From contig JAGLPV010000005.1 of NCBI GenBank assembly GCA_023137195.1, positions 1-63,711 on the forward strand: DNA of 63,711 nucleotides. Direction: 5' to 3'. The notes under the pieces are model-generated. The model saw nothing but the letters and a program-made list of their open reading frames with translations, had not been told where the DNA came from and searched no databases. Shown piece by piece: positions 1 to 63,711 of this stretch. Position numbers and translations under genes: made by a program. How positions within the stretch are numbered: position 1 is the first letter of the stretch; every line of letters starts with the position of its first letter. The stretch is from Candidatus Aenigmatarchaeota archaeon (GTDB taxonomy: Archaea > EX4484-52).

Positions 1-2
1 TT

Positions 3-455
3 ATGAAAGATAAAATTAAAGAAAATAAAGTTTTTTTAGTGCAGATTATATGTGGTATTATTTTTATTTTGCTTGGAATCATTCAAATCCTGCACTATAA
101 GACTATTCAATTTTTTAATGCAGGCTATATTTTAATAGGCATAATGTATATTCTCCTCGCCATTAAAACATCAAAATTGCCAAAAACAGAGACTGTACTT
201 GATGAACGATTTATTAGCATAAGAAATAAAGCAGGTTTTTATGCATTTTTCTCAATCATTATAGTCGTAATGATTTTGTCATTTGTGGATATAATATTGT
301 TATATGATGTAATAGATATTAGTTCATCAGTATTTCTTATTGGTGGCTCTGAAAACGCATTTCCTCTAATGCTCAGATACATATTTATTTCTTCCATAGG
401 CGTTATGATTTTTGTCGGACTCATAGCATATTATCGCAAAAGAGGTATTAAATGA
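3..455 (+). CDS. Membrane protein, DUF2178-like
   Basis: Four hydrophobic segments and a DER...I..KAG motif; stop overlaps the HTH start, a common pairing; the start is at the window edge. Confidence 0.6.
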
Positions 456-658
456 AAACAAGGATAAAAGAACTCAGAGCCAGACACAATTTAACCCAGG
501 AAGACCTTGCAAAAAAATCCGGCGTGAGGCGAGAAACAATTGTATTTTTAGAAAAAGGAAAATACAACCCTTCATTAAAATTAGCCCATGACATCTCCAG
601 GATATTAAAGTCAAAAATAGAGGATGTGTTCATTTTTGAAGAAGAAAAAGCCCAATAA
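452..658 (+). CDS. XRE-family helix-turn-helix regulator
   Basis: [29 protein letters not shown] is a typical Cro/C1 HTH. Confidence 0.9.
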
Positions 659-663
659 CATTG

Positions 664-734
664 AAATTTAATGAAGTAACGACAGAATGCTATAATTTGA
701 GAAATCCAAGTGTAACGAGATTTTCGTTAAATTT
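664..734. repeat. Imperfect inverted repeat just after the HTH stop codon
   Basis: AAATTTAATGAAG (664) pairs with TTTCGTTAAATTT (ends 734). Confidence 0.5.
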
Positions 735-843
735 ATGATATAGTTCTTCTCAAAAATAGAAGAGAAAAAGCAATTAGAATTTCAGAAAGTATCTCTATTA
801 TCGCAAGTGAAAATTTTTTATAGTTTGTGTTTTATATAATACT

Positions 844-1068
844 ATGAAGAATTCAAAACAATGCCCTAAATGTTCATCAAAAAAAATAATTAGAATACCC
901 GGACAAATCGGATCGTTTGGTGTTGGGAATAATATTATGATGGGTGCTTTTATTTTCAATGCAATAAAAATTACCAGATATTTATGTAGTGATTGTGGTT
1001 TTTCTGAAGAGTGGATAGATGGAAAAAAAGATATTGAGAAGTTAGAGAAAAAATACAATCTTTTTTAA
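844..1068 (+). CDS. Small zinc-ribbon protein
   Basis: CPKC...CSDCGFSE. Confidence 0.7.
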   Translation: MKNSKQCPKCSSKKIIRIPGQIGSFGVGNNIMMGAFIFNAIKITRYLCSDCGFSEEWIDGKKDIEKLEKKYNLF

Positions 1069-1178
1069 TTTTTATCTAATGGTCGATTGATGGTGATTTC
1101 TGAATTGAATTTAACATAGACGATTACAGAACAAGCCAAACGCAAAGATATAAAATACTTAATTGACAAACACCAAAT

Positions 1179-1556
1179 ATGCATTTATTATTACTGATTG
1201 GACTGGGAGGATTTGTCGGAGCAATATTAAGATACCTAATCAGCGGATGGATTCAGGCAGGTTTTATTTCTTTTCCTATGGGGACAATGGGCGTTAATTT
1301 CGTAGGAAGTTTTCTGCTGAGCGTGGTGATGTACCTTTCTGAATATAGGGGTTTTTTCAATGATGAAACAAGAATATTCCTTACTATTGGTCTTTTAGGG
1401 GCATTTACAACAATGTCAACATTTAGTTTTGAATCATTTAAATTACTAGAGCAAAACAAAATCTTTTTACTGGGGCTAAACATTATCGGAACAGTAACAC
1501 TAACTCTATTCGGAGTTTATCTAGGAAAATTACTTGTAGTAAATTTATGGAGTTGA
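1179..1556 (+). CDS. crcB: Fluoride channel Fluc/CrcB
   Basis: GGFVGAILRY, GTMGVN..GSF and GAFTTMSTFS motifs. Confidence 0.95.
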   Translation: MHLLLLIGLGGFVGAILRYLISGWIQAGFISFPMGTMGVNFVGSFLLSVVMYLSEYRGFFNDETRIFLTIGLLGAFTTMSTFSFESFKLLEQNKIFLLGLNIIGTVTLTLFGVYLGKLLVVNLWS

Positions 1557-1567
1557 TAAATACAAGC

Positions 1568-1598
1568 AAATTTTTTAACGAAAAATACGAAAAAATTT
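1568..1598 (-). repeat. Lone hairpin module, GTA-N6-GTT loop variant
   Basis: Perfect 9-bp stem AAATTTTTT/AAAAAATTT; minus-strand loop CGTATTTTTCGTT. Confidence 0.5.
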
Positions 1599-1644
1599 TC
1601 ATGTTGTGTCTAAACTTTTAAATACAAGATATAATTTATACACA

Positions 1645-1986
1645 ATGAAAAAAGAATCAGAAACAATCTTATTGAGAATATTCATCGGAGAATCAGATGA
1701 ATACGAAGGGAAAAAATTGTACCGCTATATTGTTGAAATGCTAAAAAAAGAAGGCATTGCCGGGGCAACAGTACTGCGTGGAATTGAAGGATATGGAAAA
1801 ACAAGCCACATCCACACAACATCAATACTAAGACTATCGACAGATTTATCAATAATTATCGAGGTGGTTGACCTGAAAGAAAACATAGATAAAATCAAGC
1901 CAATGCTGAACAAAATTATTAAAGGCGGACTGATTACAGAAGAAAAAGTCAAAATATTGTTTTACGACGGGAACAAAAAAAATTGA
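1645..1986 (+). CDS. DUF190 family protein (PII-like, crcB-associated)
   Basis: LRIFIGESD, GIAGATVLRGIEGYG and LRLSTDL motifs; ATG 1645 preferred over the ORF-track start at 1606. Confidence 0.9.
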   Translation: MKKESETILLRIFIGESDEYEGKKLYRYIVEMLKKEGIAGATVLRGIEGYGKTSHIHTTSILRLSTDLSIIIEVVDLKENIDKIKPMLNKIIKGGLITEEKVKILFYDGNKKN

Positions 1987-2024
1987 ACTCATCCATTACA
2001 CAATGTTAAACATCAAATTGCCGC

Positions 2025-2453
2025 TTACACACCATAAACCGAAAGAACAACAGAACCAGCTATTACCAGCAATAATCCAAGTATTTTAATTGATGTTATA
2101 GCTTCTCCTAAAAAGAATCCTATTAATGTTGCGACCGCTATGCTTCCGCCGATGATTATAGGACCTGCTATAGAAATAGAGAGTCCGGAACCATAAGCTT
2201 TGAGAGCAAAATAATCAATCGCCAGAGCGCAGAATCCGGCAATAACGCAAAAAAATATGCCTTTTGGATGAGTGTATAATACAGTAGACTTAATTTTCGG
2301 CAGCAGGAAAAACAACCCGGTAATAACTGCTGTAAGCGAAACAATTATTGCGCCGAACAAATAGTCAATGTCATTTGCTGCCTGTTGGTGAAATACCGTC
2401 CATACTCCAAAGGCAATTGCGGCAATTATTGCAAAAAATACACCAGGATGCAT
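2025..2453 (-). CDS. EamA/DMT-superfamily transporter
   Basis: Five TM segments; C-terminal FFLGEAIT..KILGLLL..G. Confidence 0.8.
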   Translation of the reverse strand: MHPGVFFAIIAAIAFGVWTVFHQQAANDIDYLFGAIIVSLTAVITGLFFLLPKIKSTVLYTHPKGIFFCVIAGFCALAIDYFALKAYGSGLSISIAGPIIIGGSIAVATLIGFFLGEAITSIKILGLLLVIAGSVVLSVYGV

Positions 2454-2505
2454 AGTTAATTATGGTTGAATATATTTTTAAACATTTGTTACTCTTAAAT
2501 ACATT

Positions 2506-3714
2506 ATGTCTCAATTTTCACTAGAGGGTGTATTCAACGATTATCTAGAAAGCAAGCCGATTTTCAAAAATAAACAGGCATTGACAATATCCTATACTCC
2601 GGATACCATCCCTCACAGGGAAAATCAGATAAGACAGTTGGGCATTATTCTTGCAACAGCATTAAGAGAGCAAAGACCATCAAATGTATTCATTTATGGC
2701 TCCACAGGAACCGGAAAAACGCTCATAACACAGCAGGTTTCCAGTGCACTTAAAAAAAAAGCAGGAGAACTTAATATAAATCTCAAGATACTCTATGTCA
2801 ACTGCAAGATGAAGCGGGTTTCAGACACAGAATACCGTCTTCTAGCATATCTTTGTGAACTCAGCGGTGTCAATGTCGCACCGACAGGACTTGCAACCGA
2901 GCAGGTCTACAAAGCATTTTTCGATTACATCTCAAATTATGACGGAGTCCTGATTGTCATCCTTGATGAGATAGACGAACTTGTAGCCAAAGTAGGAGAT
3001 ACAATTCTTTACAATATGACAAGAATAAATCAGGATTTATCCAAATGCAAATTCTCTTTTGTCGGCATATCCAATAACCTATCTTTCAGCAATGAACTGG
3101 ACGCCCGGGTAAAATCATCTTTATACGAGGAAGAACTGATTTTTCCCCCATACAACGCAGTCCAGCTCGCAGATATCCTAAGGAGCAGAACAGATATATC
3201 CGTTAATGAAGGCATGATTGAGGAAGGCGTAATAGAAAAATGCGCCGCTGTCTCTGCGCAGGAACATGGAGATGCAAGAAAAGCCCTTGATTTAATGAGA
3301 GTTGCAGGAGAGTTAGCCGAAAGAAAAAGCATGGAAAAAATAACAGAAAAACTAGTTGATTTGGCACAGTCAAGAATAGACAGGGACAGGGTTTTTGATG
3401 CAGTAAAGACACAGCCCAAACAATCCAAAATGATTCTCTACACTATAATATCCTGCTTTGAAAGAGAAAGCCAGAACATGCTTACTGGCGATGTCTATGA
3501 CAAATATATAGGATTATGCAAAAGAATCAGCATAAAATCCATAACCCAGCGAAGATTAAGCGACATAATTTCCGAGCTCGACATGCTTGGAATCATCAAC
3601 GCAAAAGTGATTTCAAAAGGCAGATACGGACGGACAAAAGAGATAAGTCTGGCCATTCCAATCTCAACAGCATCAAAAATAAAAAATGCAATAGAAGAGG
3701 AATTTTCATTTTGA
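2506..3714 (+). CDS. cdc6: Orc1/Cdc6 replication initiator
   Basis: HRENQI, Walker A GSTGTGKT, Walker B ILDEID, GDARKA, C-terminal wHTH GRYGRT. Confidence 0.97.
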   Translation: MSQFSLEGVFNDYLESKPIFKNKQALTISYTPDTIPHRENQIRQLGIILATALREQRPSNVFIYGSTGTGKTLITQQVSSALKKKAGELNINLKILYVNCKMKRVSDTEYRLLAYLCELSGVNVAPTGLATEQVYKAFFDYISNYDGVLIVILDEIDELVAKVGDTILYNMTRINQDLSKCKFSFVGISNNLSFSNELDARVKSSLYEEELIFPPYNAVQLADILRSRTDISVNEGMIEEGVIEKCAAVSAQEHGDARKALDLMRVAGELAERKSMEKITEKLVDLAQSRIDRDRVFDAVKTQPKQSKMILYTIISCFERESQNMLTGDVYDKYIGLCKRISIKSITQRRLSDIISELDMLGIINAKVISKGRYGRTKEISLAIPISTASKIKNAIEEEFSF

Positions 3715-3719
3715 TTAAT

Positions 3720-5186
3720 ATGGCAAAAAAAACCAAAATAACAAAGACAGGAAATATCAGCGAGTGGTATTCCTACATCATACAACAGGCAGACATGGCA
3801 GATTACTCGCCTGTTGGAGGGTGCATAGTGATGCTCCCTTATGCAACAAAAATATGGGAAAGCATACAAGGGTATCACAACATAAACCTGAAAAAAAGAG
3901 GCGTGGAAAATGCAAATTACCCTCTTCTTATCCCCCAATCTCTACTGGAAAAAGAGCAGGAGCATATTGATGGTTTCAGTGCAGAGGTAGCATGGGTAAC
4001 AGAAGGAGGATCAGAAAAACTATCAGAAAAACTCGCGATAAGACCGACCTCCGAAACAATCATGTATCATTTTTTTGCAAAATTCATACAAAGTCACGCT
4101 GACATGCCATTAAAACACAACCAATGGTGCAGTATTATCCGATGGGAACAGACCCTGACAAAGCCATTCATCAGGGGAAAGGAATTCTGGTGGACAGAAA
4201 CCCACACATGCCATTCGACAAAAAAAGAGGCAGAAGGCGAAGTGTCCGATGGATTGAAAGATTATGTCAATATGTGCGAAAACCTACTCGCAATTCCCGT
4301 AATACCGGGAAGAAAGCCACAACATGACAAATTCCCCGGCGCAGACTATACGACCGCAATAGAAGCAATGATGCCTGACGGGAAAAGCCTTCAGCTGGGA
4401 ACATCCCACTTATTAGGACAGCATTTTTCAAAGATGTTCAATATAGAATTCCAGGACAAAAACGAGAAAAAAGAATTTGCCTACCAGACAAGCTATGGCT
4501 TTTCAACAAGACTCCTCGGCGGACTGGTACTAGTGCACGGTGATGATGATGGTCTGGTTTTACCTCCAAAAGTTGCCCCACTACCGGTTGCAATTATCCC
4601 TATGTGGAAAACAGAGACAAAAGATAAAATCATAACAAAGGCAAAAAAAATAAAGGAACTCCTTGAAAAACAAAACATTGATGTAGTCCTTGATTTAGCC
4701 GAAGACAAAAGCCCGGGCTATAAATTCAGCAGATGGGAGCAAAAAGGCGTACCTCTAAGAATTGAAATAGGAGAAAATGAACTAAATGACAACACCGTCT
4801 GCTGTGTCAGGCGAAACTGGAAAACACGATTAAACAACAATCCCGACCTAAACAAAAAAGAAATTATTGCCACTGCCGATATTCAAAAGCAAATTCCAAA
4901 AATCCTTGAAGAAATACAAAAAGAATTGCTTTGTGATGCAAAAAAAGAACTGGACAAAAGATACTCTGTCGCAAAAACAAGAAAAGACTTTGACAAAGTC
5001 ATAAAAGAAGCTAATGGATACTGCGAAGCAGGATGGTGCGGAGACGAAAAATGCGATGAACAGATAAAAGAAGAAACAGCCGCAAGAATAGTATTGATTC
5101 CGGACAAGCCTAAAGAGAAACATGCAAAATGCATTGTCTGTGGAAAGCCCGCCAAAGAATCGGTGTTGTTTTCGAGGAAGTATTAA
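3720..5186 (+). CDS. proS: Proline--tRNA ligase, archaeal/eukaryotic type
   Basis: IRPTSET, QWCSIIRWE, F.WTE.H, anticodon domain G.P.RIEIG, C-terminal C..CG Zn motif; ATG 3720 lies 5 nt after the cdc6 stop. Confidence 0.96.
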   Translation: MAKKTKITKTGNISEWYSYIIQQADMADYSPVGGCIVMLPYATKIWESIQGYHNINLKKRGVENANYPLLIPQSLLEKEQEHIDGFSAEVAWVTEGGSEKLSEKLAIRPTSETIMYHFFAKFIQSHADMPLKHNQWCSIIRWEQTLTKPFIRGKEFWWTETHTCHSTKKEAEGEVSDGLKDYVNMCENLLAIPVIPGRKPQHDKFPGADYTTAIEAMMPDGKSLQLGTSHLLGQHFSKMFNIEFQDKNEKKEFAYQTSYGFSTRLLGGLVLVHGDDDGLVLPPKVAPLPVAIIPMWKTETKDKIITKAKKIKELLEKQNIDVVLDLAEDKSPGYKFSRWEQKGVPLRIEIGENELNDNTVCCVRRNWKTRLNNNPDLNKKEIIATADIQKQIPKILEEIQKELLCDAKKELDKRYSVAKTRKDFDKVIKEANGYCEAGWCGDEKCDEQIKEETAARIVLIPDKPKEKHAKCIVCGKPAKESVLFSRKY

Positions 5187-5201
5187 TTTGGTAAACTATT
5201 T

Positions 5202-5936
5202 ATGGTAATGCGCTCGGGAAATCCAGTTTTAAAAAATGACGAAGTATTCAGAAGAGAAGGGTCTGTAAATCCAAAATATGCAATGACCATAGAGGGAACA
5301 GTAAATAAAACATATTTTCTCCTTTTCCTTACCATACTTAGTGCTTCGTGGAGCTGGAACAAGCCTGATTTATTTATGCTGCTCATGATTGGAGGAGCAA
5401 TAGGTGGATTTATCACTGCTATAATAACGATTTTTAAGAAACAATGGTCTGGTTATACTGCACCTGTTTATGTGCTTTTTGAAGGATTATTCCTTGGAGC
5501 AGTCTCTGCTTTAATGGAGCAATTCTACCCGGGAATAGTGGTTCAGGCAATATTTTTGACATTTGGCACTCTTTTTTGCCTGCTCATGGCTTACAAGTCA
5601 AAATTAATCAAAGTGACTGAAAACTTTAAACTCGGCGTTGTTGCAGCTACAGGTGCTATTGCAGTAATATATATTCTAAGTTTCGTAATGGGTTTGTTCG
5701 GCATGAACATCCCTTTTATTCATGAAAGCGGTCTTCTGGGTATTGGATTTAGCTTATTTGTAGTTGTCATCGCTTCATTGAATTTAGTTCTTGATTTTGA
5801 CTTTATTGAAAACGGAGCAAAATCAGGAGCACCAAAATATATGGAATGGTACGGAGCTTTTGGTCTGATGGTTACTTTAATATGGTTGTATCTTGAAATT
5901 TTAAGGTTGTTGGCAAAATTAAGAAACAGGAGATAA
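5202..5936 (+). CDS. Bax inhibitor-1/YccA family membrane protein
   Basis: MT..GTVNKT, LVLDFDFIE.G...GAPKYMEWY.AFGL.VTLIWLYLEILRLL. Confidence 0.9.
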   Translation: MVMRSGNPVLKNDEVFRREGSVNPKYAMTIEGTVNKTYFLLFLTILSASWSWNKPDLFMLLMIGGAIGGFITAIITIFKKQWSGYTAPVYVLFEGLFLGAVSALMEQFYPGIVVQAIFLTFGTLFCLLMAYKSKLIKVTENFKLGVVAATGAIAVIYILSFVMGLFGMNIPFIHESGLLGIGFSLFVVVIASLNLVLDFDFIENGAKSGAPKYMEWYGAFGLMVTLIWLYLEILRLLAKLRNRR

Positions 5937-7154
5937 TTACTTATCAGCAATAATCTCAATCATATCCTTGTCTTTTAAGACATAATCCTTTCCTATGACC
6001 TGCTTTGTTTTCACATTGACCGCACGGATAAATTTCTCCCCAAAATCAGTATGAATCTTGAATGCAAAATCAAGGGCTGTAGAGTCTCTCTTCATTAAAA
6101 ATACATCGGGCAGAACATTGCCTTTTTTGTCGCAAAGTGTTTTTGTCCCGGCAGGATAGACACAGATGTAGTCAAGCTTGTCAAATACAGCATAATTCAA
6201 TATATTCAAAACACCTGTTGAGTCAAAGACATTCATTATGTCTTTTATCTTGTCCAGCGCCTGTTTTTGTTCGGAGGACAGTAAAGAGATTTTGTCTTCC
6301 TTTATTTTGAAGTCAGAGTTACCATATAAATAATCAACAATTCCTGCTTTCTGGGCATTCCTTAAAGCAAGTTCTCCTTCTGCAAAAATAGGAACAACCC
6401 TGCTATCGGTTGCAGATTGAAGTTCTTTTAATTTTTCTTTTGTCTTTTCGATGCCGTATTTTCCTATAAGTTTGTCTATCTTATTTGCGCCGATGATTAT
6501 AGGCTTGGTCTTTTTTCTTGCTTCTATTACGAACTGGTCTATCTGATCATCTGTCCATTCAATGAGATTATCGCTAAAACCCAACCGTTCATATATCTCC
6601 ATCGTATCTTCTTCTTTTAGGTTGATATTTGACAATTGCTTAGTCAATGCTTCAATTCCTTTTTCTTTTTGCATATGCGCTGTCCTTACAAATTTTCTCC
6701 AGTTTTTTTTGATAATCCCTATCAACCATAAATCTATTTCCTCTTCCAGAAATTTTATGTCATTTACTGGGTTGTGAGAGCCCATTTCTACGCTGTCTCC
6801 TTTTTCATTTGTGCTTCCTGAGACATCTACTATGTGGATTAGAGCATCGCAGAATATTAAATCATTCAAGAATTGGTTTCCCATCCCTTTGCCCTCGTGA
6901 GCTCCGGGAACTAAACCGGCGACATCTACCAGTTCTATTGGGATATATCTGTAGCCGTCTGTGCAAAAGCCTGTTCTTGGGTTGCATTGTTTTTCCACTT
7001 CTTTGCAGACGCATTTTATTCTGGCATATCCTGCACCGACATTGGCTTTGATTGTGGTGAAAGGGAAATTCTGGATATCTACATCTTTTAGGGTTGATGC
7101 TTTGAAGAATGTGCTTTTGCCTACATTTGGTTTTCCAACTACGCCAATTTTCAT
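5937..7154 (-). CDS. ychF: YchF/OLA1-related archaeal translation-associated GTPase (Obg family, TGS domain)
   Basis: GKPNVGKS, FPFTT, DVAGL, NKID, C-terminal TGS (A..IHTD); start MKIGVVG at 7154. Confidence 0.92.
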   Translation of the reverse strand: MKIGVVGKPNVGKSTFFKASTLKDVDIQNFPFTTIKANVGAGYARIKCVCKEVEKQCNPRTGFCTDGYRYIPIELVDVAGLVPGAHEGKGMGNQFLNDLIFCDALIHIVDVSGSTNEKGDSVEMGSHNPVNDIKFLEEEIDLWLIGIIKKNWRKFVRTAHMQKEKGIEALTKQLSNINLKEEDTMEIYERLGFSDNLIEWTDDQIDQFVIEARKKTKPIIIGANKIDKLIGKYGIEKTKEKLKELQSATDSRVVPIFAEGELALRNAQKAGIVDYLYGNSDFKIKEDKISLLSSEQKQALDKIKDIMNVFDSTGVLNILNYAVFDKLDYICVYPAGTKTLCDKKGNVLPDVFLMKRDSTALDFAFKIHTDFGEKFIRAVNVKTKQVIGKDYVLKDKDMIEIIADK

Positions 7155-7293
7155 AAGGTTATGTGGGGGATAATATTTTAAATTGATGATGGTAGGGTGA
7201 GGTTTTGTGTTCAATTGCTGAGTAAGCAAATTTATTTCATCAACCTATCTTTTTTTAAATACATTTATATATCTTAATGAAGTATTTATCAAT

Positions 7294-8274
7294 ATGTCTA
7301 TAAAAAATGATTCTTTAGCAATCTTAAAACATTTAATTGAAAAAAAGAATTCAAATAGTGTTAATATTATATCTTATTTTGAATTCGAAAAGGCTAGAAC
7401 AGATGAAGCACTAGAATATCTCGAACAAAAAGGTTATATTACGGCAAAAAAAATGTATGATGGCAATTGGCGTTTTATAAAACCAACTAGCCTTGCCATT
7501 GATTATTACGAAGAACTAACGAAGGAGGAAAAGAAAAAACAAGAAAAACATACTCAAGCCAATGAAGATATTATTAAAAAAGAAACATTAGATCAACTAT
7601 CTAGGATTGAAAGAAATATTAATATATTGCATAGTAGAAGATATCGTGAAGTAAATTACAACACCTCCCTTTATCCTCTAATCATCGCCTCTTTTATTGC
7701 AATTGGTTTTACAAGTCTTGTTGAATTCCTAAAAATAATTTTACCTTTAAAATACGAACCAATATTAAGATGGAGTTATTATTCTTTGATGTTTATTTCT
7801 ATTCTTGTTATTAGTAAGATGTCCGAAAAAATGCGAAAAAATTTAGAAGTGGACGACTATGTTGTATTGTTAAAAATCAAAGAAGATAATAAAAACTATG
7901 ATTTACTTAAAAACATAAGAAAGATATTTGAAGATAATGATCACCAGTTATTCAAATTCCGACCTACTTTTGAAGGCATTCTTTTGAATTCAATTATCTT
8001 TAAGATGAAATCAATAGATAAATCTATTGATATTGATAGGAAAGAACAGATATTAAAGGATAAATTCAATAAAGAAACAAAAAAAGTATATTATGAATTT
8101 AAGTATATCAATCGTAGAGGGATATTTTCTTCATTTACTCTAGATTTAAAGAAGTTGAAATTAAAAATTGAAATAGATAAAGGAACCGATTACAAAATTG
8201 CAAATAAAATATATGATACGATAATGAAATTAAATAAATTTGATTTGATTGAAAAATCAGGATGGAATCACTAA
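7294..8274 (+). CDS. Hypothetical protein: N-terminal winged-helix-like segment, coiled coil, two TM helices
   Basis: 326-aa ORF, very AT-rich; EALEYLEQKGYI...KPT resembles a wHTH. Confidence 0.6.
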   Translation: MSIKNDSLAILKHLIEKKNSNSVNIISYFEFEKARTDEALEYLEQKGYITAKKMYDGNWRFIKPTSLAIDYYEELTKEEKKKQEKHTQANEDIIKKETLDQLSRIERNINILHSRRYREVNYNTSLYPLIIASFIAIGFTSLVEFLKIILPLKYEPILRWSYYSLMFISILVISKMSEKMRKNLEVDDYVVLLKIKEDNKNYDLLKNIRKIFEDNDHQLFKFRPTFEGILLNSIIFKMKSIDKSIDIDRKEQILKDKFNKETKKVYYEFKYINRRGIFSSFTLDLKKLKLKIEIDKGTDYKIANKIYDTIMKLNKFDLIEKSGWNH

Positions 8275-8459
8275 TGGAAAAACAAAGTTATGGAATATTA
8301 TTGACGGCAATATCCTATGCAATATTTCTAGCATTCTTAATATCTCTATTTGTAAATTTGGTTGTTCCTAGAGAATTACTCCGTAATTCTACTGTTTTAA
8401 TAATTCTATCAATAATACCTCTACTTCTTATATTTTATATGCATTCTAAGACCGTATAA
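8262..8459 (+). CDS. Small hypothetical membrane protein (2 TM)
   Basis: Two hydrophobic stretches; overlaps the upstream ORF. Confidence 0.5.
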   Translation: MESLMEKQSYGILLTAISYAIFLAFLISLFVNLVVPRELLRNSTVLIILSIIPLLLIFYMHSKTV

Positions 8460-8481
8460 ATTGTATGGATTATCTCAATGC

Positions 8482-8696
8482 GACTTTTCTACATTCTTAC
8501 AAAAAATACGGAAAATTCTGTTCTTTACGCTTACGAGTATTTTCTGCATCCCTACGAAATTTACATGCAGAAAATAACCATGAAAATCGCTGGGCTTACA
8601 AGCAATACCGCGCTTTTCAAGGTGTTTCGGTGCTCACTGCGGAATTTGCTCTCCTTACAGGTTATACGGCAAATTCCTTTGTTCACTACCGAAACA
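8482..8696 (-). repeat. tRNA-trailer structured element, copy A (four GTA-N6-GTA hairpin modules)
   Basis: Starts at the base after the tRNA-Gly discriminator; near-identical to 43608-43772; hairpins at 8641-8677, 8582-8618, 8538-8576 and 8482-8518. Confidence 0.85.
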
Positions 8697-8767
8697 TGCA
8701 CTAGCCGGGAATCGAACCCGGATCGTAAGCTTGGGAAGCTTAAATTCTACCACTATACCACTAATGC
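8697..8767 (-). tRNA. tRNA-Gly(CCC)
   Basis: Acceptor GCATTAG/CTAGTGC+A, anticodon arm TAAGC-TTCCCAA-GCTTA, GGTTCGATTCC T-arm; no intron, CCA not encoded. Confidence 0.96.
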
Positions 8768-8771
8768 ACAA

Positions 8772-9935
8772 TCAAAAAAACTTATCCTTCATCTTCTCGA
8801 AAAATGTCTCATTATGCTTAACATGATCATACTTACTCTCCAACTCCGACAATGCTTTAATATGCTCTTTCTGCTTATCACTCAAATCTGTAGGAACATC
8901 CACAATTATCTTGACCATCTGCTCTCCTTTCCTCCCGGTATGTGGATCTCTTATCCCTTTACTCCTAAGCCTAAATGTCGTGCCGGATTGTGTTCCGGGA
9001 GGTATTTTCAAATCATCAGTCCCTTTAAGTGTTGGAATTTTTGCACTTCCGCCCAACACAGCCGCAGTAAATGGAATATGAACAGTATTGAACACATCAC
9101 ATTCTCTCCTTTCAAACACAGCATCCGTCTTCACAGAAATCAAAATATACAAATCACCGGAAGGACCTCCTTTCCCCCCAGCATTTCCTTTTCCGCTAAG
9201 CCTAATTTTATATCCATTATCAACTCCCTCAGGAATTGTTATGTCCATCTCCTTTTTTTTCAAAACAAAACCGGCTCCGCCACAAACAGAACATTTTGCT
9301 TTACTTGTTTTACCCGTACCATTACATCTGGAACACATAGAAACACTTGAAAAACTCCCGAATATTGTATGCTTCTCTTCTCTTACTTTACCCTTTCCAT
9401 TGCACGCAGAACAGGTCTGCATAACACCATCCTTTGCCCCGGTTCCACGGCATGCAGGACATTTTTCCTTTGCATCAAAAACAACAGTTTTCTTGCATCC
9501 AAAAGCCGCTTCCCTAAATTCCAAATCAATCCTGTACACCAAATCTTCTCCTCTCTCAGGTCCTCTCCTTTGCCTTTGCCCGAATGGAGAAAATCCGCCG
9601 CCAAAACCACTGAACGCATTTTCAAATATATCACTTATATCTTCATAATCAACATTAACTCCTTCAAATCCTCCGCCACCAAAGCCGCCTTGTCCTGCTC
9701 CACCGGCACCGTATTTGAATCCCTCTGAACCAAAGCGGTCATATTGCTCTTTTTTCCCCTTATCTTTTAAAACACCGTAAGCTTCATTTATTTCCTTTAC
9801 TATCTCTTCATTTTCCTTGTTTCCCTTGTTCAAATCAGGATGATGCATCTTTACCTGCTTTCGATATGCTTTTTTTATCTCGCTGGCACTTGCATTCTTG
9901 TCCACACCAAGTGTTTTATAATAATCTTTGCTCAT
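8772..9935 (-). CDS. dnaJ: Chaperone DnaJ
   Basis: J domain with HPD, G/F-rich linker, four CxxCxGxG repeats. Confidence 0.97.
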   Translation of the reverse strand: MSKDYYKTLGVDKNASASEIKKAYRKQVKMHHPDLNKGNKENEEIVKEINEAYGVLKDKGKKEQYDRFGSEGFKYGAGGAGQGGFGGGGFEGVNVDYEDISDIFENAFSGFGGGFSPFGQRQRRGPERGEDLVYRIDLEFREAAFGCKKTVVFDAKEKCPACRGTGAKDGVMQTCSACNGKGKVREEKHTIFGSFSSVSMCSRCNGTGKTSKAKCSVCGGAGFVLKKKEMDITIPEGVDNGYKIRLSGKGNAGGKGGPSGDLYILISVKTDAVFERRECDVFNTVHIPFTAAVLGGSAKIPTLKGTDDLKIPPGTQSGTTFRLRSKGIRDPHTGRKGEQMVKIIVDVPTDLSDKQKEHIKALSELESKYDHVKHNETFFEKMKDKFF

Positions 9936-10024
9936 ATATTTTTGAATCAACAAATCTTAAAAAACTGTTGTAAAATATAATTTATTTTTCGATACATTAA
10001 TAAACTTAATTTATTCTTTCATCT

Positions 10025-10597
10025 ATGTTTGAAATTATAAAATTCAATGAGCACGTAACGGTAAACCAAAAATACCTTACTCTTGACAAAGAGAAAAGAA
10101 TGATGAGAACACTTCAGGAAACCTACGAAAACAAGATTATGACTGATTTGGGCGTTCTTCTTACAATAGACAAAGTAAACAGCATAGAAGGTGGCTATAT
10201 AGAAATAGATGATCCCACAGTGCATTATGATGTAGATTTTAATGCTCTTGTTTTTGTCCCAAAAATTTATGAAGTTGTAGAGGGAGTAGTTGCAGATATT
10301 GTTGATTTTGGAGTATTCATCCGTTTCGGACCAATAGATGCACTTTGCCACATATCCCAGGTAATTGACGGGTATCTTGACATGGACAAAAGCGCAAAGA
10401 CCATCTCTGTAAAAAACACAAACAAAAGTCTAAAGATAGGAGATGTCGTCAGATGCAGGATTATCGCATTGAGCATAAACAAAAAAGAAGTGAACAAGAT
10501 AATAGTAACAATGCGACAAAAAGGTCTTGGAAATATTGACTGGATTGAACAGGACAAAAAAGACAAAGTAAAAAAAGAAAAAACCGTGAAAAAATAA
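10025..10597 (+). CDS. rpoE1: RNA polymerase subunit E' (Rpo7)
   Basis: PKIYEVVEG.V..I.DFG.FIRFGPIDAL.HISQ, S1 domain, TMRQ.GLG. Confidence 0.93.
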   Translation: MFEIIKFNEHVTVNQKYLTLDKEKRMMRTLQETYENKIMTDLGVLLTIDKVNSIEGGYIEIDDPTVHYDVDFNALVFVPKIYEVVEGVVADIVDFGVFIRFGPIDALCHISQVIDGYLDMDKSAKTISVKNTNKSLKIGDVVRCRIIALSINKKEVNKIIVTMRQKGLGNIDWIEQDKKDKVKKEKTVKK

Positions 10598-10694
10598 TTT
10601 AATGAACTAGAACTAGAGAGAGCCACCAATAAGAGTTAATCATTCTCAATCATTGAAATAACGATGAAAAAACAAAAATAAGTAGGAGATTCAT

Positions 10695-11198
10695 ATGACA
10701 TGGGATGTATTTATTTGTCACGCAAGTGAAGATAAAGGTTCTATCGCAAAACCACTTGCAGATAAACTAAAGGATAACGATTTAGAAGTATGGTATGATG
10801 AATTTACTCTTAAATTAGGTGACAAATTAAGAAGGAGTATAGATAATGGTCTCAAAGAATCAAAATATGGTATTGTTATACTGAGTGAATCATTTTTTAC
10901 AAAAGAATGACCACAAACCGAATTAGATGGTTTAGTTTCTCTCGAGAAAAAAATAATACCTATTTGGCATAATCTAGAATATCAAGATATTGTAAATTAT
11001 TCCCCTATGCTTGCAGATAGATTAGCCGTAAAAACTCAAAGCGGATTAGATAATGTAGTTAAAAAAATACTAGAACTATTTGATACAAACCACACAGAAA
11101 GACATAAAAGTTCATCTAATAAAAAAAATGAAAGTAATAATCCAAATCATAATGGGAAATTACTATATGGAAGAAAATTAAAAGGAAGGAAGTTATAA
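10695..11198 (+). pseudogene. TIR-domain protein interrupted by an in-frame TGA (10908-10910)
   Basis: WDVFICHASEDK...VWYDEF; the frame continues after the TGA as PQTELDGL...IIPIWH, so the TGA sits at the W of the usual WPQ.ELD motif. Confidence 0.8.
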
Positions 11199-11199
11199 T

Positions 11200-11391
11200 A
11201 TGGATAATTATCAAGAAACAAAATACGTAAATTGTCCTAATTGCGGAAAGATTATAGAAGTAATCAGTCCTAGAGTGAACAAAAATGTATCAAAAGTAAT
11301 AGCATACACGTCAGACCACGTTGCTCATGAGAATACGCAGACCGTATGTTCAAATTGCCAATATAAGTGCTATATTAGTTGGTATTATTAA
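11200..11391 (+). CDS. Small zinc-ribbon protein
   Basis: CPNCG...CSNC; starts 1 nt after the TIR frame ends. Confidence 0.6.
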   Translation: MDNYQETKYVNCPNCGKIIEVISPRVNKNVSKVIAYTSDHVAHENTQTVCSNCQYKCYISWYY

Positions 11392-11495
11392 TTCATAAAA
11401 TATTTTTCCTGTGGGTTCCGTGCATTCTGTGGATTAATCATGTGGTTTGTCAAAAAGCAAGAATAATTATATAAAATTAAAAATTTAATCACCTC

Positions 11496-12614
11496 ATGAA
11501 ATTAAATATAGAAAACATAAAATCCATGAAAAACAAGGAAAAAATAAGCATGCTTACTGCTTATGATTTTTCAACAGCAGGAGTAATGGACGGCACAGTT
11601 GACATGATTCTTGTAGGAGACAGCTTAGGGATGGTTGTCTATGGCGATGACAACACTTTGAATGTAACCATGCAGGACATGATAAGACCAACACAGGCAG
11701 TAAAAAGAGCTGTCAAAAAATCCATAATAATAGGAGACATGCCAGCCAATAGTTATAATAACAAGACAGAAGCAGTAGAAAATGCAAAATCATTAATCAA
11801 AGCCGGTGCAGATTGTGTCAAGATAGAGAATCAGCATGAAATGGCAGAGGCAATAGTAAACACAGGCATAGAAGTAATAGGACATGTCGGTTTGACCCCC
11901 CAGACAATAACAGACTACCGAATGCAGGGAAAGGATGAAGAAAGCGCAAACAGGATATTTCAGGAAGCAAGAGCTTTGGAAAAAGCAGGTTGTTTTGCCA
12001 TAGTTTTAGAGTGCATCCCTGCTGATTTGGCAAAAAAAATAACAACTGAACTAAAAATAATTACTATTGGAATAGGCGCAGGATTGGACTGCGATGGTCA
12101 GGTTCTAGTAAGCCATGATGTCCTGGGTCTATTCGAAAAAATCAAGCCGGATTTTGCAAAAACCTATGTTAATCTTTCAGAGCAGATGAAAACTGCATTT
12201 ATAGAATACAACCAAAATGTTAAGGAAGGAGTAGTCAAAAGCACAGGCACTAATTTTACTCAAATGCAGAGGCTGATGTTTAAGTCAAAAATACATCGCG
12301 CAACAGCTACAGATGCTAATTTAGATTATGAAGGCAGCATAACTATTGACTCAGAACTGATGAAAAAAGCAAATATTGTCCCGGGAGAACAGGTTCATGT
12401 ACTCAACATAGACAATGGAGAAAGAATCGAGACGTACACAATAGAAGGCGAACCCAACTCAGGTTGTATATGCATTAATGGTGCAGCAGCCCATAAATTC
12501 AAAAAAGGAGAAAAAATCATCATCATCTCTTATGTTCTCGTCGATGAAGACAAAATAAATAAATTTAAACCAAAGGTAGTTCTTGTTGATGAAAACAACA
12601 AAGAAATAATATGA
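11496..12614 (+). CDS. panB-panD: Fusion of ketopantoate hydroxymethyltransferase (PanB) and aspartate 1-decarboxylase (PanD)
   Basis: PanB: [26 protein letters not shown]. In-frame PanD from 12264: [29 protein letters not shown]. Confidence 0.92.
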
Positions 12615-13840
12615 TTCTTAAAAATAAAACAATTGTCCTGGGAATTTCAAGCAGTATTGCCACATACAAATCTCTTGATCTAATAAAGCAATTCAAAAAA
12701 AAAGGCGCAGATGTCATTGTCATTATGACAGACAATGCCACAAAACTGGTCAATCCAGATGAATTTGAACAGGCAAGTGGAAATAAAGTTTTTCTTAAAC
12801 AATTTGCGCCAAATGTCGACTTCAGGGACTACCTGAAAAAAGATGCAAAAATAAACCATATTTCCTTAGCAGATAGGGCAGACTTATTTTTAATCTGCCC
12901 ATGCACCGCCAACACCATCAGTAAACTCGCCTGTGGCATTGCAGACAACCTGCTTTGCACCTCTGTCATGGCAACCAATGCACCTGTGATATTATGTCCT
13001 GCAATGAATGTAAAGATGTGGTATAACCCAACAATACAGGAAAATATAAGGAAACTAACAATAAATGGCTATGAAATTGTCGAACCCGAAGAAGGTATTT
13101 TAGCCTGCGGTTACAAAGGCATGGGAAGACTGGCAGGATTTGAAAAAATAATTGAGCAAACAACTTTGACTTTAACCAGATCCAATGACCTGAAAAACAA
13201 AAAAATCCTTGTAACTGCCGGAGCAACTGTCGAAGACATAGACGCAGTAAGAGTCATAACCAATAAAAGCTCAGGCAAGACAGGTGCCTACATCGCCCGG
13301 GAAGCCGCCAAAAGAGGAGCTAAAGTCACCCTGGTAAGAGGATACAATTCCGTTGAACCCATGTATTTTGGCATAAAAGATATTATCATAAAGGACACAG
13401 ATGACTTATTCAACAAAATAAAAGAAAATATACAAGACACAGACATAATGATTCACACAGCCGCTGTCTCAGACTACACTCTCACCAATAAAAAAGAAGA
13501 AAAAATCAAAAGCACCAACAAACAACTGTCCTTAGAATTAAAACCCACAGTCAAGATTTTAGATAAAATAAAAGAAATAAAAAAAGACATATTCCTTGTC
13601 GGCTTCAAAGCAGAATGCAACATAGACACAGATGTTTTGATAGAAAGAAGTTACAAACGACTAAAAGAGGCAAATGCAGACATAATGGTCGCAAATGACA
13701 TCGGCAAAAAAAACTGCGGTTTCGACGTAGAAACCAATGAAGTCCTAATCATAGATAAAAATAAAAAAATAAAACATGTTAAATTAACACTCAAAAGAAA
13801 CATAGCAAAAGAACTTTTGGATTACATATGCAAATCATAA
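12611..13840 (+). CDS. coaBC: Bifunctional phosphopantothenoylcysteine decarboxylase/synthase
   Basis: [43 protein letters not shown]. Confidence 0.95.
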
Positions 13841-14667
13841 ATACAGTAGAGGAAATGCAAAAATTTTCAGACCTGGCAAGGGAAGAAAAAAAGACAATCG
13901 GTCTTGTTCCAACGATGGGCTATCTGCACGAAGGTCACTTGAGTCTCATCAAAAGAGCAGGAAAAGAATGCGATATTGTTATTGTGAGTATATATGTTAA
14001 TCCCACGCAGTTTGGACCAAATGAGGATTTATCCAAATATCCGCATGATTTCCAAAGAGACAAAACCATTTGCATAGAGAATAACGTTAACGCAATTTTT
14101 TGCCCGACAGACGATTCAATGTATCAACAAGGATACCAGACCTTTGTCAATGTAGAAAACCTGACTAAATCCTTATGCGGAAAATCAAGACCGACCCATT
14201 TTAAAGGAGTTACAACAATAGTCTCCAAACTATTCAATTGCACAAAACCACATAAAGCATATTTTGGACAGAAAGACTACCAGCAGACCAGAGTAATAAA
14301 ACAGATGACAAGAGATCTCAACTACAATGTAGATATCATCGTATGTCCCATAATACGCGAAAAAGATGGTCTGGCAATGAGTTCCAGGAACAGATACTTA
14401 AATGAAGAAGAAAGAAAATCGGCGCTTGTCCTGTCAAGATCATTAGACCTTGCAAAGAAATTGATAGATAAAGGAGAAACAAATCCAGAAAAAATACAGA
14501 GAGAAATGGTAAAGCTGATTGAATCAGAAAACTCGACAAGAATAGATTACATAGAACTGGTCGATGTAGATAATCTAACGCCAAAAGACAGGATAGAAGG
14601 AAAAATACTGATAGCCTTGGCAGTTTTTGTCGGCAAGACGAGACTTATTGATAATTTATTAGTCTAA
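13828..14667 (+). CDS. panC: Pantoate--beta-alanine ligase (bacterial-type pantothenate synthetase)
   Basis: VPTMGYLHEGH, VNPTQF, RPTHF.GV, FGQKD.QQ, GLAMSSRN, RLIDN. Confidence 0.96.
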   Translation: MQIINTVEEMQKFSDLAREEKKTIGLVPTMGYLHEGHLSLIKRAGKECDIVIVSIYVNPTQFGPNEDLSKYPHDFQRDKTICIENNVNAIFCPTDDSMYQQGYQTFVNVENLTKSLCGKSRPTHFKGVTTIVSKLFNCTKPHKAYFGQKDYQQTRVIKQMTRDLNYNVDIIVCPIIREKDGLAMSSRNRYLNEEERKSALVLSRSLDLAKKLIDKGETNPEKIQREMVKLIESENSTRIDYIELVDVDNLTPKDRIEGKILIALAVFVGKTRLIDNLLV

Positions 14668-14688
14668 TTTAATCACATTGCTGATTTT

Positions 14689-15726
14689 TCAGATTGAACC
14701 AAATATCATTCCTACAATCGTTGAAAAAAACACAACCAATATTATATAAACTATTGTTTGCTTATTTCCCAATATTTTTCTTATGACCAAAAGGCTCGGC
14801 AAACTTAAGCTTGGACCTGCCAATAATAATGCCAAAGCCGGACCTTTTCCCATTCCCATTCTCATCAATTCTCCTATAATCGGGACTTCTGTAAGGGTCG
14901 CAAAATACATAAATGCTCCAAAAATCGAAGCAACAAAATTAGATGTTAAACTATTACCTCCAAGATAAGTCCGGACAATTTCCCCGGGAAGTAAAAAACT
15001 AATTATTCCTGCTATAAATACACCTATCAACAAATATGGAGTTATTAACTTTGTAATATTCCAAGTTTCTCTCATCCATTCCATCTCATCTTTCTTCGTA
15101 AATTTTAATTTCAGCAAAACCAGCAATAGACCAATCAATACTCCAAAAAGTAGTATCTTTAACTCAAAAGCAATTTGAAATCCATTGACAATCAATAACC
15201 CTATGAGGAGTGCAAAAAATAATGAAATGGTTGTTTTTGACAGGTGTTGTTCTGCTTTTAAATTCAAGAACATATCTTCGTTTTCCATTTCTTTTTTTCG
15301 GAATAAAAAATGCATTATCAGACCAATGATTATTGATAGAAAAATAGCGGCAACCGCTCTTGCCATACCTATATCAAAACCCAATACTCTTGCTGTATAG
15401 ATGATTGCAAGCAGATTAATTGCAGGTCCTGAAAAAAGGAAAGTTATAGCAGGACCCAAACCCGCACCTCTTTTTTTAATGCCTGCAAACAAGGGCAGGA
15501 TTGTGCATGAACAAACCGCCAGCAGACATCCTGAAACAGCAGCAACAGAGTAAGAAATGTGTTTTTTGGTTTTCGGACCTAAATATTTTAAAACAGAATC
15601 TTTTTTAAGAAAAACTGCAATCGCTCCCGCTATGAAAAATGCCGGAATCAAACACGTTAAGACATGTGCCGATAAATACTCGCTTAAAGCATAAAATCCT
15701 GCAAAAAATAAATCTGTTATAATCAT
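14689..15726 (-). CDS. ArsP/DUF318-family permease
   Basis: LAVCSCTILPLF, FL..GPAIN, YFATLTEVP, L..PSLSLP. Confidence 0.9.
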   Translation of the reverse strand: MIITDLFFAGFYALSEYLSAHVLTCLIPAFFIAGAIAVFLKKDSVLKYLGPKTKKHISYSVAAVSGCLLAVCSCTILPLFAGIKKRGAGLGPAITFLFSGPAINLLAIIYTARVLGFDIGMARAVAAIFLSIIIGLIMHFLFRKKEMENEDMFLNLKAEQHLSKTTISLFFALLIGLLIVNGFQIAFELKILLFGVLIGLLLVLLKLKFTKKDEMEWMRETWNITKLITPYLLIGVFIAGIISFLLPGEIVRTYLGGNSLTSNFVASIFGAFMYFATLTEVPIIGELMRMGMGKGPALALLLAGPSLSLPSLLVIRKILGNKQTIVYIILVVFFSTIVGMIFGSI

Positions 15727-15727
15727 G

Positions 15728-16441
15728 TTAAAACCACCAAATCAGAATCGTATAATAGACACCAACCAAAAGAAAAATTATCGAAACAATATACCTCATG
15801 TATTTTTCAAATGTCTGGACTTTGTTCATTATGGCGCCAAGTTTTGAGACACTATAAACAAGTATGAATGAAAATAAAATCACTGGCAACCCTGTAGCAA
15901 ATGCAAATGCAGACGGAATCAATATACCGTCACTAAATTTCAGGGCAAGAGGGATTAGCATTCCAAAGAACAGGACTGCACTAAAAGGACAAAAAGCCAA
16001 TGCAAAAACAATCCCCAGGCAAAAACTGCCCCAATAACCTTTTTCAGATAATTTTTCTTTCAGGACATCCAGTCTTTTGCTATTTCTGATAAAATTTAAT
16101 TTAATTACATCCAACATAGTCAAACCGATAAATATCAGCAGTGGACCTAAACTTCTTTCACCATATTTTTGCAGGAAGAAAGAAATTGCCTGTACATTCA
16201 GGCCTGCATAAACAATCAAAGACGCAAGACCAACATAAGTTAACATTCTTCCCGCAGTATAACTAAAACCCGTGATTAATGTATGTTTTCCATTGTCTAT
16301 TTTTTTGGAAATATAGGCGATGGCAGTTATATTTGTTGCCATCGGACACGGGCTTATGGCAGTCATTAGACCTATAAAAAAAGCCGCAACTAGGGCAATA
16401 TCATTTGTGCCCATCGTCTCCAGGAAAGCCATTAAATCCAT
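15728..16441 (-). CDS. ArsG-family (DsbD-like) organoarsenical efflux permease
   Basis: AISPCPMATN and ALAFCPFS Cys motifs, six TM segments. Confidence 0.8.
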   Translation of the reverse strand: MDLMAFLETMGTNDIALVAAFFIGLMTAISPCPMATNITAIAYISKKIDNGKHTLITGFSYTAGRMLTYVGLASLIVYAGLNVQAISFFLQKYGERSLGPLLIFIGLTMLDVIKLNFIRNSKRLDVLKEKLSEKGYWGSFCLGIVFALAFCPFSAVLFFGMLIPLALKFSDGILIPSAFAFATGLPVILFSFILVYSVSKLGAIMNKVQTFEKYMRYIVSIIFLLVGVYYTILIWWF

Positions 16442-16442
16442 T

Positions 16443-16961
16443 TTAATTCCCATTAAGCTTTTGCTCAAGAACCTGTTTTAAATAATTCATGTAATCCTGC
16501 TTATCATTTATCTTATACCAAACCTTGACATTTTCCTCTTTTGAAAAACTTCCATCCGCTCTATAAATCCCAATCCATAATGAAGAACCTGTTGCTCCAT
16601 ATTTCGATGCAGTTTCCTTGTTTTCGGGGAGTTCAGCATTAATATGGTCAAAGACAATTTTCCCGGATTTTAATTCATCTGAAAAGTAAGTTTTAATTGT
16701 TTCTTCTGCGTACGCTCCAAGAGTTTTGCAGGAATAACACTGGCGCGTTACATGAAAATGGAATACTTCTATTTTTTGTACATCCGACTCGCCTGTTTTT
16801 TGTACCGGCAAACTTTCTGTATTTGCATCTGAAACTTGATTTGTTTCCTGTAGTGTTGTATTGCCCGCAACATTCGCTTCTGCTTTTTGGGTGCATCCTG
16901 AAATAAAAAGAACTGCTACGATTGCCATCATCACTAATCCAAAAAAATATTTGTTTCTCAT
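16443..16961 (-). CDS. ArsF-family thioredoxin-like lipoprotein
   Basis: Lipobox-like ISGC, HFH...QCYSC motif. Confidence 0.75.
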   Translation of the reverse strand: MRNKYFFGLVMMAIVAVLFISGCTQKAEANVAGNTTLQETNQVSDANTESLPVQKTGESDVQKIEVFHFHVTRQCYSCKTLGAYAEETIKTYFSDELKSGKIVFDHINAELPENKETASKYGATGSSLWIGIYRADGSFSKEENVKVWYKINDKQDYMNYLKQVLEQKLNGN

Positions 16962-17077
16962 ATTATATCACGGCACAAAAGTAATGCAAGTAATGTGGCG
17001 CGATATACTAGCAAAATACATAAATACTATCCAAATACCAATTATATTTTTTGCATATTTATGTGTTTTGCTATAAT
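16962..17077. repeat. Composite palindromic element, short copy (116 bp)
   Basis: Ends ATTATA...TATAAT; two hairpins; shares both ends with 50680-50949. Confidence 0.8.
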
Positions 17078-17303
17078 TCAACCACTTTTTTATTTCTTCA
17101 ACTTCAGGAATTCTGCCCGAAGCCTTTACATCTCCGTCAATTACAATTACCGGAGTCGACATAACACCATAATCAATAATTTTATTGATGTCTGTTACTT
17201 TGACCAACTCTGCTTTTATGCCGGTCTCATCTACCGCTTCTCTTGCATTTTCTTCAAGCTTTTTACATTTCGGACAACCAGTCCCCAATATTTCTATTTT
17301 CAT
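16968..17303 (-). CDS. MTH895/ArsE-family small thioredoxin, with ~35 extra C-terminal residues read through the palindromic element
   Basis: MKIEILG.GCPKC...TP.IVIDG.V...GR.P..EEIKKWL, then element-encoded sequence. Confidence 0.88.
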   Translation of the reverse strand: MKIEILGTGCPKCKKLEENAREAVDETGIKAELVKVTDINKIIDYGVMSTPVIVIDGDVKASGRIPEVEEIKKWLNYSKTHKYAKNIIGIWIVFMYFASISRHITCITFVP

Positions 17304-17602
17304 TATTTTTCACCCACACAGCAACTTTTCTTCAAATTTTTCCCTTTTGTATACTCTAATGCTTTTAAAACATCGCAAACCCTATAATCCTTGATTTTGT
17401 AAAAAATCTTTTTTCCGTCTCTTCTTGATTCCAAAACGCCGGCATCTTCCAGTTTTCCCAACTGGATAGATACTGTTGATTGCGCCCTTTTTGTGTGCGG
17501 AACTATTTTACAGACGCATTTTTCCCCATCCAAAAGAAACTCTACTATTCTTAGTCTCGTCCCATCAGACAGTGCTTTCAAAATTTTCAATCTCTCTTCC
17601 AT
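17303..17602 (-). CDS. arsR: ArsR/SmtB family repressor
   Basis: LKALSD.TRLRI, CVC, QSTVS.QL..L, RRDGK..FY; C-terminal CC pair. Confidence 0.88.
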   Translation of the reverse strand: MEERLKILKALSDGTRLRIVEFLLDGEKCVCKIVPHTKRAQSTVSIQLGKLEDAGVLESRRDGKKIFYKIKDYRVCDVLKALEYTKGKNLKKSCCVGEK

Positions 17603-17619
17603 ATTATATTCCCTAACAG

Positions 17620-18834
17620 TTAACCAAACATCAACAACTCCGGTCTAAGTATCATCAATATCCCGACAATAAGCATAACTATACCTCCAATCAAATGAGA
17701 CGCCCTACTATATTTGCTTGAAATCCCTGTAATCTGCAATGTGGTCATTGCCACGAAAAACACAAACAAATCATCCAGCATAAATACAAAAATATACAAT
17801 ATCAGGTAAGAATAGTACTGCCATGACGGAAGGTTGGTTAAGGTTAATATTTGAGTGTATATTGCAGGAAGACCTGCCGAACATATCAACTCAACTAAAT
17901 TAACTGCAAAAGCCAAAACCACAAGACCAACCAAAGCAATCAAAAAATGTTTTTCCTGGATTATCTCCTTTAGCTTCTCAAACACACGCTGTTTTTTTCC
18001 TCCTCCTGTAATTTTGCACACTCCCGCAGGGTTTGTAATATATTCCTTTAAGTTATGATAACCTGCCCATAGAGCAACTGCTCCAATCACCATCCGGACC
18101 CAGAAAATAAATCCCAAAAAGAGGAATATATTAAGCCACGCAGACAAAAAGAGAAAATACACAAATGCTGAAGCCGCGATAAAAACCGTCCCGAAAATCC
18201 ACATCTTCTTCTTATCCTTCATTCCAAACAACAAAGATATCAGGAAAAGCAAAACCCACATGGCACACGGATTAAATCCATCGAGCGCCGCGATAAGTAT
18301 TGTCAGGACAGGCAGGGAAATATTTTTTGTCTCTATTTCCCCCAGAAGAGGCAAATTTAATTTTTCAGGTATACTGCCTGTCACACCAACAGCTCCCGGG
18401 TTCGGAGTTATTGAAGTCGTCAAACCCCCCACCACATCAGGGCAATATGTCTCTGATGCGCATTGGATTGCTTCTTCCATAGCTTTGCCTGTAGTCTCTT
18501 CACTATACCATCCGATAAAATAGTGCTCTCCTATTACAGTAAAAGGAACTCCCGAAACATCAGCATTCATCTCTTTGCTGACCCTTGCCAGCAACTCAGC
18601 ATTTTCTTTGCTCCTAGTGATTTCAAGACGATGTATTTCCAAATTGCTGTATTTCTGTTCAAGAGAATTTAAAAATACCTTTTCATGAGTGCAATGCGGA
18701 CATCCTTCTGCCCAGAAAAAATAAATATCGACCTTATTTTCACTTTCCTCCGCAAAGACAGGATTAACCGCAAAAGAAAATAAAACCAGGACCAATAATA
18801 AATTACTTATTCTACTTAAATTCAACACTTTCAT
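17620..18834 (-). CDS. Thioredoxin/glutaredoxin domain fused to a DsbD-like membrane domain
   Basis: CPHC; DGFNPCAMWVL and ELICSAGLP membrane Cys motifs. Confidence 0.8.
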   Translation of the reverse strand: MKVLNLSRISNLLLVLVLFSFAVNPVFAEESENKVDIYFFWAEGCPHCTHEKVFLNSLEQKYSNLEIHRLEITRSKENAELLARVSKEMNADVSGVPFTVIGEHYFIGWYSEETTGKAMEEAIQCASETYCPDVVGGLTTSITPNPGAVGVTGSIPEKLNLPLLGEIETKNISLPVLTILIAALDGFNPCAMWVLLFLISLLFGMKDKKKMWIFGTVFIAASAFVYFLFLSAWLNIFLFLGFIFWVRMVIGAVALWAGYHNLKEYITNPAGVCKITGGGKKQRVFEKLKEIIQEKHFLIALVGLVVLAFAVNLVELICSAGLPAIYTQILTLTNLPSWQYYSYLILYIFVFMLDDLFVFFVAMTTLQITGISSKYSRASHLIGGIVMLIVGILMILRPELLMFG

Positions 18835-18932
18835 TTATTTCACCATTAAATAATTCTAATATTTATATATTGATAACTATAAATATGTATCTGTTTTTGA
18901 AAACATTCTATCCTGTACTCCTTGTCAAACTT

Positions 18933-19589
18933 CTACATACCACTCAAATACAGAAGTATCTTCTGACCGAAATGCAGGAACAAAAGATAATTCAAATAAA
19001 CATGAGTGCAATAAAATATGATTCTTTTGAACATATCCATTCTCCCGAGTGTAATCCTGTATATCACATCAAAAATAACATCATACAATGCTGCAAGCAA
19101 AAAGCCGAACATGGCAAGAGACATATATATTTCATAAGGAAAGATACCGGCAACAACAGCAACAACCACAGCAGAGATAATAGAAACAAAAGCCCATCTT
19201 CTCTTGATTTCTTCAGATATCACCAATGTCATCAATATTGAAAAAAAGCCGAATATTGCCCCAAAAACAGGACCGTATGCAATTGAAAAACAGGCATTGA
19301 ACAGGGTGACTAATTCAAACCCGATCTTAAAAGGAATGAATTTCTGGAATAAACGGGATAATGCTACCAGAACCAGCGCAGCAATTACAAATAGCCATTT
19401 TGAAAAAACACACAACAAAATCAGGAATATTAGAACAAACAAAAGCTTAATCTTATTTTCCTTTCCTTTTTTAATCAGGGAAACTATTTTTTCTAATTTA
19501 AAGGATTGTTTCTTTGTTTCAATATGCTCTTCACCCAAAGAACATTTTCTTAAAATAAATTTTATTGCCTTTTTTATTCCTTTTCTCAT
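18933..19589 (-). CDS. Membrane protein, ECF S-component-like
   Basis: Six TM segments, YGPVFGAIFG motif. Confidence 0.5.
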   Translation of the reverse strand: MRKGIKKAIKFILRKCSLGEEHIETKKQSFKLEKIVSLIKKGKENKIKLLFVLIFLILLCVFSKWLFVIAALVLVALSRLFQKFIPFKIGFELVTLFNACFSIAYGPVFGAIFGFFSILMTLVISEEIKRRWAFVSIISAVVVAVVAGIFPYEIYMSLAMFGFLLAALYDVIFDVIYRITLGRMDMFKRIIFYCTHVYLNYLLFLHFGQKILLYLSGM

Positions 19590-19609
19590 AGAAAAAAATA
19601 AAGAATTTA

Positions 19610-19885
19610 TTATTTCTTAATTCCTACAACACTTATAAAAAACTGTTTTTTGCACATTGTTCCAAATTCGCTATTAGATAGTGGTATTGACTCTATATTT
19701 AAGGAAGAAGACAATTTTTTATAATAGTTTAATTCATCAACTGCTTCTTTCGGACAATTACTGCAATAATAAACATCAGACAATCCGCCCAATTTAATCG
19801 ACATCAATACTTTGTTCAATCCAATGATAACCTGATTCTCTGCCAATGCTTGTTTTATTTTGGATGTATATTTTTCGTCAGCCAT
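19610..19885 (-). CDS. rpl30e: 50S ribosomal protein L30e
   Basis: VIIG...V...I, CSNCP, LG..C.K.F.ISVVGI-like C-terminus. Confidence 0.8.
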   Translation of the reverse strand: MADEKYTSKIKQALAENQVIIGLNKVLMSIKLGGLSDVYYCSNCPKEAVDELNYYKKLSSSLNIESIPLSNSEFGTMCKKQFFISVVGIKK

Positions 19886-19968
19886 ACACAATTAAATAAG
19901 AAACTTATTTAAATATAACGGAGAATTAAAAACTAATTAATAATCGATAAATTAAATGTGATGATATT

Positions 19969-21171
19969 ATGGTGGCAAAAAAAACAAAAAAAGCAGTAAA
20001 AAAAACAGATAAAGCTAAAGTTACAAAAAAAACTACAAACAAGGCAGTTAAAAAAGAAGAAATTAACTCAACAGAAAAAACATCCCAAAAAAGTTCTGGA
20101 AAGAAATGTTCTTCAGATTCTTCAAATACAGGCAATATGTGTAAAACAGAGGCAATATATCTTGCAGCAGGTGTTGTTATAGGTATTTTAATAATGTTTG
20201 CATATACGCAAATAAACCCGACTCCTGTTGATAGTCCCAGTAACAATTACTTATCCTTAAGCGAAGCTGAAGCTGTTGTGTTAGATGTCGTAAAGATGGA
20301 TCCCAACCTGGAAATGTTAAATGTAACTCCTTCTATTATCAATTCAAGTGAATCAAACGGGATGTATTCTGTTAATGTAAAACTATCCGGTCCACAGGGA
20401 GACACAACATTCAACTCTTACATAACTAAAGACGGAAAAGTACTTTTCCCCAAGGGAATAAATGTAGAAGAGTACAAGCAGTTGATTGAACAAGTTAAAG
20501 AAGAGGAATTAAAAGAAGCAGTAGAAGATAATACCGACGATTCATCAAATGAAATAACAGGTAATGTAATCAAACAGTCGACTAACCCTCAATTAGAAGC
20601 CTATGTAGTTTCAAGATGCCCTTTCGGCGTACAGATGCAGAGAATCATGGCAGAAATAATCAAGGAAATTCCTGAAGCAGCAGACAGTATGAATGTAAGA
20701 TACATGGGTGCTGTAGTTGATGATAAAATAACAGCTATGCACGGAGATGTAGAAGCACAGGAAAATCTAAGGCAAATCTGCTTGAGAGAAGAACAGGCAG
20801 ACAAATACTGGCTATATGTTTCATGCTACATGAAAGAAGGAAAAACCGACGAATGCCTGACATCAACCAATGTAGATGCAGACAAACTAAACACATGCAT
20901 GACAGACACTTCAAAAGGTCTTGTTTACGCACAGGTTGACTTTGATTTGAATGAGAAGTATGGCGTAACCGGTTCACCAACTCTAATAATGAATGATGAA
21001 CGAGTAAGCGAATTCGACTTCGGTGGCAGGACAGCAGAAGCAGTAAAATCAGTCTTATGTGAAGGATTTACAACCAAACCAAATTACTGTTCCACAACAC
21101 TTACCGAAGAAAGTGCAGCAGCAAGTCTTTCGCCAACATATTCTGGTGCTTCAAGTTCAGGCAGTTGTTAA
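19969..21171 (+). CDS. Membrane-anchored thioredoxin/DsbA-like protein with a Lys-rich N-terminal tail
   Basis: K-rich N-terminus, one TM, SRCPFG, YGVTGSPTLI; several Cys pairs. Confidence 0.6.
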   Translation: MVAKKTKKAVKKTDKAKVTKKTTNKAVKKEEINSTEKTSQKSSGKKCSSDSSNTGNMCKTEAIYLAAGVVIGILIMFAYTQINPTPVDSPSNNYLSLSEAEAVVLDVVKMDPNLEMLNVTPSIINSSESNGMYSVNVKLSGPQGDTTFNSYITKDGKVLFPKGINVEEYKQLIEQVKEEELKEAVEDNTDDSSNEITGNVIKQSTNPQLEAYVVSRCPFGVQMQRIMAEIIKEIPEAADSMNVRYMGAVVDDKITAMHGDVEAQENLRQICLREEQADKYWLYVSCYMKEGKTDECLTSTNVDADKLNTCMTDTSKGLVYAQVDFDLNEKYGVTGSPTLIMNDERVSEFDFGGRTAEAVKSVLCEGFTTKPNYCSTTLTEESAAASLSPTYSGASSSGSC

Positions 21172-21197
21172 ATAAAAGAATTTTCTTTTAATTAAAT

Positions 21198-22358
21198 ATG
21201 GATGAACTCTCCGCAGAATCATTAAAACTGCATGAAGAAAAAAAAGGAAAAATTGCAATATCCAATAAATTTGGCGAATTAAAAACAAAGCACGACTTAA
21301 GCATTGCCTACACCCCTGGTGTTGCACAGGCATGCAGAGAAATACACAAAAACAAGGAAGATTCATGGAAATACACAAGCAGAGGAAACCTTGTTGCAGT
21401 AGTCTCTGATGGCACAGCAGTTCTGGGACTTGGAGATATAGGACCGGAAGCGGCAATGCCTGTAATGGAAGGAAAATGCATTTTATTCAAGGAGTTTGCA
21501 GGAGTAGATGCTTTCCCAATATGTCTTGCAACCAAAGACCCAAAAGAAATAATAAATACTGTCAAATTGCTTGAGCCGACATTCGGAGGAATAAATTTAG
21601 AAGATATTTCTGCTCCAAGATGCTTTGAAATAGAAAACAAGCTGAAAGAGATATGCGATATTCCTATTTTTCATGACGACCAGCACGGGACAGCCGTTGT
21701 TGTAATAGCAGCCCTAATCAATGCATTGAAAATCGTTGATAAAAAAATAGAGGATTTGACGATAGTAATAAGTGGAGCCGGCGCCGCGGGGATGGCAGTT
21801 GCAAAAATGCTAATATCTGCAAACGCAGGAGATTTAATATTGTGCGACCGCATGGGGATTATCCACAAAGACAGGGATGATATGAACTGGGCAAAAAAAG
21901 AGATTTCATTAATTACAAACAAGACAAACAGGAAAGGTTCGCTAAAAGATGCAATGGAAAATTCAGATGTTTTTATCGGCGTCTCTGCACCAGGCATCGT
22001 CAGTGAAGAGATGGTGCAATCAATGAACAAAGATGCTATTTTGTTTGCAATGGCAAACCCAATTCCTGAGATTATGCCTGATTTGGCAAAAAAAGCAGGA
22101 GCAAGAATTGTGGGAACTGGCAGGAGCGACTTTGCGAACCAGATAAACAATGTATTGGCATTTCCCGGGATTTTTAGGGGAGTATTTGATGCAAAAGCAA
22201 AGGAGATAACAGAGGATATGAAACTCGCAGCAGCTCATGCTATAGCAGAAACTATTTCCGACAATGAACTCAATGAAGAAAATATAATCCCTCCTCCTCT
22301 AGACAAGAGTGTTGCAAAAAGAGTTTCTGAGGCAGTGAAGAAAGCAGCGAATAGTTAA
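21198..22358 (+). CDS. NAD(P)-dependent malic enzyme
   Basis: LSIAYTPGVA, GTAVLGLG.IG, INLEDI, FHDDQHGTA, GAGAAG, AMANP.PE, QINN.LAFPG. Confidence 0.96.
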   Translation: MDELSAESLKLHEEKKGKIAISNKFGELKTKHDLSIAYTPGVAQACREIHKNKEDSWKYTSRGNLVAVVSDGTAVLGLGDIGPEAAMPVMEGKCILFKEFAGVDAFPICLATKDPKEIINTVKLLEPTFGGINLEDISAPRCFEIENKLKEICDIPIFHDDQHGTAVVVIAALINALKIVDKKIEDLTIVISGAGAAGMAVAKMLISANAGDLILCDRMGIIHKDRDDMNWAKKEISLITNKTNRKGSLKDAMENSDVFIGVSAPGIVSEEMVQSMNKDAILFAMANPIPEIMPDLAKKAGARIVGTGRSDFANQINNVLAFPGIFRGVFDAKAKEITEDMKLAAAHAIAETISDNELNEENIIPPPLDKSVAKRVSEAVKKAANS

Positions 22359-22473
22359 TTAACATTTAGGGAATTAGATAAATAAGTATATAAGTATTTA
22401 CTACGAATATATAATTGTAAACAAGCAGAAATTATTATACGGTTCTGCTGATTGAATAAAAAAGGAACTCTCT

Positions 22474-25400
22474 ATGAAATACAAAACAGGATTTTTTAGT
22501 CTAAAAAATGCAACTTGTATCTTTGTATTTTTTACTGCTCTTTTTTTTATTAGTAACATTGTCTATGCAGTAATAGAAGTTGTTGAAAGTACAAATAGTC
22601 TGGGTTATTATTCTTCAATTGCAATAGATTCTAATGATAAGGTGCATATAAGTCATCATGATTACTCAAATGGTAATTTGCGATACTGCAACAATACAAA
22701 CGGCGGGTGGTCATGCAATGATATTGAAACAGTAGGTAATGTTGGACTATATACTTCAATTGCAATAGATTCTAATGACAAGGTGCATATAAGTCATCAA
22801 AAATATGTTCATTTGGCGAGTGAGTTGAGATACTGCACCAATGCCGGTGGCTCATGGACTTGTAGCACGGTTGATTCCTTAATTGATGTTGGACGACATT
22901 CTTCAATAGCAATAGACTCCAACGGCAAGGTGCATATAAGCCATAATTCTCATATCGCTCCAAATGCAGGTTTACGATACTGCACCAATGCCGGTGGCTC
23001 ATGGACTTGCAATGAAATAGATGCGGCTTATAGATCAGGGTACTATTCTTCAATAGCAATAGACTCCAATAATAAAGTGCATATAAGTCATCGTTATGAT
23101 GATTCAAGTGAGAAGGATTTGCGATACTGCACCAATGCTGGTGGTGGATGGTCATGCAGTACTATAGATAGTATAGGCGATGTTGGTCATTATTCTTCAA
23201 TTGCAATAGATTCTAATGATAAAGTGCATATAAGTTATTCTGATGGAGGAAACAGGGATTTAAAATACTGCAACAATCTCGGTGGTGGATTTGTATGTAG
23301 TGCTGTTGAAACTATAAATAGTGTTGGACGCTCTTCTTCAATAGCAATAGATTCTGAGAATAATGTGCATATAAGCCATAGTGATTCCACAAATAGTGAT
23401 TTGCGATACTGCAGTACAACGGATTATTCTACGTGGAACTGTGAAATTATACATGATTTGACTAGCTATGATTTTGGTGTTTATGGCGGTCGCGGCATAG
23501 CAATAAAAAAAGGCAGGATTGTTGATTCAACCTCCTTTTCAAACGATATTCACCTTTCGTATATGGATGATGCATCTTGGGATTTATACTACGCCAAACT
23601 CGTAAATTATGCTTATTCTTTTTATGTATCTGACTGTTCTGTCCTGAGTGAATCAGGCACATATTATTTGACTCAAAATATACTTGGTTCCTCAACTGAT
23701 CATTGTATAGACATAACTGCAAATAATGTAATTCTTGATTGCCAGGGACATACAATTGAAGGAGATGATGTAGCAGATTACGGAATTTATATACACAGAA
23801 CTTTCTCAGAAACAACAAACATAACCCTAAAAAATTGTGTGCTTACGCACTGGGATACAGCAAATGTTTATTTATATCATGCAAACGATAATAATTTGGA
23901 AAATCTAAATTCCACTTCATCTCCGGATAATGGCTTCCATATCTACTATTCAAATTCCAACAATCTTACAAACATCACAGCGAATTCTAATGTTCGTGGT
24001 ATATATATGGAGTATTCAGACTCCAATAATATCACCAACTCCACAGCTAATTCCAATAATGTCGGCTTCTATTTTGTCCATTCAAATTTCAATACTGCTA
24101 AAAACAACACAGCGAATTCCTGTTTTGAATCCGGTTTCTATATTTCTGATTCAGACTCCAATATTATTACCCGCTCCACAGCCACTTCCAATACTCAACA
24201 TGGTTTCTCTTTTTTCTCCTCTTCTTCAAATAATCTAATGGATTTTACTGCAAATTCCAATAATGAATATGGAATTCAAATATCCTACGATTCAGACAAC
24301 AATATAATTGCAGATTCATTAATATATAATAATACTGAGGGGGGACTTTTTTTAGACAAATGGGGCTTAAACACACCTGATGAGAATAAGATATACAACA
24401 ACTTATTCAACAACTCATTGAAGAACATTGATGTAGATGGAGGAATGTCAAATGTTAATTATTTAAATACGACAAAACAAACAGGGCTTAATATATTTGA
24501 TTCAAATAACCCTTATATTGGCGGCAATTATTACACAGATTTAACAGGAACTGGGTTTTCTGAGACCTGCGCAGATTTAAATACTGATGGATTCTGTGAC
24601 AACAAGCGTATTTTAACAGCAATAGGGAATTCTGTGGCAGAGGATCATCTTCCTTTAAGCAATAAATATACTACTGCTTTATTCATTATAACTTCAAACA
24701 CTCCGTTAAATGAAACAACATCTTCCGACAATACTCCAAATTTTGATTTTGCGACCACAGGAAGTAAAAATTATTATTCCTGCGAGTTGTTTATTGATAA
24801 TATTGGTTTTGGAATAAATGATTCTGTTTTAAACAACACACCCACAACAATCACAGCAAATCCAACACTTATAGATGGAACTTACGATTGGTACATAAAC
24901 TGCTCTTTTGGAGGTGTTACAAACCAGTCAGAAATCAGGGAAATAACAATAACTGCACCTACTCCGTGCACAGATGAATACGACTGCAATCTTTGCCAGA
25001 AATGCATTTTAAATACTTGCACAGACCAATCAAGCAGCGAAGACCTAAAAAATGAATGCCCTAATTACTGCGATGGTTCAGGTTCATGCACTCCGCTGGG
25101 AGCCGGAGATTGCGGCGTAACGCCAGACGGGAAAAACATCAGCATTGCCAGCAAATACAATATTTCCGGACTTTTCAAATGCGAAAAAATAAACTTAAGC
25201 GAGTATTACTCTGACTGTACGGGCAGTGAAACAACAATATACTGGTGGAACGGAACCAACTGGAAGAAAAAGATACCTATTGGCTGCGAATGCAACTTAA
25301 ACACAGAATGCCAAAGTAGATTCTGTTATTATGGAGTTTGCAATGAGCCAATAAATACTTATCCAACAGTCTTATTTATAAACAGGACAATAACTGCTCC

Positions 25401-25824
25401 AAAAGATTTCACAATCAAAAACATAATCGAAATAAACAATACATTAAACATAGATGATGTCTTCGACATTGAAATCGGCTACGACGGCACAAATGAAGCG
25501 CATACAATATGGCAGTTCTCCTACATAGAAGGAGAACAAAACGACAACGAGGATAAATCCGCCCAATACAATATAAAGGCGAATAGTGTAAAAAGAATCA
25601 TGCTTGTTTCAAAAGGCATTGATGATATGACTGAAGGGAATCTTACTGTGATTGTTACATCGCATACAACAGGATTTTCTGCGGAAGATACTGCAAAATA
25701 TACTATTACTACCTTCGATGAAATGGCGTATTATCTCGAGAAAAACACACCAGATATTAGTTCTATTGGTTTTGTATTGATTGCCTTGTTTGCATCGACA
25801 TTAAATAAAAAGAAAAAGAAGTAA
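22474..25824 (+). CDS. Large cell-surface protein: beta-propeller repeats, NosD/CASH beta-helix, Ig-like and Cys-rich regions, C-terminal TM plus poly-Lys
   Basis: Signal peptide; six SSIAIDSN.KVHISH...LRYC...W.C repeats; N..TAN.N..G repeats; ends TPDISSIGFVLIALFASTLNKKKKK. Confidence 0.85.
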   Translation: MKYKTGFFSLKNATCIFVFFTALFFISNIVYAVIEVVESTNSLGYYSSIAIDSNDKVHISHHDYSNGNLRYCNNTNGGWSCNDIETVGNVGLYTSIAIDSNDKVHISHQKYVHLASELRYCTNAGGSWTCSTVDSLIDVGRHSSIAIDSNGKVHISHNSHIAPNAGLRYCTNAGGSWTCNEIDAAYRSGYYSSIAIDSNNKVHISHRYDDSSEKDLRYCTNAGGGWSCSTIDSIGDVGHYSSIAIDSNDKVHISYSDGGNRDLKYCNNLGGGFVCSAVETINSVGRSSSIAIDSENNVHISHSDSTNSDLRYCSTTDYSTWNCEIIHDLTSYDFGVYGGRGIAIKKGRIVDSTSFSNDIHLSYMDDASWDLYYAKLVNYAYSFYVSDCSVLSESGTYYLTQNILGSSTDHCIDITANNVILDCQGHTIEGDDVADYGIYIHRTFSETTNITLKNCVLTHWDTANVYLYHANDNNLENLNSTSSPDNGFHIYYSNSNNLTNITANSNVRGIYMEYSDSNNITNSTANSNNVGFYFVHSNFNTAKNNTANSCFESGFYISDSDSNIITRSTATSNTQHGFSFFSSSSNNLMDFTANSNNEYGIQISYDSDNNIIADSLIYNNTEGGLFLDKWGLNTPDENKIYNNLFNNSLKNIDVDGGMSNVNYLNTTKQTGLNIFDSNNPYIGGNYYTDLTGTGFSETCADLNTDGFCDNKRILTAIGNSVAEDHLPLSNKYTTALFIITSNTPLNETTSSDNTPNFDFATTGSKNYYSCELFIDNIGFGINDSVLNNTPTTITANPTLIDGTYDWYINCSFGGVTNQSEIREITITAPTPCTDEYDCNLCQKCILNTCTDQSSSEDLKNECPNYCDGSGSCTPLGAGDCGVTPDGKNISIASKYNISGLFKCEKINLSEYYSDCTGSETTIYWWNGTNWKKKIPIGCECNLNTECQSRFCYYGVCNEPINTYPTVLFINRTITAPKDFTIKNIIEINNTLNIDDVFDIEIGYDGTNEAHTIWQFSYIEGEQNDNEDKSAQYNIKANSVKRIMLVSKGIDDMTEGNLTVIVTSHTTGFSAEDTAKYTITTFDEMAYYLEKNTPDISSIGFVLIALFASTLNKKKKK

Positions 25825-25843
25825 AGTATTACAAAAACTTAAC

Positions 25844-26458
25844 TTATATTTTCATCCACTCTGTTTTACCTTTTGTAATCTTTAAAATATCAAATCCCGC
25901 TCCACCACTAAAAACATCTCTTTCACGAGCAGCAGTTAGTGCTTTCTTTGCCAGAGCTACGCCTTCCTCAATGCTCATGTTCTCTTTATAGTCTCCTTCA
26001 AGGACACCGACTGCAATGAGAGAGCCAGACCCACTGAATGTGTACTTGTTTTCTTCTGAAACCCCCCCCGCAATATCTATAGAAAATAATTGCGGTCCTC
26101 TAAAATCATATCCTCCTAAAATCAACTGCACCATTTCCGGCATATAACTCTTGTACGATGAGCGCAGGAGATTTGCAAGAAGAGTTGTAGCTGCCTTTAC
26201 GCTTGCCTTTGGCTGGTTGTATTCGTATAATTTCATTTCTGCCTTTAATAATCTTACTACTGCCTGTGCATCACCTACAGTACCTGCAATAGTCATTGCC
26301 ATATTATCAAGAACCTTGTATATTTTTATTGTCTCCTTGTTAACGATAAGATTTCCTGCAGTTGCCTTGTTGTCTGCCGCAAGAAGAAGTCCGTCTTTAC
26401 AGATAATACCCATTGTTGTAGTGCCTGTCTGTTTTTTATTCATATTATTTGAATCCAT
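25844..26458 (-). CDS. psmB: Proteasome subunit beta
   Basis: Propeptide then G|TTT, AADNKAT, GTVGDAQ, SGSGS, RD..SG. Confidence 0.95.
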   Translation of the reverse strand: MDSNNMNKKQTGTTTMGIICKDGLLLAADNKATAGNLIVNKETIKIYKVLDNMAMTIAGTVGDAQAVVRLLKAEMKLYEYNQPKASVKAATTLLANLLRSSYKSYMPEMVQLILGGYDFRGPQLFSIDIAGGVSEENKYTFSGSGSLIAVGVLEGDYKENMSIEEGVALAKKALTAARERDVFSGGAGFDILKITKGKTEWMKI

Positions 26459-26508
26459 GTATATAGAATATAATTTAATTTTATAAGATTTATCTATATA
26501 TAATTCAC

Positions 26509-26871
26509 ATGCAATTGAAAATAAAACTTCTTCCACACAAAAAAATATTAGAATTAAAAAGAGGTCACGTTGACTGGAAAATAATAAGAGATTTAAAAAA
26601 CGAGAATATTTTAATTATTGATGAAGAAATAACTCCCTCAGAGCAAAGCATCCTCATAAATGAAATAATGACCAATATTTCTGATGATTTTTCCGGCATA
26701 GAAATTGCATGCTTGGATATTAACAAAGACAAGACCCTTCTTAAAAAACTGCAAAAACTCCTTGTCAGGATAATAAGCGGTAAAAGAAGCGGTATGACAA
26801 TAATAGGACCGGCCAATATCGTCAAAAAAATCAAAAAAAACCCGGAATATTTAGTCGTTTATGTTGAATAA
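26509..26871 (+). CDS. DUF2073/OapB-like protein
   Basis: ILIIDEEITP.E...LI...M..I...FSGIEI...TIIGPAN matches the recalled DUF2073 pattern. Confidence 0.6.
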   Translation: MQLKIKLLPHKKILELKRGHVDWKIIRDLKNENILIIDEEITPSEQSILINEIMTNISDDFSGIEIACLDINKDKTLLKKLQKLLVRIISGKRSGMTIIGPANIVKKIKKNPEYLVVYVE

Positions 26872-26872
26872 A

Positions 26873-28069
26873 CTAAATCAAACTTCTAAATATCGCCTTT
26901 GCAAAAACAGACCATAATTGCGGCTTTTTTAGAAGCGAAACAACTGCAGGAGTTATGCTATCCATATCCCCGTTTTCTTTTATGAATTCAATGATTTTTT
27001 TATTGTTCAGACTTTTTAATACTAAATTCATCTGCCTGTCAGATCGGGAATTTAGAAATGTCCTTGCCAGTTTAAGACGCTTCAACTCAGGTTTTGCTTT
27101 TTTGTTGAATTCGCAAACATAAGTCCCTAAATATTTACTATTGTCCTGTTCAATTGTTTTGTTCAATGCCTTAGCAGCAATTCCGGCACATTTCATCCCC
27201 CATATAACACCACCGCCAGTAGTAGCTTTTACCTGTCCTGCAGCATCACCAACAAGAACAACCCCTTCTTTTACTATTTTACTTCTCAATTCAAAAGGTA
27301 TTAATCCCCCCATTTTTGCGGAAATATTGCTCTTATTGATTTTTTCCTCCCTAATGAATTTGTCCATTAAAAAAACAGGATTTTTTTTTGATGCAAGACC
27401 TATTTCAATTGTATTTTCTCCTGCCCTGGGAATTTTCCATAAAAAGAAGTCAGGAGCTGTTTTTTTGCCGACATAGAGTGCCACATTATTGTTTTTGATG
27501 AATTCTTTATCTTTTGTCGTTTTTGCATCTACAAATATTGCATAACTGTAAAGAGACTCCATTTTTGGGAAAGAAAATGTTTTTGCAACAGTAGATGTCG
27601 CCCCATCACACCCGGCAATGTATTTAGCAACAATAGTTTTTGTCTTGTTTTGTTTTTTGTCAAGAATCTTTATTCTATAGACATCATCAATTTTTTTCGC
27701 ACCCAAAAACGCAGTATTAATCATCATTTTCGCACCAAGAGACTCTGCCTCCTTTGCCAGACGATAATCAAAAAGCGTCCTGTCCACAACATATGCCTGT
27801 ATTTGTTTTGTCTTTATTTCCAGGGGACTTCGCAAGGGCGAATAAAAATCAGCCCCTTTTATTTCCGCAATAATTTCTTTTTTTTGCAGGGTTGCAACAT
27901 CATTTATATTTTTAGAAAATAACCCTGAACATTGCTGGGGCGTACCGGCTTTCGCGTGCTCTTCCAAAATACAAATACGAACATTTTCATTTAATTTCAA
28001 CAATTGGGTTGCCAGAGTCGAACCAACAGGTCCCGCCCCGACTATCACCAAATCATAACTGGTTTTCAT
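26873..28069 (-). CDS. Geranylgeranyl reductase-family flavoprotein
   Basis: GAGPVG, CSGL, DR..FD..LA..A...GA, GDAAG.V...TGGG. Confidence 0.9.
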   Translation of the reverse strand: MKTSYDLVIVGAGPVGSTLATQLLKLNENVRICILEEHAKAGTPQQCSGLFSKNINDVATLQKKEIIAEIKGADFYSPLRSPLEIKTKQIQAYVVDRTLFDYRLAKEAESLGAKMMINTAFLGAKKIDDVYRIKILDKKQNKTKTIVAKYIAGCDGATSTVAKTFSFPKMESLYSYAIFVDAKTTKDKEFIKNNNVALYVGKKTAPDFFLWKIPRAGENTIEIGLASKKNPVFLMDKFIREEKINKSNISAKMGGLIPFELRSKIVKEGVVLVGDAAGQVKATTGGGVIWGMKCAGIAAKALNKTIEQDNSKYLGTYVCEFNKKAKPELKRLKLARTFLNSRSDRQMNLVLKSLNNKKIIEFIKENGDMDSITPAVVSLLKKPQLWSVFAKAIFRSLI

Positions 28070-28118
28070 AGACACAAATACCAAAAGAACTTTAAAAGAT
28101 ATTCTCATATTAAATTAT

Positions 28119-29306
28119 ATGCTAAAAGAAAAACTCCAGTCTATATTTGATCATGCCCTCATTTGCGATGCATGTCTCGGACGTCAGTTTGCAAAGCTGC
28201 TTACACAGACAACAAATGAAGAACGAGGAAAAGCGCTCAGAATGAGCTATGCCCTGTGGCTGGATTCCAATGAAGACTCAAAGAAGGAAAAACCATCCGA
28301 ACACATACTTACTCAAAACATGTCTAATTACACATTCAAAAACAATAAACATCTTTCCTGCCCGACAAACAACAAAGCAAAAGAAACTCCAAAATGCCTT
28401 ATTTGCAATGGTCTGTTTGAAAAAGAGAGCATGGAAAAACTAATAGAACAGGTAAAATATTACATTAATGGAATTGATTTCGACACATTCTCTATGGGCG
28501 CACACTTAAGCGACGAACTATTCAAACAAGAAGAATCTTTATGGGAAGAGACAGGAATAGATTATTGCGAGGCAATTAAAACGCACCTAAACAGAAACAT
28601 TGGAACGCTTCTAAGAAGAGAATTAAACAAACAAGTTAATTTGAAAGATCCTGATTTAAGCATCTTGGTGGATTTCTCGACAAAGCAGATAAAGACAAAG
28701 ACAAAAGCCCTCTATGTCAAAGGATATTGCTCTAAATTCCGGAAAATGGCTCTTCTAAAACAAGTCTGTTATCTTTGCTATGGTCTGGGATGCAGAAAAT
28801 GCGATTACATTGGAAAACCAGAAAAAAGTGTACACGAATTCATTGAACGCCACTTGCTGGTAAAAACACTCGGCATAGAAAGCAAATTTCACACAATCGG
28901 CTTTGAGTCTGCTGACTTTTTATTCAGTGGCAAAAGACCATTTGTAATAGAGATAAAAAACCCCAAAAAAAGAGTATTTGACCTGAAAAAAATAGAAGAA
29001 AAAATCAATAAAAATAAGGAACTATCTGTCTGTAAACTTGAATTTACGACAAGAGAGGATATGATAAAACTAAAATCTAGGGGATATGAAAGAGTCTACG
29101 ACATCAAAATAACCCTGAAAGACAAAAAAAATATCGATAAAATAAAAAGCATTTTGGAGAAAAATAAAATCCATGTACTCAAAGAAAAATCAAGCGCAAA
29201 TAAGCTAGAATTAAAGACAACAGGATATTCACGACAATTAAATGATGGAGAATTAATAGATGACATTATGGTCAATATCACTGAATTTAAGCCAAAAAGA
29301 GCATAA
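28119..29306 (+). CDS. Pus10-like protein (tRNA pseudouridine 54/55 synthase homolog), catalytic motif degenerate
   Basis: CD.CLGRQF, C.IC.G, THUMP-like region, RPFVIEIKNPKKR; GRED.D reads GFESAD. Confidence 0.8.
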   Translation: MLKEKLQSIFDHALICDACLGRQFAKLLTQTTNEERGKALRMSYALWLDSNEDSKKEKPSEHILTQNMSNYTFKNNKHLSCPTNNKAKETPKCLICNGLFEKESMEKLIEQVKYYINGIDFDTFSMGAHLSDELFKQEESLWEETGIDYCEAIKTHLNRNIGTLLRRELNKQVNLKDPDLSILVDFSTKQIKTKTKALYVKGYCSKFRKMALLKQVCYLCYGLGCRKCDYIGKPEKSVHEFIERHLLVKTLGIESKFHTIGFESADFLFSGKRPFVIEIKNPKKRVFDLKKIEEKINKNKELSVCKLEFTTREDMIKLKSRGYERVYDIKITLKDKKNIDKIKSILEKNKIHVLKEKSSANKLELKTTGYSRQLNDGELIDDIMVNITEFKPKRA

Positions 29307-29333
29307 TAAAATTTTCAAATATAATTAGTTACA

Positions 29334-29963
29334 ATGGATAAAATAGATTTAATCGAAAAAATAAAAGAAACAAAAAGCACCCCAATTGCACAAAAAATAA
29401 AAGAAAGAACAAATGCATTCGATAATCTTAACCAACAATCCAATGACAAATGGTTTTCCGAGCTGTGTTTTTGCATTTTAACCGCCAATTTCAACGCAAA
29501 AGGCGCCATCAAAATACAGGAAAACTTATTCTTCAACTTTGCAGTACTGCCCCAAAACGAACTGGAAAAACAATTAAGACAATTCGGGCACAGATTCCCG
29601 AACAAAAGAGCAGAATTCATCTTTGAAGCGCAAAAATACTCCCATAATATTAAGACAATAATTACGTTCCTTAATGAGCAGGATGCACGTACGTGGCTTG
29701 TAAAAAACATAAAGGGAATTGGAATGAAAGAAGCAAGCCATTTCCTGAGAAATGTCGGCTATTGCAACAGCGCAATAATAGATTTTCACATCATTGATAT
29801 ATTGATAAAACACAATATAATCCAAAGACCAAAGACGCTCAACCAAAAAACATATGAAAAAATCGAGGAAGAATTAAGGAAAATAGCTTCTGAATGTGAT
29901 TTAAACCTCTCTCAACTGGATTTGTATCTGTGGTATCTGGAAACAGAAACCGTCCTGAAGTAA
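29334..29963 (+). CDS. ogg: 8-oxoguanine DNA glycosylase/AP lyase (archaeal OGG2 type)
   Basis: ELCFCILTAN, HRFPN.RA, KGIGMKEASHFLRNVG, AIIDFH. Confidence 0.93.
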   Translation: MDKIDLIEKIKETKSTPIAQKIKERTNAFDNLNQQSNDKWFSELCFCILTANFNAKGAIKIQENLFFNFAVLPQNELEKQLRQFGHRFPNKRAEFIFEAQKYSHNIKTIITFLNEQDARTWLVKNIKGIGMKEASHFLRNVGYCNSAIIDFHIIDILIKHNIIQRPKTLNQKTYEKIEEELRKIASECDLNLSQLDLYLWYLETETVLK

Positions 29964-30051
29964 AAATCTCTCACAATATTGCCAGTTTTATCTCATCATT
30001 TTGCCAATTGTTTAAATTATTGTTTACTACTTTTTAGTAAATAATATTAAC

Positions 30052-30085
30052 TCTCACAAAACCATATGTTTTTTTAGTTACTACT
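30052..30085 (+). repeat. 34-bp inverted repeat, left copy
   Basis: TCTCACAAAACCATATGTTTTTTTAGTTACTACT; 29/34 identical to the reverse complement of 32026-32059. Confidence 0.75.
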
Positions 30086-30169
30086 TTTCAGTAAATAAAA
30101 TAAAACTCACAAAAATAGAAAATTTTATCAAATAGATATCTTTTTATATAGTAAAGTCCATATATCCGT

Positions 30170-30442
30170 ATGTGGTCTATGTTTGAGGCAGACGAGGATA
30201 AAAACATCAAATCCCGGAAGAAAAAAGAAAAAAAGATGAAACTGGAAATTCTTTTATTGATTGTATTGCTTATAGGCATAGCATACCTGGCAATAAACAT
30301 GGTAGAACCCAATAAAACCAAGAGCATAACAACGAGCATATTGATTGTTTTTTTCTTTGTACTATTCTTAATTGAAAGCCATTACTTTCATGTGCATTCA
30401 AAACACACAAAACACCTCACCAAAAAAGATAAATTTGATTAA
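30170..30442 (+). CDS. Small hypothetical membrane protein
   Basis: Two TM segments and a His-rich tail; the start may be ATG 30236. Confidence 0.45.
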   Translation: MWSMFEADEDKNIKSRKKKEKKMKLEILLLIVLLIGIAYLAINMVEPNKTKSITTSILIVFFFVLFLIESHYFHVHSKHTKHLTKKDKFD

Positions 30443-30504
30443 ATTGTAATGTTCTTTTTTACTACTAAAAAATAGAAAAAATAAGTCTCACAAAAGTAGG
30501 AAAA

Positions 30505-31014
30505 TTATTTTTCAAATAATGGTATTTTTTCAACTATTTCTACTAAAACATCCTTAAAATCGGCTTTTTCAGGCAATTTTACCGCAAAATCTGCATATTT
30601 TTCATAAAGTGCGCTTCTTTCTTCAAAAAGAACCCTTATACTATTGTCTTTAAACCCCACAATACCCCTTACAGAAGCATTTTCAAGCCTCTTTTCAATA
30701 TTCTCAAATAAATCATCCAAATAAACAACAACTGATTTTTCTTTCAGGAAATCCATTGCCTTTTCCGAATACACCACACTCCCCCCGGTAGAAAATATAG
30801 AGTCCTCTGTGTGATTTAATCCCAGGATTATTTCTTCCTCAATTTTTATAAAATGTTCATCTCCCTTGTCGTCTACTATCTGTTGTAACTTTAACTGAGT
30901 TTTGTCCTCAATCAATCGATCTGTATCTATAAACAAATAATCCAGATGATCTGCTAATTTTTTTCCTATATAAGATTTACCAACACCAGCCATTCCAATT
31001 AATGTTATATTCAT
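30505..31014 (-). CDS. aroK: Shikimate kinase, bacterial P-loop (AroK) type
   Basis: GMAGVGKS, DTD..IE, STGGSVV, R..LYEKYAD. Confidence 0.92.
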   Translation of the reverse strand: MNITLIGMAGVGKSYIGKKLADHLDYLFIDTDRLIEDKTQLKLQQIVDDKGDEHFIKIEEEIILGLNHTEDSIFSTGGSVVYSEKAMDFLKEKSVVVYLDDLFENIEKRLENASVRGIVGFKDNSIRVLFEERSALYEKYADFAVKLPEKADFKDVLVEIVEKIPLFEK

Positions 31015-31120
31015 GCAATTATGAGATAAAATACTTTAAATATCTTCTATTTTTGCTCCATTGCGTATAATATACATTATACGCAAAACTTTATATAGTT
31101 TTAGTGCCTATTTAAGCCCT

Positions 31121-31969
31121 ATGGGTGGGGTACAGAGAGTAAATAGACCAAAAAACGAGCTTTTGGCAAAAATGCTCACTGAAATGAAACTCAGGGGCTT
31201 TACCGGCGAGACTTACAAGACATATCTTTTCAACACACAAAAATTTATTCTATGGTATAAAAAAGATCCAAAAACAGCAGAACTCGATGACATAAAAGAA
31301 TATCTTGCAGAATTAATTGATGATGGAAAATCATTCAAATCAATTGCTCTCATAAAGTCGGCAATTTTATTTTTGTACAATGAAGTCCTGGGAAAAGCAT
31401 ACAAAATAAAGACACCAAAAACAACAAAGTCTATTCCTGTAGTCCTGACCAAAACAGAAATAAAAAAAATCCTTGACTTTGAGAGCAACCACAGGAACAA
31501 AACAATAATCTGCTTTTTTTATTCTACAGGAATCCGTCTAAGCGAATTAATAAACATGAAATGGGACGATCTGGACATGAATGACAAAATTGCATGGGTT
31601 AGAGAAGGAAAAGGGAAAAAACACAGGATGATAATATTATCAGAAATATTAATTTCATACCTAAGAACCAGTTTAAGGGATAACAGAACACCAAAAGGAT
31701 ATGTCTTCAACGGAAAAACAAAAGATACAATCGCCCCCAGAACAGTGGAGTATATCATCACCAACGCAGCATTAAGGGCAGGAATCAGGAAAAGAGTGCA
31801 TGTACACACCATGAGGCACTCTTTTGCCACTCACTTGCTCGAAAACGGCACAGACATACGTAAAATACAGGAGCTTTTAGGGCATTCTAACCTTGCAACG
31901 ACCCAGATATACACAAGTGTCTCTAAATCCCAGTTAAAGGCAATTTCCAGTCCTATGGACGCATTATAG
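31121..31969 (+). CDS. Tyrosine recombinase, XerA/XerC-like
   Basis: SAM-like N-domain; catalytic set TGIR.SE, GKG.K, HT.RHSFATH, LGH, TTQIY; start uncertain (31061/31121/31172). Confidence 0.93.
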   Translation: MGGVQRVNRPKNELLAKMLTEMKLRGFTGETYKTYLFNTQKFILWYKKDPKTAELDDIKEYLAELIDDGKSFKSIALIKSAILFLYNEVLGKAYKIKTPKTTKSIPVVLTKTEIKKILDFESNHRNKTIICFFYSTGIRLSELINMKWDDLDMNDKIAWVREGKGKKHRMIILSEILISYLRTSLRDNRTPKGYVFNGKTKDTIAPRTVEYIITNAALRAGIRKRVHVHTMRHSFATHLLENGTDIRKIQELLGHSNLATTQIYTSVSKSQLKAISSPMDAL

Positions 31970-32025
31970 CCAAAAAAACAAGCAAAAAAACAGCAATTTG
32001 TGAGACATTTAATTATTCACTTTTT

Positions 32026-32059
32026 AGTAGTAACAAAAAAAACAGTATGTTTTGTGAGA
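32026..32059 (-). repeat. 34-bp inverted repeat, right copy
   Basis: Reverse complement TCTCACAAAACATACTGTTTTTTTTGTTACTACT. Confidence 0.75.
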
Positions 32060-32122
32060 TTTACAACTAAAAAGTAAAAAATAAGTATTTAATATTTATT
32101 GTCTATTTTTGAGTGTGATAAT

Positions 32123-33475
32123 ATGAGAGATTCTATAGGGACTCCACTTTCTTCAAACGCCTTAAAAATAATGCTCCTTGGTTGTGGAGAGATAGGAAAA
32201 GAAATAATAATAGAAGCACAGAAATTCGGCATCGAGACCATAGGTGTTGACAGGTACGCCAACGCACCAGGTCATCAGGTAGCGCATAAATCCTATGTTG
32301 TAGACATGAAAGACGCAGGCGCCCTGCGTTCGATTATAAATAAGGAAAAACCGGATGTAATAATACCTGAAATTGAAGCAATAAACTTAGACGTTCTGGC
32401 AGAATTTGAAAAAGAAGGATTCCTTGTAATCCCTAATGCAAAAGCAACCTGGACAGCAATGGAGCGAGAAAGGATAAGAGAATTAATTATAAAAGCAGGC
32501 GTCCCAACATCAAAATACGCCTATGCAAATACAGACAACATGCAGGAAGTAAAAAAAGCCGTCCAAAAGACAGGATTCCCCTGCTGGATTAAAGCAATCA
32601 TGAGTTCAAGCGGACAGGGATCTTCATTTGTAAAAAATTCCGATGATGTTGACAGAGCCATAATAGATGCAAAACAAAATGCAAGGGGTTCTGGAGAAAA
32701 AGTTATAATTGAAGAGCATGTCCCTTTTGATATAGAAATAACAGAACTAACCGTCAGGCATTTATCTAACTCCGGCAAAACACTGACCAGCTTTTGCAGA
32801 CCTGTCGGTCACTACCAGATAGACGGCGATTATCATTCCAGCTGGCAGCCATGGGTTGAACCCAACACAGTCGTAAATGGAAAAAAGATTACAGCCGAAC
32901 TCATTGAACTGGCAGAAAAAAGAATATACAAAGCCGCCGGGAAAATCACAGATGCTCTTGGCGGTCTTGGACTATTCGGTTGCGAGTTGTTTGTTGTTTT
33001 TGATGTAGAAAATAATGATGTAAAGGTTTACGGGAATGAATGTTCTCCAAGACCGCATGATACAGGTATGGTAACATTCATAACCCACCTGCAAGGTCTC
33101 TCACAAGCGGGCTTGCATGTCAGAGCCACATGCGGACTACCTGTCCCCACCAGAGAATGGAAGGGCTTTCGTGTAATAGACAACATAGTTTCAGGAGCAT
33201 CTCATGTCATCCTTTCCCCCACTGTCGGATGGGATACAACATTTAAGAATATCTCAAAAGCACTGGAAAAACCAGGCACATCTGTGAGACTTTTCGGCAA
33301 ACCGATTGCGCATGTTGAGAGAAGAATGGGTGTTGCGCTGGTAATTGCAGATACTGTTGAGGAAGCAAAAATAAAAGCAGAGAAAGTAGCGCATATTGTA
33401 GAGATGAAGACATTGGAAAAACCGGAATGGAAAAAGCAGGATATATTTGAGAAGCATTTGGTGTACAAAGGTTGA
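32123..33475 (+). CDS. purT: Formate-dependent GAR transformylase
   Basis: LLG.GE.GKE, DRY.NAP.HQVA, PEIEAI, MSSSG.G, FGCELF, SPRPHDTG.VT, RRMGVA. Confidence 0.96.
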   Translation: MRDSIGTPLSSNALKIMLLGCGEIGKEIIIEAQKFGIETIGVDRYANAPGHQVAHKSYVVDMKDAGALRSIINKEKPDVIIPEIEAINLDVLAEFEKEGFLVIPNAKATWTAMERERIRELIIKAGVPTSKYAYANTDNMQEVKKAVQKTGFPCWIKAIMSSSGQGSSFVKNSDDVDRAIIDAKQNARGSGEKVIIEEHVPFDIEITELTVRHLSNSGKTLTSFCRPVGHYQIDGDYHSSWQPWVEPNTVVNGKKITAELIELAEKRIYKAAGKITDALGGLGLFGCELFVVFDVENNDVKVYGNECSPRPHDTGMVTFITHLQGLSQAGLHVRATCGLPVPTREWKGFRVIDNIVSGASHVILSPTVGWDTTFKNISKALEKPGTSVRLFGKPIAHVERRMGVALVIADTVEEAKIKAEKVAHIVEMKTLEKPEWKKQDIFEKHLVYKG

Positions 33476-33563
33476 GTAATGTATTGAGTAGGTATAATAT
33501 GCCATATTAGCATGGTATCATTACTTTAGTCATGATACCATTATGCGTAGTTCAATATTACTC
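33474..33563. repeat. Nested palindrome overlapping the purT stop codon
   Basis: GAGTAAT..ATTGA pairs with TCAATATTACTC; inner perfect stem ATGGTATCAT/ATGATACCAT; side hairpin ATGC/GCAT. Confidence 0.7.
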
Positions 33564-33613
33564 GAATTTTCAGTAATATTTATCTCTTATTTTTGTTGAA
33601 AATCCTGCGTCAT

Positions 33614-33940
33614 ACTCTTCGGAATTTTTGCTTCGCAAAACCGCTTGCATCTATTCCTTGTCCTCACTACCGTTCGGAGAACCACACAACGAATATACAG
33701 CAAAATTTCCTGCTGAAATTTTTCCCAAATTTTCCTGATGGAAAACTTCGCATATTCGCATATTTTATACGCAATTGAGTTCTCGCTAAAAAACGGGAAG
33801 GGGGCGTGTCCTTCGGACATATTGTCTCGGCTTCGCCTCGGAGAAAAACTTCTCTTAACCGACCAACGGGGACGGGAAAATGCTTCGCACTTTCTATAAC
33901 AAAGGTTAAGAGGTTCGCTTCGCTCTCCCAAATTTTTCTA
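33614..33940 (+). repeat. TTCG-hairpin cluster with a degenerate attC-like site (33684-33770); left boundary of the defence island
   Basis: 33614-33690 is a direct repeat of 40490-40566; C-TTCG-G/C loops at several positions; CTCTTAACC/GGTTAAGAG stem. Confidence 0.65.
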
Positions 33941-34022
33941 TATTATATGAAGTCTTTTATGAAGGTATATTCCCTTTTACTTTGCAAAATATATTCATCG
34001 TAGAAAGAGCACACAATAGACT

Positions 34023-37000
34023 TTATATTTTATTCAAATAATCTCCTAATTCATCGATAAGAATAAAATCAACTTCATTTTTTACATAATGAAAAGAAGG
34101 AATATGGGTATTTACCACGAATCCTTTTTTTGTAATCCAGTTTTCCTTATCCTCAATCTTAAAATGATTCAAAATACTTTCTTTATACTTTTCAACAAAT
34201 GATAATTTTTTGTCTAATTTAGATAAATAAGATTTCTTACTTAGAAAAAATTTTTTGAATTCCTTAAAATTCCCATGTGGTTTTAGGTCTTTAATAGTAT
34301 GTTTAGCATCCAAAACAAAAATAATTTTTTTTGGTTTATTGATTGCTAAAATATCAATCTCCCCTCCTTCATTATCAAGATTCCCTGATTTGTTAATTCC
34401 GATTGTTTTATATTTATTTAGATTCGGGATTACTCTTTCTTCACCTAAAATTTCTTTAGATTTTTCTATTGCTTTATTTTCTAAAAAATTGTCTATCTTG
34501 CCATAATATTTTTTTAATGTATTTTCAATTTCAGAATTATCATCATTATATGGAAGGATCCCATTTGAGATTTTAGTTGTCCAGAACAATGCAGATTTAA
34601 TACAAAGTTCATTGCCAAATAAAATTTTATTATCAATTAACACCAAAGGACATAAAGTTGTTCGTTTTAGGTGATTAGATAATGTCAAAGGCATTAAGTT
34701 TATATCCTTTAAATCATCATAAGATAACGATAAAAAATTTATTAATTTATCTGTTTTCTCAGTAGTTAGTTCTTTATCCTTATCATAAACATATTTTACA
34801 AAGTCATCAGAATTAATTAAAGTCATAGGAAAATATTTATTTGGAATATTGGAATTTCCTAAAATCATTAAAAAATTTAAGATATCATCAAATGAAAATC
34901 CTAACAATTTAAAAAATGCTTCATTTATTGAATCAATATTACTTTCAAAAATATTTTTTAAATTAAATTCATCACTTGAATCACTTATTCTTCTCTCTGA
35001 TTCATTTTCTAAAAAAGATTGTATACGGAAAGAACAATCTCCCTTAATATCCTTTAACTCAAATAAATCTGTAATTTCTATCTTATTTTCCTGAATGTTA
35101 TGTTTAATATAATCAATAATCAAACTGCTGTCTTGATGAACAACAATTAAAGCAACTAAATAAGTCCAATCAGTCAAGGTCAATCTTTTTTCCCCTTTTG
35201 GATTTAATTTCAAGAAATGCGATAAAATTAACTTTGATGACATGGAAACAGTACCAATCTCATTTGTTTTTTTCATATCCTGTTCTTTTAAATCATATTC
35301 AATATATTTTTTAGAATCTATTTTTAATCTTAAATTATGCCTTGTTCTTTCACCCTCGCACAATTCTATTTGATTATAAATAAAAAAGATATTTTCAAAA
35401 CTCAAATTAGAAATATATTCTTCAATTCTACTTTTCAAGTAATCAAAGATTTTACCATTTATTTTATTAGCATCTTCATTTTCATAAATCCCCGGCTTTA
35501 TTTCTTCTTTCTTAATAAATTGTGTCAACTCTCTATTAACTCTCATTATATCCGATTTTATATCTTTTATTGAATAAGAATAATCGTTTAATTTTTTATT
35601 AATTACTGGTATACTATTATAAGAAAACCCCTTTTTAGAAAAAGGAATAAATTTATCAATTAATGAAATAATAGTATTATTTGAATTAGGAATATTAAAA
35701 TAATGAAATAAATTATCCAAATATAATTTTATAATCACCCTTTCACCTTCATTGTTATCGGAAGTAAATAATTTAGGAAAGTAATTAAAATCATAAATAA
35801 TACAAGTTTTTAGAACATTTCCGGATATAATTCCAGTTTTTAAAAAAATAGGGTTATTTTCATCAATTTTATCCAAATAGTCTTTTAAGAATCTAAATTT
35901 TTGATTTTTTTTAATTAATTCCACAGGGTATAATGATATAATATATTTATCATTACAATAATTTTGAGTTATAACCTCTTTTATTTCTTTACTCATTTTT
36001 TCTAAATTAGTATAAATCAAAGGACCTAAAAAATTAGAAAATGACTCGATAGACTCTGAAGAAAGATTCTTAATTTCAGAAGGATACTGAATAATTATAT
36101 CATCAAAAAACGAATTCTCAATTAGAGCCCCCCCGCTATAAGAAAATGTATCTATAAATTCATATATATTTTTGGAAACTTTTTTTATTTTATTAAAATT
36201 TTTCCCATATAACAATTCTATTTTTGCTTTCCTATTGGTAACATAGGTTTCATAAAGTTTATCATAGTAATAATCTAACCATTCATGAGGAGGAATTATA
36301 AGGGAATTTATTTGATCACTCGAAATTGGATAAGATAGATTATTTTTCAAATAATAAGGGATTCTATCTAAAAAATCAGCCGTGTGAATTTTATCTCTTA
36401 ACTCAGTATCATCCCTCACAAATCTAAATAAATCTAAGCTGGATTTAAATGTGTCTAACAATGCAAGATAATCAGAAAAAGAAATAATTAAATTATTTCC
36501 CTTGATATCCGGGATTGATGCATAATATTCACCAAGAGTATTTTCATGGACTATTATTTTGATAATTTCTAAGTCTAATTCTTTTAAGGGAATCAAACCT
36601 TTATTAATCAACAAAAATTCACCATGTTCATTAATGTCTCTCTCTAATAGTTCTAAAGAATTTGTTGCATTCTTTATCTCACTACTTAAATCTCTATCTT
36701 TAAGCACATTTGTAGTTTTAATCAAAAAAAGTTTATTGTAATCCACACAAGCACAAAAATCAATATTTCTCAGTAAAGGCTTTTTTTCATTATCTAATAT
36801 ATTAATTTCAAACTCAGATTTTGAGAAAAATTCTGGTGATTTAAATAATAATTGTTTCTTAAAAATTTTGGTTATTTCAACTAAATCCTTATGGGTTATC
36901 GTTTTATTTATTAATTCATAAAACGAAGTTAAGTGTTCCTGTGGGAATATCCAATAATATTTTTCATTTAATTTTATTTTTGCTTTTGTATGTAATTTAG

Positions 37001-37622
37001 ATTCAACTATCTGGTTCTTAACTTCCTCAATATTTTCATTAAAATCATCAATCGATAAGAAAACATCATCCTCTTCTGTAATAAATAATTGTTTTATATC
37101 ATCAAAAAAGTCATTGGATGGGATATATATGTAATCTTTTTCTTTTTTAGATTCTTCTTTTGCTGATATTTTTTTTATGAGTTTAGTTTGTAATGATAAT
37201 GAATCCATGAATTTAGAGTTTATTTGTTTAAGTTCCTCTTTCAAACTACTTTCTAAAAAATATTTAATGTATTTCTGATATTGTTCATAGCTATTCTCAA
37301 ATGGTCCTGCAAAAAAATAATATTCCTTTTTGTCAATAATTAAAGGAATTGACTTAAAAATAGGATAAGGACTCCAATCTTCTAACATTATAAAGTCTTT
37401 TTCATATTTTTGATTAAATATATTAATTATCTCTTGAAAAGAATCTCTGGAAATAGTTTTATTCTTGAAAGTATCAGATTTAATTGATAAAATAATAGTA
37501 CATAATAATTCAAATCTATACTGATATAACTGATTATTTGGATGGATTGATACTACTTGAGTCCACAAAAATAATTCATCTTGGTCATATTCTTTTAATT
37601 TTAAAATTAAATCATTTTTCAT
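34023..37622 (-). CDS. 1199-aa hypothetical protein with a C-terminal PD-(D/E)xK-like nuclease motif
   Basis: Uninterrupted, extremely AT-rich ORF; GEIDILAINKPKKIIFVLDAKH. Confidence 0.7.
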   Translation of the reverse strand: MKNDLILKLKEYDQDELFLWTQVVSIHPNNQLYQYRFELLCTIILSIKSDTFKNKTISRDSFQEIINIFNQKYEKDFIMLEDWSPYPIFKSIPLIIDKKEYYFFAGPFENSYEQYQKYIKYFLESSLKEELKQINSKFMDSLSLQTKLIKKISAKEESKKEKDYIYIPSNDFFDDIKQLFITEEDDVFLSIDDFNENIEEVKNQIVESKLHTKAKIKLNEKYYWIFPQEHLTSFYELINKTITHKDLVEITKIFKKQLLFKSPEFFSKSEFEINILDNEKKPLLRNIDFCACVDYNKLFLIKTTNVLKDRDLSSEIKNATNSLELLERDINEHGEFLLINKGLIPLKELDLEIIKIIVHENTLGEYYASIPDIKGNNLIISFSDYLALLDTFKSSLDLFRFVRDDTELRDKIHTADFLDRIPYYLKNNLSYPISSDQINSLIIPPHEWLDYYYDKLYETYVTNRKAKIELLYGKNFNKIKKVSKNIYEFIDTFSYSGGALIENSFFDDIIIQYPSEIKNLSSESIESFSNFLGPLIYTNLEKMSKEIKEVITQNYCNDKYIISLYPVELIKKNQKFRFLKDYLDKIDENNPIFLKTGIISGNVLKTCIIYDFNYFPKLFTSDNNEGERVIIKLYLDNLFHYFNIPNSNNTIISLIDKFIPFSKKGFSYNSIPVINKKLNDYSYSIKDIKSDIMRVNRELTQFIKKEEIKPGIYENEDANKINGKIFDYLKSRIEEYISNLSFENIFFIYNQIELCEGERTRHNLRLKIDSKKYIEYDLKEQDMKKTNEIGTVSMSSKLILSHFLKLNPKGEKRLTLTDWTYLVALIVVHQDSSLIIDYIKHNIQENKIEITDLFELKDIKGDCSFRIQSFLENESERRISDSSDEFNLKNIFESNIDSINEAFFKLLGFSFDDILNFLMILGNSNIPNKYFPMTLINSDDFVKYVYDKDKELTTEKTDKLINFLSLSYDDLKDINLMPLTLSNHLKRTTLCPLVLIDNKILFGNELCIKSALFWTTKISNGILPYNDDNSEIENTLKKYYGKIDNFLENKAIEKSKEILGEERVIPNLNKYKTIGINKSGNLDNEGGEIDILAINKPKKIIFVLDAKHTIKDLKPHGNFKEFKKFFLSKKSYLSKLDKKLSFVEKYKESILNHFKIEDKENWITKKGFVVNTHIPSFHYVKNEVDFILIDELGDYLNKI

Positions 37623-37818
37623 ATTAGCATACTTAGGATAAGGAGATTTTTATATATTTCCATAATAGACTTTAAATAACAAAATACCTTTTATTCTTTG
37701 TCCTAAGGCATCACAGAACTCTTTTAATAAATGAAACTGACTCTTAATCCTACAACCTATTGATCAGTTCACTCAAAACAACAAACTTTTTATTAACCAA
37801 CTCCAAACAAATAGATAT

Positions 37819-38604
37819 ATGGTCAAACCCTACTTCAACTCAGAAAATATACAGTTATTCCATGATGATTGTTTAAATGTTCTTAATTCACTACCTGCAA
37901 ATTCAGTTAATATGATTTTTGCAGATCCGCCTTATTTTCTCTCTAATGGCGGAATTTCCTGTAGAGCGGGAAAAATTGTTTCTGTAAATAAAGCAGATTG
38001 GGATAAATCACAAGGCACTGAAAAAGATTTTGAATTTACTCAAAATTGGATTAAAGCCTGTCGCAGGGTTCTAAAAGATAATGGCACTATTTGGATTTCC
38101 GGAACTATGCACAGTATTTATCAGGTTGGTTTTGCTTTGCAAAAACATAATTTCAAAATTCTAAATGAAATCAGCTGGTTTAAACCAAATGCACCGCCTA
38201 ATTTAACCTGCAAATATTTTGCCCATGCTCACGAAACGGTTTTATGGGCAAGAAAGCATCTAAAAATACCCCACCAATTCAATTATGAAGAAATGAAAAA
38301 CTGGAATGACAAATTAAGTCCAAACGGGAAACAAATGCGTAGTGTTTGGACTATTCCTTTAACGCCTCAATCTGAAAAAATCCATGGGAAACACCCGACT
38401 CAAAAACCAATAGAACTACTAAAAAGAATAATCTCTTCTTCAACAAAAGAAAATGCAGTTATTTTAGATCCATTTAACGGTTCCGGCACAACGGGCGTAG
38501 TCGCCTCTATGTTAAACAGAAAATATATAGGCATTGATAAAGAAGAAGATTTTTTGAAACTCACCTTAAAAAGACTGAATTTATTGAATAAAACGAATAC
38601 TTAA
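37819..38604 (+). CDS. Beta-class N6-adenine DNA methyltransferase (DpnA-like)
   Basis: FADPPY before LDPFNGSGTTG; HPTQKP. Confidence 0.93.
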   Translation: MVKPYFNSENIQLFHDDCLNVLNSLPANSVNMIFADPPYFLSNGGISCRAGKIVSVNKADWDKSQGTEKDFEFTQNWIKACRRVLKDNGTIWISGTMHSIYQVGFALQKHNFKILNEISWFKPNAPPNLTCKYFAHAHETVLWARKHLKIPHQFNYEEMKNWNDKLSPNGKQMRSVWTIPLTPQSEKIHGKHPTQKPIELLKRIISSSTKENAVILDPFNGSGTTGVVASMLNRKYIGIDKEEDFLKLTLKRLNLLNKTNT

Positions 38605-38629
38605 ATAGTACTAAGTGTTATATTATTAT

Positions 38630-39475
38630 ATGTGTGTCCAGATACCGAAATTCGTAAAATGGGCTGGTGGAAAAACCCAACTCATTGAGCAATTTATCCC
38701 ATTATTCCCAAAAAAATTTAATTGTTATTTGGAACCATTTGTCGGAAGCGGAGCAGTTTTTTTTCATCTAATCCAAAATTTCAAACCAAAAAAGATTATT
38801 CTTTCTGATATTAATGAAGAATTAATCAACGCATACCTGATAATTCGTGATGATGTTGAAAGATTAATCGTTGAATTAAAACAACATAAAGAATATCACC
38901 AATCAGAAGGCAAAAAATATTATTTGACAATTCGTGCAACTAATCCAAATGATTTGCCTCCTTTAGAAAGAGCCGCAAGATTTATTTATCTAAACAAAAC
39001 CTGTTTTAATGGTCTTTATAGAGTAAATTCAAAAGGTAAATTTAATGTGCCTATGGGTTCTTACAAAAACCCCGATATTATTCAGGAAGAGAAATTAAAA
39101 TTAATTTCTAAATTACTTCAAAATGTAATTATCAAAGTAATGTCTTTTGAAAAAATTATCAATTTAGCAAAAAAAGGAGATTTTGTTTATTTAGATCCGC
39201 CTTATTATCCGTTGCAAAAAGGGAAAAGTTTTACAACATATAGTAAAAACAATTTCTTGGAAAAAGAACAAGAACTTTTAACAAAAGTCTTTGAAACTTT
39301 AGATAAAAAAGGTTGTTATGTTATGGAAAGCAACAGCGAAACAAAATTTATCAAAAACCTTTATACCAACTTTAAAATTCACATGGTTACAGCAAGACGG
39401 ATGATTAACTGTGATGGTTCTAAACGAGGAGCCATAAACGAATATGTTATAACTAATTATGAGGTGCTAAAATGA
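38630..39475 (+). CDS. Dam-family (DpnM-like, alpha-class) DNA adenine methyltransferase
   Basis: KWAGGK, EPFVGSGAV, FNGLYRVN..G.FNVP.G, YLDPPY. Confidence 0.95.
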   Translation: MCVQIPKFVKWAGGKTQLIEQFIPLFPKKFNCYLEPFVGSGAVFFHLIQNFKPKKIILSDINEELINAYLIIRDDVERLIVELKQHKEYHQSEGKKYYLTIRATNPNDLPPLERAARFIYLNKTCFNGLYRVNSKGKFNVPMGSYKNPDIIQEEKLKLISKLLQNVIIKVMSFEKIINLAKKGDFVYLDPPYYPLQKGKSFTTYSKNNFLEKEQELLTKVFETLDKKGCYVMESNSETKFIKNLYTNFKIHMVTARRMINCDGSKRGAINEYVITNYEVLK

Positions 39476-40404
39476 AATATTTACAAACTTACAAAAAACT
39501 AAATCTGAAAGATGACGATAAAGAGATTTTTGAATATCTAATAAAAACGCTAAAAGATTCAATTTTCACATGGGACTATTTTGTTGAATTCCAAAAAGTA
39601 AAGAAAAATATAACAAAAATTGAGAAAGAACTCAATCTACTAAATGTGCTTATAGGAAAAGAAGATATTGAAACCGAATTTATAAATTTGGTTGCGGAAT
39701 ATCCAAAAGTAAGAACGGTTTTACCGATACTAATAGCAATCAGAAATAACAAAATGAAAGAAACAAAAATAATTGATGATTTCGATGAATTAATCTCAGA
39801 AAATAAAGATAACCTGTTTAATCCTTCTGAAGAATTGACAAATGAAGTTAAAGAGGATTTACTGGCATTTTTCAATAATTCAGGTTTAAAGGCAATTTTT
39901 GAAGATAAAAATATCAAAAATGTGGTTGATTATTGTTTTGGTGTAGAAGTGGGAATGGATACAAATGCCCGAAAAAACAGAACCGGAAAATCAATGGAAA
40001 GCATAGTTGAAAAAATAATTCAAAAATTTTCCAAAGAAAACAACCTTGAATATATTCCACAGGCAACACAAACAAAAATTAAAGCTCGATGGGGCGTTGA
40101 GATGGAATTGGATAAAACAAACAGAATTTTTGATTTTGCAATATTTAACAAATCCAAAAACAAGATCTATATTATAGAAACTAATTTTTATGGCGGAGGC
40201 GGTTCAAAATTAAAATCAACAGCCGGAGAATATCAATATCTTTATGATTTATTGTCTAAACAAGGAATTGATTTAATTTGGGTAACTGACGGTTTAGGTT
40301 GGAGGACAACAAAAAAATCATTATCTGAAACATTTATCCACAATGATTATGTCTTTAATATAGAACTCATTAAACAGGATATTCTTAAAGATGTAATATT
40401 TTGA
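39472..40404 (+). CDS. DpnII-family type II restriction endonuclease (GATC expected)
   Basis: G.EVG.DTNARKNRTG, FDF, IETNFY.GGGSKL, WVTDG.GW. Confidence 0.92.
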   Translation: MKYLQTYKKLNLKDDDKEIFEYLIKTLKDSIFTWDYFVEFQKVKKNITKIEKELNLLNVLIGKEDIETEFINLVAEYPKVRTVLPILIAIRNNKMKETKIIDDFDELISENKDNLFNPSEELTNEVKEDLLAFFNNSGLKAIFEDKNIKNVVDYCFGVEVGMDTNARKNRTGKSMESIVEKIIQKFSKENNLEYIPQATQTKIKARWGVEMELDKTNRIFDFAIFNKSKNKIYIIETNFYGGGGSKLKSTAGEYQYLYDLLSKQGIDLIWVTDGLGWRTTKKSLSETFIHNDYVFNIELIKQDILKDVIF

Positions 40405-40424
40405 TCTTATCCATTTCATAAAAA

Positions 40425-40650
40425 GGAATTCCCCCGTCCTTCGGACAGACAGTCTGCTTCGCAGAATATATACGGAAAACTTAAACTTAACTCTGCGGGA
40501 TTTTTTGCTTCGCAAAAACCGCCTGCGGCTATCCCTTGGTCTCCGCTTCGCTCCGACAGACATAACAAGCAAGAGACTACGAAACCTTGCAGGTTTCTCC
40601 GTCCAAATTTTTGGCTACGCCAAAAACTTCTCTTAATGCTGATGTTATAT
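40425..40650 (+). repeat. TTCG-hairpin cluster plus attC-like site (40560-40650); right boundary of the defence island
   Basis: ACATAAC...GTTATAT ends; AGC/GCT and AAGAGA/TCTCTT pairing; GAAACC/GGTTTC and TTTTTGG/CCAAAAA inner stems. Confidence 0.7.
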
Positions 40651-40731
40651 CCATAAAGTATTGTATCTCTTTATTACTCCCACAAAATTCAAAGCCGAAA
40701 CCCATATAATAGAAAATCAATCAACAAACAT

Positions 40732-41055
40732 TTAGCCATACAAAAAAATTCCACCTATCACAAATATATAGACTATAATCCACGCCATATTGCATAGTAT
40801 GATGACTTTTTCCTTGTGGGCAAATCCATAAAGAATCCATGCAAATGCAGGAATCATAAAGAGACTCCAGGAAAGCAGAGATAATCCCGATGCTGTCTGT
40901 TGCGTGTATATCTTTAATATCTGTGGAAGTGTCATAAGGGGACCTATCAAGACCAAAGGATAAATCACCTTATCTATTGACATTTTCAATTTATCCGGCT
41001 CATATTCATTCATTCTCTGATGGAGGTGTCGAAAACCATGATGTGTTTGTACCAT
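40732..41055 (-). CDS. SemiSWEET/PQ-loop family transporter
   Basis: TLPQ..KI, GLSLLSW, W..YG, N; three TM segments; His-rich leader. Confidence 0.85.
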   Translation of the reverse strand: MVQTHHGFRHLHQRMNEYEPDKLKMSIDKVIYPLVLIGPLMTLPQILKIYTQQTASGLSLLSWSLFMIPAFAWILYGFAHKEKVIILCNMAWIIVYIFVIGGIFLYG

Positions 41056-41099
41056 ATCTATATTTGTCAGAACTTATTTATAAATATTTTGAATTTCTA

Positions 41100-41182
41100 T
41101 TAAATAGTTCGGAACTCAACTCGTCCATCTCCCCAAATTCCTCGCTATCAATAGAAAACTTCGTTTAAGACCAATGTTAAGT
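41100..41182 (+). repeat. Degenerate attC-like site
   Basis: CGTCC..AAATT..GCTA..AAAACTTC..TTAA..ATGTTA shared with 40560-40650; ends in a perfect GTTRRRY (GTTAAGT). Confidence 0.55.
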
Positions 41183-41210
41183 GAAATTTCCATTAGACCC
41201 ACAAGAGAAT

Positions 41211-41945
41211 TTATTGAACATTAAACGTTTTCTCTTCTGATTTTACTAAATTACCGGTTATATCTTTTACTACAATCTTATATGTAATTTGAGTACCGCT
41301 CAAAAATTTAGGTCGATCTATTCTACCATACGGATTACTCGAATATTCGCCATTTTCTGTGATTTGCATTGAACCAGACCCACTACTCCGGGTACTTCCT
41401 TTTATAGTTTCATAAGCGTACGTCACAAGTAAGAGTTCAGTATTATTTTGTATTGTCGCCTGGAATTTAACCATATCATTCACTGTAGGATTTTCAGGCA
41501 TATGGTAAAAATTTGTTACAGATAATAAACTTGCTCCTATATCTTCTTTGCTGGATATCCTAAAAGAATATTCATCAGATTCTATTTTTTTTCCAAAACC
41601 AAATAAACCATCTATAACTACCTTAAAATCTACATCTGTACCATCTCGGAGTACATGATTAAGGAAACTATAGGTATATTCGCCTGATTCAGAATCAAAT
41701 TCCATACTTTGACTTCCTCCTCCACTTCCAATTCCTTCTCCTGTATAATAGCTATTGTAATATAATTTAACTATATCCAAATAAGATATTTGAAGCTTTG
41801 TATGGACAGTAACCATATCTCCAACCTGTGGATTCTCAGGAGTTATATAAACTTCAAATATCTTTGGTTCTGTTGAAAAAACAAGAAGAAATAAAGTTCC
41901 CAGCATAACAACAATTGTAATTAATATGATAAATTTCATTCTCAT
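41211..41945 (-). CDS. Exported protein with two Ig-like repeats
   Basis: N-terminal TM; PENP..GD.V / PENP..ND.V duplicated motifs. Confidence 0.6.
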   Translation of the reverse strand: MRMKFIILITIVVMLGTLFLLVFSTEPKIFEVYITPENPQVGDMVTVHTKLQISYLDIVKLYYNSYYTGEGIGSGGGSQSMEFDSESGEYTYSFLNHVLRDGTDVDFKVVIDGLFGFGKKIESDEYSFRISSKEDIGASLLSVTNFYHMPENPTVNDMVKFQATIQNNTELLLVTYAYETIKGSTRSSGSGSMQITENGEYSSNPYGRIDRPKFLSGTQITYKIVVKDITGNLVKSEEKTFNVQ

Positions 41946-41966
41946 ATATTTTTCAAGCAGAGAATG

Positions 41967-43289
41967 TTATCTCCCTCTAACCGCTTCCATATGCTTCATT
42001 CTTTTTTCAATCAACGGTTTTGTAGCAACATCACTCCTATGCCTTACTTCCCCAACAACAGCCTTTAACGCCTTTTCTACCTTTTCTTCAGCCCTGTAAA
42101 TATCCTCATCACTCGAAACAAAAGCAAGAGCACGACTCGAAAGTGTCATCAATTTACCTTCTCTTTCTTCCACATTAGCATAATAAAGCCTGCTATCTTC
42201 AAACGGCATTATCTTAACCTCTCCTGACTCAGACTTACTTGGATATTTCTCCGGCACAATATACTTACACACAGTTGCCTGATTCAGGAATTCAACATTC
42301 AATCCCTCAAGCTTCTCATTTTTTATTGCCTCAAAAATATCAATAATATCTGTCTTCAAAACAGACAAAACATTCATAATCTCTGGATCCCCGAAACGAG
42401 TATTGTATTCTATCACCTTTATGCCACTCTTAGTTGCCATAAATCCACCATACAAAATCCCTTTAAACAAAATACCATACTCCTCTTTTATCGACTTAAT
42501 CGTATCTCTCATTATTTGCTTCGCCTTATCAATCTCCTCTTGAGTCAAAAAAGGCAGAGAATGATTTCCGAAACTATAACTTCCCATACCGCCTGTATTG
42601 GGACCAGTATCTCCATTAAACGCCCTTTTATGGTCCTGGACAACAGGCATAAATTCCAAGGTAATCCCGTCACTGAATGCCTGGAGACTAAACTCCTCTC
42701 CATCCAGCTTTTCTTCAATTATCACGCCGTCTCCTCCTTCAATAACCTCACGGCAATAATCAATCCCGTTCTCTATTGTCTGAAGATGATCTCCCTGTAC
42801 TTTCACTCCCTTTCCCCCGGTAAGTCCTTCTGGTTTAATCACAAATCCTAATCCTTCCTGTTCCAGCTCATTCAAAAACTCTTCCGCTTTATTAATCTCT
42901 TCAATCTTATTTAGCGTAATAAACTTAACATTCCCTTCAATATTGTATTTAGTAAACAATTCCCGTGTAACTATCTTGCTTCTCTCTATTGCCGCATCCT
43001 TCTTAGGCGCAATTGCCGTAATGCCGACCTTTTCCAGTTCATCCGCAAGTCCAATACAAATTGGCGCCTCCGGTCCAATCATACAATACTCAACATCGTT
43101 TTGCCTCGCAAACTCAACTATAGCATCTTTATCATCCCAAGAAATCACAACAAACTTTTTGCATAATTTTTCAATCCCCGGATTAATTGTACCACTGCAA
43201 CAAAACAAATCAGGCTTGTATTTACTCTCGCATATTTTTTCACTCAAGATATGTTCTCTTGCTCCACTTCCAACAATAAGAATATTCAT
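41967..43289 (-). CDS. purD: Phosphoribosylamine--glycine ligase
   Basis: GSGAREH, IGPEAP, GL.GGKGV, QDHKR...GDTGPNTGGMG, EYNTRFGDPE. Confidence 0.97.
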   Translation of the reverse strand: MNILIVGSGAREHILSEKICESKYKPDLFCCSGTINPGIEKLCKKFVVISWDDKDAIVEFARQNDVEYCMIGPEAPICIGLADELEKVGITAIAPKKDAAIERSKIVTRELFTKYNIEGNVKFITLNKIEEINKAEEFLNELEQEGLGFVIKPEGLTGGKGVKVQGDHLQTIENGIDYCREVIEGGDGVIIEEKLDGEEFSLQAFSDGITLEFMPVVQDHKRAFNGDTGPNTGGMGSYSFGNHSLPFLTQEEIDKAKQIMRDTIKSIKEEYGILFKGILYGGFMATKSGIKVIEYNTRFGDPEIMNVLSVLKTDIIDIFEAIKNEKLEGLNVEFLNQATVCKYIVPEKYPSKSESGEVKIMPFEDSRLYYANVEEREGKLMTLSSRALAFVSSDEDIYRAEEKVEKALKAVVGEVRHRSDVATKPLIEKRMKHMEAVRGR

Positions 43290-43356
43290 AATAATTAATC
43301 AAAGAAATCTTTATAAATTTTCGATAGATTTAATAAGATTTCAATTTTAAAGAAAT

Positions 43357-43527
43357 ATGGCAGGCAAATTTTTAAAAATAAAATGCACAAAATGCAAAAA
43401 CGAACAGACTATCTTTGAGGAAGCCACAGAAACAGTAAATTGTCTCGTATGTGGAGCTTTATTGGCATCTCCTACGGGCGGAAAGGCAAAATTGGAGAAT
43501 GTAAAGATACTTTCTGTATTGGATTAA
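43357..43527 (+). CDS. rps27e: 30S ribosomal protein S27e (56 aa, not in the ORF track)
   Basis: [20 protein letters not shown]...VNCLVCG..LA.PTGGKAK. Confidence 0.93.
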
Positions 43528-43534
43528 TTTAAGG

Positions 43535-43607
43535 GGGATGGTAGCTCAGTTGGCAGAGCGCTGGACTGAAGATCCAGGTGTCGCGTGTTCAAGTCACGCC
43601 CATCCCA
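43535..43607 (+). tRNA. tRNA-Phe(GAA)
   Basis: Acceptor GGGATGG/CCATCCC+A, anticodon arm CTGGA-CTGAAGA-TCCAG, TTCAAGT T-loop; no intron. Confidence 0.96.
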
Positions 43608-43772
43608 TGTTTCGGTAGTGAACAAAGGAATTTGCCCCTTAAGAGCAAATTCCGCAGTGAGCACCGAAACACCTTGAAAAGCGCGGTATTTAGCGTAAGC
43701 CCAGCGATTTTCATGGTGTTTTTCTGCACGTAATTTTCGTAAGACTGCAGAAAAATGTCGTAAGCGTAAGAA
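43608..43772 (+). repeat. tRNA-trailer structured element, copy B
   Basis: Starts at the base after the discriminator; same sequence as copy A apart from loop indel/substitutions and compensatory stem changes. Confidence 0.85.
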
Positions 43773-43795
43773 AACGAATCCTCGATATTTATTAT

Positions 43796-44407
43796 TCAAT
43801 CTACATCCATTCCCTTCAAATCAGAAATTAATAATTCAATATTATTCTCTTTATCATCATAATAAATTGTATTTATTCCCATTTTAGAAGGAATCTCTAA
43901 ATTTTTTTTGGAATTATCAATAAACACAATCTCCGATGGATTAAGATTAAATGAATTTAAAGCTGTCTCGAAAATAATAAATTCTGTTTTTAAACTATGA
44001 ACTTTTGAGGAAATAATTATTGAATCAAAAATTAAATCCAGGTTAAACTCTTTTTCTAAAACATTAAATCTTTCTATAGGATTATCCGTTATAATTCCAG
44101 TTTTATATCCTCTACTTCTCAAATATTTAACCAAATCAAACATCGGACTATTTTTTGGTGTACTTAGAAAAGCTTCTTCCAATAACTTATTATCAATATT
44201 ATTATTAATTAAATTATTAATTTTAGGTAGAACATCTGAATATTTCTTATATCCTAATAATAAATCTAATTTATGGTTTTTAAAAGAGTCAATAAGTAAA
44301 TTGTAATCAATACTTGTATTTTCACTTATATACTCACATGTTTGAGCAGTACCACTATTATTTAATGTTAAGACTCCATCAAAATCAAAAAAAATTGCTT
44401 TAATCAT
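43796..44407 (-). CDS. HAD-superfamily hydrolase
   Basis: FDFDGVL, ITDN, K, FIDN...N motifs; very AT-rich. Confidence 0.88.
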   Translation of the reverse strand: MIKAIFFDFDGVLTLNNSGTAQTCEYISENTSIDYNLLIDSFKNHKLDLLLGYKKYSDVLPKINNLINNNIDNKLLEEAFLSTPKNSPMFDLVKYLRSRGYKTGIITDNPIERFNVLEKEFNLDLIFDSIIISSKVHSLKTEFIIFETALNSFNLNPSEIVFIDNSKKNLEIPSKMGINTIYYDDKENNIELLISDLKGMDVD

Positions 44408-44585
44408 ATTCTTATAAATAAAAGAATAATATAAATAACTTTCTAAGGTAAAATTAGACCGAGTAATATTGCACATAATGACCATTAAACAAATTATTTT
44501 TCACTTAACGTTATATTATGACACAAAAAGCAAACCCACAAAAAAATCAATCAATTATAAAAATCTCACCCAACATATATCTTAC

Positions 44586-45719
44586 ATGGACTACTCAAAA
44601 CTCCTCAACCTAACCCGCGAAAACAAAGACTACATAAACCTAAACCCCCTACAAACCGCAGGAAAACTAACAGCCCCTGCCAAAAAAGCCCTAATAGAAT
44701 TCGGCGACGGATACGCAATATGTGACTTCTGCAACGGCATTTTAGACGAAATAGAAAAACCCCCCATAAAAACATTCACAAAAGAAATTCTCCCAACCTT
44801 CCTAAACTGCGACACAGTAAGAATAACAAACGGAGCAAGAGAAGGCATGTTCATGATAATGCACGCCCTGACAAACCCAAATGACACCATCCTCCTAGAC
44901 GACAACGCCCACTACTCGTGCATAGTCGCCGCAGAACGCTGCAAACTCAACATAATCAAAGTCCCAAACAACAAATGCCCCATAGACGCAATAGACACAG
45001 CATTATACGAACCCTTAATCAAAAAACACAACCCCAAACTAATCTTCCTAACCTACCCCGAAGGAAATTACGGAAACCTCCCCGACGCAAAAAAACTGGG
45101 AAAAATAGCAAAAAAACACAATGTCCCCTACGCCATCAACTGCGCATACTCAATAGGCAGAATGCCGGTAAACATGAAAGACTTAGGTGCAGACTTTGTA
45201 GTAGCCTCAGGACACAAATCCATGAGCGCATCAGGACCAATCGGACTAATTGGTATGAACAAAAAATACGAAAATATAGTTCTTAAAAAATCAAAAGATA
45301 ACCCAAATAAAGTAATAGAATGCCTAGGTTGCACATCAAGAGGAGCAACAATCGTAACCTTGATGGCATCATTCCCCGAAGTAGAAAAAAGAGTAAAAAA
45401 CTGGAATGAAGAACTAAAAAAAGCCCATTGGTTCGCAGGAGAACTAGAAAAACTAGGATTTGTTCTAATCGGACAAAAACCACACAAACACGATTTAATG
45501 TTCTTCAAAACAGACATTTTATATGAAATATCAAAAAAGCATAAAAGGAAAGGATATTTTCTGTACCGCGAACTAAAAAAAAGAGGCATCATCGGCATAA
45601 AGCCAGGGCATACAAAATCATTTAAATTATCTACTTTTGGCATATCAAAAAAAGAGTTAACTCTGGTTATAACCGCTTTCAAGGAAATTATAGAAGAAAA
45701 CAAAAAATTATTGGCTTAA
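44586..45719 (+). CDS. pscS: Sep-tRNA:Cys-tRNA synthase (SepCysS)
   Basis: NLNPLQTAG.L, DGY..CDFC, TNGAREG, HYS, SGHKSM (PLP Lys), LGCT.RG, GIKPG.T. Confidence 0.93.
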   Translation: MDYSKLLNLTRENKDYINLNPLQTAGKLTAPAKKALIEFGDGYAICDFCNGILDEIEKPPIKTFTKEILPTFLNCDTVRITNGAREGMFMIMHALTNPNDTILLDDNAHYSCIVAAERCKLNIIKVPNNKCPIDAIDTALYEPLIKKHNPKLIFLTYPEGNYGNLPDAKKLGKIAKKHNVPYAINCAYSIGRMPVNMKDLGADFVVASGHKSMSASGPIGLIGMNKKYENIVLKKSKDNPNKVIECLGCTSRGATIVTLMASFPEVEKRVKNWNEELKKAHWFAGELEKLGFVLIGQKPHKHDLMFFKTDILYEISKKHKRKGYFLYRELKKRGIIGIKPGHTKSFKLSTFGISKKELTLVITAFKEIIEENKKLLA

Positions 45720-45761
45720 AAGGCACATGAAGTTTTATTAATTTATTCGTATTTCTATAAT

Positions 45762-46406
45762 ATGATACATGGAATACTTTTTGACATGGATGGCATTCTT
45801 GTAGACACAGAACCTCTTCATTGCAGGGGTTTTATAGAAGCACTGAAAAAATACAACATAACCCTGACCGAAGAAAAATTCTATGACTTATGGACAAGAA
45901 GGGGCGGAGGAATTGCTGACTTTGTCAAAGAAAAAAACATATCTGCTGACCCAAATATAATAAGAGAAGAAAAAAGGAAAATCTATCGCAAACTACTGGA
46001 AAAAGAATTAAAGATGTACGACGGTGTTGATAAAACACTTTGTCAACTGTCTGAAAAATATCCTCTTGCATTGGTCACAGCTTCTCGCAGGAAAGATGCT
46101 GATTTGATATTAAATATGACACAGATAAAAAAATACTTTAACTGGACTGTAACAAATGACGATGTCAAACACCGCAAACCAGACCCGGAAGGATTTTTGC
46201 TTGCAGGAAAGAAACTAAATATAAATCCGGAAAATCTTCTTGTAATTGAAGATGCTCAGAAGGGAATTATTGCAGCTCATAAGGCAGGAATGAAGAGCGT
46301 TGCTATACCCAATAAGTATACTACCCAAAATGATTTTTCACTAGCCGGTAAAATAATAAACAGCATCAATGATTTGACTTTTGATTTGATAGAAAATTTT
46401 AGTTAA
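45762..46406 (+). CDS. HAD-family phosphatase (beta-PGM/CbbY-like)
   Basis: FDMDG.LVDTE, VTAS, KPDPE, IED..KG..AA..AGM. Confidence 0.9.
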   Translation: MIHGILFDMDGILVDTEPLHCRGFIEALKKYNITLTEEKFYDLWTRRGGGIADFVKEKNISADPNIIREEKRKIYRKLLEKELKMYDGVDKTLCQLSEKYPLALVTASRRKDADLILNMTQIKKYFNWTVTNDDVKHRKPDPEGFLLAGKKLNINPENLLVIEDAQKGIIAAHKAGMKSVAIPNKYTTQNDFSLAGKIINSINDLTFDLIENFS

Positions 46407-46443
46407 TTGAATACATTTTTATAATTTCCTTCAAATAATAATA

Positions 46444-48072
46444 ATGCAAACGAAATATATCTTTGTTGTTGGCGGCGTGATGTCGTCTGTTGGCAAAGGT
46501 ATCGCCACTGCTTCTATTGCCAAGATTCTACAGAGCAGAGGTTTCCCTGTTTCTACCATAAAATGCGACATGTACGTAAATATCGATGCAGGGACAATAA
46601 GACCAACAGAGCATGGCGAAGTATTTGTCGGACAGGATGGAATTGAAGCAGACCAGGACCTTGGAAACTATGAAAGATTTACAGGCATTCCTTCCACAAG
46701 AGAAAACTACATCACCACAGGACAGGTTTACCAGACAGTCATCCGGAAAGAAAGAAATATGGAATACAAGGGAGAAGATGTAGAAGTCGTCCCGGACATT
46801 CCAAATGAAATCATACGAAGGATAAAACAAGCATCTGCAAAAGACAAAGCACAAATTACAATCGTAGAGTTGGGAGGAACAGTAGGAGAATACCAGAACC
46901 TCCTATTTTTAGAAGCAGCAAGAATGATGCGCCTGAAAAATCCACAGGATGTACTCTTCGTTATGGTAAGTTATCTCCCGGTACCATCCAAGGTAGGAGA
47001 AATGAAAACAAAACCAACCCAGCACGCAGTAAGATGCTTAAATTCAGCAGGAATTCAGGCAGATTTTATCCTGGGACGTTCAGACAAGCCATTAGACAAA
47101 AAAAGAAAAGAAAAATTATCCATGTTTTGCGGGATGCCAATAGAAAATGTAATATCTGCACCTGATGTCGATTCCATTTATGAAGTTCCAATAAATTTCG
47201 AAAAAGAAAAACTCTCTGAAAAAATATTGAGTAAATTCAACCTGGAGCCAAAAAAAGCCAATTTAGAGGATTGGGGCGAACTGGTTGACAAGATAAAAAA
47301 CATAAAAAAAGAAGTCAAGATTGCAGTTGTGGGAAAATATTTTGCAACAGGCAGTTTCATTTTGGCTGACTCTTATATTTCTGTAATTGAAGCAATAAAA
47401 CACGCCTGTTGGGCAAATGATGTCAAACCAACTTTGACATGGGTTGACTCTGAGAAGTTCGAGGAAGACCCGTCCTCTGTTGAGACATTAAACCAATATG
47501 ATGCAATAATTGTCCCTGGTGGTTTTGGCTCCCGTGGAATCGAGGGAATAATCACTTCAATAAAATACGCCCGCCAGAACAACATACCTTTCCTTGGTCT
47601 ATGCTATGGAATGCAATTAGCAGTAATTGAATTTTCAAGAAATATGGCAGGAATGAGCGACGCAAATTCAGTTGAAATAAACCAGGACACAAAACATCCT
47701 GTAATTGACCTCATGGAAGAGCAGAAAAAAAACATGCAGGAATCAAATTACGGGGCTACAATGCGTCTTGGAAATTACCCATGCTCTTTTGTCAAAGGCA
47801 CGCTTGCACAAAAATGTTATGATAAAGAACATGTCCTGGAACGTCACAGGCACAGGTATGAATTCAACAACAAATATCTTGACCTGTTAAAATCAAAAGG
47901 TCTTGTCATTGCAGGAATAAATAAAAAACAAAATCTGGTAGAAATAGTAGAACTAAAAGAACATCCATTTTTTGTAGGAGTACAGTTCCATCCAGAATTC
48001 AACTCCCGTCCTCTAGAACCACATCCGTTGTTTTTTAATCTAATCAAGAGTGCTGTCAACAGACAAAAATAA
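46444..48072 (+). CDS. pyrG: CTP synthase
   Basis: GGV.SSVGKG, E.DQDLGNYERF, ELGGTVG, KTKPTQH, GLCYG, ERHRHRYE, QFHPEF. Confidence 0.97.
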   Translation: MQTKYIFVVGGVMSSVGKGIATASIAKILQSRGFPVSTIKCDMYVNIDAGTIRPTEHGEVFVGQDGIEADQDLGNYERFTGIPSTRENYITTGQVYQTVIRKERNMEYKGEDVEVVPDIPNEIIRRIKQASAKDKAQITIVELGGTVGEYQNLLFLEAARMMRLKNPQDVLFVMVSYLPVPSKVGEMKTKPTQHAVRCLNSAGIQADFILGRSDKPLDKKRKEKLSMFCGMPIENVISAPDVDSIYEVPINFEKEKLSEKILSKFNLEPKKANLEDWGELVDKIKNIKKEVKIAVVGKYFATGSFILADSYISVIEAIKHACWANDVKPTLTWVDSEKFEEDPSSVETLNQYDAIIVPGGFGSRGIEGIITSIKYARQNNIPFLGLCYGMQLAVIEFSRNMAGMSDANSVEINQDTKHPVIDLMEEQKKNMQESNYGATMRLGNYPCSFVKGTLAQKCYDKEHVLERHRHRYEFNNKYLDLLKSKGLVIAGINKKQNLVEIVELKEHPFFVGVQFHPEFNSRPLEPHPLFFNLIKSAVNRQK

Positions 48073-48103
48073 TCTTTTTTAATAACTCTTATACAATATT
48101 CTA

Positions 48104-49339
48104 ATGGAACTTGGATTAATACTAATGTATTGCGTAGCGATATTTGGTCTGTTCAGTTCTTTTTTTTTCCTGCTTGTATTATTAGAATCAAAAAATAAAT
48201 TGTCAAACCCGAAAGTAAAAAAATTCAAAAAAGTCTCTGTCGTTGTTCCTGCCTACAATGAAGAGAAGACAATAAAAAAAACCCTTGACTCTCTTCTAAA
48301 CCTCAACTGGCCAAAAAGCAAAATCCAGATTATTGTAGTAGACGACGGCTCAACAGACAACACTTCTAAAATTGTAAAAGAATATGCCAAAAAAGGAATT
48401 ACATTAATCCAACAAAAAAACAAGGGAAAAGGATGCGCAATGAATGCCGGTCTTGCAAAAGCAGAAGGAGAATTCTTTGTATGCCTTGACGCAGATTCAG
48501 TAGTAGATAAAAATGCGCTTGAAAGTATGATAGGCTTTTTTGAAGATGAATCTGTCATGGCAGTGACGCCAACATTGAAATTAAACAACCCTAAAACATG
48601 GCTCGACAAAATCCAGAATGTCGAATACATAATAGGAATATACTTAAGAAAAACTTTTTCCATCATAAACGCCCTTAATGTAACCCCCGGACCTTTTACA
48701 GTATACAGAAAGTGGTTCTTTGATAAATTCGGCGGATACGATGAAGCAAATCTAACCGAGGATATGGAAATTGCCATGAGGATACAAAAACACCATTATA
48801 AAATAGAAAATTCCCTTGCCGCCTATGTATTTACAAAACCCGCATCAACATTTTCTGCCCTTATGAAACAAAGGGTTCGATGGTATAAAGGAGCACTGGA
48901 CAACTTCATAAATTATCGCGCCCTGTTCGGCAAAGACTACGGTGACTTCGGCGTAATCCTACTTCCAAGCTGCATCATCAGTATTGCTCTTGTAGAGTTC
49001 GTCTGCGCATACCTTGTAATCAAGAACATAATTGAATATTCAAAAGACATAATAAACTGGTATTATATTGGATTTGATTTCCATAATCTATTTGTCTTCC
49101 GCTTTGACTGGTTTATGTTTACCTTCAGACCGTTGATTATTCTTGCCACCGCCGGATTCATTTGCGGGATTATAATAATCCTAATTGCAAAGAAAATTTC
49201 AAATGAAAAAGAACCAATTAAGTTCGGTTATCTTTTGTACCTAATATTTTACCTGTTCTTATTTGGTCTGTGGTGGGCAGTTGCTATATATTACAAAATA
49301 ACCGGCAAAAAAATAAAATGGGGCGATAATGAAATATGA
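48104..49339 (+). CDS. Family 2 glycosyltransferase (processive, PgaC/cellulose-synthase-like)
   Basis: PAYNEE, DDGSTD, GKG, DADS, TED, QRVRW; flanking TM segments. Confidence 0.92.
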   Translation: MELGLILMYCVAIFGLFSSFFFLLVLLESKNKLSNPKVKKFKKVSVVVPAYNEEKTIKKTLDSLLNLNWPKSKIQIIVVDDGSTDNTSKIVKEYAKKGITLIQQKNKGKGCAMNAGLAKAEGEFFVCLDADSVVDKNALESMIGFFEDESVMAVTPTLKLNNPKTWLDKIQNVEYIIGIYLRKTFSIINALNVTPGPFTVYRKWFFDKFGGYDEANLTEDMEIAMRIQKHHYKIENSLAAYVFTKPASTFSALMKQRVRWYKGALDNFINYRALFGKDYGDFGVILLPSCIISIALVEFVCAYLVIKNIIEYSKDIINWYYIGFDFHNLFVFRFDWFMFTFRPLIILATAGFICGIIIILIAKKISNEKEPIKFGYLLYLIFYLFLFGLWWAVAIYYKITGKKIKWGDNEI

Positions 49340-50298
49340 CTGCTCTTCATATCGGGAATGTAAAAATAAAAAATCCTTTTATATTAGCCCCTCTTGCTAA
49401 TTTCACTGATTTACCCTTTCGGATACTTTGCAGGAAGTATGGTGTTGCTTTGGCAGTTACAGAAATGATTGATGCAGAAGGGATTTTCCACGATAAATAC
49501 AAAATCAAAGAAGAATTTACAAATGTAAAAGAAGACCGCCCTATATCCGCACAGATTGTCGGCTCAAACCCCGATGCTATGGTATACAGCGCAAAAGCGC
49601 TTCAAAAAGAAGGCGCAGACATAATTGACATAAACATGGGCTGTCCTTCATTCAAGCTTTCAAAAAAAGGAGCAGGAGCAAAAATCCTTGACAACATAGA
49701 ACTTATTCATAAAATAGTTACATTGACAGTAAAATCTGTAAAGATACCTGTAACTGTCAAGATAAGGGCTGGCTGGAATGATGACAAAAATGCAGTAAAA
49801 ATAGCAAAAACAATAGAGAAAGCAGGCGCCAGCGCAATAACAATACACGCAAGAACCGGCAAAATGAAATTTAGAGGAAAAGCAGACTGGACTATAATAA
49901 AAAAAATAAAAAAAGCCGTCAAAATACCTGTTATCGGAAACGGGGATGTCCGGTCAGCCGAAGATGCAATAGATATGCTCAAAAAGACAGGATGTGATTT
50001 TGTAATGATTGGTCGTGCATCAGTAGGAAATCCTTTTATCTTCAGGGAATGCCTGCATTATTTCAAATCTAATAAATTACTAAAACCAGCCACTCCTGGA
50101 GAAAGAAGAGATGCTTTCTTAGAGTTATGGAATATTTCAAAAAAATATTATGAACCGGAATTTTCGCGGTTTAAATTGTATTCTTATGGATTTACCAAAA
50201 CCCTGAAAGGAGGCAAGTTCTTCAGGGAGAAAATAAGCAATACAAAAACTTTAGATGAACTAAAGGAACTGATAGAGAATTCATTTGTCGGGATGTAA
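49336..50298 (+). CDS. dus: tRNA-dihydrouridine synthase
   Basis: LAPLA, QIVG, DINMGCP, VKIR, IHAR, GNGD, MIGRA. Confidence 0.94.
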   Translation: MTALHIGNVKIKNPFILAPLANFTDLPFRILCRKYGVALAVTEMIDAEGIFHDKYKIKEEFTNVKEDRPISAQIVGSNPDAMVYSAKALQKEGADIIDINMGCPSFKLSKKGAGAKILDNIELIHKIVTLTVKSVKIPVTVKIRAGWNDDKNAVKIAKTIEKAGASAITIHARTGKMKFRGKADWTIIKKIKKAVKIPVIGNGDVRSAEDAIDMLKKTGCDFVMIGRASVGNPFIFRECLHYFKSNKLLKPATPGERRDAFLELWNISKKYYEPEFSRFKLYSYGFTKTLKGGKFFREKISNTKTLDELKELIENSFVGM

Positions 50299-50330
50299 CG
50301 TTTAAATGATTTTAATGCATTAATCCAAGT

Positions 50331-50702
50331 ATGAAAATAACAATCAACAACAAGGAAATAGACAATATTATTTCAATGAAGAGTATATTTCAACTTACAA
50401 AAGGACTGATGTTCAAAAAAAGCGGCAGAGCTCTACTTGTATTTCCACTTAATGCAAAGCACTCCATCTGGATGGCTTGCATGAAATATTCACTGGATTT
50501 GATTTTCATTGATGAAAACTATAAAATTGTTGATATTTTTGAAGATGTCAAACCATTGACATTAAATCCAAAAACATGGAAAACATATATCCCTAAACAA
50601 AAATGCAGGTATGTACTTGAAGTTGAATCCGGTTTAATCAAAAAATATGATTTGAAAACAGGAATTTTAGTTAAGTTCAATTATATCACGGCACAAAAGT
50701 AA
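50331..50702 (+). CDS. DUF192 family protein; last six codons and stop supplied by the palindromic element
   Basis: KGLMF, IWM..M...LD.IFID, YVLEV..G. Confidence 0.88.
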   Translation: MKITINNKEIDNIISMKSIFQLTKGLMFKKSGRALLVFPLNAKHSIWMACMKYSLDLIFIDENYKIVDIFEDVKPLTLNPKTWKTYIPKQKCRYVLEVESGLIKKYDLKTGILVKFNYITAQK

Positions 50703-50949
50703 GGCAAGTAATGTGGCGTGATATAATCTCAAACGCAATTATATTACCCGTTATGCTAATTGCGTCTTCGAATATATTCACCCGCTCTTTGCGGTCGAAT
50801 ATACTAGCAAAATACATAAATGCTATCTAAATACCGATTATATTTTTGTATTATTTTCTGCTGTGAATAAAGTATAAGCAGAAAATAAGCTTAAAAGTAG
50901 TATTTTGCGTAGGGAAACTTTTATGATTATTTATGTGTTTTGCTATAAA
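50680..50949. repeat. Composite palindromic element, long copy (270 bp) with two nested inserts
   Basis: Same outer modules as 16962-17077, plus a 78-bp and a 76-bp two-hairpin insert. Confidence 0.8.
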
Positions 50950-50954
50950 AATAA

Positions 50955-51569
50955 TTATTTCTTAACTACTTTTTTCTCAGGTTTCTTTACAACTTTCTCG
51001 ACTGCTTTTGGCTTTTTTGCCTCTGTTTTTGGCTTTTCTTCTTTTTTAACAGGTTTTTTTACTACTGTTGTTTTTTCTTCTGCTTTCACAACTTTAGTTT
51101 CCGGCTTTTTGGCTTCTGTTTTTTTCGCTTTTTCCTTTTTGACCTTTTCTTCGAGTGCCTTCTGTTTTTTTGCACCAATTTTTTTTACTCTCGTTGGTGT
51201 ATTTACAACACCAATTCCAAGTTCTTTTGCCTTTTCTACAATCTGGTATTTTTTCTTTAGACCCGTGCTTTTTGAAATCAATACAACATCTTCTGCTTTG
51301 TTTAATTTTTCCACATCAGAGACATTGTGAACTAAAACTTCATATTTTGAATCTGCATTCTTTCCGAAATCTAATTTAGAATTTCCATATCCTACTCTTA
51401 CGAGAGGACCTTTATTGAATTTACCCAATCTTAATTTGTTGTGCCTTCCTCTTGGCTTTCTCCATGTATCTTTCAAACCCTTTTTTCTCCATGAATCTGT
51501 TCTTTTAAAAGATGGCTTAATTCTTTTGGCTACCTGACCTTTATCTGATGATGTTTTTGTATCTGTCAT
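50955..51569 (-). CDS. rpl32e: 50S ribosomal protein L32e with a long K/E/P/V-rich C-terminal tail
   Basis: F.R...WR....L...WRKPRG..NK, VGYG, LVHN..D.E. Confidence 0.9.
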   Translation of the reverse strand: MTDTKTSSDKGQVAKRIKPSFKRTDSWRKKGLKDTWRKPRGRHNKLRLGKFNKGPLVRVGYGNSKLDFGKNADSKYEVLVHNVSDVEKLNKAEDVVLISKSTGLKKKYQIVEKAKELGIGVVNTPTRVKKIGAKKQKALEEKVKKEKAKKTEAKKPETKVVKAEEKTTVVKKPVKKEEKPKTEAKKPKAVEKVVKKPEKKVVKK

Positions 51570-51573
51570 TTAA

Positions 51574-52116
51574 TCACAATTTGTGTGGTTTTTCAACAAT
51601 ATAGATGCCATCCTGAAATACACGACGATCTTTTTTCTTTGCTACGCATAACCTTTCAATCTGGGCAGCGCACAATCCTGCCTGCTCTTTGTTTATGCCT
51701 TCTACACTGAGGTATTCTTTATTATTTTCTTTATTAATAGTTATCTTGATATCTTCCGGAATGTCGAGTTCATGAACTCCCTTTCCCCCTAAAAAATTAG
51801 AAACAACAATCTTGCTATTCTCTGACTTCACTTTCATTGGAAAGTGAGAAAAAACAACTTTTAGTTTGTAGACATATGGCTCGTTTACTCCTTTCATCAT
51901 ATTCTTTATTCTCGCATACCATGCACCGACTATTGCTTTTTGCTTTTTCCTGTCTTTTGGAGAACTTACTATAAACGTATTGTCCTTAAATTCCAGATTT
52001 ATAAGCGGGTAAGAAAACCGTCTTTCTATCTGACCCAATTTTCCTTTAATTGTCAAAACATCATCTTCCAATACTGCTTCTGTCTCATCAAATAATGCAA
52101 TTTTTCTTTCTACCAT
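51574..52116 (-). CDS. rpl6: 50S ribosomal protein L6
   Basis: KG.LG...R, NMMKGV..PY.YKLK.V.SHFP, NFLG, D.RVFQDGIYI. Confidence 0.95.
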   Translation of the reverse strand: MVERKIALFDETEAVLEDDVLTIKGKLGQIERRFSYPLINLEFKDNTFIVSSPKDRKKQKAIVGAWYARIKNMMKGVNEPYVYKLKVVFSHFPMKVKSENSKIVVSNFLGGKGVHELDIPEDIKITINKENNKEYLSVEGINKEQAGLCAAQIERLCVAKKKDRRVFQDGIYIVEKPHKL

Positions 52117-52122
52117 ATTCCT

Positions 52123-52509
52123 TTAATATATAAATCCCATCAAAACGCCGCCTTCTTTGCCCAATACGGTCTTATGGGAAACTATGCCCTTTGGCGTTGA
52201 AACAATCAAATGACCAACATCAACTGCCGGAAGGTATTGTTTTTCATACTTAATGTATTCATTCTTCTTAACCGGCATACGTGGTTTTATTATCCTGCAC
52301 TTATTTATGTTTCCTTTTAGTGTCAGGTGAAAAACAACATCATTGTATGTCTTCTCTTCTTTAAAATCAGCTAAATAGTCATTTTCTTTCATGATTTTTA
52401 GGATATTTCTTATTGAATTAGAGCCATGTCTAATCACAATGTCTTTTTTCCCTGCTTTTTCTGCATTGTTTATTGCTGAAAAGCAGTCTGCTATAGGATC
52501 ATGCATCAT
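52123..52509 (-). CDS. rps8: 30S ribosomal protein S8
   Basis: DPIAD....INNAE, INKC..IKPR, IVST.KG, GG.L. Confidence 0.95.
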   Translation of the reverse strand: MMHDPIADCFSAINNAEKAGKKDIVIRHGSNSIRNILKIMKENDYLADFKEEKTYNDVVFHLTLKGNINKCRIIKPRMPVKKNEYIKYEKQYLPAVDVGHLIVSTPKGIVSHKTVLGKEGGVLMGFIY

Positions 52510-52550
52510 AGTGTATCATAAAAAAGATATAATACTTCTTTTTAAATCTT

Positions 52551-53075
52551 TCATTTGCGTCTTAATGTAAATTCGCGTTCTATCAAATAATTTTTTATCA
52601 TGTTGTTGAGTTCAAGAATCATTTGTTTTTGGTTATCCCCCATACACCAGAGATTTACTTTCAATATCATGTAATCCGGGTTTGTAAGTTCAACAGTCCC
52701 GTGTCTTGCCTTATTTTTAAGCACAGTATACTTTCCCAGCATGGTTCTTGGAACATGAAAATAGCCCGGTTTTTCCTCAATTACAATCTCTTTTACCGCT
52801 CCTTTTCTTTCATGCCCTTCTTCTTTTGCAGGAATACCCTTATATTTTCTATCTGGTGTATTGTAGGTAGCATGGCGCTTTTTTACCACACCAAAAATAT
52901 CTGTTGAAGAGAGTTTTTTTTTCTGCTCCTTTACATAAAGGGAGTAACTGTAACTCGACATCTTGGTATCTTTGATTTTAAGCCTTCTCCGGCACCCGGG
53001 ACACAATTCTATATCTTTTCCCAGATCCCACATAAATTTTACATTACAGAAATTACACATCACTTTTATTTTCAT
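52551..53075 (-). CDS. Hypothetical protein with an N-terminal zinc ribbon
   Basis: CNFC...CPGC; lies directly upstream of rps8. Confidence 0.6.
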   Translation of the reverse strand: MKIKVMCNFCNVKFMWDLGKDIELCPGCRRRLKIKDTKMSSYSYSLYVKEQKKKLSSTDIFGVVKKRHATYNTPDRKYKGIPAKEEGHERKGAVKEIVIEEKPGYFHVPRTMLGKYTVLKNKARHGTVELTNPDYMILKVNLWCMGDNQKQMILELNNMIKNYLIEREFTLRRK

Positions 53076-53124
53076 ATTAAATAATCGTGATTAAATATAT
53101 AAATATGTATTTATTTTCCACTTA

Positions 53125-53353
53125 TATAGAAATTATGTAATTGGCGTATAATGATTTCTATACATTAAAAGTGATATTAATTGTAAGGCTCTTTTATTGT
53201 ATAGAAATTATGTAATTTGCGTATAATGATTTCTATACATTAAAAGTAGTATTAATTGTAAGGCTCTTTTATTGTTTTTTAATTGTTGTGCAAATTGAAG
53301 GGAAACGATTACAAAACATTAAAAGTAGTATTAATTGTAAGGCTCTTTTATTG
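53125..53353. repeat. Tandem array of palindromic modules X-Y-X-Y-Z-Y overlapping the trpS 3' end
   Basis: X 38 bp (53125, 53200); Y 37 bp (53163, 53238, 53317); Z 42 bp (53275). Confidence 0.9.
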
Positions 53354-54464
53354 AAATAAATTCATCTAATCTTGCCTTTGCCGATTGTCTTTTTTTCTGG
53401 TGCTCCTGGAGGAAATTATTGAGCTTTTCAATAAGTATTGCCTTTAACTCCCCCGAGAGCATCTTGCCTGATTTATAATCCTCATATATTGTTTTTAGTT
53501 TCTCATCATCCTCTTCAAGGAATGTAAGCCACTGGTAAGACACATCAATATCTGGGTTTCCTCCAAGATGGCGATGTTCCTCAAGCGTAGGCTGTCCTCC
53601 TGAAAAAGCATACTTATTAACTTTCTTCTTTACTGTTTTAGGGTCATCTGTAAGTGCAATATAAGAAGAGGGATCAGAAGAAGACATCTTGCCGCCCGAA
53701 AGCCCCGGGACAAATAAATGATAAGTTGAACTCAACTGGACAAATTTATATGATTTAAATCTCTTTGAAATATCACGGGCAAGCCTAAGGTGAGGATCCT
53801 GATCAATGCCTACTGGCACAACCACCGGCACAGCTCTACCTTCAAACTCCGGCAACTGTGCATGAAGCATGTCCGATGCCTGTAAAAGAGAAGAAACCAT
53901 CTTTCCGGGAGATATCTCTCCATACACTGCCTTAAACTCATTAAATGTAGCATGTCTTGCCAACAGATTCTGGAGTCTGTAATAAGCATTTGCTTTTGCA
54001 GGATTCTGCGAACGATTGCTCTGGAAATATATTTCGCAGTTTTTCGGCTTTAGCCCAAGCGCAATATAATTAGTAATGTATTCCTCTATAGCAATTTTTC
54101 TGCCTTCCTCAAGAGACTGCCCTCTTGCATTATAAGCTTCAATATCCGCAACAGCAATATATATTTTAGCTCCGAGACCCTGGTAGAAAATCATCTGTTT
54201 TGCAAGAATCATGTGCCCTATATGGAAATTTCCACTAGGCATAAGACCTGTCATCATTACAAAAGGCTTTTTATTCAAATATGCCTGTGTAATCCTCTCA
54301 AAATCCCTGTGGGCAAAAATTTTATTTCTCCTGAACAGTAAGTTTTTCATGAAGACCTCCGGCAGATTGGTTAGAGGAGTAAGACCAAATTTCTTTATCA
54401 TCTTGTCATAATCAATGTCTCCTTTAACATCCCACGGAGTTACTGTAAAATTGTCTTTTTTCAT
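53331..54464 (-). CDS. trpS: Tryptophan--tRNA ligase
   Basis: TPWDV, PSG.FHIGH, GIDQDPH.RLARD, KMSSS, AFSGG. Confidence 0.96.
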   Translation of the reverse strand: MKKDNFTVTPWDVKGDIDYDKMIKKFGLTPLTNLPEVFMKNLLFRRNKIFAHRDFERITQAYLNKKPFVMMTGLMPSGNFHIGHMILAKQMIFYQGLGAKIYIAVADIEAYNARGQSLEEGRKIAIEEYITNYIALGLKPKNCEIYFQSNRSQNPAKANAYYRLQNLLARHATFNEFKAVYGEISPGKMVSSLLQASDMLHAQLPEFEGRAVPVVVPVGIDQDPHLRLARDISKRFKSYKFVQLSSTYHLFVPGLSGGKMSSSDPSSYIALTDDPKTVKKKVNKYAFSGGQPTLEEHRHLGGNPDIDVSYQWLTFLEEDDEKLKTIYEDYKSGKMLSGELKAILIEKLNNFLQEHQKKRQSAKARLDEFISIKEPYN

Positions 54465-54533
54465 ATACAGAAATTACCAAAAACTTTAAATATGATAAAA
54501 ACAAATATATGATAAATAATAGATAGTATTACT

Positions 54534-55163
54534 ATGGTAAATTATGAAGAAGCAATAAAAAGACCTTTTCAGGACATCAAGAAACTCCTGATAGGAAGTA
54601 TTTTGGCACTTATCCCAATTGTTAACTTTATGCTTAGCGGATATGCTCTTAAGTGTGCAAAAGGCACACTGAATAAAGACAACAGTTTGCCTGAATGGGA
54701 AGACTGGGGAAATTTGTTTATCAAGGGTATTGTAGTTGCAATTATAGGATTCATATATTTCATTCCTGCAGGAATTGTACTTATTGGCGGGATGGGAACA
54801 ATTATTCTTGGTGCTGTAGTCAAAGGAACTATGGATTCAGCAACCATTATGGCAGCAATTGGTAGCGGTGGAATCGTATTACTGATTGTAGGAATATTAT
54901 ACCTCATCGCCTCTTTAATCGTCCCCATAGCAATTATGAGATATGTTGACAAGGAAGATTTTGGAGCAGCTTTTTCTTTGGGAACCATACTAAAAAAAGT
55001 ATTTACCGGCAACTATCTTGTTTCGTGGATTATAGTAGTGGTCTGTTCAATTGTAATATCTATGTTCTCTTTTATCATCCCTGTTGTCGGCTCTGCAATA
55101 GCTATTTTTATCATAAGTATAATGTCTATGACGATATTCGCAGAAGCATATCTAGAAGAGTAA
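54534..55163 (+). CDS. DUF4013 family membrane protein
   Basis: IPIVN...GY, LPEWEDWG.LF.KG, AAFS motifs. Confidence 0.85.
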   Translation: MVNYEEAIKRPFQDIKKLLIGSILALIPIVNFMLSGYALKCAKGTLNKDNSLPEWEDWGNLFIKGIVVAIIGFIYFIPAGIVLIGGMGTIILGAVVKGTMDSATIMAAIGSGGIVLLIVGILYLIASLIVPIAIMRYVDKEDFGAAFSLGTILKKVFTGNYLVSWIIVVVCSIVISMFSFIIPVVGSAIAIFIISIMSMTIFAEAYLEE

Positions 55164-55308
55164 TTTTTTCGGATTTTTCTTTTTTTAATCCTCAAAAATG
55201 CGTAGAAAACAGAGGTATCTGCCTTCTTTTATTTGATGAATACAATACAATTATACTAATATAAATTAAAATGAATCTAAAATAAAAATAAAAAGAAAAT
55301 TACGCGCT

Positions 55309-55485
55309 TTAAATGTCTCTTGCTTTAATGGTTTTTCTGGAGTTTCCTTCTGCTCTAGCAACTGCTTTTTCCATTAATTCTTCAACTGCAGTGTTTAATG
55401 CTTCATCTGCCTCTGCAGATACATTCATGTCTTTACTTTTTGCGTATTCTCTTACTTTGCTTTTTACTATATAACTGTCTGCCAT
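55309..55485 (-). CDS. Short histone-fold protein (58 aa, not in the ORF track)
   Basis: MADSYIVKSKVREYAKSKDMNVSAEADEALNTAVEELMEKAVARAEGNSRKTIKARDI; R.T....D motif. Confidence 0.85.
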   Translation of the reverse strand: MADSYIVKSKVREYAKSKDMNVSAEADEALNTAVEELMEKAVARAEGNSRKTIKARDI

Positions 55486-55573
55486 AATATATCACTTTTT
55501 TTATAAGAGGCTTTATAAGCCCTTAGAATGTATTAAACCAATAAATATATAAATATTTGCTTTTTTAACTCTT

Positions 55574-56134
55574 ATGAAGCCCATAGAAGCGATAATTTTG
55601 GACAAAGGCGTATTTATTTTTAAAGAAAAAGACGCTATACAGATACACGATGAAAAATATTTCGGCAAATTTATAGAATTCGATAATAAGAATGTCCTAC
55701 AGCTGTCTGTTGAAGAAGCCCTGTTTTTAATTGAAGCCGAAAAAATAACCCTAAAACAGAAAAATACCAAAAAAAATGCAAGTTTCGAGGAAGTTTACGC
55801 TCTTTGTTCAGAAAAAAACAGTGAACTCTATCAAAAATACAACGTATACAAAGACTTAAGGAAAAGAGGATATATTGTAAAATCAGGATTTAAATTCGGT
55901 ACGCATTTCAGAGTATATGACAAGGGAGTGAACCCATACAAAAGTGGAGATAAAGCAAAAAAAGAGCATACTAAATTTAATGTTCATGCTGTTTTAGAAA
56001 ACGACAGTTTTGTTTATCATGAAATTTCCCGCTATGTAAGATTATCCCATAATATCCGCTCAATTGCATTGATGGGTGTAGTTGATTCAGAAGGAGATGT
56101 GACTTACTACACAATCCAGAGAATCAAACCTTGA
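55574..56134 (+). CDS. endA: tRNA splicing endonuclease subunit
   Basis: LS.EEAL.L, YKDLR.RGY.VK.G.KFG..FRVY, KEH, VD.EGD.TYY. Confidence 0.92.
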   Translation: MKPIEAIILDKGVFIFKEKDAIQIHDEKYFGKFIEFDNKNVLQLSVEEALFLIEAEKITLKQKNTKKNASFEEVYALCSEKNSELYQKYNVYKDLRKRGYIVKSGFKFGTHFRVYDKGVNPYKSGDKAKKEHTKFNVHAVLENDSFVYHEISRYVRLSHNIRSIALMGVVDSEGDVTYYTIQRIKP

Positions 56135-57755
56135 TGCTCACAGGTTCATATTTATTATAGTATTCCTCTATTTTTTCATAGACATACTGGAATGATGATA
56201 TTTTTTTCTTCAACAGCCAGAAGATGTATTTTTCTCTCCTGTTTATTTCTTTCATGGCTTCTGCCTGATCTATTCCATATTCAGAGGTTAGTTTATCCAG
56301 GCATGAAAGAAGATCTTTTTTCTTTTCAACATAGCTGTCTGTCTTTGGATCCCAAAAATAAGGTGTTTTGTAAGAAAGTTCCCCTTTATTGCCTATTTTT
56401 TCAATAAAATCAATTTCCTTTATTCTTCGCGAAGATTTCCCGTATTTTGTTGCCCGTGTAATCAAAATCATGTAATCCAGTGTCTGGATGATGCTATTAG
56501 ATAGGTTTATTGGTGGTGTGTTAAGCCTTTGGATTATATCATCCACAGAACCCCCATGCATTGTTCCAAATGATGGATGTCCTGATGCCATTCCCTGGAA
56601 AAGGACAGATGCCTCTTCCCCACGCACCTCTCCAACAATGATATAATCCGGGTTCTGCCTGAAAGATTCTTTCAACAGGCTGAACAGCGAAACTTCCCCG
56701 TATCTTCGCCCATAAGCGTCCATTGTTCCAAACCCGGCCCGGGAAACAGAAGGAATCCAATTCGTGTGCAAAAGATTCAATTCTCTTGTATCCTCGATAG
56801 ATATTATTTTATTCTCGGGAGGTATAAATAAGACCAATGAATTCAACAGCGACGTCTTCCCCGAACTGGTACCACCACAGATCAATATATTCTGCTTATG
56901 CTCCACAAGAAACCATAGAAAGGCAACTAATTTTGGCGAAATGGTCCTGTTCTGAATGAGATTAACTACACTAAAAGGAATTTCCCTGAATTTTCTTATA
57001 GTAAATGTCGGTCCACGGGTAGAGATGTCCTTAGAAACATTTGCATTAACACGGGAGCCATCCGGCAAAGTTGCATCTAACAGTGGCTCTGCATATGAAA
57101 TATACCGGGCGCATCTTTCCGAAAGCTTTATGACAAATGACCTTAATTCTTCCATTACAGGAAAGGACACATTTGTTACCAGATTCCCATATTTCTTGTG
57201 GGATACATACAGGTTTATATCTGCACCATCACAGCTTATGTCTTCAATATAAGGATCATTCATTAAAGGCTCAATTTTTCCAAGACCAACAAAATTAACA
57301 TAAACCACATACAATAATCTAATGTATTGCCCTGGTCTCAAAACAACTCCGAATTCAACCAGAATATTGTTTATCTTTTCTTTGATATATGTTATTTTTT
57401 TTTCATTTGTAGTCAGTGTATATAGATTAATATCTATTGTCTTTATGAGAGCACTTTGAACCAGATCATATATCTTTAACTCTTCTTCACTCAATATCGG
57501 CTGTTCAACGCAGTATTGTACCTCTTTTAAGACAGGATTCCATTCAATCCTTGCATAAGCATAAGGAGGGATAAGAGAATAATACACATCGATATCTTCC
57601 CTCTTGTCGAATGTTTTCAAAAGAGTGACTTTTTTTTTCCTGCCAATCTTAAACTTTTCAATCTCTTCTTTTCTTTTGAAGTCTTCTTCTTTTATTTTAT
57701 TCAATCTTCGCCTAAGAAGACCCCTTAATTTTACATCGCCTAACATATTTTTCAA
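56124..57755 (-). CDS. Type IV pilus/secretion ATPase (FlaI/TadA/VirB11 family)
   Basis: D..IEDISCDG, LPDGSR.N, TIRKF, GGTSSGKT, IEDT.E, RQNPDY..VGEVRG.EA. Confidence 0.93.
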   Translation of the reverse strand: MKNMLGDVKLRGLLRRRLNKIKEEDFKRKEEIEKFKIGRKKKVTLLKTFDKREDIDVYYSLIPPYAYARIEWNPVLKEVQYCVEQPILSEEELKIYDLVQSALIKTIDINLYTLTTNEKKITYIKEKINNILVEFGVVLRPGQYIRLLYVVYVNFVGLGKIEPLMNDPYIEDISCDGADINLYVSHKKYGNLVTNVSFPVMEELRSFVIKLSERCARYISYAEPLLDATLPDGSRVNANVSKDISTRGPTFTIRKFREIPFSVVNLIQNRTISPKLVAFLWFLVEHKQNILICGGTSSGKTSLLNSLVLFIPPENKIISIEDTRELNLLHTNWIPSVSRAGFGTMDAYGRRYGEVSLFSLLKESFRQNPDYIIVGEVRGEEASVLFQGMASGHPSFGTMHGGSVDDIIQRLNTPPINLSNSIIQTLDYMILITRATKYGKSSRRIKEIDFIEKIGNKGELSYKTPYFWDPKTDSYVEKKKDLLSCLDKLTSEYGIDQAEAMKEINRREKYIFWLLKKKISSFQYVYEKIEEYYNKYEPVSIKV

Positions 57756-57872
57756 AGACCTGCTGATTTTAACATATAGCCGGATATATATTTTATTAAA
57801 ATGAAATTATTTATACTTAAGGTTATTGAAATTCAGGATTCAACAACAGACATAAAATTTTATCATAAATTA

Positions 57873-58994
57873 TTAGACGGGATAATATTTCCAGTCCAGC
57901 TTATAGTCATCTATTCCTTCTGCTGTTGGGTTCTTCATGGGATCAGGAAAATACATGAGATTTATGAAAGAACCAATCCCTCTGTCACCAGGCAGGTACT
58001 TTGAACTAAAAGTGCTTATGTTCTCTATCCGTTCAAAAAAGCATGGGGCACCCTTTGCCTCAAAAAAACAGGAATGATTGGTCTCTGTTATAAGATTTGT
58101 CATCCACGTCTTATTTCCGTCCATTACAATAATAGAATCATCCAAAATAAAGTCTGTTGCATTGCTGACACTTGCAATATAATCTATTGCTACCGTAGTA
58201 TCCTTTGTCTCTCCAATCACCCCAACAAATAATCCCACACCAAAGTTATCTACTTCAGATATGTTTTTTGTAATAAGAATAGTATCCACAGGAAAGGGAG
58301 GAAATAAAGAAAAATCAGTAGTTGCAAAATCCACATAACTTCTTCCATACTTCCAGTCAACAGAAGAAGAATCCCCCTCCAGATAATCACATGGCATATA
58401 GGGCTGGTAAATATAGCCCTTGCTTGATATTGTATTGAACGGATCCTCAAGCCGGTTTATCTCGATGATTTTTGAAATTGTCTTGTTCCTGTCCAACAAG
58501 GCATTTAGAATCGGATCAATAATTAAAAAATTGGAAAAAGAAGTTATATTTAAGTGAAAATTATCTTCCTGTTTTATCTCGAGGTCATAAACGTGAATGT
58601 TGAAATCAAAATTCAGATTCTCAGCCATTTTTTTCACTGAATTGTGCCAGTCATCCAGCGTCGCATTCTCGATAAAAGGAAGCTGTGTACTATTATACGT
58701 ACCATTGCGCATTGCAGTAACCAGGGAAATATTGCTGTTGTTTATGAATGTCCCATTAGCCAGCTCATAATTTGTAATTGCTATAACTGCCAGTTTTCCG
58801 CTAATCTCAAAACTCCTTTCTACATCATTAAAGACCCCTTCTACAAAATAAGACATTTCATTACCCCTCATCATGTTAAAAGCTTCATCATTCTTAAAAG
58901 AAAATTCGCGGTTTAACGACATATTAGACATTATCAAAGAAAAAATGATAACTGTAAATAATGTATAGAAAAATCCTTTCCTCCTGCGTTTCAT
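57873..58994 (-). CDS. Pilin-like exported protein with a class III signal peptide
   Basis: MKRRRKG|FFYTLFTVIIF; adjacent to the pilus ATPase. Confidence 0.65.
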   Translation of the reverse strand: MKRRRKGFFYTLFTVIIFSLIMSNMSLNREFSFKNDEAFNMMRGNEMSYFVEGVFNDVERSFEISGKLAVIAITNYELANGTFINNSNISLVTAMRNGTYNSTQLPFIENATLDDWHNSVKKMAENLNFDFNIHVYDLEIKQEDNFHLNITSFSNFLIIDPILNALLDRNKTISKIIEINRLEDPFNTISSKGYIYQPYMPCDYLEGDSSSVDWKYGRSYVDFATTDFSLFPPFPVDTILITKNISEVDNFGVGLFVGVIGETKDTTVAIDYIASVSNATDFILDDSIIVMDGNKTWMTNLITETNHSCFFEAKGAPCFFERIENISTFSSKYLPGDRGIGSFINLMYFPDPMKNPTAEGIDDYKLDWKYYPV

Positions 58995-59101
58995 TTCGAA
59001 TAAATAAGGCATATTGATATATTCTTTTTAAGTTTTTAAAAACATTGGTTAATCTTCTATTGCATATAATAATGCATATAATAATATAAATAATGATTAA
59101 A

Positions 59102-61276
59102 ATGGCAAAGGCAGACTTAATTGTAGAACAAATCAAAAACACAGTAAACGACCAGACGAAAATAAGAAATATTGCTATTGCAGCACATATTGACCACGGT
59201 AAAACAACGCTTACCGACAACCTGCTTGCTTCATCCGGACTGATAAGCGAAGACACAGCAGGAAAGCAGTGCTTTATGGATTTCGATAAGCAGGAGCAGG
59301 AAAGAGGAATAACAATTTATTCTGCTAATGTTTCCATGATTCACAATTTTGAAAATGACGATTACCTAATTAATTTAATAGACACACCCGGGCACGTTGA
59401 TTTTGGTGGAGATGTAACCAGAGCTATGCGTGCAGTGGACGGCTGTGTAATTCTAGTAGATTCTGTTGACGGCGTCATGCCTCAGACAGAGACAGTAGTA
59501 AGGCAGGCGTTAAAGGAAAGAGTAAAACCAACCTTGTTCATAAACAAGATGGACAGGTTAATAAAAGAACTTGACCTGACTCCTGAAAAAATACAGGAAA
59601 GAGTGACAAAAATAATTGCTGATGTAAATATATTAATAGAAAAAGCAGCACCCGAAGAATACAAAAAGAAATGGAGAGTAAATGTAATGGAAGGAAGCGT
59701 TGCTTTCGGTTCTGCTTACAGGAACTGGGCATTGTCTGTTGCTCTCATGAAAAAGACAGGCATTACATTCAAAGACATAATCCAATACACAAAAGAAGGC
59801 AAGGAAAAAGAACTGGCAAACAAGGCAAACATAAGTGAGGTTCTTCTTGACATGGTTATAAAACACCTGCCTAACCCAAGGGAGTCCCAGGACTACAGGA
59901 TTAAAAAAATATGGGGAGGTAATATTGAATCTGATCTCGGGAAATCTCTGGCACAGTCCAACAAGGACGGACCATTTGTAGGCATGATTACCAACACGAT
60001 GCAGGATCCACAGGCAGGAACAATTTCCACCATAAGAGTTTTCAGTGGGACAATAACAGAAGGTATGGAGATATGGAATGCAAGCCAGGAAGGAATTCAA
60101 AGAATACAGCAGTTGGGTGTTTATGCAGGACCAAGAAGAGTACCGATTGAGTCAATTGTATGTGGGAATATTGTCGCAGTTACCGGTCTTTCCGGTTCAT
60201 CTACAGGAGACACAATCTGCACAACTCAAAATAAGGATATTGAATTGTTTGAGTCAATAAAACACCTCTTTGAACCAGTTGTTACAAAGGCAATAGAAGT
60301 AAAGAATATCAAGGACTTGCCAAAACTAATTGATGTTTTAAAGCAAAGAGGAAGAGAAGACCCGACAATAAAAGTTTCTATTTCAGAAGACACCGGCGAG
60401 ACATTGGTCGCAGGACTCGGAGAACTGCACATTGAAGCAAAGGTTGAAAGATTCATAAAAGACAAGGGTATAGATATAAATGTTTCTAAGCCGATTGTCA
60501 TCTACAAGGAAGGAGTCATGAAAGAATCTGTTGAAGTTGAAGGGAAAACTCCAAACAAGCACAACAAATTTATGATTAAAGTAGAACCTCTTCCTGAAAA
60601 GATTATAAACTTGCTAAAAAGCGGGGAAGTAAAACAGGGAAAGATAAGAAAGCAGGATTTAAATGAAGTTTCTGCGGCTTTAAGGGAAGCAGGAATGGAG
60701 ACTCCAAAGGCAAAAAAAGCAGTCGCAATACATGACCAGAATTTATTTTTGAATCTTACAAAAGGTATTGTCCAGCTAAATGAAGTTATTGAATTGCTTA
60801 TACAGTCCTTTAAGGAAGTATGTTCAGAAGGACCTCTTGCCCACGAACCACTTATGGGTGTGAGCATAGAATTAATGGATGCAAAGCTTCACGAAGATGC
60901 AATCCACAGGGGTCCGGCACAGGTTCTTCCTGCTGTAAAAACAGCCATAAGAGAGGCAATAAACAATGGTGTAGCTGTTCTATACGAGCCAAAACAAATA
61001 TTGAGAATCGATGCTCCTATAGACTACATGGGAAGTATTGTAAAGGAAGTCCAGAACAGGAGAGGACAAATCCTTGAAATGGAAGAAGAAGGAGATATGA
61101 ATTCCATCAAGGTAAAGCTTCCTGTAGCAGAGATGTTTGGCTTCGAGGCAGGAGTAAAATCAGCAACAGCAGGCAGAGGATTCCAGTCTCTTATTGATAT
61201 CACATACGAAAAAGTGCAAAGAGATATCATGGACAAGATTGTAAAAGAAATCAAGACAAGAAAAGGAATGAAGTAA
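59102..61276 (+). CDS. fusA: Translation elongation factor aEF-2
   Basis: AHIDHGKTT, EQERGITI, DTPGHVDF, NKMD, KLHEDAIHRGPAQ. Confidence 0.97.
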   Translation: MAKADLIVEQIKNTVNDQTKIRNIAIAAHIDHGKTTLTDNLLASSGLISEDTAGKQCFMDFDKQEQERGITIYSANVSMIHNFENDDYLINLIDTPGHVDFGGDVTRAMRAVDGCVILVDSVDGVMPQTETVVRQALKERVKPTLFINKMDRLIKELDLTPEKIQERVTKIIADVNILIEKAAPEEYKKKWRVNVMEGSVAFGSAYRNWALSVALMKKTGITFKDIIQYTKEGKEKELANKANISEVLLDMVIKHLPNPRESQDYRIKKIWGGNIESDLGKSLAQSNKDGPFVGMITNTMQDPQAGTISTIRVFSGTITEGMEIWNASQEGIQRIQQLGVYAGPRRVPIESIVCGNIVAVTGLSGSSTGDTICTTQNKDIELFESIKHLFEPVVTKAIEVKNIKDLPKLIDVLKQRGREDPTIKVSISEDTGETLVAGLGELHIEAKVERFIKDKGIDINVSKPIVIYKEGVMKESVEVEGKTPNKHNKFMIKVEPLPEKIINLLKSGEVKQGKIRKQDLNEVSAALREAGMETPKAKKAVAIHDQNLFLNLTKGIVQLNEVIELLIQSFKEVCSEGPLAHEPLMGVSIELMDAKLHEDAIHRGPAQVLPAVKTAIREAINNGVAVLYEPKQILRIDAPIDYMGSIVKEVQNRRGQILEMEEEGDMNSIKVKLPVAEMFGFEAGVKSATAGRGFQSLIDITYEKVQRDIMDKIVKEIKTRKGMK

Positions 61277-61302
61277 TTCAACCTTTTTTTGTTGCGAAAT
61301 AT

Positions 61303-62049
61303 CTAAAAATCAATCCCTTTGATTTCACATGATTTAAAAAAGGATTTTATGTTCTTTTTCATTTCCTTTAAATCGCCAATCGAGAAAGATTTTCCATGTT
61401 CTAAAGCAGGATCAAGTGTATTTATGCCCCTGAACTGCTGGATGCAGAATTTTTTTGCACCATCCAGCCATTCTGCAATTTTAGTTATATCTTCTTTAGT
61501 GTGGTATTTTGGAATGACTGTTGTCCTAAACTCATAGTCCACACCACTTCCTTTAATGATATGAATTGATTTTTCAATTTTATCCATCGGTGGCTTTTCT
61601 ATGCCGCAAAGAAGAGCATACTTTTCCTTTGGTGCCTTTATATCCATCGCGATGTAATCAATAAGCTTTTCATCTATTAACTCCTTAACGACATCAGGCA
61701 TAGTCCCATTTGTATCCAGCTTTACCTTCAGGTTCATTTCTTTTATGTGTTTTATAAAATCCACAAGCCATGGACATAATGTCGGTTCGCCTCCTGTTAT
61801 GCAGACGCCCCCTATAATCTTACTTCTCTCCTTTATCTCACTTAAAACTTCACGGGTGTTCAGATATAGCGTCTTATCATCTTTAATGACTAATTCTTTG
61901 TTATGGCAGAAAGGACACCTGAAATTGCATCCACTAAAAAAAACAACAGACACTATTTTTTCAGGATAATCTATCAGGGAAATTGACTGGAACCCTTTTA
62001 TGCCTTTACTCATCTCCTTTGCAACAACGCATTTATCTTCATTTATCAT
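61303..62049 (-). CDS. Radical SAM protein, anaerobic ribonucleotide reductase activase family
   Basis: CNFRCPFCHN, TGGEPT, KLDTNG, AMDIK, EFRTT. Confidence 0.9.
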   Translation of the reverse strand: MINEDKCVVAKEMSKGIKGFQSISLIDYPEKIVSVVFFSGCNFRCPFCHNKELVIKDDKTLYLNTREVLSEIKERSKIIGGVCITGGEPTLCPWLVDFIKHIKEMNLKVKLDTNGTMPDVVKELIDEKLIDYIAMDIKAPKEKYALLCGIEKPPMDKIEKSIHIIKGSGVDYEFRTTVIPKYHTKEDITKIAEWLDGAKKFCIQQFRGINTLDPALEHGKSFSIGDLKEMKKNIKSFFKSCEIKGIDF

Positions 62050-62732
62050 TTTTCAATCTTTTTAAAATCTTTTTTTAGTTCCTCTATCACTTCTTTTCCA
62101 TTTTCCTTCAGTGCAAACCCGAGTCCTATTCCAATTGCAAGAGCCAACGTAAATACCATGCCACCCAACAATATAAGGAATGTATTTTCAATTAAAGTGA
62201 TATTTAGCCCAATTTCAACCAAAGCAACATCTGCAAAGAAAAACAAGACAATCATTTTTACCACCAATGCCATCTGGTTTTTAAACCGGAATGTTAAGTT
62301 CCTTATTTTTTTTGCTAAAAATTCACTGACAATTAAACCGCCAATCACTATTACTGAGCCAATAAGCAGTGAAGGAATCCATCTTACAAAATCAAGCAAA
62401 ATAGCAGACATTTCTCCTAACTGCAGGATTGTTATTGAAGGAATCAGGAACAGTGCCCACACATACCATTTTACTATTTCTCCTACTATGCCGCTTACGC
62501 TCGCCCTGCCCACAGCATGATCAAGACCATTGTCAATAAAATATTTGTCCAGACCTATTTTATACAATAATTTTTTTGTAGTCATGCCCAATATCTTTGC
62601 AATGATATAACCGATTATTATTATAATCATAGCCACAGTTATATTTTTTAGTGCCTCCATAATACTCGCATACAAAAGAGGACTTGTTATTGTTTCCTTA
62701 AACGAAGTTATTAAATCTACCATACGAATCAT
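62046..62732 (-). CDS. MscS-associated TM-helix/CmpX-like membrane protein
   Basis: Repeated IIGYIIAK / IGG..VS segments and ALAIGIGLG. Confidence 0.7.
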   Translation of the reverse strand: MIRMVDLITSFKETITSPLLYASIMEALKNITVAMIIIIIGYIIAKILGMTTKKLLYKIGLDKYFIDNGLDHAVGRASVSGIVGEIVKWYVWALFLIPSITILQLGEMSAILLDFVRWIPSLLIGSVIVIGGLIVSEFLAKKIRNLTFRFKNQMALVVKMIVLFFFADVALVEIGLNITLIENTFLILLGGMVFTLALAIGIGLGFALKENGKEVIEELKKDFKKIEK

Positions 62733-62799
62733 TTTTTATATAATTAATATATTATTCTCATTAAACATTTATATAATTTTCCATCTATTATTTAATTTT

Positions 62800-63711
62800 T
62801 TACTGATGTTTTCCAATCAAAGGCATAAAAACAGGAATCCTGTCAATTGCAATATGCCTGTTTGAAAATAATTTTGCAGATGAAAAAAAAGCACCAATAT
62901 CATCCGGCTTGACACCAACACAAATCGCTTTTGCTCTGGTATCTTCTATTCTTTTTTTTAATTTCTCACGGAACTGATTAGACTTTAAAGCAGAACAACT
63001 TATTTTATCGATACGGTTCTCTACCCGGGCATCGTATTTTTTCAGTACATCCCTGGTATATTCAAAATCCTCTTCTGTAGGATCTTTTCCGAAAATAACA
63101 GGGTACAACTCCCCACCACGTCGAATCATCATTATCGTCGCCATAAGATCATCATCAATATTTTTATCATTCCGGATTAATGATATTATCTTTCCCTCGA
63201 CACCTGCCGGAATCCCGTCCATTCCAAGGTATTGCTTTGTATATATCCACGCAATCCTGTCTTTCATCTCAACAAAGAATGTTTTGTCCGGTCTGCTGAG
63301 ATTGACCCTGTTTCCAAAAGTTTCACAGATAAATGAACCAAGACTGATCTCAACATCCCTGCTTTTAAAAGGGTGTTTTCCTTCCCGCCTCACCCTTATA
63401 GCAAATGTGTGTTTCAGCATGAGTTCTTCTCTTGCAATTTCATTTAGTCTCTTTTTTATACTTTTAAATTCCTTGTCTGTGTCTTCAAACTCAACTTTGT
63501 CTGCAAAACAAAAACCATGTATTCCTGCAATCCTTGTAATACACTCCTGTAATTTTTTGCTATATTTTTCTTCAAATTCAAATATTATGTATGTCCTATT
63601 GAATACAACCTTGCATCTTATATCCTGGCTTTTCAAAAGATCATCCACATTACTCTTTAGTTTCCTGATAAAACTTCTTCTGACTGGCTCTGACTTAAGC
63701 CATAGTTCTGC
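62800..63711 (-). CDS. ThiI-like THUMP protein, 5'-partial, with degenerate PP-loop and truncated C-terminus
   Basis: Frame is open to the window edge (AELWLKS..VRR); TFA..VRR.GKH.F.S, VNLSRPD, G.PAG..GK; the SGGxDS position reads RNDKNIDD. Confidence 0.75.
   Translation of the reverse strand, partial: AELWLKSEPVRRSFIRKLKSNVDDLLKSQDIRCKVVFNRTYIIFEFEEKYSKKLQECITRIAGIHGFCFADKVEFEDTDKEFKSIKKRLNEIAREELMLKHTFAIRVRREGKHPFKSRDVEISLGSFICETFGNRVNLSRPDKTFFVEMKDRIAWIYTKQYLGMDGIPAGVEGKIISLIRNDKNIDDDLMATIMMIRRGGELYPVIFGKDPTEEDFEYTRDVLKKYDARVENRIDKISCSALKSNQFREKLKKRIEDTRAKAICVGVKPDDIGAFFSSAKLFSNRHIAIDRIPVFMPLIGKHQ

Follow-up and report, generated by a model that had tools for sequence, protein, structure and literature searches.

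The hairpins described here lie in a window of 63,711 nt, the whole stretch of DNA that was analysed, from the MAG of an uncultured DPANN archaeon (G000; 1.42 Mb in 57 contigs, 85% complete). Five composite loci and an isolated variant hairpin were located, and all hairpins listed by an earlier sequence-only reading of the window were recovered in place (Table 1).

Table 1. Hairpin features of the window
Feature	Position	Strand	Remarks
Trailer composite, tRNA-Gly(CCC)	8478–8695	−	directly 3′ of tRNA-Gly(CCC) (8696–8768, minus strand)
SL1 (inner hairpin)	8641–8677	−	loop CGTATAACCTGTAAGGAGA
SL2	8581–8619	−
SL3	8533–8581	−	then CGTAAGCGTAA tail
Fourth hairpin	8482–8518	−	weak stem
Trailer composite, tRNA-Phe(GAA)	43608–43775	+	directly 3′ of tRNA-Phe(GAA) (43535–43607)
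SL1	43611–43668	+	short loop CCCTTAAGA, without the motif
SL2	43675–43713	+
SL3	43710–43764	+	tail CGTAAGCGTAAG at 43760–43771
B composite, short form (115 nt)	16962–17076	+	B hairpin, loop AAAGTAATGCAAGTAA, plus long second hairpin
B composite, long form	50680–50949	+	B hairpin 50680–50727 plus two inserts
First insert of long form			two hairpins, ATATA on its flanks
Second insert of long form			A′ hairpin ~50851–50887 and C-like hairpin 50890–50926, ATTATTT flanks
Two-hairpin cassette array	53123–53353	+	D-C-D-C-x-C, 75-bp period; loops D GTAATTGGCGTATA, C TAGTATTAATTGTAAGGCT
Isolated variant hairpin	1566–1600	−	AAAATTTTTT / CGTATTTTTCGTT / AAAAAATTT; GTA..GTT, second triplet GTT
Variant loop	50851		GTG..GTA
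Variant loop	53163		GAT..GTA
Hairpin	53275		motif missing

The three loci away from tRNA genes overlap or border coding sequence. The short B composite fills the gap from the start of an ArsF-like gene to a thioredoxin-like (MTH895/ArsE family) gene, the reading frame of which enters the element by ~35 codons. At the long B composite, the first GTAA provides, with its TAA, the stop codon (50700–50702) of the DUF192-like gene upstream. At the 3′ end of trpS (53331–54464, minus strand), the cassette array runs antisense to the gene and encodes its last 7 codons and stop.

Across the genome of G000, ~41 hairpin arrays were found, the five of the window among them, and several sit at contig ends. 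The arrays are non-coding repeats placed at tRNA 3′ ends and gene ends, and every motif hairpin of a given array has the same orientation. Three classes were distinguished: a ~170-nt three-hairpin trailer (~23 copies), which begins right after the discriminator in 17–19 of the 37 tRNA genes, about half of them; the 115–270-nt B composite at ~30 loci; and two-hairpin cassettes of ~75 nt. The sequence-only reading had described modules of ~37 bp; hairpins of 32–40 nt were indeed found, but they are not free-standing, and its five loci are pieces of larger composites. It had overlooked these composites, as well as the tRNA trailers and the confinement to one genus. Its notion of a non-autonomous modular family held, the modules containing no gene.

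A stem-loop descriptor with GTA-N6-GTA inside the loop was scanned genome-wide against ten dinucleotide shuffles, the check that the earlier reading had proposed. It matched 71, 43 and 29 times at ≥8, ≥10 and ≥12 pairs, respectively, vs. ~11, ~3 and ~0.3 in the shuffles, so the loop motif is enriched in the genome. Among loop-borne triplets separated by 2 to 11 nt, only the N6 spacing was enriched (22+22 matches, vs. 0–6 for the others), in agreement with the proposed 9-nt distance between the triplets. The motif was refined to G-Y-A-N6-G-Y-A-A-G, with the consensus nGTAWWTnKYGTAAGR. Its conserved bases lie inside a 13–19-nt loop, while the stems differ between families, at least 12 unrelated stem sequences carrying the common loop; that one loop sits on differing stems, as had been claimed, stands, with the loop alone conserved between families. 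In the otherwise almost invariant SL2 module, the entropy was 1.42 bits at N6, 0.35 at GTA and 0.15 at GTAAG, and because N6 varies while GTA and GTAAG are kept, the triplets are under constraint and not merely young.

For 44 distinct hairpins, drawn from three genomes and selected for pairing, a model-fitted alignment had 88.9% of stem cells paired, compared with 48.7% in shuffles and 50–62% with slid partners, and double-sided changes were observed at all 10 stem pairs. Such covariation is equally expected for ssDNA hairpins and for structured RNA.

Could the loop be conserved without any reader? One ancestral hairpin might have spread through slippage and recombination alone, its loop being kept by recency, gene conversion or a mutational bias of palindromes. 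Consistent with this, N6 types form sub-lineages that are common to species or homogenized inside one genome (TCGCTC, TCACTC and TGACTC are confined to G003), which indicates concerted evolution, and indels are flanked by direct repeats of variable length. This explanation is nevertheless improbable, since the triplets stay exactly 9 nt apart, and on one strand, in stem families without common sequence, the SL2 triplets are retained around six near-random nucleotides, and exact placement behind the discriminator at many tRNAs is hard to achieve by slippage.

The model was further searched in a phylum set of 42 genomes, in which the genus is represented by G000 and its congeners G001, G002 and G003. 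It matched 52, 26 and 27 times in G000, G003 and G001, respectively, and not at all in G002, while the other 38 genomes had ≤2 matches each, which is chance level. The hairpin family is restricted to one genus, occurring in three of its four genomes and nowhere else in the phylum set. Further, the presence and subtype of the trailer at the same tRNA differ between species.

Comparison of orthologous loci showed that the modules behave as insertional DNA, as evidenced by a filled and empty trpS site and by nesting. In detail, trpS of G000 has at its 3′ end a ~230-bp array that is missing from the orthologues of G001 (ending in ...EFILTD*) and G003 (...NDFL*), and the same downstream gene is kept in G001. 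In one case, the only clean insertion into a loop, a 75-nt D+C cassette of G001 splits an SL3 loop exactly at the first GTA, after which GTA follows. The long B composites contain inserts of two hairpins between short direct repeats, and the repeats around nested inserts vary (3, 5 or 7 nt). Flanking repeats of variable length are as compatible with slippage or microhomology as with transposition, and the short B forms could be long forms after deletion.

As the sequence-only reading had stated, no described family was matched: tRNAs were the sole Rfam matches at gathering score, permissive Rfam scans of the trailer and of 50600–53400 returned nothing relevant, and comparisons with phages, plasmids and viral contigs gave zero matches to the hairpins. 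Its suggestion of an HUH enzyme found no support. PF01797 (IS200 TnpA/RAYT) had no match in G000. In G003 it is a broken C-terminal fragment with a stop, apparently missing the catalytic Tyr, and in G001 an N-terminal piece at a contig end; full-length matches free of internal stops occurred in five genomes of the order, none with motif hairpins. TnpB was not found. Co-occurrence of the hairpins with a RAYT or IS200 TnpA gene, for which that reading had asked, was not observed. The only transposase seen was an IS1182-type element on contig C53, with ends unrelated to the hairpins.

These results bear on the possibility that REPs or IS200/IS605-derived MITEs, mobilized by a Y1 HUH enzyme (RAYT or TnpA) missing from the MAG, account for the modules. 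The two-hairpin cassette recalls LE plus RE, the opposite strand of the loops reads CTTAC and includes TTAC, the IS608 target, and tnpA remnants are present in both hairpin-bearing sister genomes. Even so, we regard it as very improbable, given the lack of a PF01797 match in G000, the damaged G003 copy and the five hairpin-free genomes with full-length copies. Moreover, no motif hairpin lies upstream of the G001 tnpA start (a contig-end piece, no complete IS200/IS605 copy being available from the genus), and known Y1 systems conserve the stem and a foot tetranucleotide, not a 15-nt loop.

Other candidates were also examined. Membership of REP/RAYT was rejected on the fragmentary or absent RAYT gene where hairpins occur and on the lack of a conserved stem, a GTAG/CGTC 5′ foot or a short loop. 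A classical DDE-derived MITE was rejected on the unrelated IS1182 ends and the flanking repeats of 3, 5 and 7 nt, which are not of fixed length. On inspection of the loops, the N6 between the triplets is too short for the 4-bp helix of an archaeal BHB intron (3-4-3 bulge-helix-bulge), and neither the tandem G.A/GA-GA of a K-turn nor RUGAUGA/CUGA boxes of C/D type are present. A Type I-like methyltransferase or restriction target, GTA(N6)GTAAG, displayed on repeats was considered as well. The format 3+N6+5 is typical of Type I sites and is that of the motif, and G000 has three matches to HsdS-type target-recognition domains. We find this reading barely credible, as HsdS is present in hairpin-free G002 and was not found in hairpin-bearing G003, the R-M operon of the window is of DpnII/GATC type, and the strand-specific placement in a loop is left without reason. 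Methylation sites on repeats do have a precedent in the GANTC-bearing CIR repeats of Caulobacter (PMC2229807).

The tRNA linkage raises an RNA-level explanation, namely that the modules are transcribed 3′ trailers or 3′-UTR hairpins, released by RNase Z at tRNA genes, in which the loop forms a 5′ GUA bulge and a Y-GYAA-G (GNRA-type) cap for an RNA-binding protein or a tertiary contact in 3′-end formation, protection or processing. All trailers that abut the tRNA by their SL1 side start 0–2 nt past the discriminator and are co-oriented with it, at 17–19 loci in G000 and ~14 in G001/G003. Arrays are enriched in convergent spacers (19/36 vs. 105/637, odds ratio 5.7, p = 1.7e-6) and depleted from divergent ones. 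The GTA strand gives the better RNA fold in 29/33 non-tRNA modules (p = 2.6e-6) and 17/24 trailers (p = 0.013); a G003 subfamily changes GUAAG to GCAAG with GNRA kept; closing Y-G pairs occur in 39/41 sequences; and the helices covary between copies and species. However, either orientation to the preceding gene is found among non-tRNA modules: the B hairpin is sense to its upstream gene in 14 cases and antisense to it in 7, and antisense placement is also seen for the trpS array and several C modules. One G003 trailer is tail-to-tail with tRNA-Val(GAC), the mini-stem has no double-sided covariation, and stem mismatches of G:T and A:C (19 against 13) show little strand bias. The absence from G002 and the rest of the phylum set also indicates that the hairpins are not a core RNA-processing signal. 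Taken together, the RNA-level explanation is possible but somewhat doubtful.

At about even confidence, we favor a genus-restricted family of palindromic repeats of the REP/MITE/RPE kind, which is insertional and probably selfish and is recognized by the loop rather than by the stem. As G-Y-A-N6-G-Y-A-A-G is kept on one strand of the loop, the loop would therefore be the part that is read. We infer a single factor acting in trans, on DNA rather than RNA, and modules that would move as ~75-nt two-hairpin cassettes or as the ~170-nt three-hairpin unit. Three kinds of site would be colonized: that directly behind the discriminator base of a tRNA; the 3′ ends of genes in convergent arrangement, in some cases with replacement of the last codons and stop; and the interior of other modules. 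The loop on a folded, GTA-bearing single strand would be the signal for this putative structure-specific factor, encoded away from the modules that it may propagate or maintain, and at least sometimes would double as the insertion point, while the stems drift via compensatory change or differ outright. Several observations weigh against this proposal: no mobilizing enzyme was found in the 85%-complete MAG among the families searched (Y1 HUH, TnpB), IS1182 being unrelated; the variable repeats around nested inserts fit slippage equally well; a clean loop insertion was seen only once; and the perfect co-orientation with tRNAs from the RNase Z site is more naturally explained at the RNA level.

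A bolder version, which we advance tentatively and think rather doubtful, is that these are mobile, structure-specific hairpin cassettes of a new kind in DPANN archaea, with the loop as both recognition signal and landing site. Cassettes would enter the GTA of another cassette's loop, or exactly after the tRNA discriminator, moved by a putative enzyme or through an RNA intermediate with its 5′ end set by RNase Z.

The favored family, read by its loop, resembles several known systems in part. REP/BIME/REPIN elements with RAYT of Enterobacteria and Pseudomonas (PMC3116915, PMC2817692) are likewise short, intergenic, lineage-specific, non-autonomous palindromes with many copies, in arrays and at gene 3′ ends; however, REPs have a conserved stem, a GTAG or CGTC foot, a small loop and a co-occurring RAYT, while here the stems differ, a 13–19-nt loop is conserved and no RAYT co-occurs. 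Rickettsia palindromic elements (RPE; Ogata 2000) and their counterparts in Methanocaldococcus jannaschii, termed palindromic repetitive elements (Suyama 2005), both as cited in PMC2229807, likewise have no known transposase, insert in or beside genes and may add coding sequence, as trpS and the ArsE-like gene end within modules here; they differ as single long hairpins of 100–150 bp, with no common loop motif, tRNA linkage or cassette nesting reported.

The tRNA-linked repeats of tRNA operon trailers, such as E. coli tyrT/rtT (Rfam RF00391), similarly comprise structured modules that start at or near the 3′ end of various tRNAs, but have zero sequence or Rfam similarity to the hairpins, the loop motif of which also occurs far from tRNAs. 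A conserved loop on interchangeable stems is shared with the Rep origins of CRESS-DNA viruses and rolling-circle plasmids, and family C loops start with the same 7 nt, TAGTATT, as the circovirus/nanovirus nonanucleotide TAGTATTAC. An HUH Rep origin, however, is present once per replicon beside the rep gene, and its common motif is not two GYA triplets; the ≥50 copies per chromosome and the lack of a viral or plasmid match argue against such an origin. Compared with IS200/IS605-derived MITEs (PATEs), the two-hairpin format, strand specificity and insertion without fixed-length duplication are similar, but the conserved part here is the loop, and co-occurrence with an enzyme was not seen in the genomes searched for PF01797/TnpB.

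Most known small palindromic repeats are bacterial and, to our knowledge, in nearly all well-studied ones the mobilizing enzyme reads the stem or terminal repeats. Here, the loop is conserved and the stems are interchangeable, and the modules are joined precisely to the 3′ ends of tRNAs in an archaeal genome of symbiont type that has 1.4 Mb and hardly any transposases. Assemblies are broken by the repeats, which also alter the 3′ ends of genes (trpS and the ArsE-like gene) and give rise to spurious ORFs, and annotators of such MAGs are advised to mask these repeats. Should the loop prove to have a reader, this would be a structure-specific DNA enzyme or an RNA-binding system of a new kind.

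The hairpins listed in the window by the sequence-only reading were all present on inspection, and their shared loop motif, GTA-N6-GTA (N6, the six bases between the triplets), was evaluated over the whole genome that has the window as its contig C45 (G000), a fragmented, incomplete MAG of 1.42 Mb in 57 contigs (35% G+C, 85% complete) that is archaeal, encoding aEF-2 and an archaeal-type TrpRS. The MAGs nearest to it in public collections carry the label "Candidatus Nanohalarchaeota archaeon" (B49_G9 from Guaymas, and CSMAG_1689). A descriptor with the motif inside a loop closed by a stem detected 71, 43, and 29 hairpins at thresholds of at least 8, 10, and 12 pairs, respectively, vs. ~11, 3, and 0.3 in ten dinucleotide shuffles. 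When hairpins were collected without selection for any loop motif, GTA-Nx-GTA was enriched in loops only at x = 6, with 22 per strand vs. 0–6 at other spacings. That one loop sits on differing stems was likewise confirmed, as at least 12 unrelated stems, several singletons included, carry it, and a covariance model with 17 hairpins as its input recovered 14 motif hairpins in the window. When 44 distinct hairpins from three genomes were aligned by model fitting, pairing was seen in 88.9% of stem cells, vs. 48.7% in shuffles and 50–62% with slid partners, and double-sided changes occurred at 10/10 stem pairs; because these hairpins were chosen for pairing, the figures show stem diversity rather than prove function. 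The loop consensus was nGTAWWTnKYGTAAGR, the second triplet being GCA in one subfamily of G003, a genome of the same genus; a few copies have GTG, GAT, or GTT in place of a GTA triplet.

A conserved loop on non-conserved stems is the distinctive feature of the family. In kind, the modules are like REP/BIME, RPE, and the palindromic elements of M. jannaschii (PMC2229807, PMC3116915), although they are the opposite of REPs and MITEs in that the loop is kept and the stems are not; this pattern rather resembles the reading of origins by HUH Rep proteins.

The motif hairpins are not free-standing and belong to three kinds of unit, the tRNA trailer, the B composite, and the two-hairpin cassette. The trailer is a ~170-nt composite of the hairpins SL1, SL2, and SL3 followed by the tail CGTAAGCGTAAG. 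SL1 is a long hairpin, of which the outer helix shows covariation among copies (TGTTTCGGT/ACCGAAACA, TTAAAGGCG/CGACCTTTAA, and others) and the inner hairpin bears the motif or a short loop. Its internal loop, AGUGARCAAA / GCAGUGARC, is the most sequence-conserved trailer part in three species; its GUGAAC and GUGAGC halves can form an antiparallel pairing centered on tandem G.A/A.G, which is not a canonical K-turn. Trailers start 0–2 nt past the discriminator at 17–19 of the 37 tRNA genes found in G000, co-oriented with the tRNA at all these loci, and G001 and G003, the sister genomes, show the same placement and co-orientation at ~14 tRNAs. A copy in G003 is arranged tail-to-tail with tRNA-Val(GAC), and G000 has ~23 copies, several at contig ends. 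Judging from their position, the trailers very probably share a transcript with the tRNAs and are cut off by RNase Z; the first T5+ run after tRNAs with vs. without a trailer showed no clean difference. The perfect co-orientation counts against a purely DNA role and favors the main rival explanation, an RNA-level role with the loop as a protein or tertiary-contact site, which we consider possible, if rather unlikely.

Trailer presence and subtype vary between species for the same tRNA; tRNA-Glu(CTC), for example, is followed by a trailer in G001 and G003 and by none in G000. The G003 trailers of tRNA-Leu(CAA) and tRNA-Gly(TCC) (L020 and L022) are broken by extra 60–80-nt segments, one of them a hairpin TCTACAACAC...GTGTTGTAGA that lies within SL1, the other an unrelated segment separating SL1 from SL2; at locus L003 the SL1-SL2-SL3 unit is tandemly duplicated after tRNA-Glu(CTC). 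Five further tRNA genes of G000 were found by ARAGORN only when introns of 18–56 nt were allowed; four of the five are followed by a trailer, tRNA-Lys(CTT) being without one, and visual inspection of the introns showed no recognisable hairpin module.

B composites occur at ~30 loci. The 115-nt basic form consists of a B hairpin and a long second hairpin; longer forms hold two-hairpin inserts of 76–80 nt flanked by ATATA or ATTATTT, and one copy has a third-level insert. The two-hairpin cassettes (~75 nt; D+C, F+C, and E+C) stand in tandem, as in the array behind trpS, and within an array all motif hairpins share one orientation. By crude longest-ORF gene calls, arrays are enriched in convergent spacers (19/36 vs. 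105/637, p=1.7e-6), whereas divergent spacers are depleted of them. The modules also form gene ends: the last 7 codons (SIKEPYN) and the stop of G000 trpS come from a C module read antisense, and a DUF192-like gene takes its stop, TAA, from the first GTAA of a B loop. GTAA-N6-GTAA creates two in-frame TAA stops, which two genes use; as an explanation of the motif, these stops are a real feature, but leave the antisense copies unexplained. Antisense copies at mRNA ends also speak against a purely RNA role. An MTH895/ArsE-type thioredoxin ORF runs on into a B composite and for this reason exceeds its family model by ~35 codons.

Comparison with the relatives indicated insertion. The array behind trpS is missing from the orthologous 3′ site in G001 and G003; the G001 TrpRS ends in ...AKLSEFILTD*, ~50 nt ahead of the same downstream gene, and that of G003 (82% identical) in ...KLNDFL*, while the G000 protein ends in ...LDEFISIKEPYN*. 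A long B composite lies in the L32e/DUF192 convergent spacer of G000, and no such element follows L32e in three relatives, where the synteny is different. Further, a G001 SL3 loop, elsewhere GTT-GTA-TTTTTT-GTAAGGA-AAC, is split precisely at its first GTA by a D+C cassette of 75 nt, after which GTA follows. A systematic search for further split hairpins with loop inserts yielded only this case and one module-rich region at contig C28, with no second clean case.

Conservation was quantified on 20 distinct SL2 variants from three species. The stems were almost invariant (0.06 bits, a figure partly forced by the search pattern), and at unforced positions GTA had 0.35, GTAAG 0.15, and N6 1.42 bits. 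N6 types form sub-lineages, some common to G000 and G001 and some homogenised within G003, a sequence pattern suggestive of gene conversion or of spread from master copies. Y-GYAA-G, a GNRA-type tetraloop with its closing pair, fits the 3′ half of the loop; this closing pair forms in 39/41 sequences, without double-sided covariation. The strand reading the motif (GTA strand) gives a better RNA fold than its complement in 29/33 non-tRNA modules (p=2.6e-6) and 17/24 trailers (p=0.013); nevertheless, stable hairpins form on both strands, and stem mismatches, 19 G:T vs. 13 A:C, show little bias and are uninformative. Known RNA motifs were rejected by inspection: the six nucleotides between the triplets are too few for the 4-bp helix of a BHB splice motif, no tandem GA lies beside a 3-nt bulge as in K-turns/K-loops and C/D boxes, and an Sm-site-like A-U4-6-G occurs in family A loops only. 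For kissing loops, TTGCCT and AGGCAA are reverse complements of each other, yet no systematic N6 complementarity was seen by eye.

Distribution was assayed with model R2, which was built from 52 hairpins, is biased towards known stems, and may miss the same loop on other stems elsewhere. It gave 52, 26, and 27 matches in G000, G003, and G001, respectively, none in the congeneric G002, and at most two of E=0.03–0.08 in each of the 38 remaining genomes of the order; the 42 genomes searched are the entire order set and the entire phylum set alike. Counts of the plain GTA-N6-GTAAG pattern across the order showed a modest excess only, because of the high coding-sequence background. In keeping with the earlier failure to match the hairpins to a described family, there was no match in Rfam, in phage or plasmid records, or in viral contigs, and a metagenome scan matched only G003 contigs. 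A sub-threshold Rfam match to RefA5, an Enterococcus sRNA (36 bits vs. a gathering score of 91), lies inside an ORF of the window and is most likely chance. This distribution marks a young and lineage-specific family, which argues against a core cellular role; its absence from G002 also weighs against a purely RNA role.

The suggestion of an HUH enzyme as the reader, the supposed trans-acting factor recognising the loop, gained no co-occurrence support. The Y1 HUH family of IS200 TnpA/RAYT transposases (PF01797) had no match in G000, and the five genomes of the order with full-length uninterrupted matches all lack motif hairpins. G003 carries a C-terminal IS200/IS605 tnpA fragment (L037) with an internal TAG stop and apparently no catalytic tyrosine, and G001 an N-terminal piece (L038) with an apparently intact start (MKVMYAPHCSYRIRYHMVFVVKYRKDL...) that runs off the contig end; no TnpB was found. 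Paralogue clustering of all ORFs revealed no multi-copy transposase, only Bro-N, CheW/CheY, ABC, and similar families. The missing enzyme is a further point against a purely DNA role. The Bro-N domain, common among regulators of phages and mobile elements, is shared by a family of six paralogues with a mean identity of 58%; no other multi-copy protein family of G000 has members so similar. Among small contigs, one IS was found, an IS1182-family element (DUF772 + DDE_Tnp_1_6) alone on the 1787-bp contig C53, which has 25-nt overlaps with the ends of contigs C37, C47, and C57; it was rejected as module source, its ACAGGCTGTCC-type inverted ends being unrelated to the modules. A Type I specificity subunit was rejected as reader, since the occurrence of HsdS-type specificity domains shows no correlation with that of the hairpins. 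The R-M operon of the window is DpnII-type (N6_N4 methylase, Dam-like D12 methylase, DpnII endonuclease) and is adjoined by an AT-rich orphan gene of 1199 aa with no Pfam or NCBIfam match.

Table. Stem families of the motif hairpins and locations of the features described
Feature	Location	Sequence
Stem family A		ttttctgca
Stem family A'		ttattttctgct
Stem family B		tatatcacggcaca
Stem family C		cattaaaag
Stem family D		tatagaaattat
Stem family E		ttgtgtataaact
Stem family F		ttgtgtaattatt
Stem family SL1		ggaatttsc
Stem family SL2		tgaaaagcgc
SL1 internal loop	window 8625-8692, 43611-43668	
Thioredoxin ORF 3′ end	window 16968-17076	
B composite at thioredoxin ORF 3′ end	window 16962-17076	
Orphan gene	window 34023-37622, minus strand	
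R-M operon	window 37819-40404	
Genes using in-frame TAA stops	window 50700; C3:8481	
RefA5 match	window 52416-52486	
ORF around RefA5 match	window 52123-52509	
Array behind trpS	window 53123-53353	
C module at trpS end	window 53331-53353	
Intron-containing tRNA genes, G000 (ARAGORN)	C2:69662-69770, C14:47974-48097, C36:15573-15704, C50:161-277, C2:24983-25075	
Bro-N paralogues, G000	C2:46857-47711, C48:4011-4871, C4:54392-55219, C55:30025-30867, C1:62815-63715	
tnpA fragment L037	G003:C64:4904-5074	
tnpA piece L038	G001:C73	

The hairpins very probably belong to a genus-restricted family of palindromic repeats, non-autonomous modules whose insertion targets are intergenic DNA, the ends of genes, the 3′ flanks of tRNAs, and one another. 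In the mechanism we propose, the loop on the folded GTA strand would be the recognition signal for a trans-acting structure-specific factor that would spread or maintain the modules, and may sometimes also be a landing site for them; as a whole, this mechanism stands at about even chances. The DNA and RNA readings are compatible, since harmless or useful sense-strand RNA can be the reason why a selfish element is tolerated, or goes to fixation, behind tRNAs.

Follow-up and report, generated by a model that had tools for sequence, protein, structure and literature searches.

The window analysed here, a stretch of 63,711 nucleotides that constitutes contig C45, belongs to a 1.42-Mb genome bin (57 contigs, 35% G+C, 85% complete; G000 in the following). 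Its source is a tiny, symbiotic DPANN archaeon, whose EF-2 is closest to those of metagenome-assembled genomes labelled Nanohalarchaeota or Aenigmatarchaeota, and many of its tRNA genes carry introns. Two tRNA genes of the window, for Gly(CCC) and Phe(GAA), are each directly followed by a copy of the same element of ~170 nt, which is composed of three hairpins (H1, H2 and H3) and a single-stranded tail (CGTAAGCGTAAG). The features are located as follows.

8482..8520, minus strand: degenerate additional hairpin-3-like module with a decayed tail (CCGTATTTTTTGTAAGAATGTAGAAAAGTCGCATTGAG), recognised in the sequence by its GTA-N6-GTAAG loop as in the element

8521..8696, minus strand: element copy A, 176 nt (model R1, 193.9 bits)

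8624-8695 (H1), 8577-8623 (H2), 8538-8576 (H3) and 8521-8537 (tail), minus strand: parts of copy A

8697..8767, minus strand: tRNA-Gly(CCC) (ARAGORN; Rfam tRNA 58.9 bits), no encoded CCA

43535..43607, plus strand: tRNA-Phe(GAA) (ARAGORN; Rfam tRNA 70.3 bits), no encoded CCA

43608..43773, plus strand: element copy B, 166 nt (model R1, 193.5 bits)

43609-43670 (H1), 43671-43717 (H2), 43718-43756 (H3) and 43757-43773 (tail), plus strand: parts of copy B

43617..43662, plus strand: conserved core of H1 in copy B, marked by covarying flanking pairs and also present in genus g11

43671..43725, plus strand: H2 and T5 run of copy B, near-invariant in alignments A2 and A4

The tRNA-Gly gene starts 4 nt past the stop codon of a dnaJ gene (8772-8774; Pfam DnaJ), and a convergent gene for a HAD hydrolase (43796-44485, minus strand; Pfam) has its stop codon 23 nt beyond the end of copy B; both copies face convergent genes. 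An earlier note on this DNA had claimed that the same trailer begins right after the discriminator of both tRNAs. This has been borne out by the ARAGORN and Rfam tRNA ends and by the alignment of the two copies, which runs from their first bases, the T at 8696 and the T at 43608, each immediately 3' of its discriminator, with ~86% identity over 162-172 nt (E = 6e-52). Sequence comparison has equally confirmed that CA are the sole bases shared by the two tRNAs directly before the junction. Regarding the proposed extent of the feature (8482-8767), the shared trailer has stood, while 8482-8520 have turned out to lie outside the element proper, as the degenerate second hairpin 3 and tail listed above. 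The predicted folds have energies of -55.8 kcal/mol for copy A (z -4.5) and -53.6 kcal/mol for copy B (z about -4.4).

The ends of the element are sharp, with T1 at the 5' end and ...GTCGTAAGCGTAAG(A/G)A at the 3' end. The 5' end (TGTTTCGG or TTAAAGG) is unrelated to the 3' end, and neither terminal inverted repeats nor target duplications have been found at the element ends and flanks examined; the hairpins are subterminal, H1 lying at the 5' end and H3 15 nt before the 3' end. The outer stem of H1 (9 bp) varies in sequence between subfamilies (TGTTTCGGT/ACCGAAACA, TTAAAGGTG/CGCCTTTAA and TTAAAAAGG/CCTTTTTAA), while its pairing is constant. Above this stem, a bulged A is followed by two covarying pairs, the tandem G.A/A.G, which is conserved, and two further pairs; an AAA/GCA internal loop then leads to the inner stem, which has 9 bp and covaries, and the hairpin is closed by a loop whose length varies. 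The tandem is of the sheared type, with AGUGAAC opposite CAGUGAGC, and its G.A and A.G are conserved in 30/34 and 32/34 copies, respectively. A K-turn, the motif bound by L7Ae, has a C stem, a 3-nt bulge and a tandem G.A/A.G that directly abuts the C stem on the non-bulged strand. In H1, in contrast, the tandem is set off from the outer stem by two covarying pairs (columns 11-65 and 12-64 of alignment A2), and only one A is bulged; H1 is not a K-turn of the canonical type. H2 (CCUUGAAAAGCGCGG...CCCAGCGAUUUUCAUGG) hardly varies, and a run of T5-8 comes after it in all copies of g1, the genus of the source genome, and of g11. Phylum-wide it is the most conserved part, with CTTGAAAAG...GATTTTCATG plus T5 present in g11, g6, g8 and g13. 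H3 is a palindrome, UUUUUCUGCA...UGCAGAAAAA or, in another subfamily, UUUUUUCGU...ACGAAAAAA, which yields T5 on both strands. The loops of all three hairpins have GUA-N6-GUAAG in common, and GUAAG recurs in the tail.

The fold is strongly supported by covariation. In an alignment of 15 copies, 21 of the 46 predicted pairs are compensatory, and among 34 copies from three genomes of g1, 96.2% of the cells are paired and 27 of the 46 pairs have changed on both sides. None of 500 shuffled versions of the 34-copy alignment has matched the observed pairing and compensation, and when the partners are slid, the covariation score drops from 0.40 to at most 0.09. G.U pairs exceed A.C pairs in these copies (44 vs 21); this excess, taken together with the tandem kept in 30-32 of the 34 copies, assigns the fold to the tRNA-sense strand. 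The element has no family match in Rfam, even at E up to 10. Inspection has revealed no C/D boxes (RUGAUGA/CUGA), no H/ACA boxes and no ACA pocket, and an identity as C/D or H/ACA sRNA has been rejected for lack of these boxes and of a pseudouridylation pocket. It contains no ORF, and a coding function has been discarded, since the stems covary and indels of 10-13 nt in the loops disrupt all frames. A 5S rRNA riding on tRNAs, as in Yarrowia, does not fit either, because H1 is a closed 73-nt hairpin, the fold is not RF00001-like and a congeneric genome (G002) is devoid of the element.

A profile search of G000 has identified ~19 full-length copies besides fragments, of which 17 are located at gap 0 or -1 behind 17 different tRNA genes, and about half of the ~37 tRNA genes of this genome are occupied. 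Twelve copies stand at these gaps behind tRNAs called by ARAGORN, and five apparently orphan copies follow intron-containing tRNAs (93-130 nt) that have been detected by Rfam alone. Two more copies have gap 0 yet are interrupted: behind tRNA-Ser(GGA) a 22-nt partial H1 precedes the full copy, and behind tRNA-Val(TAC) H1 contains a 78-nt insert. The genes for tRNA-Ser(TGA) and tRNA-Cys are followed by H1-only remnants. The tRNA association has exceptions, as contig C8 has a decayed copy where an ORF ends and C43 a 5'-truncated one; the element is not equally frequent away from tRNAs, where only a few decayed or truncated copies occur. Copies are cut by contig ends, and many contigs terminate inside one. 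An assembly artefact has been ruled out, as the same junction recurs on 14 contigs of G000, in two further genomes of the genus and on JGI metagenome contigs. On contig C9, the gene for RNase Z lies directly upstream of tRNA-Leu(TAG) and its element.

The tRNAs that bear the element are complete genes of many identities, and the bases before the junction vary (..GTGCA, ..TCCCA, ..CAGCG, ..AGGCT), so that the structural position is the only constant feature. No fixed target word of 4-5 nt, as an IS200/IS605-type element would need, is present 5' of the copies. For 16 of the 17 tRNAs, no word of at least 8 nt from the last 25 nt is repeated within 600 nt downstream, and the seventeenth has one chance 8-mer in this range. 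The same search has upheld the statement that the two tRNAs of the window lack a duplicated 3' half of the tRNA, and a scar left by an integrase has been rejected for lack of any repeat of the tRNA end. The earlier proposal that targeting depends on tRNA structure or on the processed RNA 3' end rather than on sequence has gained strength from the at least 17 different tRNAs with gap 0 or -1 in this genome.

Within the GTDB phylum set of 42 genomes, the full element has been found in three of the four species of g1 (G000, G001 and G003), at gap 0 after tRNAs. The fourth, G002, matches neither model, and its 25 tRNA genes have plain T-rich 3' flanks. Occupancy also varies locus by locus: the tRNA-Glu(CTC) site carries the element in G001 and G003 but not in G000. 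All four genomes of g11, a genus of another family, carry a diverged 103-nt form in 30-34 copies per genome, in which H1 with the bulged-A and tandem-G.A core is followed by H2 and then T5. Across the phylum, the form with the G.A core is restricted to g1 and g11. Simpler 78-nt relatives without this core (T5-hairpin-A5, then GCTTGAAAAT...ATTTTCATGA, then T5) occur in 4-16 copies in most genomes of g6, g13 and g8; of 14 that were inspected, most stand behind ORFs and not one directly adjoins a tRNA. In g11 and in these simpler relatives alike, H2 lies between A5 and T5. A metagenome scan has returned three contigs with the element, all from Ga0164318, two of them equal in size to contigs of G003. 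A viral or plasmid source has been dismissed, as 12 viral contigs hold a 16-mer of the element and none of them matches the model. No description of the element has been found in the literature searched.

In a tree of the 34 copies, grouping follows genome and subfamily and not the identity of the tRNA. The copies behind Leu(AAG) and Phe of G003 pair with support of 99/97, and those behind Gly(CCC) and Glu(TTC) of G000 with 95/88, some terminal branches being only 0.011 long. The Phe, Val(TAC), Leu(TAG) and Glu(CTC) copies of different species are placed apart; only the Leu(TAA) copies of G000 and G001 pair as orthologues, and this copy looks vertically kept. The modules are combined as in a mosaic, one H1 type occurring with different H3 types, and tandem, partial, truncated and nested arrangements are common; in two copies of G003 a second repeat of ~85 nt is inserted between H1 and H2. 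The gene 3' of Leu(CAA) and its element in G000 corresponds to the gene 3' of Glu(CTC) and its element in G001, a swap of neighbours that suggests recombination between copies. The survey of tRNA 3' flanks that the earlier note had called for has revealed occupied and unoccupied flanks among the genomes, but no empty/filled orthologous pair that is alignable with conserved flanks on both sides, G002 being syntenic upstream only and rearranged downstream; insertion has for this reason been inferred and not seen. The copies next to tRNAs are remarkably intact, with H2 and the tail nearly invariant. This intactness and the vertically kept Leu(TAA) copy fit purifying selection on a host function, gene conversion and recent copying alike.

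The junction rule extends to g11, where the coordinates of 113 units have been compared with 92 tRNAs. For all 28 sense units, which share the strand of the tRNA, the gap to the discriminator is 0. A further 24 units are antisense, with their heads facing the 5' end of the tRNA at a distance to tRNA position 1 of 1 nt (17 units), 2 nt (5), 0 nt (1) or 3 nt (1), and 28 units continue a tandem array. Element tails almost never face a tRNA. In total 46 of the 92 tRNAs are occupied, six of them on both sides. The units fold better on their own strand than as the reverse complement in 24/25 sense and 19/20 antisense cases, and G.U counts are higher in both classes as well (35 vs 28 and 44 vs 23). 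Head types differ by site, TTTTTAATG being favoured at 5' ends and TCTAC... or TTTTTGGCG at 3' ends. As the acceptor stem is self-complementary, the antisense strand offers the same geometry as the sense strand, namely the end of a 7-bp helix, one unpaired nucleotide and then T1. Consequently, both classes obey a single rule, by which the head lies one nucleotide beyond the acceptor helix on either strand, and this further strengthens the case for targeting by structure. Seven genomes together provide over 60 different tRNA ends with a sequence-independent junction of this kind, on either strand, which excludes random insertion as the source of its nucleotide-exact position. Gene conversion is rejected as its source since the sites share no flank, and integrase-type recombination for want of a repeat. 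Something reads the tRNA fold.

Regarding a possible partner enzyme, the search for an RT or HUH gene that had been proposed for this genome has found neither in G000. RVT_1 (PF00078) is absent from G000, G001, G003 and three of the four g11 genomes (G014, G022 and G040), and Y1_Tnp (PF01797) from G000, G001 and all four g11 genomes; G003 contains Y1_Tnp only as a fragment of 71 aa. These genes do not track the element, although such absences are weak evidence because the genomes are only 57-86% complete. An element partnered with an RT or HUH enzyme has been discarded on the G000 result. G000 has no multi-copy transposase-like ORF, and its sole five-copy ORF family appears Bro-N-like by eye. 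A 275-aa ORF on contig C15, bracketed by tail+H4 repeats, has no Pfam domain and is absent from other carriers; the idea of an autonomous copy has been abandoned on these two grounds. Among the tRNA-processing enzymes, RNase Z is encoded in G000 on contig C9 (TIGR02651, 333 bits vs a cut-off of 293), and RNase P RNA is present in G000, G003, G014, G019 and G022. The presence of RNase P RNA weakens the idea that the 5' antisense units act as a fixed-distance leaderless promoter, as in the RNase P-less Nanoarchaeum, and so does the lack of a fixed TATA position upstream of the tRNAs of G000. A classical MITE is not in agreement with the missing terminal inverted repeats and target-site duplications, and an origin of the outer stem from an inverted target duplication has been rejected because tRNAs unrelated to each other are followed by identical outer stems.

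Among documented systems, the element comes closest to dicistronic tRNA-sRNA genes, to structured repeats of bacteria and to a palindrome of Methanopyrus kandleri. Known dicistronic units comprise the tRNA-Val-C/D sRNA8 precursor of N. equitans (PMC3491384), the tRNA-5S genes of Yarrowia, in which one RNA is joined to many different tRNAs (PMC2566860), and plant tRNA-snoRNA genes. They resemble the element in that a structured second RNA directly follows the tRNA, so that a cut by RNase Z would generate its 5' end, and Yarrowia in addition in that a single RNA type stands behind many tRNAs. In contrast to these units, the element belongs to no known RNA class, is missing in the congener G002, forms tandem and partial arrays and, in g11, also stands antisense at tRNA 5' ends. 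REP/BIME, pneumococcal BOX, Correia and IS200/IS605-derived PATE repeats are likewise short, non-coding and modular, with hairpins and compensatory subfamilies; such bacterial repeats and MITEs are often terminator-like and non-autonomous, and PATEs also lack terminal inverted repeats and target duplications. However, none of them is flush with tRNA ends, the element has no short sequence target, and the enzymes that partner REPs and PATEs (RAYT or Y1 TnpA) are absent from its carriers. Integrase-borne elements in tRNA genes differ by their copy of the tRNA end and by a junction within the tRNA and not after the discriminator. A folded single strand serves as the target of class C group II introns (terminator hairpins), of IS1111-attC insertion and of integron attC recombination, but there the enzymes are known (an intron-encoded protein with RT, a DEDD transposase and IntI), and none of these has been detected for the element. 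To our knowledge, the tRNA fold has not been described as an insertion target. The palindrome of M. kandleri (CGTTA-N9-TAACG), finally, is a conserved hairpin ~10 bp 3' of half of the tRNA genes of one archaeon (PMC5217627); it is a simple palindrome of 18 nt behind a 10-bp gap, in contrast to a three-hairpin element of 170 nt at gap 0.

Starting from the observed junction rule, the covarying fold, the subfamilies, the presence and absence among species and the tandem, partial and nested copies, we infer insertion through recognition of the fold. We give about an even chance to the explanation that the element is non-autonomous, folded in a strand-specific manner and targeted to the end of the acceptor stem, including a version that has been tamed by tRNA transcription and processing. 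It would then be a non-coding, modular repeat of this small DPANN phylum that sets its head (H1) against a tRNA gene, separated from the acceptor stem by a single unpaired nucleotide. In g1 the head would be placed right after the discriminator on the tRNA strand. In g11 it would additionally be placed on the opposite strand, 1-2 nt past tRNA position 1, an equivalent geometry being presented there by the reverse complement of the tRNA. The element would be copied between tRNA loci and would recognise its site not by sequence but by the tRNA fold that a single strand adopts; this strand could be RNA, or DNA exposed in transcription or replication. Insertion would leave neither a target duplication nor a copy of the tRNA end. 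Copies at 3' ends may be transcribed from the tRNA promoter as a trailer and then cut off by RNase Z. Given that T5 runs are present on both strands, behind H2 and at either end of H3, the element may double as a terminator and hence be tolerated or even useful. An insertion machinery working on single strands in the shape of a tRNA would naturally account for the antisense class, for the presence or absence of the element in individual species, for the copying of subfamilies and for the arrays. The weak point of the insertion reading is that no mobilising enzyme has been found and no such mechanism is known; we know of no enzymatic precedent for fold-guided insertion into tRNA-shaped single strands. 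The stronger statement, that the element represents a novel class of mobile or copied DNA which has the tRNA fold as its very target and is inserted head-first and without duplication by an enzyme unrelated to known integrases, HUH proteins and RTs, is put forward as a tentative suggestion. We are similarly hesitant about its further specification, in which the strand may be the sense one or an antisense 'mirror tRNA' and the enzyme possibly a co-opted protein that recognises tRNA ends.

The dicistronic tRNA-ncRNA option raised in the earlier note suits the 3' copies. Worked out, it describes a host family of ncRNA genes driven by the tRNA promoter, with a 5' end made by RNase Z at U1 and a 3' end at the T5 after H2 or at the tail, and with the tandem G.A and the GUA-N6-GUAAG loops as putative protein-binding sites. 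RNase Z itself would be the reader, and selection would keep only copies that can be released. The exact start after the discriminator on the tRNA strand, an encoded RNase Z, the strong covariation with its conserved non-Watson-Crick G.A motif and sense-strand G.U excess, the near-invariance of H2 and tail and the decay of copies off tRNAs all agree with such a family, for which N. equitans (PMC3491384) and Yarrowia (PMC2566860) provide precedents. We nevertheless judge it rather unlikely as the full account. The 24 units of g11 that point away from tRNA 5' ends cannot be driven by a tRNA promoter and still keep the sense-strand fold, so that antisense transcription through tRNA genes would be required. 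An entire congener lacks the element, occupancy varies between species, and the copies cluster by genome and not by tRNA; the missing Rfam match and the missing C/D and H/ACA boxes also speak against it, and tandem and partial arrays are unusual in RNA genes. The two readings can be combined, however, in a mobile element that depends on, or is tamed by, tRNA transcription and processing.

A purely cis-acting role has also been considered, in which the element is a non-mobile terminator, insulator or processing module of tRNA units that is selected and homogenised by gene conversion, its hairpins flush with the acceptor stem and its oligo-T on both strands blocking read-through in both directions. 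The T5 runs on both strands, the A5/T5-flanked H2 of g11 and of the simpler ORF-following relatives (g6, g8 and g13), the position of both window copies opposite convergent genes and the M. kandleri palindrome behind half of the tRNA genes (PMC5217627) favour this idea. The T5 runs and the terminator-like relatives, as read from sequence, speak for some terminator role but not for the whole structure. Oligo-T suffices for archaeal termination, and three covarying hairpins with a conserved G.A motif far exceed what a terminator needs. Furthermore, gene conversion is unable to seed new tRNA loci at an exact junction, a head-to-tRNA orientation and a strand-specific fold would be superfluous in a symmetric terminator, and G002 manages without the element; we consider this explanation improbable. 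A SINE-like or tRNA-primed retroelement, another option of the earlier note, or an integration scar of an integrase in tRNA genes would account for the association with tRNA genes, the many copies and the lack of an ORF. Both are largely refuted and have only a very slight chance of being right: RVT_1 is missing from the six genomes named above, the tail is CGTAAGCGTAAG and neither poly-A nor A-rich, there is no target duplication and no duplicated 3' segment of the tRNA, and the tRNAs are complete and of many identities. The preferred reading remains that of a non-autonomous element targeted to the end of the acceptor stem.

The element explains why these metagenome assemblies break at tRNA loci, and its covariance models can be used to annotate a family that is absent from Rfam. 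If the RNA is released rather than mobile, a DPANN lineage would make an abundant structured RNA, with a conserved G.A motif of the protein-binding type, from about half of its tRNA genes. If instead tRNA genes are found by their shape, this would represent a new mode of insertion-site choice, and the enzyme behind it would be worth finding.

The 5′ boundary of tRNA-Gly(CCC) in the window has been found to lie only 4 nt downstream of the TGA stop codon of the adjoining dnaJ gene:

8772-9953, minus strand, window: dnaJ gene, ending in a TGA stop

The stretch made up of this stop and the gap to the tRNA (window 8768-8774) leaves no space for a promoter of the tRNA's own, and dnaJ, tRNA-Gly(CCC) and the element, the ~170-nt non-coding repeat that directly follows the discriminator base, are likely carried on one co-transcript. 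On contig C9 of the same genome, G000 (C9:269-1643, minus strand), the last base of the RNase Z gene (TIGR02651) immediately precedes tRNA-Leu(TAG), which itself bears the element at gap 0. RNase Z, the expected cutter of the tRNA-element junction, would be encoded on one putative transcript with tRNA-Leu(TAG) and its element.

Several copies are interrupted or nested. The trailer of tRNA-Val(TAC) (G000 C26:206-300) starts at gap 0, but an insert of 78 nt interrupts its first hairpin, H1; the copy at tRNA-Val(TAC) of the congener G003 is uninterrupted. In two G003 copies, L109 (C50) and L110 (C14), a second repeat of ~85 nt, reading ..AATCTGCAAATATTT..TTTGAGA..TTTTGCTTATA.., lies between H1 and H2 and is a nested small element. 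On G000 C15 (5583-6813, minus strand), a 275-aa ORF is bracketed on one side by a full element and on the other by a second copy of the H3 half with its tail, plus an additional hairpin (GTTATGATAAC..CTGTATT..) labelled "H4". Its N-terminal region resembles, by eye, a PD-(D/E)XK-type nuclease; no Pfam domain has been found in it, nor any counterpart in the other genomes carrying the element.

The sole multi-copy ORF family of G000 is a 278-aa protein that looks, by eye, Bro-N or antirepressor-like, with five copies (C1:63050, C2:46857, C4:54392, C48:4011 and C55:30025). As a separate observation, the RNase P RNA gene and tRNA-Arg(GCG) are convergent, with 14 nt separating the former from the tRNA's 3′ end (G000 C56:24344-24710):

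G000 C56:24344-24415, plus strand: tRNA-Arg(GCG)
G000 C56:24430-24710, minus strand: RNase P RNA gene

Simpler H1-H2 units have been found in sense orientation upstream of tRNA-Ile(GAT) in g6, another genus of the phylum (L147, G035:C70; L148, G029:C33). Because the T5 run of this unit passes into a TATA-like TTTTTATAG some 26 nt ahead of the tRNA, the unit may contribute promoter sequence.

Two near-identical 44-nt hairpins (TATATCACGGCACAAAAGTAATGCAAGTAATGTGGCGCGATATA), bearing no relation to tRNAs, occur in the window at about 16965-17010 and 50690-50735 (plus strand), both with a GTAA-N4-GTAA loop. The GTA-N6-GTAAG loop motif of the element's three hairpins recurs in further short hairpins:

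window 50900, 53249 and 53328, plus strand: short hairpins with GTA-N6-GTAAG loop
G000 C7:6891/6967 and C14:19951/20030: short hairpins with GTA-N6-GTAAG loop

This recurrence in the element and in other hairpins points to a loop-binding factor that they share or to a broader family of hairpins.

Follow-up and report, generated by a model that had tools for sequence, protein, structure and literature searches.

The open reading frame panBD, located in a 63,711-nucleotide stretch of contig JAGLPV010000005.1 from a Candidatus Aenigmatarchaeota archaeon (the whole stretch is referred to here as the window), is a genuine and rare single-ORF fusion of two ordinary enzymes, ketopantoate hydroxymethyltransferase (PanB) and pyruvoyl aspartate 1-decarboxylase (PanD). 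The ORF and its domains, the catalytic residues, the conservation across species, the loss of an internal start, the anatomy of the join and its rarity are all observed directly. On this basis there is a strong probability that panBD is a genuine bifunctional pantothenate-precursor enzyme, derived from two abutting genes, most likely by loss of the panB stop codon. The coordinates of the fusion, its parts and the neighboring features are collected in Table 1.

Table 1. Coordinates of panBD, its parts and adjacent features in the window
Feature	Position	Strand	Details
A+T-rich TATA-like stretch (aattatataaaatt)	11465..11478	+	About 20-30 nt before the panBD ATG; read directly from the sequence
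panBD fusion ORF	11496..12614	+	372 aa, coordinates including the stop; precursor of 41.0 kDa
PanB part	11496..12260	+	Residues 1-255; Pfam, 1m3u alignment, length comparison
Tether	12228..12263	+	Residues 245-256; the C-terminal tail of native PanB in degenerate form, with one residue added
CAA (Gln256), putative former stop codon	12261..12263	+	Position corresponds to the stop of standalone PanBs
PanD part	12264..12611	+	Residues 257-372; profiles, 2c45 alignment
Gly280-Ser281 codons, predicted self-cleavage site and pyruvoyl precursor	12333..12338	+	Alignment
coaBC (dfp)	12611..13840	+	Start overlaps the panBD stop (ATGA); profile matches
panC, bacterial-type pantoate-beta-alanine ligase	13828..14667	+	Overlaps the coaBC end by 13 nt

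The frame opens with an ATG and contains zero internal stops. Pfam PF02548 (PanB) matches residues 3-245 with 310 bits (cut-off, 28.7), PF02261 (PanD) matches residues 257-369 with 167 bits (cut-off, 25) over positions 1-113 of the 115-position profile, and the NCBIfam equivalogs TIGR00222 (panB) and TIGR00223 (panD) score 278 bits (cut-off, 207.55) and 141 bits (cut-off, 106), respectively. Pfam, NCBIfam and the codon positions thus agree with the original prediction of one ORF holding PanB together with a complete PanD and its G|S site (the predicted scissile bond, Gly280|Ser281, at 12335/12336). In the host genome (G000), panBD was the sole panB match and the sole panD match. This is a metagenome-assembled DPANN genome whose 57 contigs total 1.42 Mb, with a completeness of 85%.

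The PanB part is 255 residues long, which equals the length of the nearest standalone PanBs, and in comparison with standalone DPANN PanBs it is full-length, with 62-70% identity. Against the solved PanB structures (E. coli 1m3u and M. tuberculosis 1oy0) it matches with an E value of 1e-51, and both the catalytic Glu and the residues that bind the metal are retained. In the alignment with 1m3u, residues D42/S43, D81, K109/E111, H130, and E172 of panBD match the catalytic and Mg2+-binding residues D45/S46, D84, K112/E114, H136, and E181 of E. coli PanB, and the active-site and Mg2+-ligand columns are invariant or nearly so over 48 PanB rows. The PanD part aligns without gaps to positions 1-115 of M. 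tuberculosis PanD (2c45) and is 60-69% identical to bacterial standalone PanDs (M. tuberculosis 2c45; E. coli 1aw8/1ppy), with which it has the G24-S25 pair and the active-site residues in common. PanD residues K9, H11, Y22, G24, S25, R54, T57, Y58, and N72 are all retained (fusion residues 265-328), and the catalytic and processing columns are invariant or nearly so over 40 PanD rows.

The phylum is represented by 42 species genomes belonging to a single order (the class and phylum searches gave the same 42 as the order search). PanB is limited within it to the genus of the window, where it is found in three of the four genomes, always in one frame with PanD. In genomes G002 and G003, the orthologous frames extend over 377 and 394 aa uninterrupted by a stop, and they are 70-72% identical to panBD. 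The identical panBD protein is encoded on four contigs (NCBI, ENA, and Logan assemblies), accompanied by a 95% variant and the two 70% orthologues; P0001, P0002, and P0274 are fused frames from other sources. The original prediction stood to be overturned by a stop or frameshift in the linker, and at the assembly level there is none in the three species and several independent assemblies. That panB and panD are really two genes, the stop or frameshift between them having been erased by a sequencing or assembly error, would accord with the fragmented metagenome assembly of the host (57 contigs) and with the close DPANN relatives that carry panB and panD as separate, adjacent genes. We consider such an error most implausible and reject it, because (i) the same continuous frame is kept in three species with differing junction sequences, and in independent assemblies; (ii) G003 has CTG (Leu) at the codon corresponding to PanD Met1, so that PanD there can arise only as part of the fusion; and (iii) identity at the junction is 0/12 while the domains on both sides are conserved.

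The same codon also bears on how PanD is made. The NCBI/nr record for the contig of the window holds a 116-aa PanD-only protein (P0272; window positions 12264-12614), which falls in the same 90% cluster, and ATG at the position of codon 257 is retained in two of the three species; both would suit a scheme in which PanD is produced mainly as a separate protein by internal initiation at Met257, the fused chain being incidental. This is very unlikely, since G003 has CTG at that codon, since the PanB part does not end in a stop and hence every PanB chain carries PanD, and since, by eye, no obvious ribosome-binding motif is seen ahead of codon 257, nor anything TATA-like at a distance of about 25-30 nt. 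Records of the 372-aa protein exist for other contigs, and the orthologue RLG14517.1, from a 'Candidatus Nanohaloarchaeota' MAG, is labelled "hypothetical protein". Judging from these entries and the PanD-only record, public databases mis-annotate or under-annotate the fusion.

The way in which the two enzymes are joined points to the plain loss of a stop between two genes that abutted. The closest standalone PanBs, with a length of 255 aa, end in ...VKEGKFPTDEYSFH, and the "linker" of panBD aligns column for column with the C-terminal tail of these proteins. In contrast to the 255-aa PanBs of Woesearchaeota/Nanoarchaeia, panBD has no stop after residue 255; at the stop position there is one extra residue, and residue 1 of PanD comes next. 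The extra residue is Gln (CAA) in the window; G003 has Asn (AAC) there and G002 has Lys (AAA). As PanB (255), one residue and PanD (116) add up to 372, no linker has been inserted. The short linker of the original prediction was therefore right in its residues, which are as written there, but not in being an added spacer, since it aligns with the native PanB C-terminal tail. An inserted, designed linker was likewise rejected, the junction consisting of the native PanB tail, one residue and PanD Met1. Whereas the C-terminal motif G-K-F-P-x-x-E-x-S-F-H is conserved in standalone PanBs, in panBD it has decayed to a freely evolving tether: tether identity among the three species is 0/12, compared with 71-73% for the PanB core and 70-74% for PanD, and the frame stays open throughout.

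The codons CAA and AAA are each a single substitution away from TAA. Taken with the lengths of the aligned proteins, which are the only basis for reading this position as a former stop, the most likely origin of panBD is the conversion of the stop codon of a panB abutting the panD start into a sense codon, in the lineage ancestral to a single DPANN genus. A comparable arrangement is seen in a woesearchaeote (L027; RIFCSPHIGHO2_02_FULL_36_13), where the panB TAA is followed by a 1-nt spacer and the panD ATG; this locus shares with panBD the order panB-panD, a nearby coaBC and 53% identity, but it is unfused, with panD in another frame. In another DPANN relative (L026), panB is followed by one unrelated ORF and then by panD-coaBC-PoK-PPS. 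The genome and metagenome locus scans yielded few relatives (3 and 5 loci), and no directly ancestral unfused panB-panD DNA with a 0-nt spacer was found among them. The PanB of L027 (positions 5992-6726, beside panD) is only 244 aa long and does not have the conserved F-P-x-x-E-x-x-F-H tail found in most PanBs, its last 11 residues being absent; from this sequence, the C-terminal tail seems to be dispensable or variable among DPANN PanBs.

PanD enzymes cleave themselves to form a pyruvoyl enzyme and are tetramers. What can be said of panBD with regard to cleavage, enzyme activity, oligomeric state and selective advantage is inferred, the processing from its family. A full PanB (255 residues), one residue and a full PanD would be translated as one 41-kDa chain, in which the PanB part would convert 2-oxoisovalerate and methylene-tetrahydrofolate to ketopantoate. 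The PanD part would self-cleave at Gly280|Ser281, giving a 24-residue beta chain that remains on PanB (computed mass of PanB plus beta chain, 30.8 kDa) and, freed from the covalent link, an alpha chain of 92 residues (10.2 kDa) that bears a pyruvoyl group at its N terminus. That the beta chain stays on PanB, as had been proposed, would follow if PanD self-processes according to the established chemistry of its family. Unlike in standalone PanD, the N terminus of the decarboxylase is not free in panBD, and the predicted small chain has 280 residues instead of 24. The alpha chain would remain bound non-covalently to PanB-beta, because the beta strands belong to the same barrel fold, and the PanD part would then convert aspartate to beta-alanine. 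Ketopantoate would be reduced, probably by IlvC, and joined to beta-alanine by PanC, encoded two genes downstream.

PanD self-processing is slow or helper-dependent (PanZ/PanM) in some gammaproteobacteria (PMC3496974, PMC3398536). This would leave room, in a general way and with nothing specific to panBD, for a PanD module that is catalytically dead or purely regulatory, such as an unprocessed domain modulating PanB. The likelihood of such a module is close to nil: all catalytic and processing residues are retained, the PanD part is conserved to the same degree as the PanB core, and it is the sole PanD in the genome, for which reasons a dead domain was rejected.

The genes panBD, coaBC, and panC form an overlapping operon in the window. 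Upstream of it, the TATA-like stretch could be a putative archaeal promoter serving a transcript with a short or absent leader. Just before panBD (positions 10695-11391), a 71-aa ORF matches positions 1-65 of the 122-position TIR_2 profile, i.e., the first half of TIR only, followed by two 63-aa ORFs, one of them with a weak zinc-ribbon match; by its sequence, the first of these ORFs may represent a broken or split TIR gene. On the other side of the operon, a predicted permease of the ArsP_1 family (345 aa; 14689-15726, minus strand) is oriented convergently with panC and faces its end.

The pair coaBC-panC does not come after the fusion gene in either G002 or G003. Bacterial-type PanC is present in the host genome and in G003 but was not found in G002, and the genus has no PPS. 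Searches of the host genome, which is 85% complete, yielded neither PoK/PPS nor a type I or III pantothenate kinase (type II and the atypical archaeal PanK lay outside the search), nor PanE, the ApbA match being a 6-phosphogluconate dehydrogenase. Since PanE and a type I/III pantothenate kinase were not found, gaps are left in the pathway as reconstructed from this incomplete genome, and the absence of PanE is also the reason for assigning ketopantoate reduction to IlvC, which is encoded on contig C28 of the host genome. Most of the 42 genomes of the phylum have neither panB nor panD, while in the sister genus (g2; L005 and L008) a standalone PanD is encoded within a cluster of panD, PoK and PPS, and both PanB and PanC are absent. 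In a mostly auxotrophic DPANN phylum, one genus appears to be capable of pantothenate synthesis through PanB, PanD and PanC of bacterial type, in contrast to its sister genus, which has PanD with the archaeal PoK/PPS route and no PanB.

The AlphaFold2 monomer model (48-row alignment; mean pLDDT, 82.6; pTM, 0.62) shows the TIM barrel of PanB and the barrel of PanD, both with confidence, with residues 248-256 at a pLDDT below 50 and no confident packing of the domains. As modelled, the two domains are connected by a flexible, disordered tether with no fixed packing. PanD bearing 17-residue N-terminal tags has been crystallized (143-aa chains in the PDB), and this, together with the frequent PanB-PanE fusions, indicates that both termini accept extensions.

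PanB is a decamer, and the chain counts of PDB entries (10 for PanB; 8, i.e., two tetramers, for PanD) fit the published decamer and tetramer. With a tether of 12 residues, the mismatch between decamer and tetramer symmetry might hinder one of the two assemblies. A more elaborate possibility, taken up from the original prediction, is that PanD tetramers, tethered through their beta chains, cross-link PanB decamers into a cage, lattice, or metabolon in which the synthesis of pantothenate would be concentrated. The chain counts, the shortness of the tether (only about 12 residues), the maintenance of the fusion across species at 70% identity and the independent appearance of the reversed fusion are all consistent with such an assembly. 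On the other hand, in the AlphaFold2 monomer (pTM, 0.62) the domains do not touch with any confidence, the tether is free of sequence constraint (0/12 identity), the reversed fusions, with their other order and linkers of 30-70 aa, argue against one specific geometry, no substrate is handed over between PanB and PanD, and PanC lies outside the fusion. We regard a higher-order assembly as unlikely, and its stricter form, in which the 10-versus-4 mismatch forces a defined particle or lattice, e.g., two decamers bridged by five tetramers, as quite improbable; if true, a minimal archaeon would possess a factory for vitamin B5 precursors that cleaves and assembles itself.

Substrate channelling was rejected, the PanB and PanD reactions not being consecutive, and none would be expected, because the reactions belong to separate branches. 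The benefit of panBD as a bifunctional enzyme is likely to lie not in channelling but in the fixed 1:1 ratio at which a compact genome would express the two enzymes. PanB and PanD are both textbook enzymes, so no new chemistry is involved, and the new part is the domain architecture; two ordinary enzymes have been fused and no new kind of machine is revealed. The gene is a clean natural example of fusion via stop-codon loss in which an old protein tail is recycled as a linker. It would also provide two natural experiments, one on a self-cleaving pyruvoyl zymogen whose small chain is a 31-kDa enzyme and one on the coexistence of a decamer and a tetramer in one chain.

The fusion had been expected to be uncommon, and the order PanB-PanD is indeed confined to one genus in the databases searched: among about 5.8 billion protein clusters, it occurs only in P0001, P0002, and P0003/P0274, all from the genus of the window. 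A search of 1.84 billion representatives returned no PanB-PanD representative; what it did return was a fragment of PanD-PanB type (P0258) together with fusions of PanB to PanE. This agrees with rarity, but the search is not a full census, as panBD itself is not listed, its 50% cluster apparently being represented by another protein. The ESM Atlas gave no usable match for either fusion. No description of a PanB/PanD fusion was found in the literature searched, where a "panD-panB" match proved to be a Wolbachia operon rather than a fusion. The architecture is thus neither widespread nor characterized as far as these databases and this literature extend. Elsewhere, PanD occurs after PanC in candidate fusions of 409 and 715 aa (P0287 and P0281), and the Pfam domain lists of three proteins of 512-588 aa (P0279, P0284, and P0299) suggest a combination of PanD with FAD_binding_2 (PF00890, L-aspartate-oxidase-like).

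To conclude, panBD can be set against several other fusions of pantothenate enzymes. The reversed PanD-PanB fusions, found in at least five clusters (P0083, P0110, P0292, P0294, and P0298; 436-448 aa; GC-rich; one on an 892-kb contig), hold the same two enzymes in one chain, so the pairing recurs; since they have the opposite order, linkers of 30-70 aa and an identity of about 44-50%, they are of independent origin. In these proteins, cleavage would set free the beta peptide of 24 residues, whereas the alpha chain with its pyruvoyl group would keep its covalent link to PanB. PanB takes C-terminal partners in the frequent PanB-PanE fusions (600-770 aa), and PanD takes N-terminal partners in PanC-PanD (P0287). 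PanB-PanE joins consecutive steps, whereas PanB-PanD joins two separate branches; PanB-PanE, PanC-PanD, and CoaBC nevertheless resemble panBD in that enzymes of one vitamin pathway are carried in one chain.

Follow-up and report, generated by a model that had tools for sequence, protein, structure and literature searches.

Xer-exploiting elements (IMEX) use Xer-family enzymes; phage CTX, an example, has a folded single-stranded attP in which inverted dif-like half-sites about 90 nt apart pair. CALINs without the integron integrase IntI have been described in metagenome-assembled genomes of DPANN archaea, including Pacearchaeales, Woesearchaeales and Aenigmatarchaeota, and archaeal attC sites are recombined by the bacterial IntI1 (Ghaly et al. 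2022, PMC9668308). Two other papers present integron integrases as thought to derive from Xer-like enzymes that gained a domain for folded single strands (PMC4792948, PMC7790495). Accessory-gene modules of Acinetobacter plasmids, the pdif modules, are bounded by sequences similar to Xer sites (for example, 10.1101/2024.04.09.588662).

The locus described here belongs to a system that resembles the integron but lacks the integron enzyme, a family of gene-cassette rows beside Xer-type genes in DPANN archaea. It lies in a window (the whole stretch of DNA analysed) of 63,711 nucleotides from a Candidatus Aenigmatarchaeota archaeon with a 1.42-Mb genome. Other contigs of this genome are designated by C and genomes of its order by G. 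The two repeats that bracket a defence island in the window are considered to belong to a family of structured recombination sites with an attC-like role in these archaea, where strand exchange would be carried out by Xer-family enzymes. This reading is somewhat better than an even bet (probability about 0.55).

Organization of the locus

The relevant features of the window are the following (a caret marks the presumed crossover border).

31061..31086, no strand assigned: dif site TTGCGTATAA-TATACA-TTATACGCAA, directly 5' of xerA and overlapping the xerA promoter
31121..31969, + strand: xerA, a tyrosine recombinase gene of the housekeeping type with its ATG at 31121 and a product of 282 aa (NF040815 XerA_Arch, 224 bits)
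32099..33475, + strand: purT, core gene of the left chromosomal flank (Pfam ATP-grasp and PurT_C)
33489..33556, + strand: orphan element similar to a docking site, with dif-left-arm-like TAGGTATAAT, hairpin GGTATCAT..ATGATACC, then ATTATG^CGTAGTTCAAT
33596..33676, + strand: left copy, 5' module ACTCTTCGG-ATTTTTGCTTCGCAAAA-CCGCTTGC and variable hairpin, including the repeat first described
33677..33777, + strand: left copy, degenerate core whose 3' end is the exact dif right arm TTATACGCAAT (33765-33775); covariance model 19.5 bits
33796..33950, + strand: 'type 2' unit, GGGGG-GTCCTTCGGAC.., CTCTTAACC..hairpin..TATAACAAAGGTTAAGAG, GCTTCGC and CCCAAATTTTTCTATATTATA, the latter a TATA-box-like end
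34023..37622, - strand: cargo gene of 1199 aa, function unassigned, C-terminal E-I-D..D-A-K motif
37819..40404, + strand: DpnII-type restriction-modification operon coding for an N6_N4 methylase, a D12/Dam-class methylase and the DpnII endonuclease (Pfam, PADLOC)
40421..40557, + strand: right copy, module S (CCCCC-GTCCTTCGGAC-..-GCTTCGC) and 5' module, including the repeat first described
40558..40657, + strand: right copy, canonical core ATAACA - L'' - hairpin 1 - TCCGTCCAAAT - hairpin 2 - ACTT - L' - CTGATG^TTATATCCA
40732..41055, - strand: SemiSWEET-like gene, right chromosomal flank (Pfam MtN3_slv and PQ-loop)

The preliminary description placed same-orientation repeats at 33614 and 40490, with the 1199-aa gene and the restriction-modification operon between them. 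Positions and gene content agree with the ORFs and with the Pfam and PADLOC calls, and the repeats are copies of one structured element extending over 33614-33777 (left) and 40490-40657 (right). The island (34023-40404) has ~24-27% GC compared to ~35% in its surroundings. Neither synteny nor an empty site is found here in the same-genus genomes G001-G003, which keep purT and purD but not their neighbours; in G001, purT is 82% identical and lies among different genes.

The operon is recognized with Pfam E-values of 3e-61 (N6_N4 methylase), 3e-70 (D12/Dam-class) and 3e-90 (DpnII), and PADLOC assigns MTase_II and REase_II. The 1199-aa protein has no match in Pfam, NCBIfam, PADLOC or the PDB. The C-terminal motif, as read from an alignment, suggests a PD-(D/E)xK nuclease; the AF2 model is of low confidence (mean pLDDT 46.8). 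Only four homologues were found, in unrelated contexts such as beside a stand-alone Cas1, and none of the four is flanked by the element. An identical protein occurs in one public record (GCA_030639115.1), where the gene content is the same and xerA also codes for 282 aa.

A distance of ~6.9 kb, occupied by four genes and by no further site, separates the two sites of the window, while spacing in rows elsewhere is 0.4-3 kb. [quoted passage not shown] No remnant of a site was found between the 1199-aa gene and the operon. The most fitting reading of the locus is that of an ORF-less unit followed by a very large unit of four genes. The initial proposal of a decayed array or a ~7-kb multi-gene cassette is retained in the form of this large unit, while inheritance of an ORF plus its own site is not, as discussed below.

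Fold and conservation of the element

A whole-genome blastn search aligns left 33614-33660 with right 40490-40538 (84% identity, E 2.5e-6), and weaker similarity extends in the alignment to about 33770 and 40650. Each repeat closes with the AAC box pointed out in the preliminary description, ACACAAC at 33684-33690 and ACATAAC at 40560-40566. DNA folding of the right copy (40562-40648) gives a three-way junction with closing stem ATAACA/TGTTAT, z-scores of -5.9 (+ strand) and -4.9 (- strand) and 0/200 shuffles equally stable. The left copy (33690-33758) folds more weakly (z -2.8 / -3.7). The inner stem CGAATAT/ATATTCG alone closes it, the outer boxes (CACAAC and TTTATA) are unpaired, and T, not G, precedes TTATA. 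A covariance model built from element copies, the right copy of the window among them, scores that copy at 87.8 bits and the left one at 19.5 bits (E 0.09). The left copy is a degenerate hybrid site.

Comparison to attC sites separates the two copies, both of which had been proposed as attC-like. The right one (40560-40651, 92 nt) has a single mismatch to each consensus box (RYYYAAC / GTTRRRY), an inner stem that covaries and an unpaired, asymmetric spacer; the left one, lacking the G before TTATA and a paired outer stem, fails the attC architecture. The imperfect hairpin of ~90 bp envisaged for each repeat was correct regarding attC-like folding, but the interior is a conserved three-way junction rather than a variable hairpin. 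The C-TTCG-G/C loops are present, most of them as T-N-C loops of three bases above short stems of G+C. Among 97 three-base hairpin loops, about 87 read T-N-C on the top strand, corresponding to G-N-A on the opposite one. G-N-A triloops form unusually stable DNA mini-hairpins. A giant split hairpin spanning the cargo was considered and rejected for the window, where module S begins both ends and has the same orientation at each; a pair of inverted 10-bp sequences (GGGGAGTTCC / GGAACTCCCC) is seen on C1 only.

The fold is supported by covariation. In 18 hand-aligned copies 86.8% of cells are paired, against 37-50% in slid controls, and 17 pairs are altered on both sides. The figures for 68 model-aligned copies are 87.2% against 31-45%, with 428 double-change cells compared to 152 in shuffles. 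Inverted ..TAAC / GTTA.. boxes close the three-way junction of the core, and only TAAC and GTTA are invariant in the element, as in attC.

The additional module noticed upstream of the site is real and conserved across the order. In blastn the left 5' module matches 40490-40538, C15, C5 and C1, and it is near-identical in G041:C78, a genome from another family. The type 2 unit, 92% identical to C1:6334-6476 and to G010:C28 (again another family), lies after the closing box of the core element in many genomes. The modules of the right copy (S and 5' module) likewise occur across the order; 40421-40653 and C1:861-1092 align over 242 nt with 76% identity. The Xer-site model assigns no role to the single-stranded linker (TCCNNCCAAAT), to the type 2 unit or to module S, all of which are conserved.

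Cassette rows in the order

Of 42 genomes from the order, 28 have copies of the element. There are ~15 copies in the present genome, mostly adjoining accessory or defence genes, which does not correspond to the genome-wide REP family envisaged beforehand as the competing outcome. Single copies are also found between core genes, such as the one at C37:8664, which has a YjeF_N gene on one side and a transporter gene on the other. In relatives, compact and mostly co-oriented rows follow the order ORF, ~55 nt, element, ~55 nt, ORF. Three sites on C56 of the present genome separate ORFs of 142 and 174 aa; the sites of C56, like those of many relatives, are spaced as in CALINs.

An independent metagenome sample of 49 contigs, chosen solely by a 22-nt motif, shows the same arrangement. 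All multi-site contigs are co-oriented (19/19). Twelve contigs carry a Xer-like gene. In 11 of the 12 this gene is divergent with the row on its 5' side, the nearest at 254-361 nt. Compared to the density of Xer-like genes in whole genomes, the enrichment is roughly 20-fold. No IMG/VR viral contig carries the motif. Elements and recombinases do not always coincide. Elements occur in G013, G035 and G021, where no recombinase was found, and families f2 and f3 have recombinases and few or no elements, one f3 genome alone (G005) having three.

A second island in the present genome, on C1, codes for a ProA/Hhe-type helicase-nuclease and adjoins the second recombinase of the genome. Its cargo differs from that of the window, while its left and right flanks are 92% and 76% identical to those of the window island.

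Recombinases, dif and docking sites

The sequence at 31061-31086 is the only full dif match in the genome, and the same dif lies beside xerA orthologues in two same-genus genomes. As judged from sequence, this unique 11-6-11 palindromic site and the vertically inherited recombinase fit a Xer/dif chromosome-resolution module. The product of xerA belongs to a 13-row clade of the recombinase tree that tracks the taxonomy of the organisms, and no other member of this clade has elements within 2.5 kb. The xerA gene of the window, 1.7 kb upstream, is thus of the vertically inherited housekeeping type and not of the row type, and the tree rules out housekeeping XerA as the general row enzyme. The row-type paralogue of this genome is encoded on another contig (C1 6616-7434).

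The possibility of a classical integron whose IntI carries the I2 insertion did not hold: none of the 42 genomes, ten of which are at least 90% complete, has a protein above the TIGR02249 cut-off. Matches to this model always skip positions about 181-236. Both recombinases of the present genome match TIGR02249 and NF011946 in two pieces and below cut-off, XerA of the window being one of them.

The outer boxes of the element are dif half-sites. A full site comprises the inner part of the dif left arm (..GTATAAC) and the whole right arm (G^TTATAYKCAAT), ~90 nt apart. The exact 11-mer arm occurs three times in the genome: in dif, at the end of the left copy (33765-33775) and beside the second recombinase. 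The occurrence in the left copy is 2.7 kb from the intact dif, with xerA and purT between them. Rows adjoin Xer-like recombinase genes, usually divergent, and the row-type genes have a dif-like site about 40-100 nt upstream, a putative attI-like docking site with crossover predicted at G^TT. The orphan element at 33489-33556 has a homologue on G001:C50, the site that directly adjoins the row-type recombinase gene there; the two sequences part immediately after ATTATG. An exact metagenome search for the docking-site hairpin gave 0 matches.

Breakpoints and inheritance of cargo

Homology between loci breaks at ..TG^TTATA... The window, G000:C1 and G001:C50 are homologous from TG^TTATACGCAAT onward and unrelated before; G001:C82 and G041:C78 have the recombinase-proximal dif-like site in common up to ..AAGATG^TT and then diverge; a cassette common to C56 and G001:C66 starts right after ..ATG^. 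The likely crossover is at G^TTATA of the closing box, predicted between 33764 and 33765 and between 40644 and 40645, and not at the AAC boxes (33.69 and 40.57 kb) first suggested as the excision junction.

Cargo blocks are ~90% identical between loci whose flanking element bodies are only ~50% alike. The element bodies on both sides lie outside the common cargo blocks, so that an ORF is not inherited as one unit with a site of its own. This independent assortment of cargo and element bodies runs counter to the strict integron model.

Proposed mechanism and alternative explanations

The integron-like, Xer-associated system is real, and the mechanism that we infer for it is as follows. One strand of the site would fold, so that the two dif arms pair together with the covarying inner stem and the three-way junction. 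A Xer-family tyrosine recombinase without the IntI domain would then exchange strands at the G^TTATA border, leading to insertion or excision of the DNA between sites. The likeliest enzyme in the present genome is the row-type paralogue of C1, perhaps helped by XerA. The window would consist of three parts: the orphan docking-type site after purT (33489-33556); an ORF-less unit that ends in the hybrid site with the dif right arm (to 33764); and a 6.9-kb unit (33765-40644) in which the type 2 module is followed by the 1199-aa gene, the DpnII operon and, last, the canonical site. The island itself may still be mobile. According to the Xer-site reading, two unrelated defence islands, that of the window and the helicase-nuclease island of C1, therefore have the same flanks.

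The elements might instead be selfish or passive MITE/REP-like repeats, patches of homology between which cargo is swapped by double crossover with no site-specific enzyme. Such swapping would agree with common cargo between dissimilar elements (C56/G001:C66 and G029/G013), with the converse in the window and C1, where flanks are alike and cargo different, with breakpoints in conserved sequence blocks, where homologous exchange would resolve too, and with single copies between core genes such as that of C37. It leaves unexplained why stems covary with only TAAC/GTTA fixed, why the outer boxes are the dif arms of the genome, why rows are strictly co-oriented and why Xer paralogues diverge from their ends. 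The Y1/RAYT transposase (PF01797) is absent here and from 34 of the 42 genomes, and its distribution does not follow that of the elements. Selfish or passive repeats are unlikely, and identity with REP/RAYT was rejected given the lack of a Y1 transposase and the low copy number in this genome.

A role as RNA, for instance as 3' UTR, terminator, processing signal or small RNA of accessory genes, the likeness to dif arms being incidental, is given a smaller chance still. A three-way junction with conserved single-stranded linker and loops is more typical of RNAs than of attC, the element follows co-oriented ORFs by ~55 nt in compact rows, and a TATA-box-like motif ends the type 2 unit. However, the elements have no match in Rfam, which has no attC family and gave two tRNAs only, and both in the window and on C1 the large neighbouring genes are antisense to them. 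Loops of the elements have three bases (T-N-C / G-N-A) and are not the UNCG or GNRA tetraloops favoured in RNA, and the exact dif arm, the linkage to recombinases and the arm-border breakpoints find no explanation. It is very improbable that these are ordinary attC sites of CALINs served in trans by a classical IntI, missing from incomplete assemblies or present in other community members. Boxes within 0-1 mismatch of the R''/R' consensus, a length of ~92 bp within the attC range and the published IntI-less CALINs of DPANN MAGs (PMC9668308) would suit this explanation. It conflicts with the absence of IntI-type proteins from all 42 genomes, including the ten most complete, with Xer paralogues that have their own dif-like docking site at row ends, with boxes matching the host dif arm over 11 nt, well past the attC consensus, and with a site interior that is conserved rather than variable.

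Relation to described systems and significance

The rows share with integrons their co-orientation, a majority of single ORFs and folded sites, in which the ..AAC / GTT.. boxes are invariant, the inner stem covaries and the unpaired spacer is asymmetric. A divergent tyrosine recombinase gene and a docking site are found at the row end, the crossover is likewise placed at G^TT, and the cargo includes restriction-modification systems, toxin-antitoxin-like pairs, defence genes and small ORFs without assigned function. In contrast to integrons, the enzymes are Xer paralogues without the IntI-specific domain, the boxes amount to full dif arms, extra modules are added 5' (S, ACTCTTCGG) and 3' (type 2) of an interior that forms a conserved three-way junction, and cargo is not tied to one site. 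The unit of the window measures 6.9 kb and comprises four genes.

Xer-family enzymes, inverted dif-like half-sites ~90 nt apart that pair in one strand and, as proposed here, integration next to or into dif-like sequence are features in common with IMEX. The units of the present system are not phage genomes, and their motif is absent from IMG/VR contigs; the system also differs in its multi-unit rows and in its dedicated Xer paralogues; the window island is 2.7 kb from dif, not inside it. The pdif modules and their flanks are similarly reshuffled among replicons, while their sites are plain 28-bp duplexes in inverted pairs and those found here are folded direct repeats of 100-450 nt in chromosomal rows. 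REP/BIME sequences with RAYT are also short, G+C-rich, hairpin-forming intergenic repeats, unlike which the present family has few copies, is tied to accessory genes in co-oriented rows and has no Y1 transposase in this genome.

A broader proposal, tentative and short of an even chance, is that DPANN archaea of this order run an all-Xer gene-capture platform. It would consist of a duplicated XerA with its dif-like docking site and of folded sites of ~100 nt, probably acting as single-stranded DNA with G-N-A triloops, that rebuild a dif-like arm. If so, the platform would either have arrived at the integron principle independently or preserve, in living form, the state of the Xer-like ancestor of integron integrases, and the I2 domain would not be required for recombination of folded sites. 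The Xer-site reading gives exact predicted junctions for the window island. Plain Xer paralogues heading rows of folded dif-derived sites would make the transition from Xer to integrase directly testable, and such a natural system would show by what route symbiotic archaea with reduced genomes gain defence genes and reshuffle them.

Organization of the repeats and of the island between them

The same-orientation repeats of the preliminary description are real: when the entire assembly (1.42 Mb in 57 contigs, 85% complete) was searched with blastn, 33614-33660 aligned to 40490-40538 with 84% identity. Each repeat ends, as had been seen, in an AAC box, beyond which a stretch of ~90 nt folds. Compared to shuffles, the right stretch (40562-40648) is much more stable when folded as DNA, with z scores of -5.9 and -4.9 for the two strands. 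The left one (-2.8 and -3.7) is less stable and closes via its inner stem alone. The island has 24-27% GC against a background of 35% and is flanked by core genes, purT on the left and a SemiSWEET-like gene and purD on the right. The features of the region are:

31061-31086, dif site, directly upstream of the window xerA, TTGCGTATAA-TATACA-TTATACGCAA
31121-31969, xerA
33489-33556, docking-site hairpin homologue, directly after purT; in contig G001:C50 of a relative it lies beside a recombinase gene
33614-33777, left copy of the element
33796-33950, type 2 unit
40490-40657, right copy of the element

The island codes for a 1199-aa ORF without family match and for a DpnII-type restriction-modification (R-M) operon with two methylases and an endonuclease, a standard system of this type. 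The 1199-aa protein has four homologues (28-69% identity) found in unrelated contexts. A conserved E-I-D..D-A-K motif at its carboxyl terminus and the predicted order of strands and helices point to a putative PD-(D/E)xK nuclease, a function that we only infer because the structure model is poor. Groundwater metagenome contigs (L062-L064) code for homologues (67% identical) whose genes lie downstream of a stand-alone Cas1 gene, two genes away. The same block includes a LAGLIDADG gene and may be a casposon-like or viral element.

The window carries further repeats. The genes of tRNA-Gly (8696-8768, - strand) and tRNA-Phe (43535-43607, + strand) are each followed by the same sequence of ~150-200 nt, whose copies (8501-8720 and 43584-43793) are inverted and 83-85% alike. 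Tandem repeats of 141/147 nt and periodic repeats of 66-69 nt (22581-23413 and 23932-24265) appear to sit in a large repetitive surface-protein gene. Other non-coding repeat families are represented by three tandem 75-nt units (53122-53350; identity to the reference copy, 95% and 69%) and by a pair of dispersed 54-58-nt repeats (16962-17060 and 50680-50856; 88-91%).

Core of the element and its fold

The repeats are modular. Their core consensus, hand-aligned from copies of this genome (G000) and its relatives, is composed of the following parts (L'' and L', inner-stem strands):

Part 1, (G)AATATAACA
Part 2, variable L'', 9-11 nt
Part 3, hairpin 1, GAAACCT-TGC-AGGTTTC
Part 4, TCCNNCCAAAT
Part 5, hairpin 2, TTTTGGC-TAC-GCCAAAA
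Part 6, ACTT, then L'
Part 7, stretch of 5-7 nt whose last base is the G before TTAT
Part 8, (G)TTATATTCAATT

Covariation supports this fold. Among 18 copies, 86.8% of the cells are paired versus 37-50% with slid partners, both sides have changed in 17 pairs and none of 500 shuffles was equally good. A covariance-model alignment of 68 additional copies, which is biased toward the model's own structure, has 87.2% of the cells paired versus 31-45%, and 428 double-change cells versus 152 in shuffles. TAAC and GTTA alone are invariant in the core; attC sites are likewise defined by these two triplet-bearing boxes. The great majority of three-base loops read T-N-C on the strand given here, hence G-N-A on the opposite strand. 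In DNA, G-N-A triloops with a closing C:G pair have exceptional stability, a hint, though not proof, that the functional form of the element is a single DNA strand.

Distribution of the element

Iterated blastn found just ten pieces in six places of G000, several of them pairs that bracket accessory genes. The covariance model detected 15 copies. The pair on contig C1, whose left flank is 92% identical to that of the window and whose right flank is 76% identical over 242 nt, brackets a ribbon-helix-helix gene and a gene for a 1602-aa ProA/Hhe-type helicase-nuclease. The element cluster at the end of this contig is followed by the first part of a type I R-M HsdM gene (C1 3-446), so that the C1 island probably extends into a further defence unit. 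On contig C56 three copies in a row separate ORFs of 142 and 174 aa and precede a Schlafen/AlbA_2-type gene. On contig C22 (16754-18180) a 322-aa gene, whose product has a TIR/nucleoside-deoxyribosyltransferase-like carboxyl terminus, lies between two elements in inverted orientation and adjoins the ribosomal protein L44e gene.

Copies are present in 28 of the 42 genomes examined for the order. Relatives have compact co-oriented rows (ORF, ~55 nt, element, ~55 nt, ORF), in which a contig can hold as many as seven sites. A 22-nt motif matched at least 120 metagenome contigs from groundwater and sediment and was not found in viral contigs.

dif arms and recombinases

G000 has exactly two tyrosine recombinase genes, both XerA-like. 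The dif site beside the window xerA is the sole full dif-like palindrome of the genome and is kept beside xerA orthologues within the same genus. The outer boxes of the element are dif arms, with the inner ..GTATAA in R'' and G followed by TTATAYKCAAT as R'. The exact 11-mer arm occurs just three times in G000: once within dif, once where the left copy ends (33765-33775) and once next to the second recombinase gene (C1). Inverted repeats of 71 nt (30028-30098 and 32013-32083; 73% complementary, with ACTACTTTTTAGTAAATAA-like motifs) bracket a shikimate-kinase-like gene, dif and xerA as one block.

Eight contigs carry both a recombinase gene and a row (G000:C1, G001:C50, G001:C82, G010:C28, G029:C16, G041:C65, G041:C78 and G008:C65), and decayed recombinase genes adjoin elements in G008:C40 and G037:C117. 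The end of the row is 103-189 nt from a divergent recombinase gene in G001:C82, G041:C78 and G001:C50. G013, G035 and G021, which have elements and no detected recombinase, do not fit this pattern. An independent metagenome sample among the matches listed comprises 49 contigs (352 kb). All 19 of its multi-site contigs are co-oriented. Twelve carry a Xer-like gene, and in 11 of these the gene diverges from the row, which lies on the 5' side of the gene. This amounts to one Xer-like gene per 29 kb, by our own arithmetic ~20-fold above the roughly two per genome of the order.

In a tree of 41 recombinases, the window XerA belongs to a 13-row clade that mirrors the taxonomy of the organisms and whose other members have no element within 2.5 kb. 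The row-linked enzymes are mostly found in other clades. We conclude that the housekeeping XerA is the recombinase encoded next to the island, and that the C1 recombinase (6616-7434) is the row-type one of G000. Family f4 forms a separate dif-plus-recombinase clade, so that the tree does not divide neatly in two. The row-type recombinases of G001:C82, G041:C78 and G027:C156 (L097, L101, L145) come from two families and are near identical (branch lengths 0.04-0.06), which suggests recent horizontal transfer of a module of recombinase and docking site, or a binning artefact. Among public records, the closest recombinase relatives carry the labels Pacearchaeota, Nanoarchaeota and Woesearchaeota; the source organism is a DPANN archaeon.

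Proposed exchange of cassettes and comparison to integrons

Integrons are the closest known system, including the CALINs without IntI reported in DPANN MAGs (PMC9668308). The preliminary proposal holds in part, with attC-like sites that delimit a unit far larger than typical, but the system is not a classical integron: both G000 recombinases match integron-integrase models in two pieces only, skipping the IntI-specific insertion, and in none of the 42 genomes was the IntI cut-off exceeded, model positions ~181-236 being skipped in every match. The system is integron-like in layout but departs from integrons in their defining integrase domain and in the linkage of cassette and site. No account of Xer-headed cassette rows in DPANN archaea came up in full-text literature searches. 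In the attP of phage CTX, inverted dif-like half-sites pair within one strand, as they do in the element.

The window, G000:C1 and G001:C50 are homologous from TG|TTATACGCAAT onward through a linker and the type 2 unit, and unrelated upstream. The recombinase-proximal dif-like site of G001:C82 is AGTTCGTATAT-AAGATG-TTATACGAAAT; it is common with G041:C78 up to ..AAGATG|TT, where the two diverge. A cassette common to the C56 row and G001:C66 (~90% identity) starts directly after the ..ATG| of the upstream site. Exchange at the right-arm border would produce such breaks, which correspond to the G|TT crossover point of integrons. We infer this mechanism with moderate confidence. Read from left to right, the locus would consist of a docking-type site after purT, a unit that has no ORF and whose site (the left copy) is a hybrid with the dif arm at its end, and a unit (33765-40644) that spans the type 2 module, 1199-aa gene and R-M operon together with the canonical right site. 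Between the decayed array and the large multi-gene cassette proposed earlier, we favour a single oversized unit because no site remnant was found between the 1199-aa gene and the R-M operon.

The type 2 unit regularly follows the closing box of a site and is up to 92% identical across families; like module S and the conserved CCAAAT linker, it has no part to play in this model. The block common to C56 and G001:C66 stops ~20 nt into the 5' module of the next element, and both flanking element bodies are just ~50% alike. A two-gene block common to G029:C16 and G013:C10 has one end just before module S and the other ~145 nt past the site upstream. Conversely, the window and C1 have the same flanks with different cargo. 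Cargo and element bodies thus assort independently, and ORFs do not keep to the integron rule of moving together with their own site. There must be a second point of exchange, or else conserved modules must undergo homologous exchange with one another.
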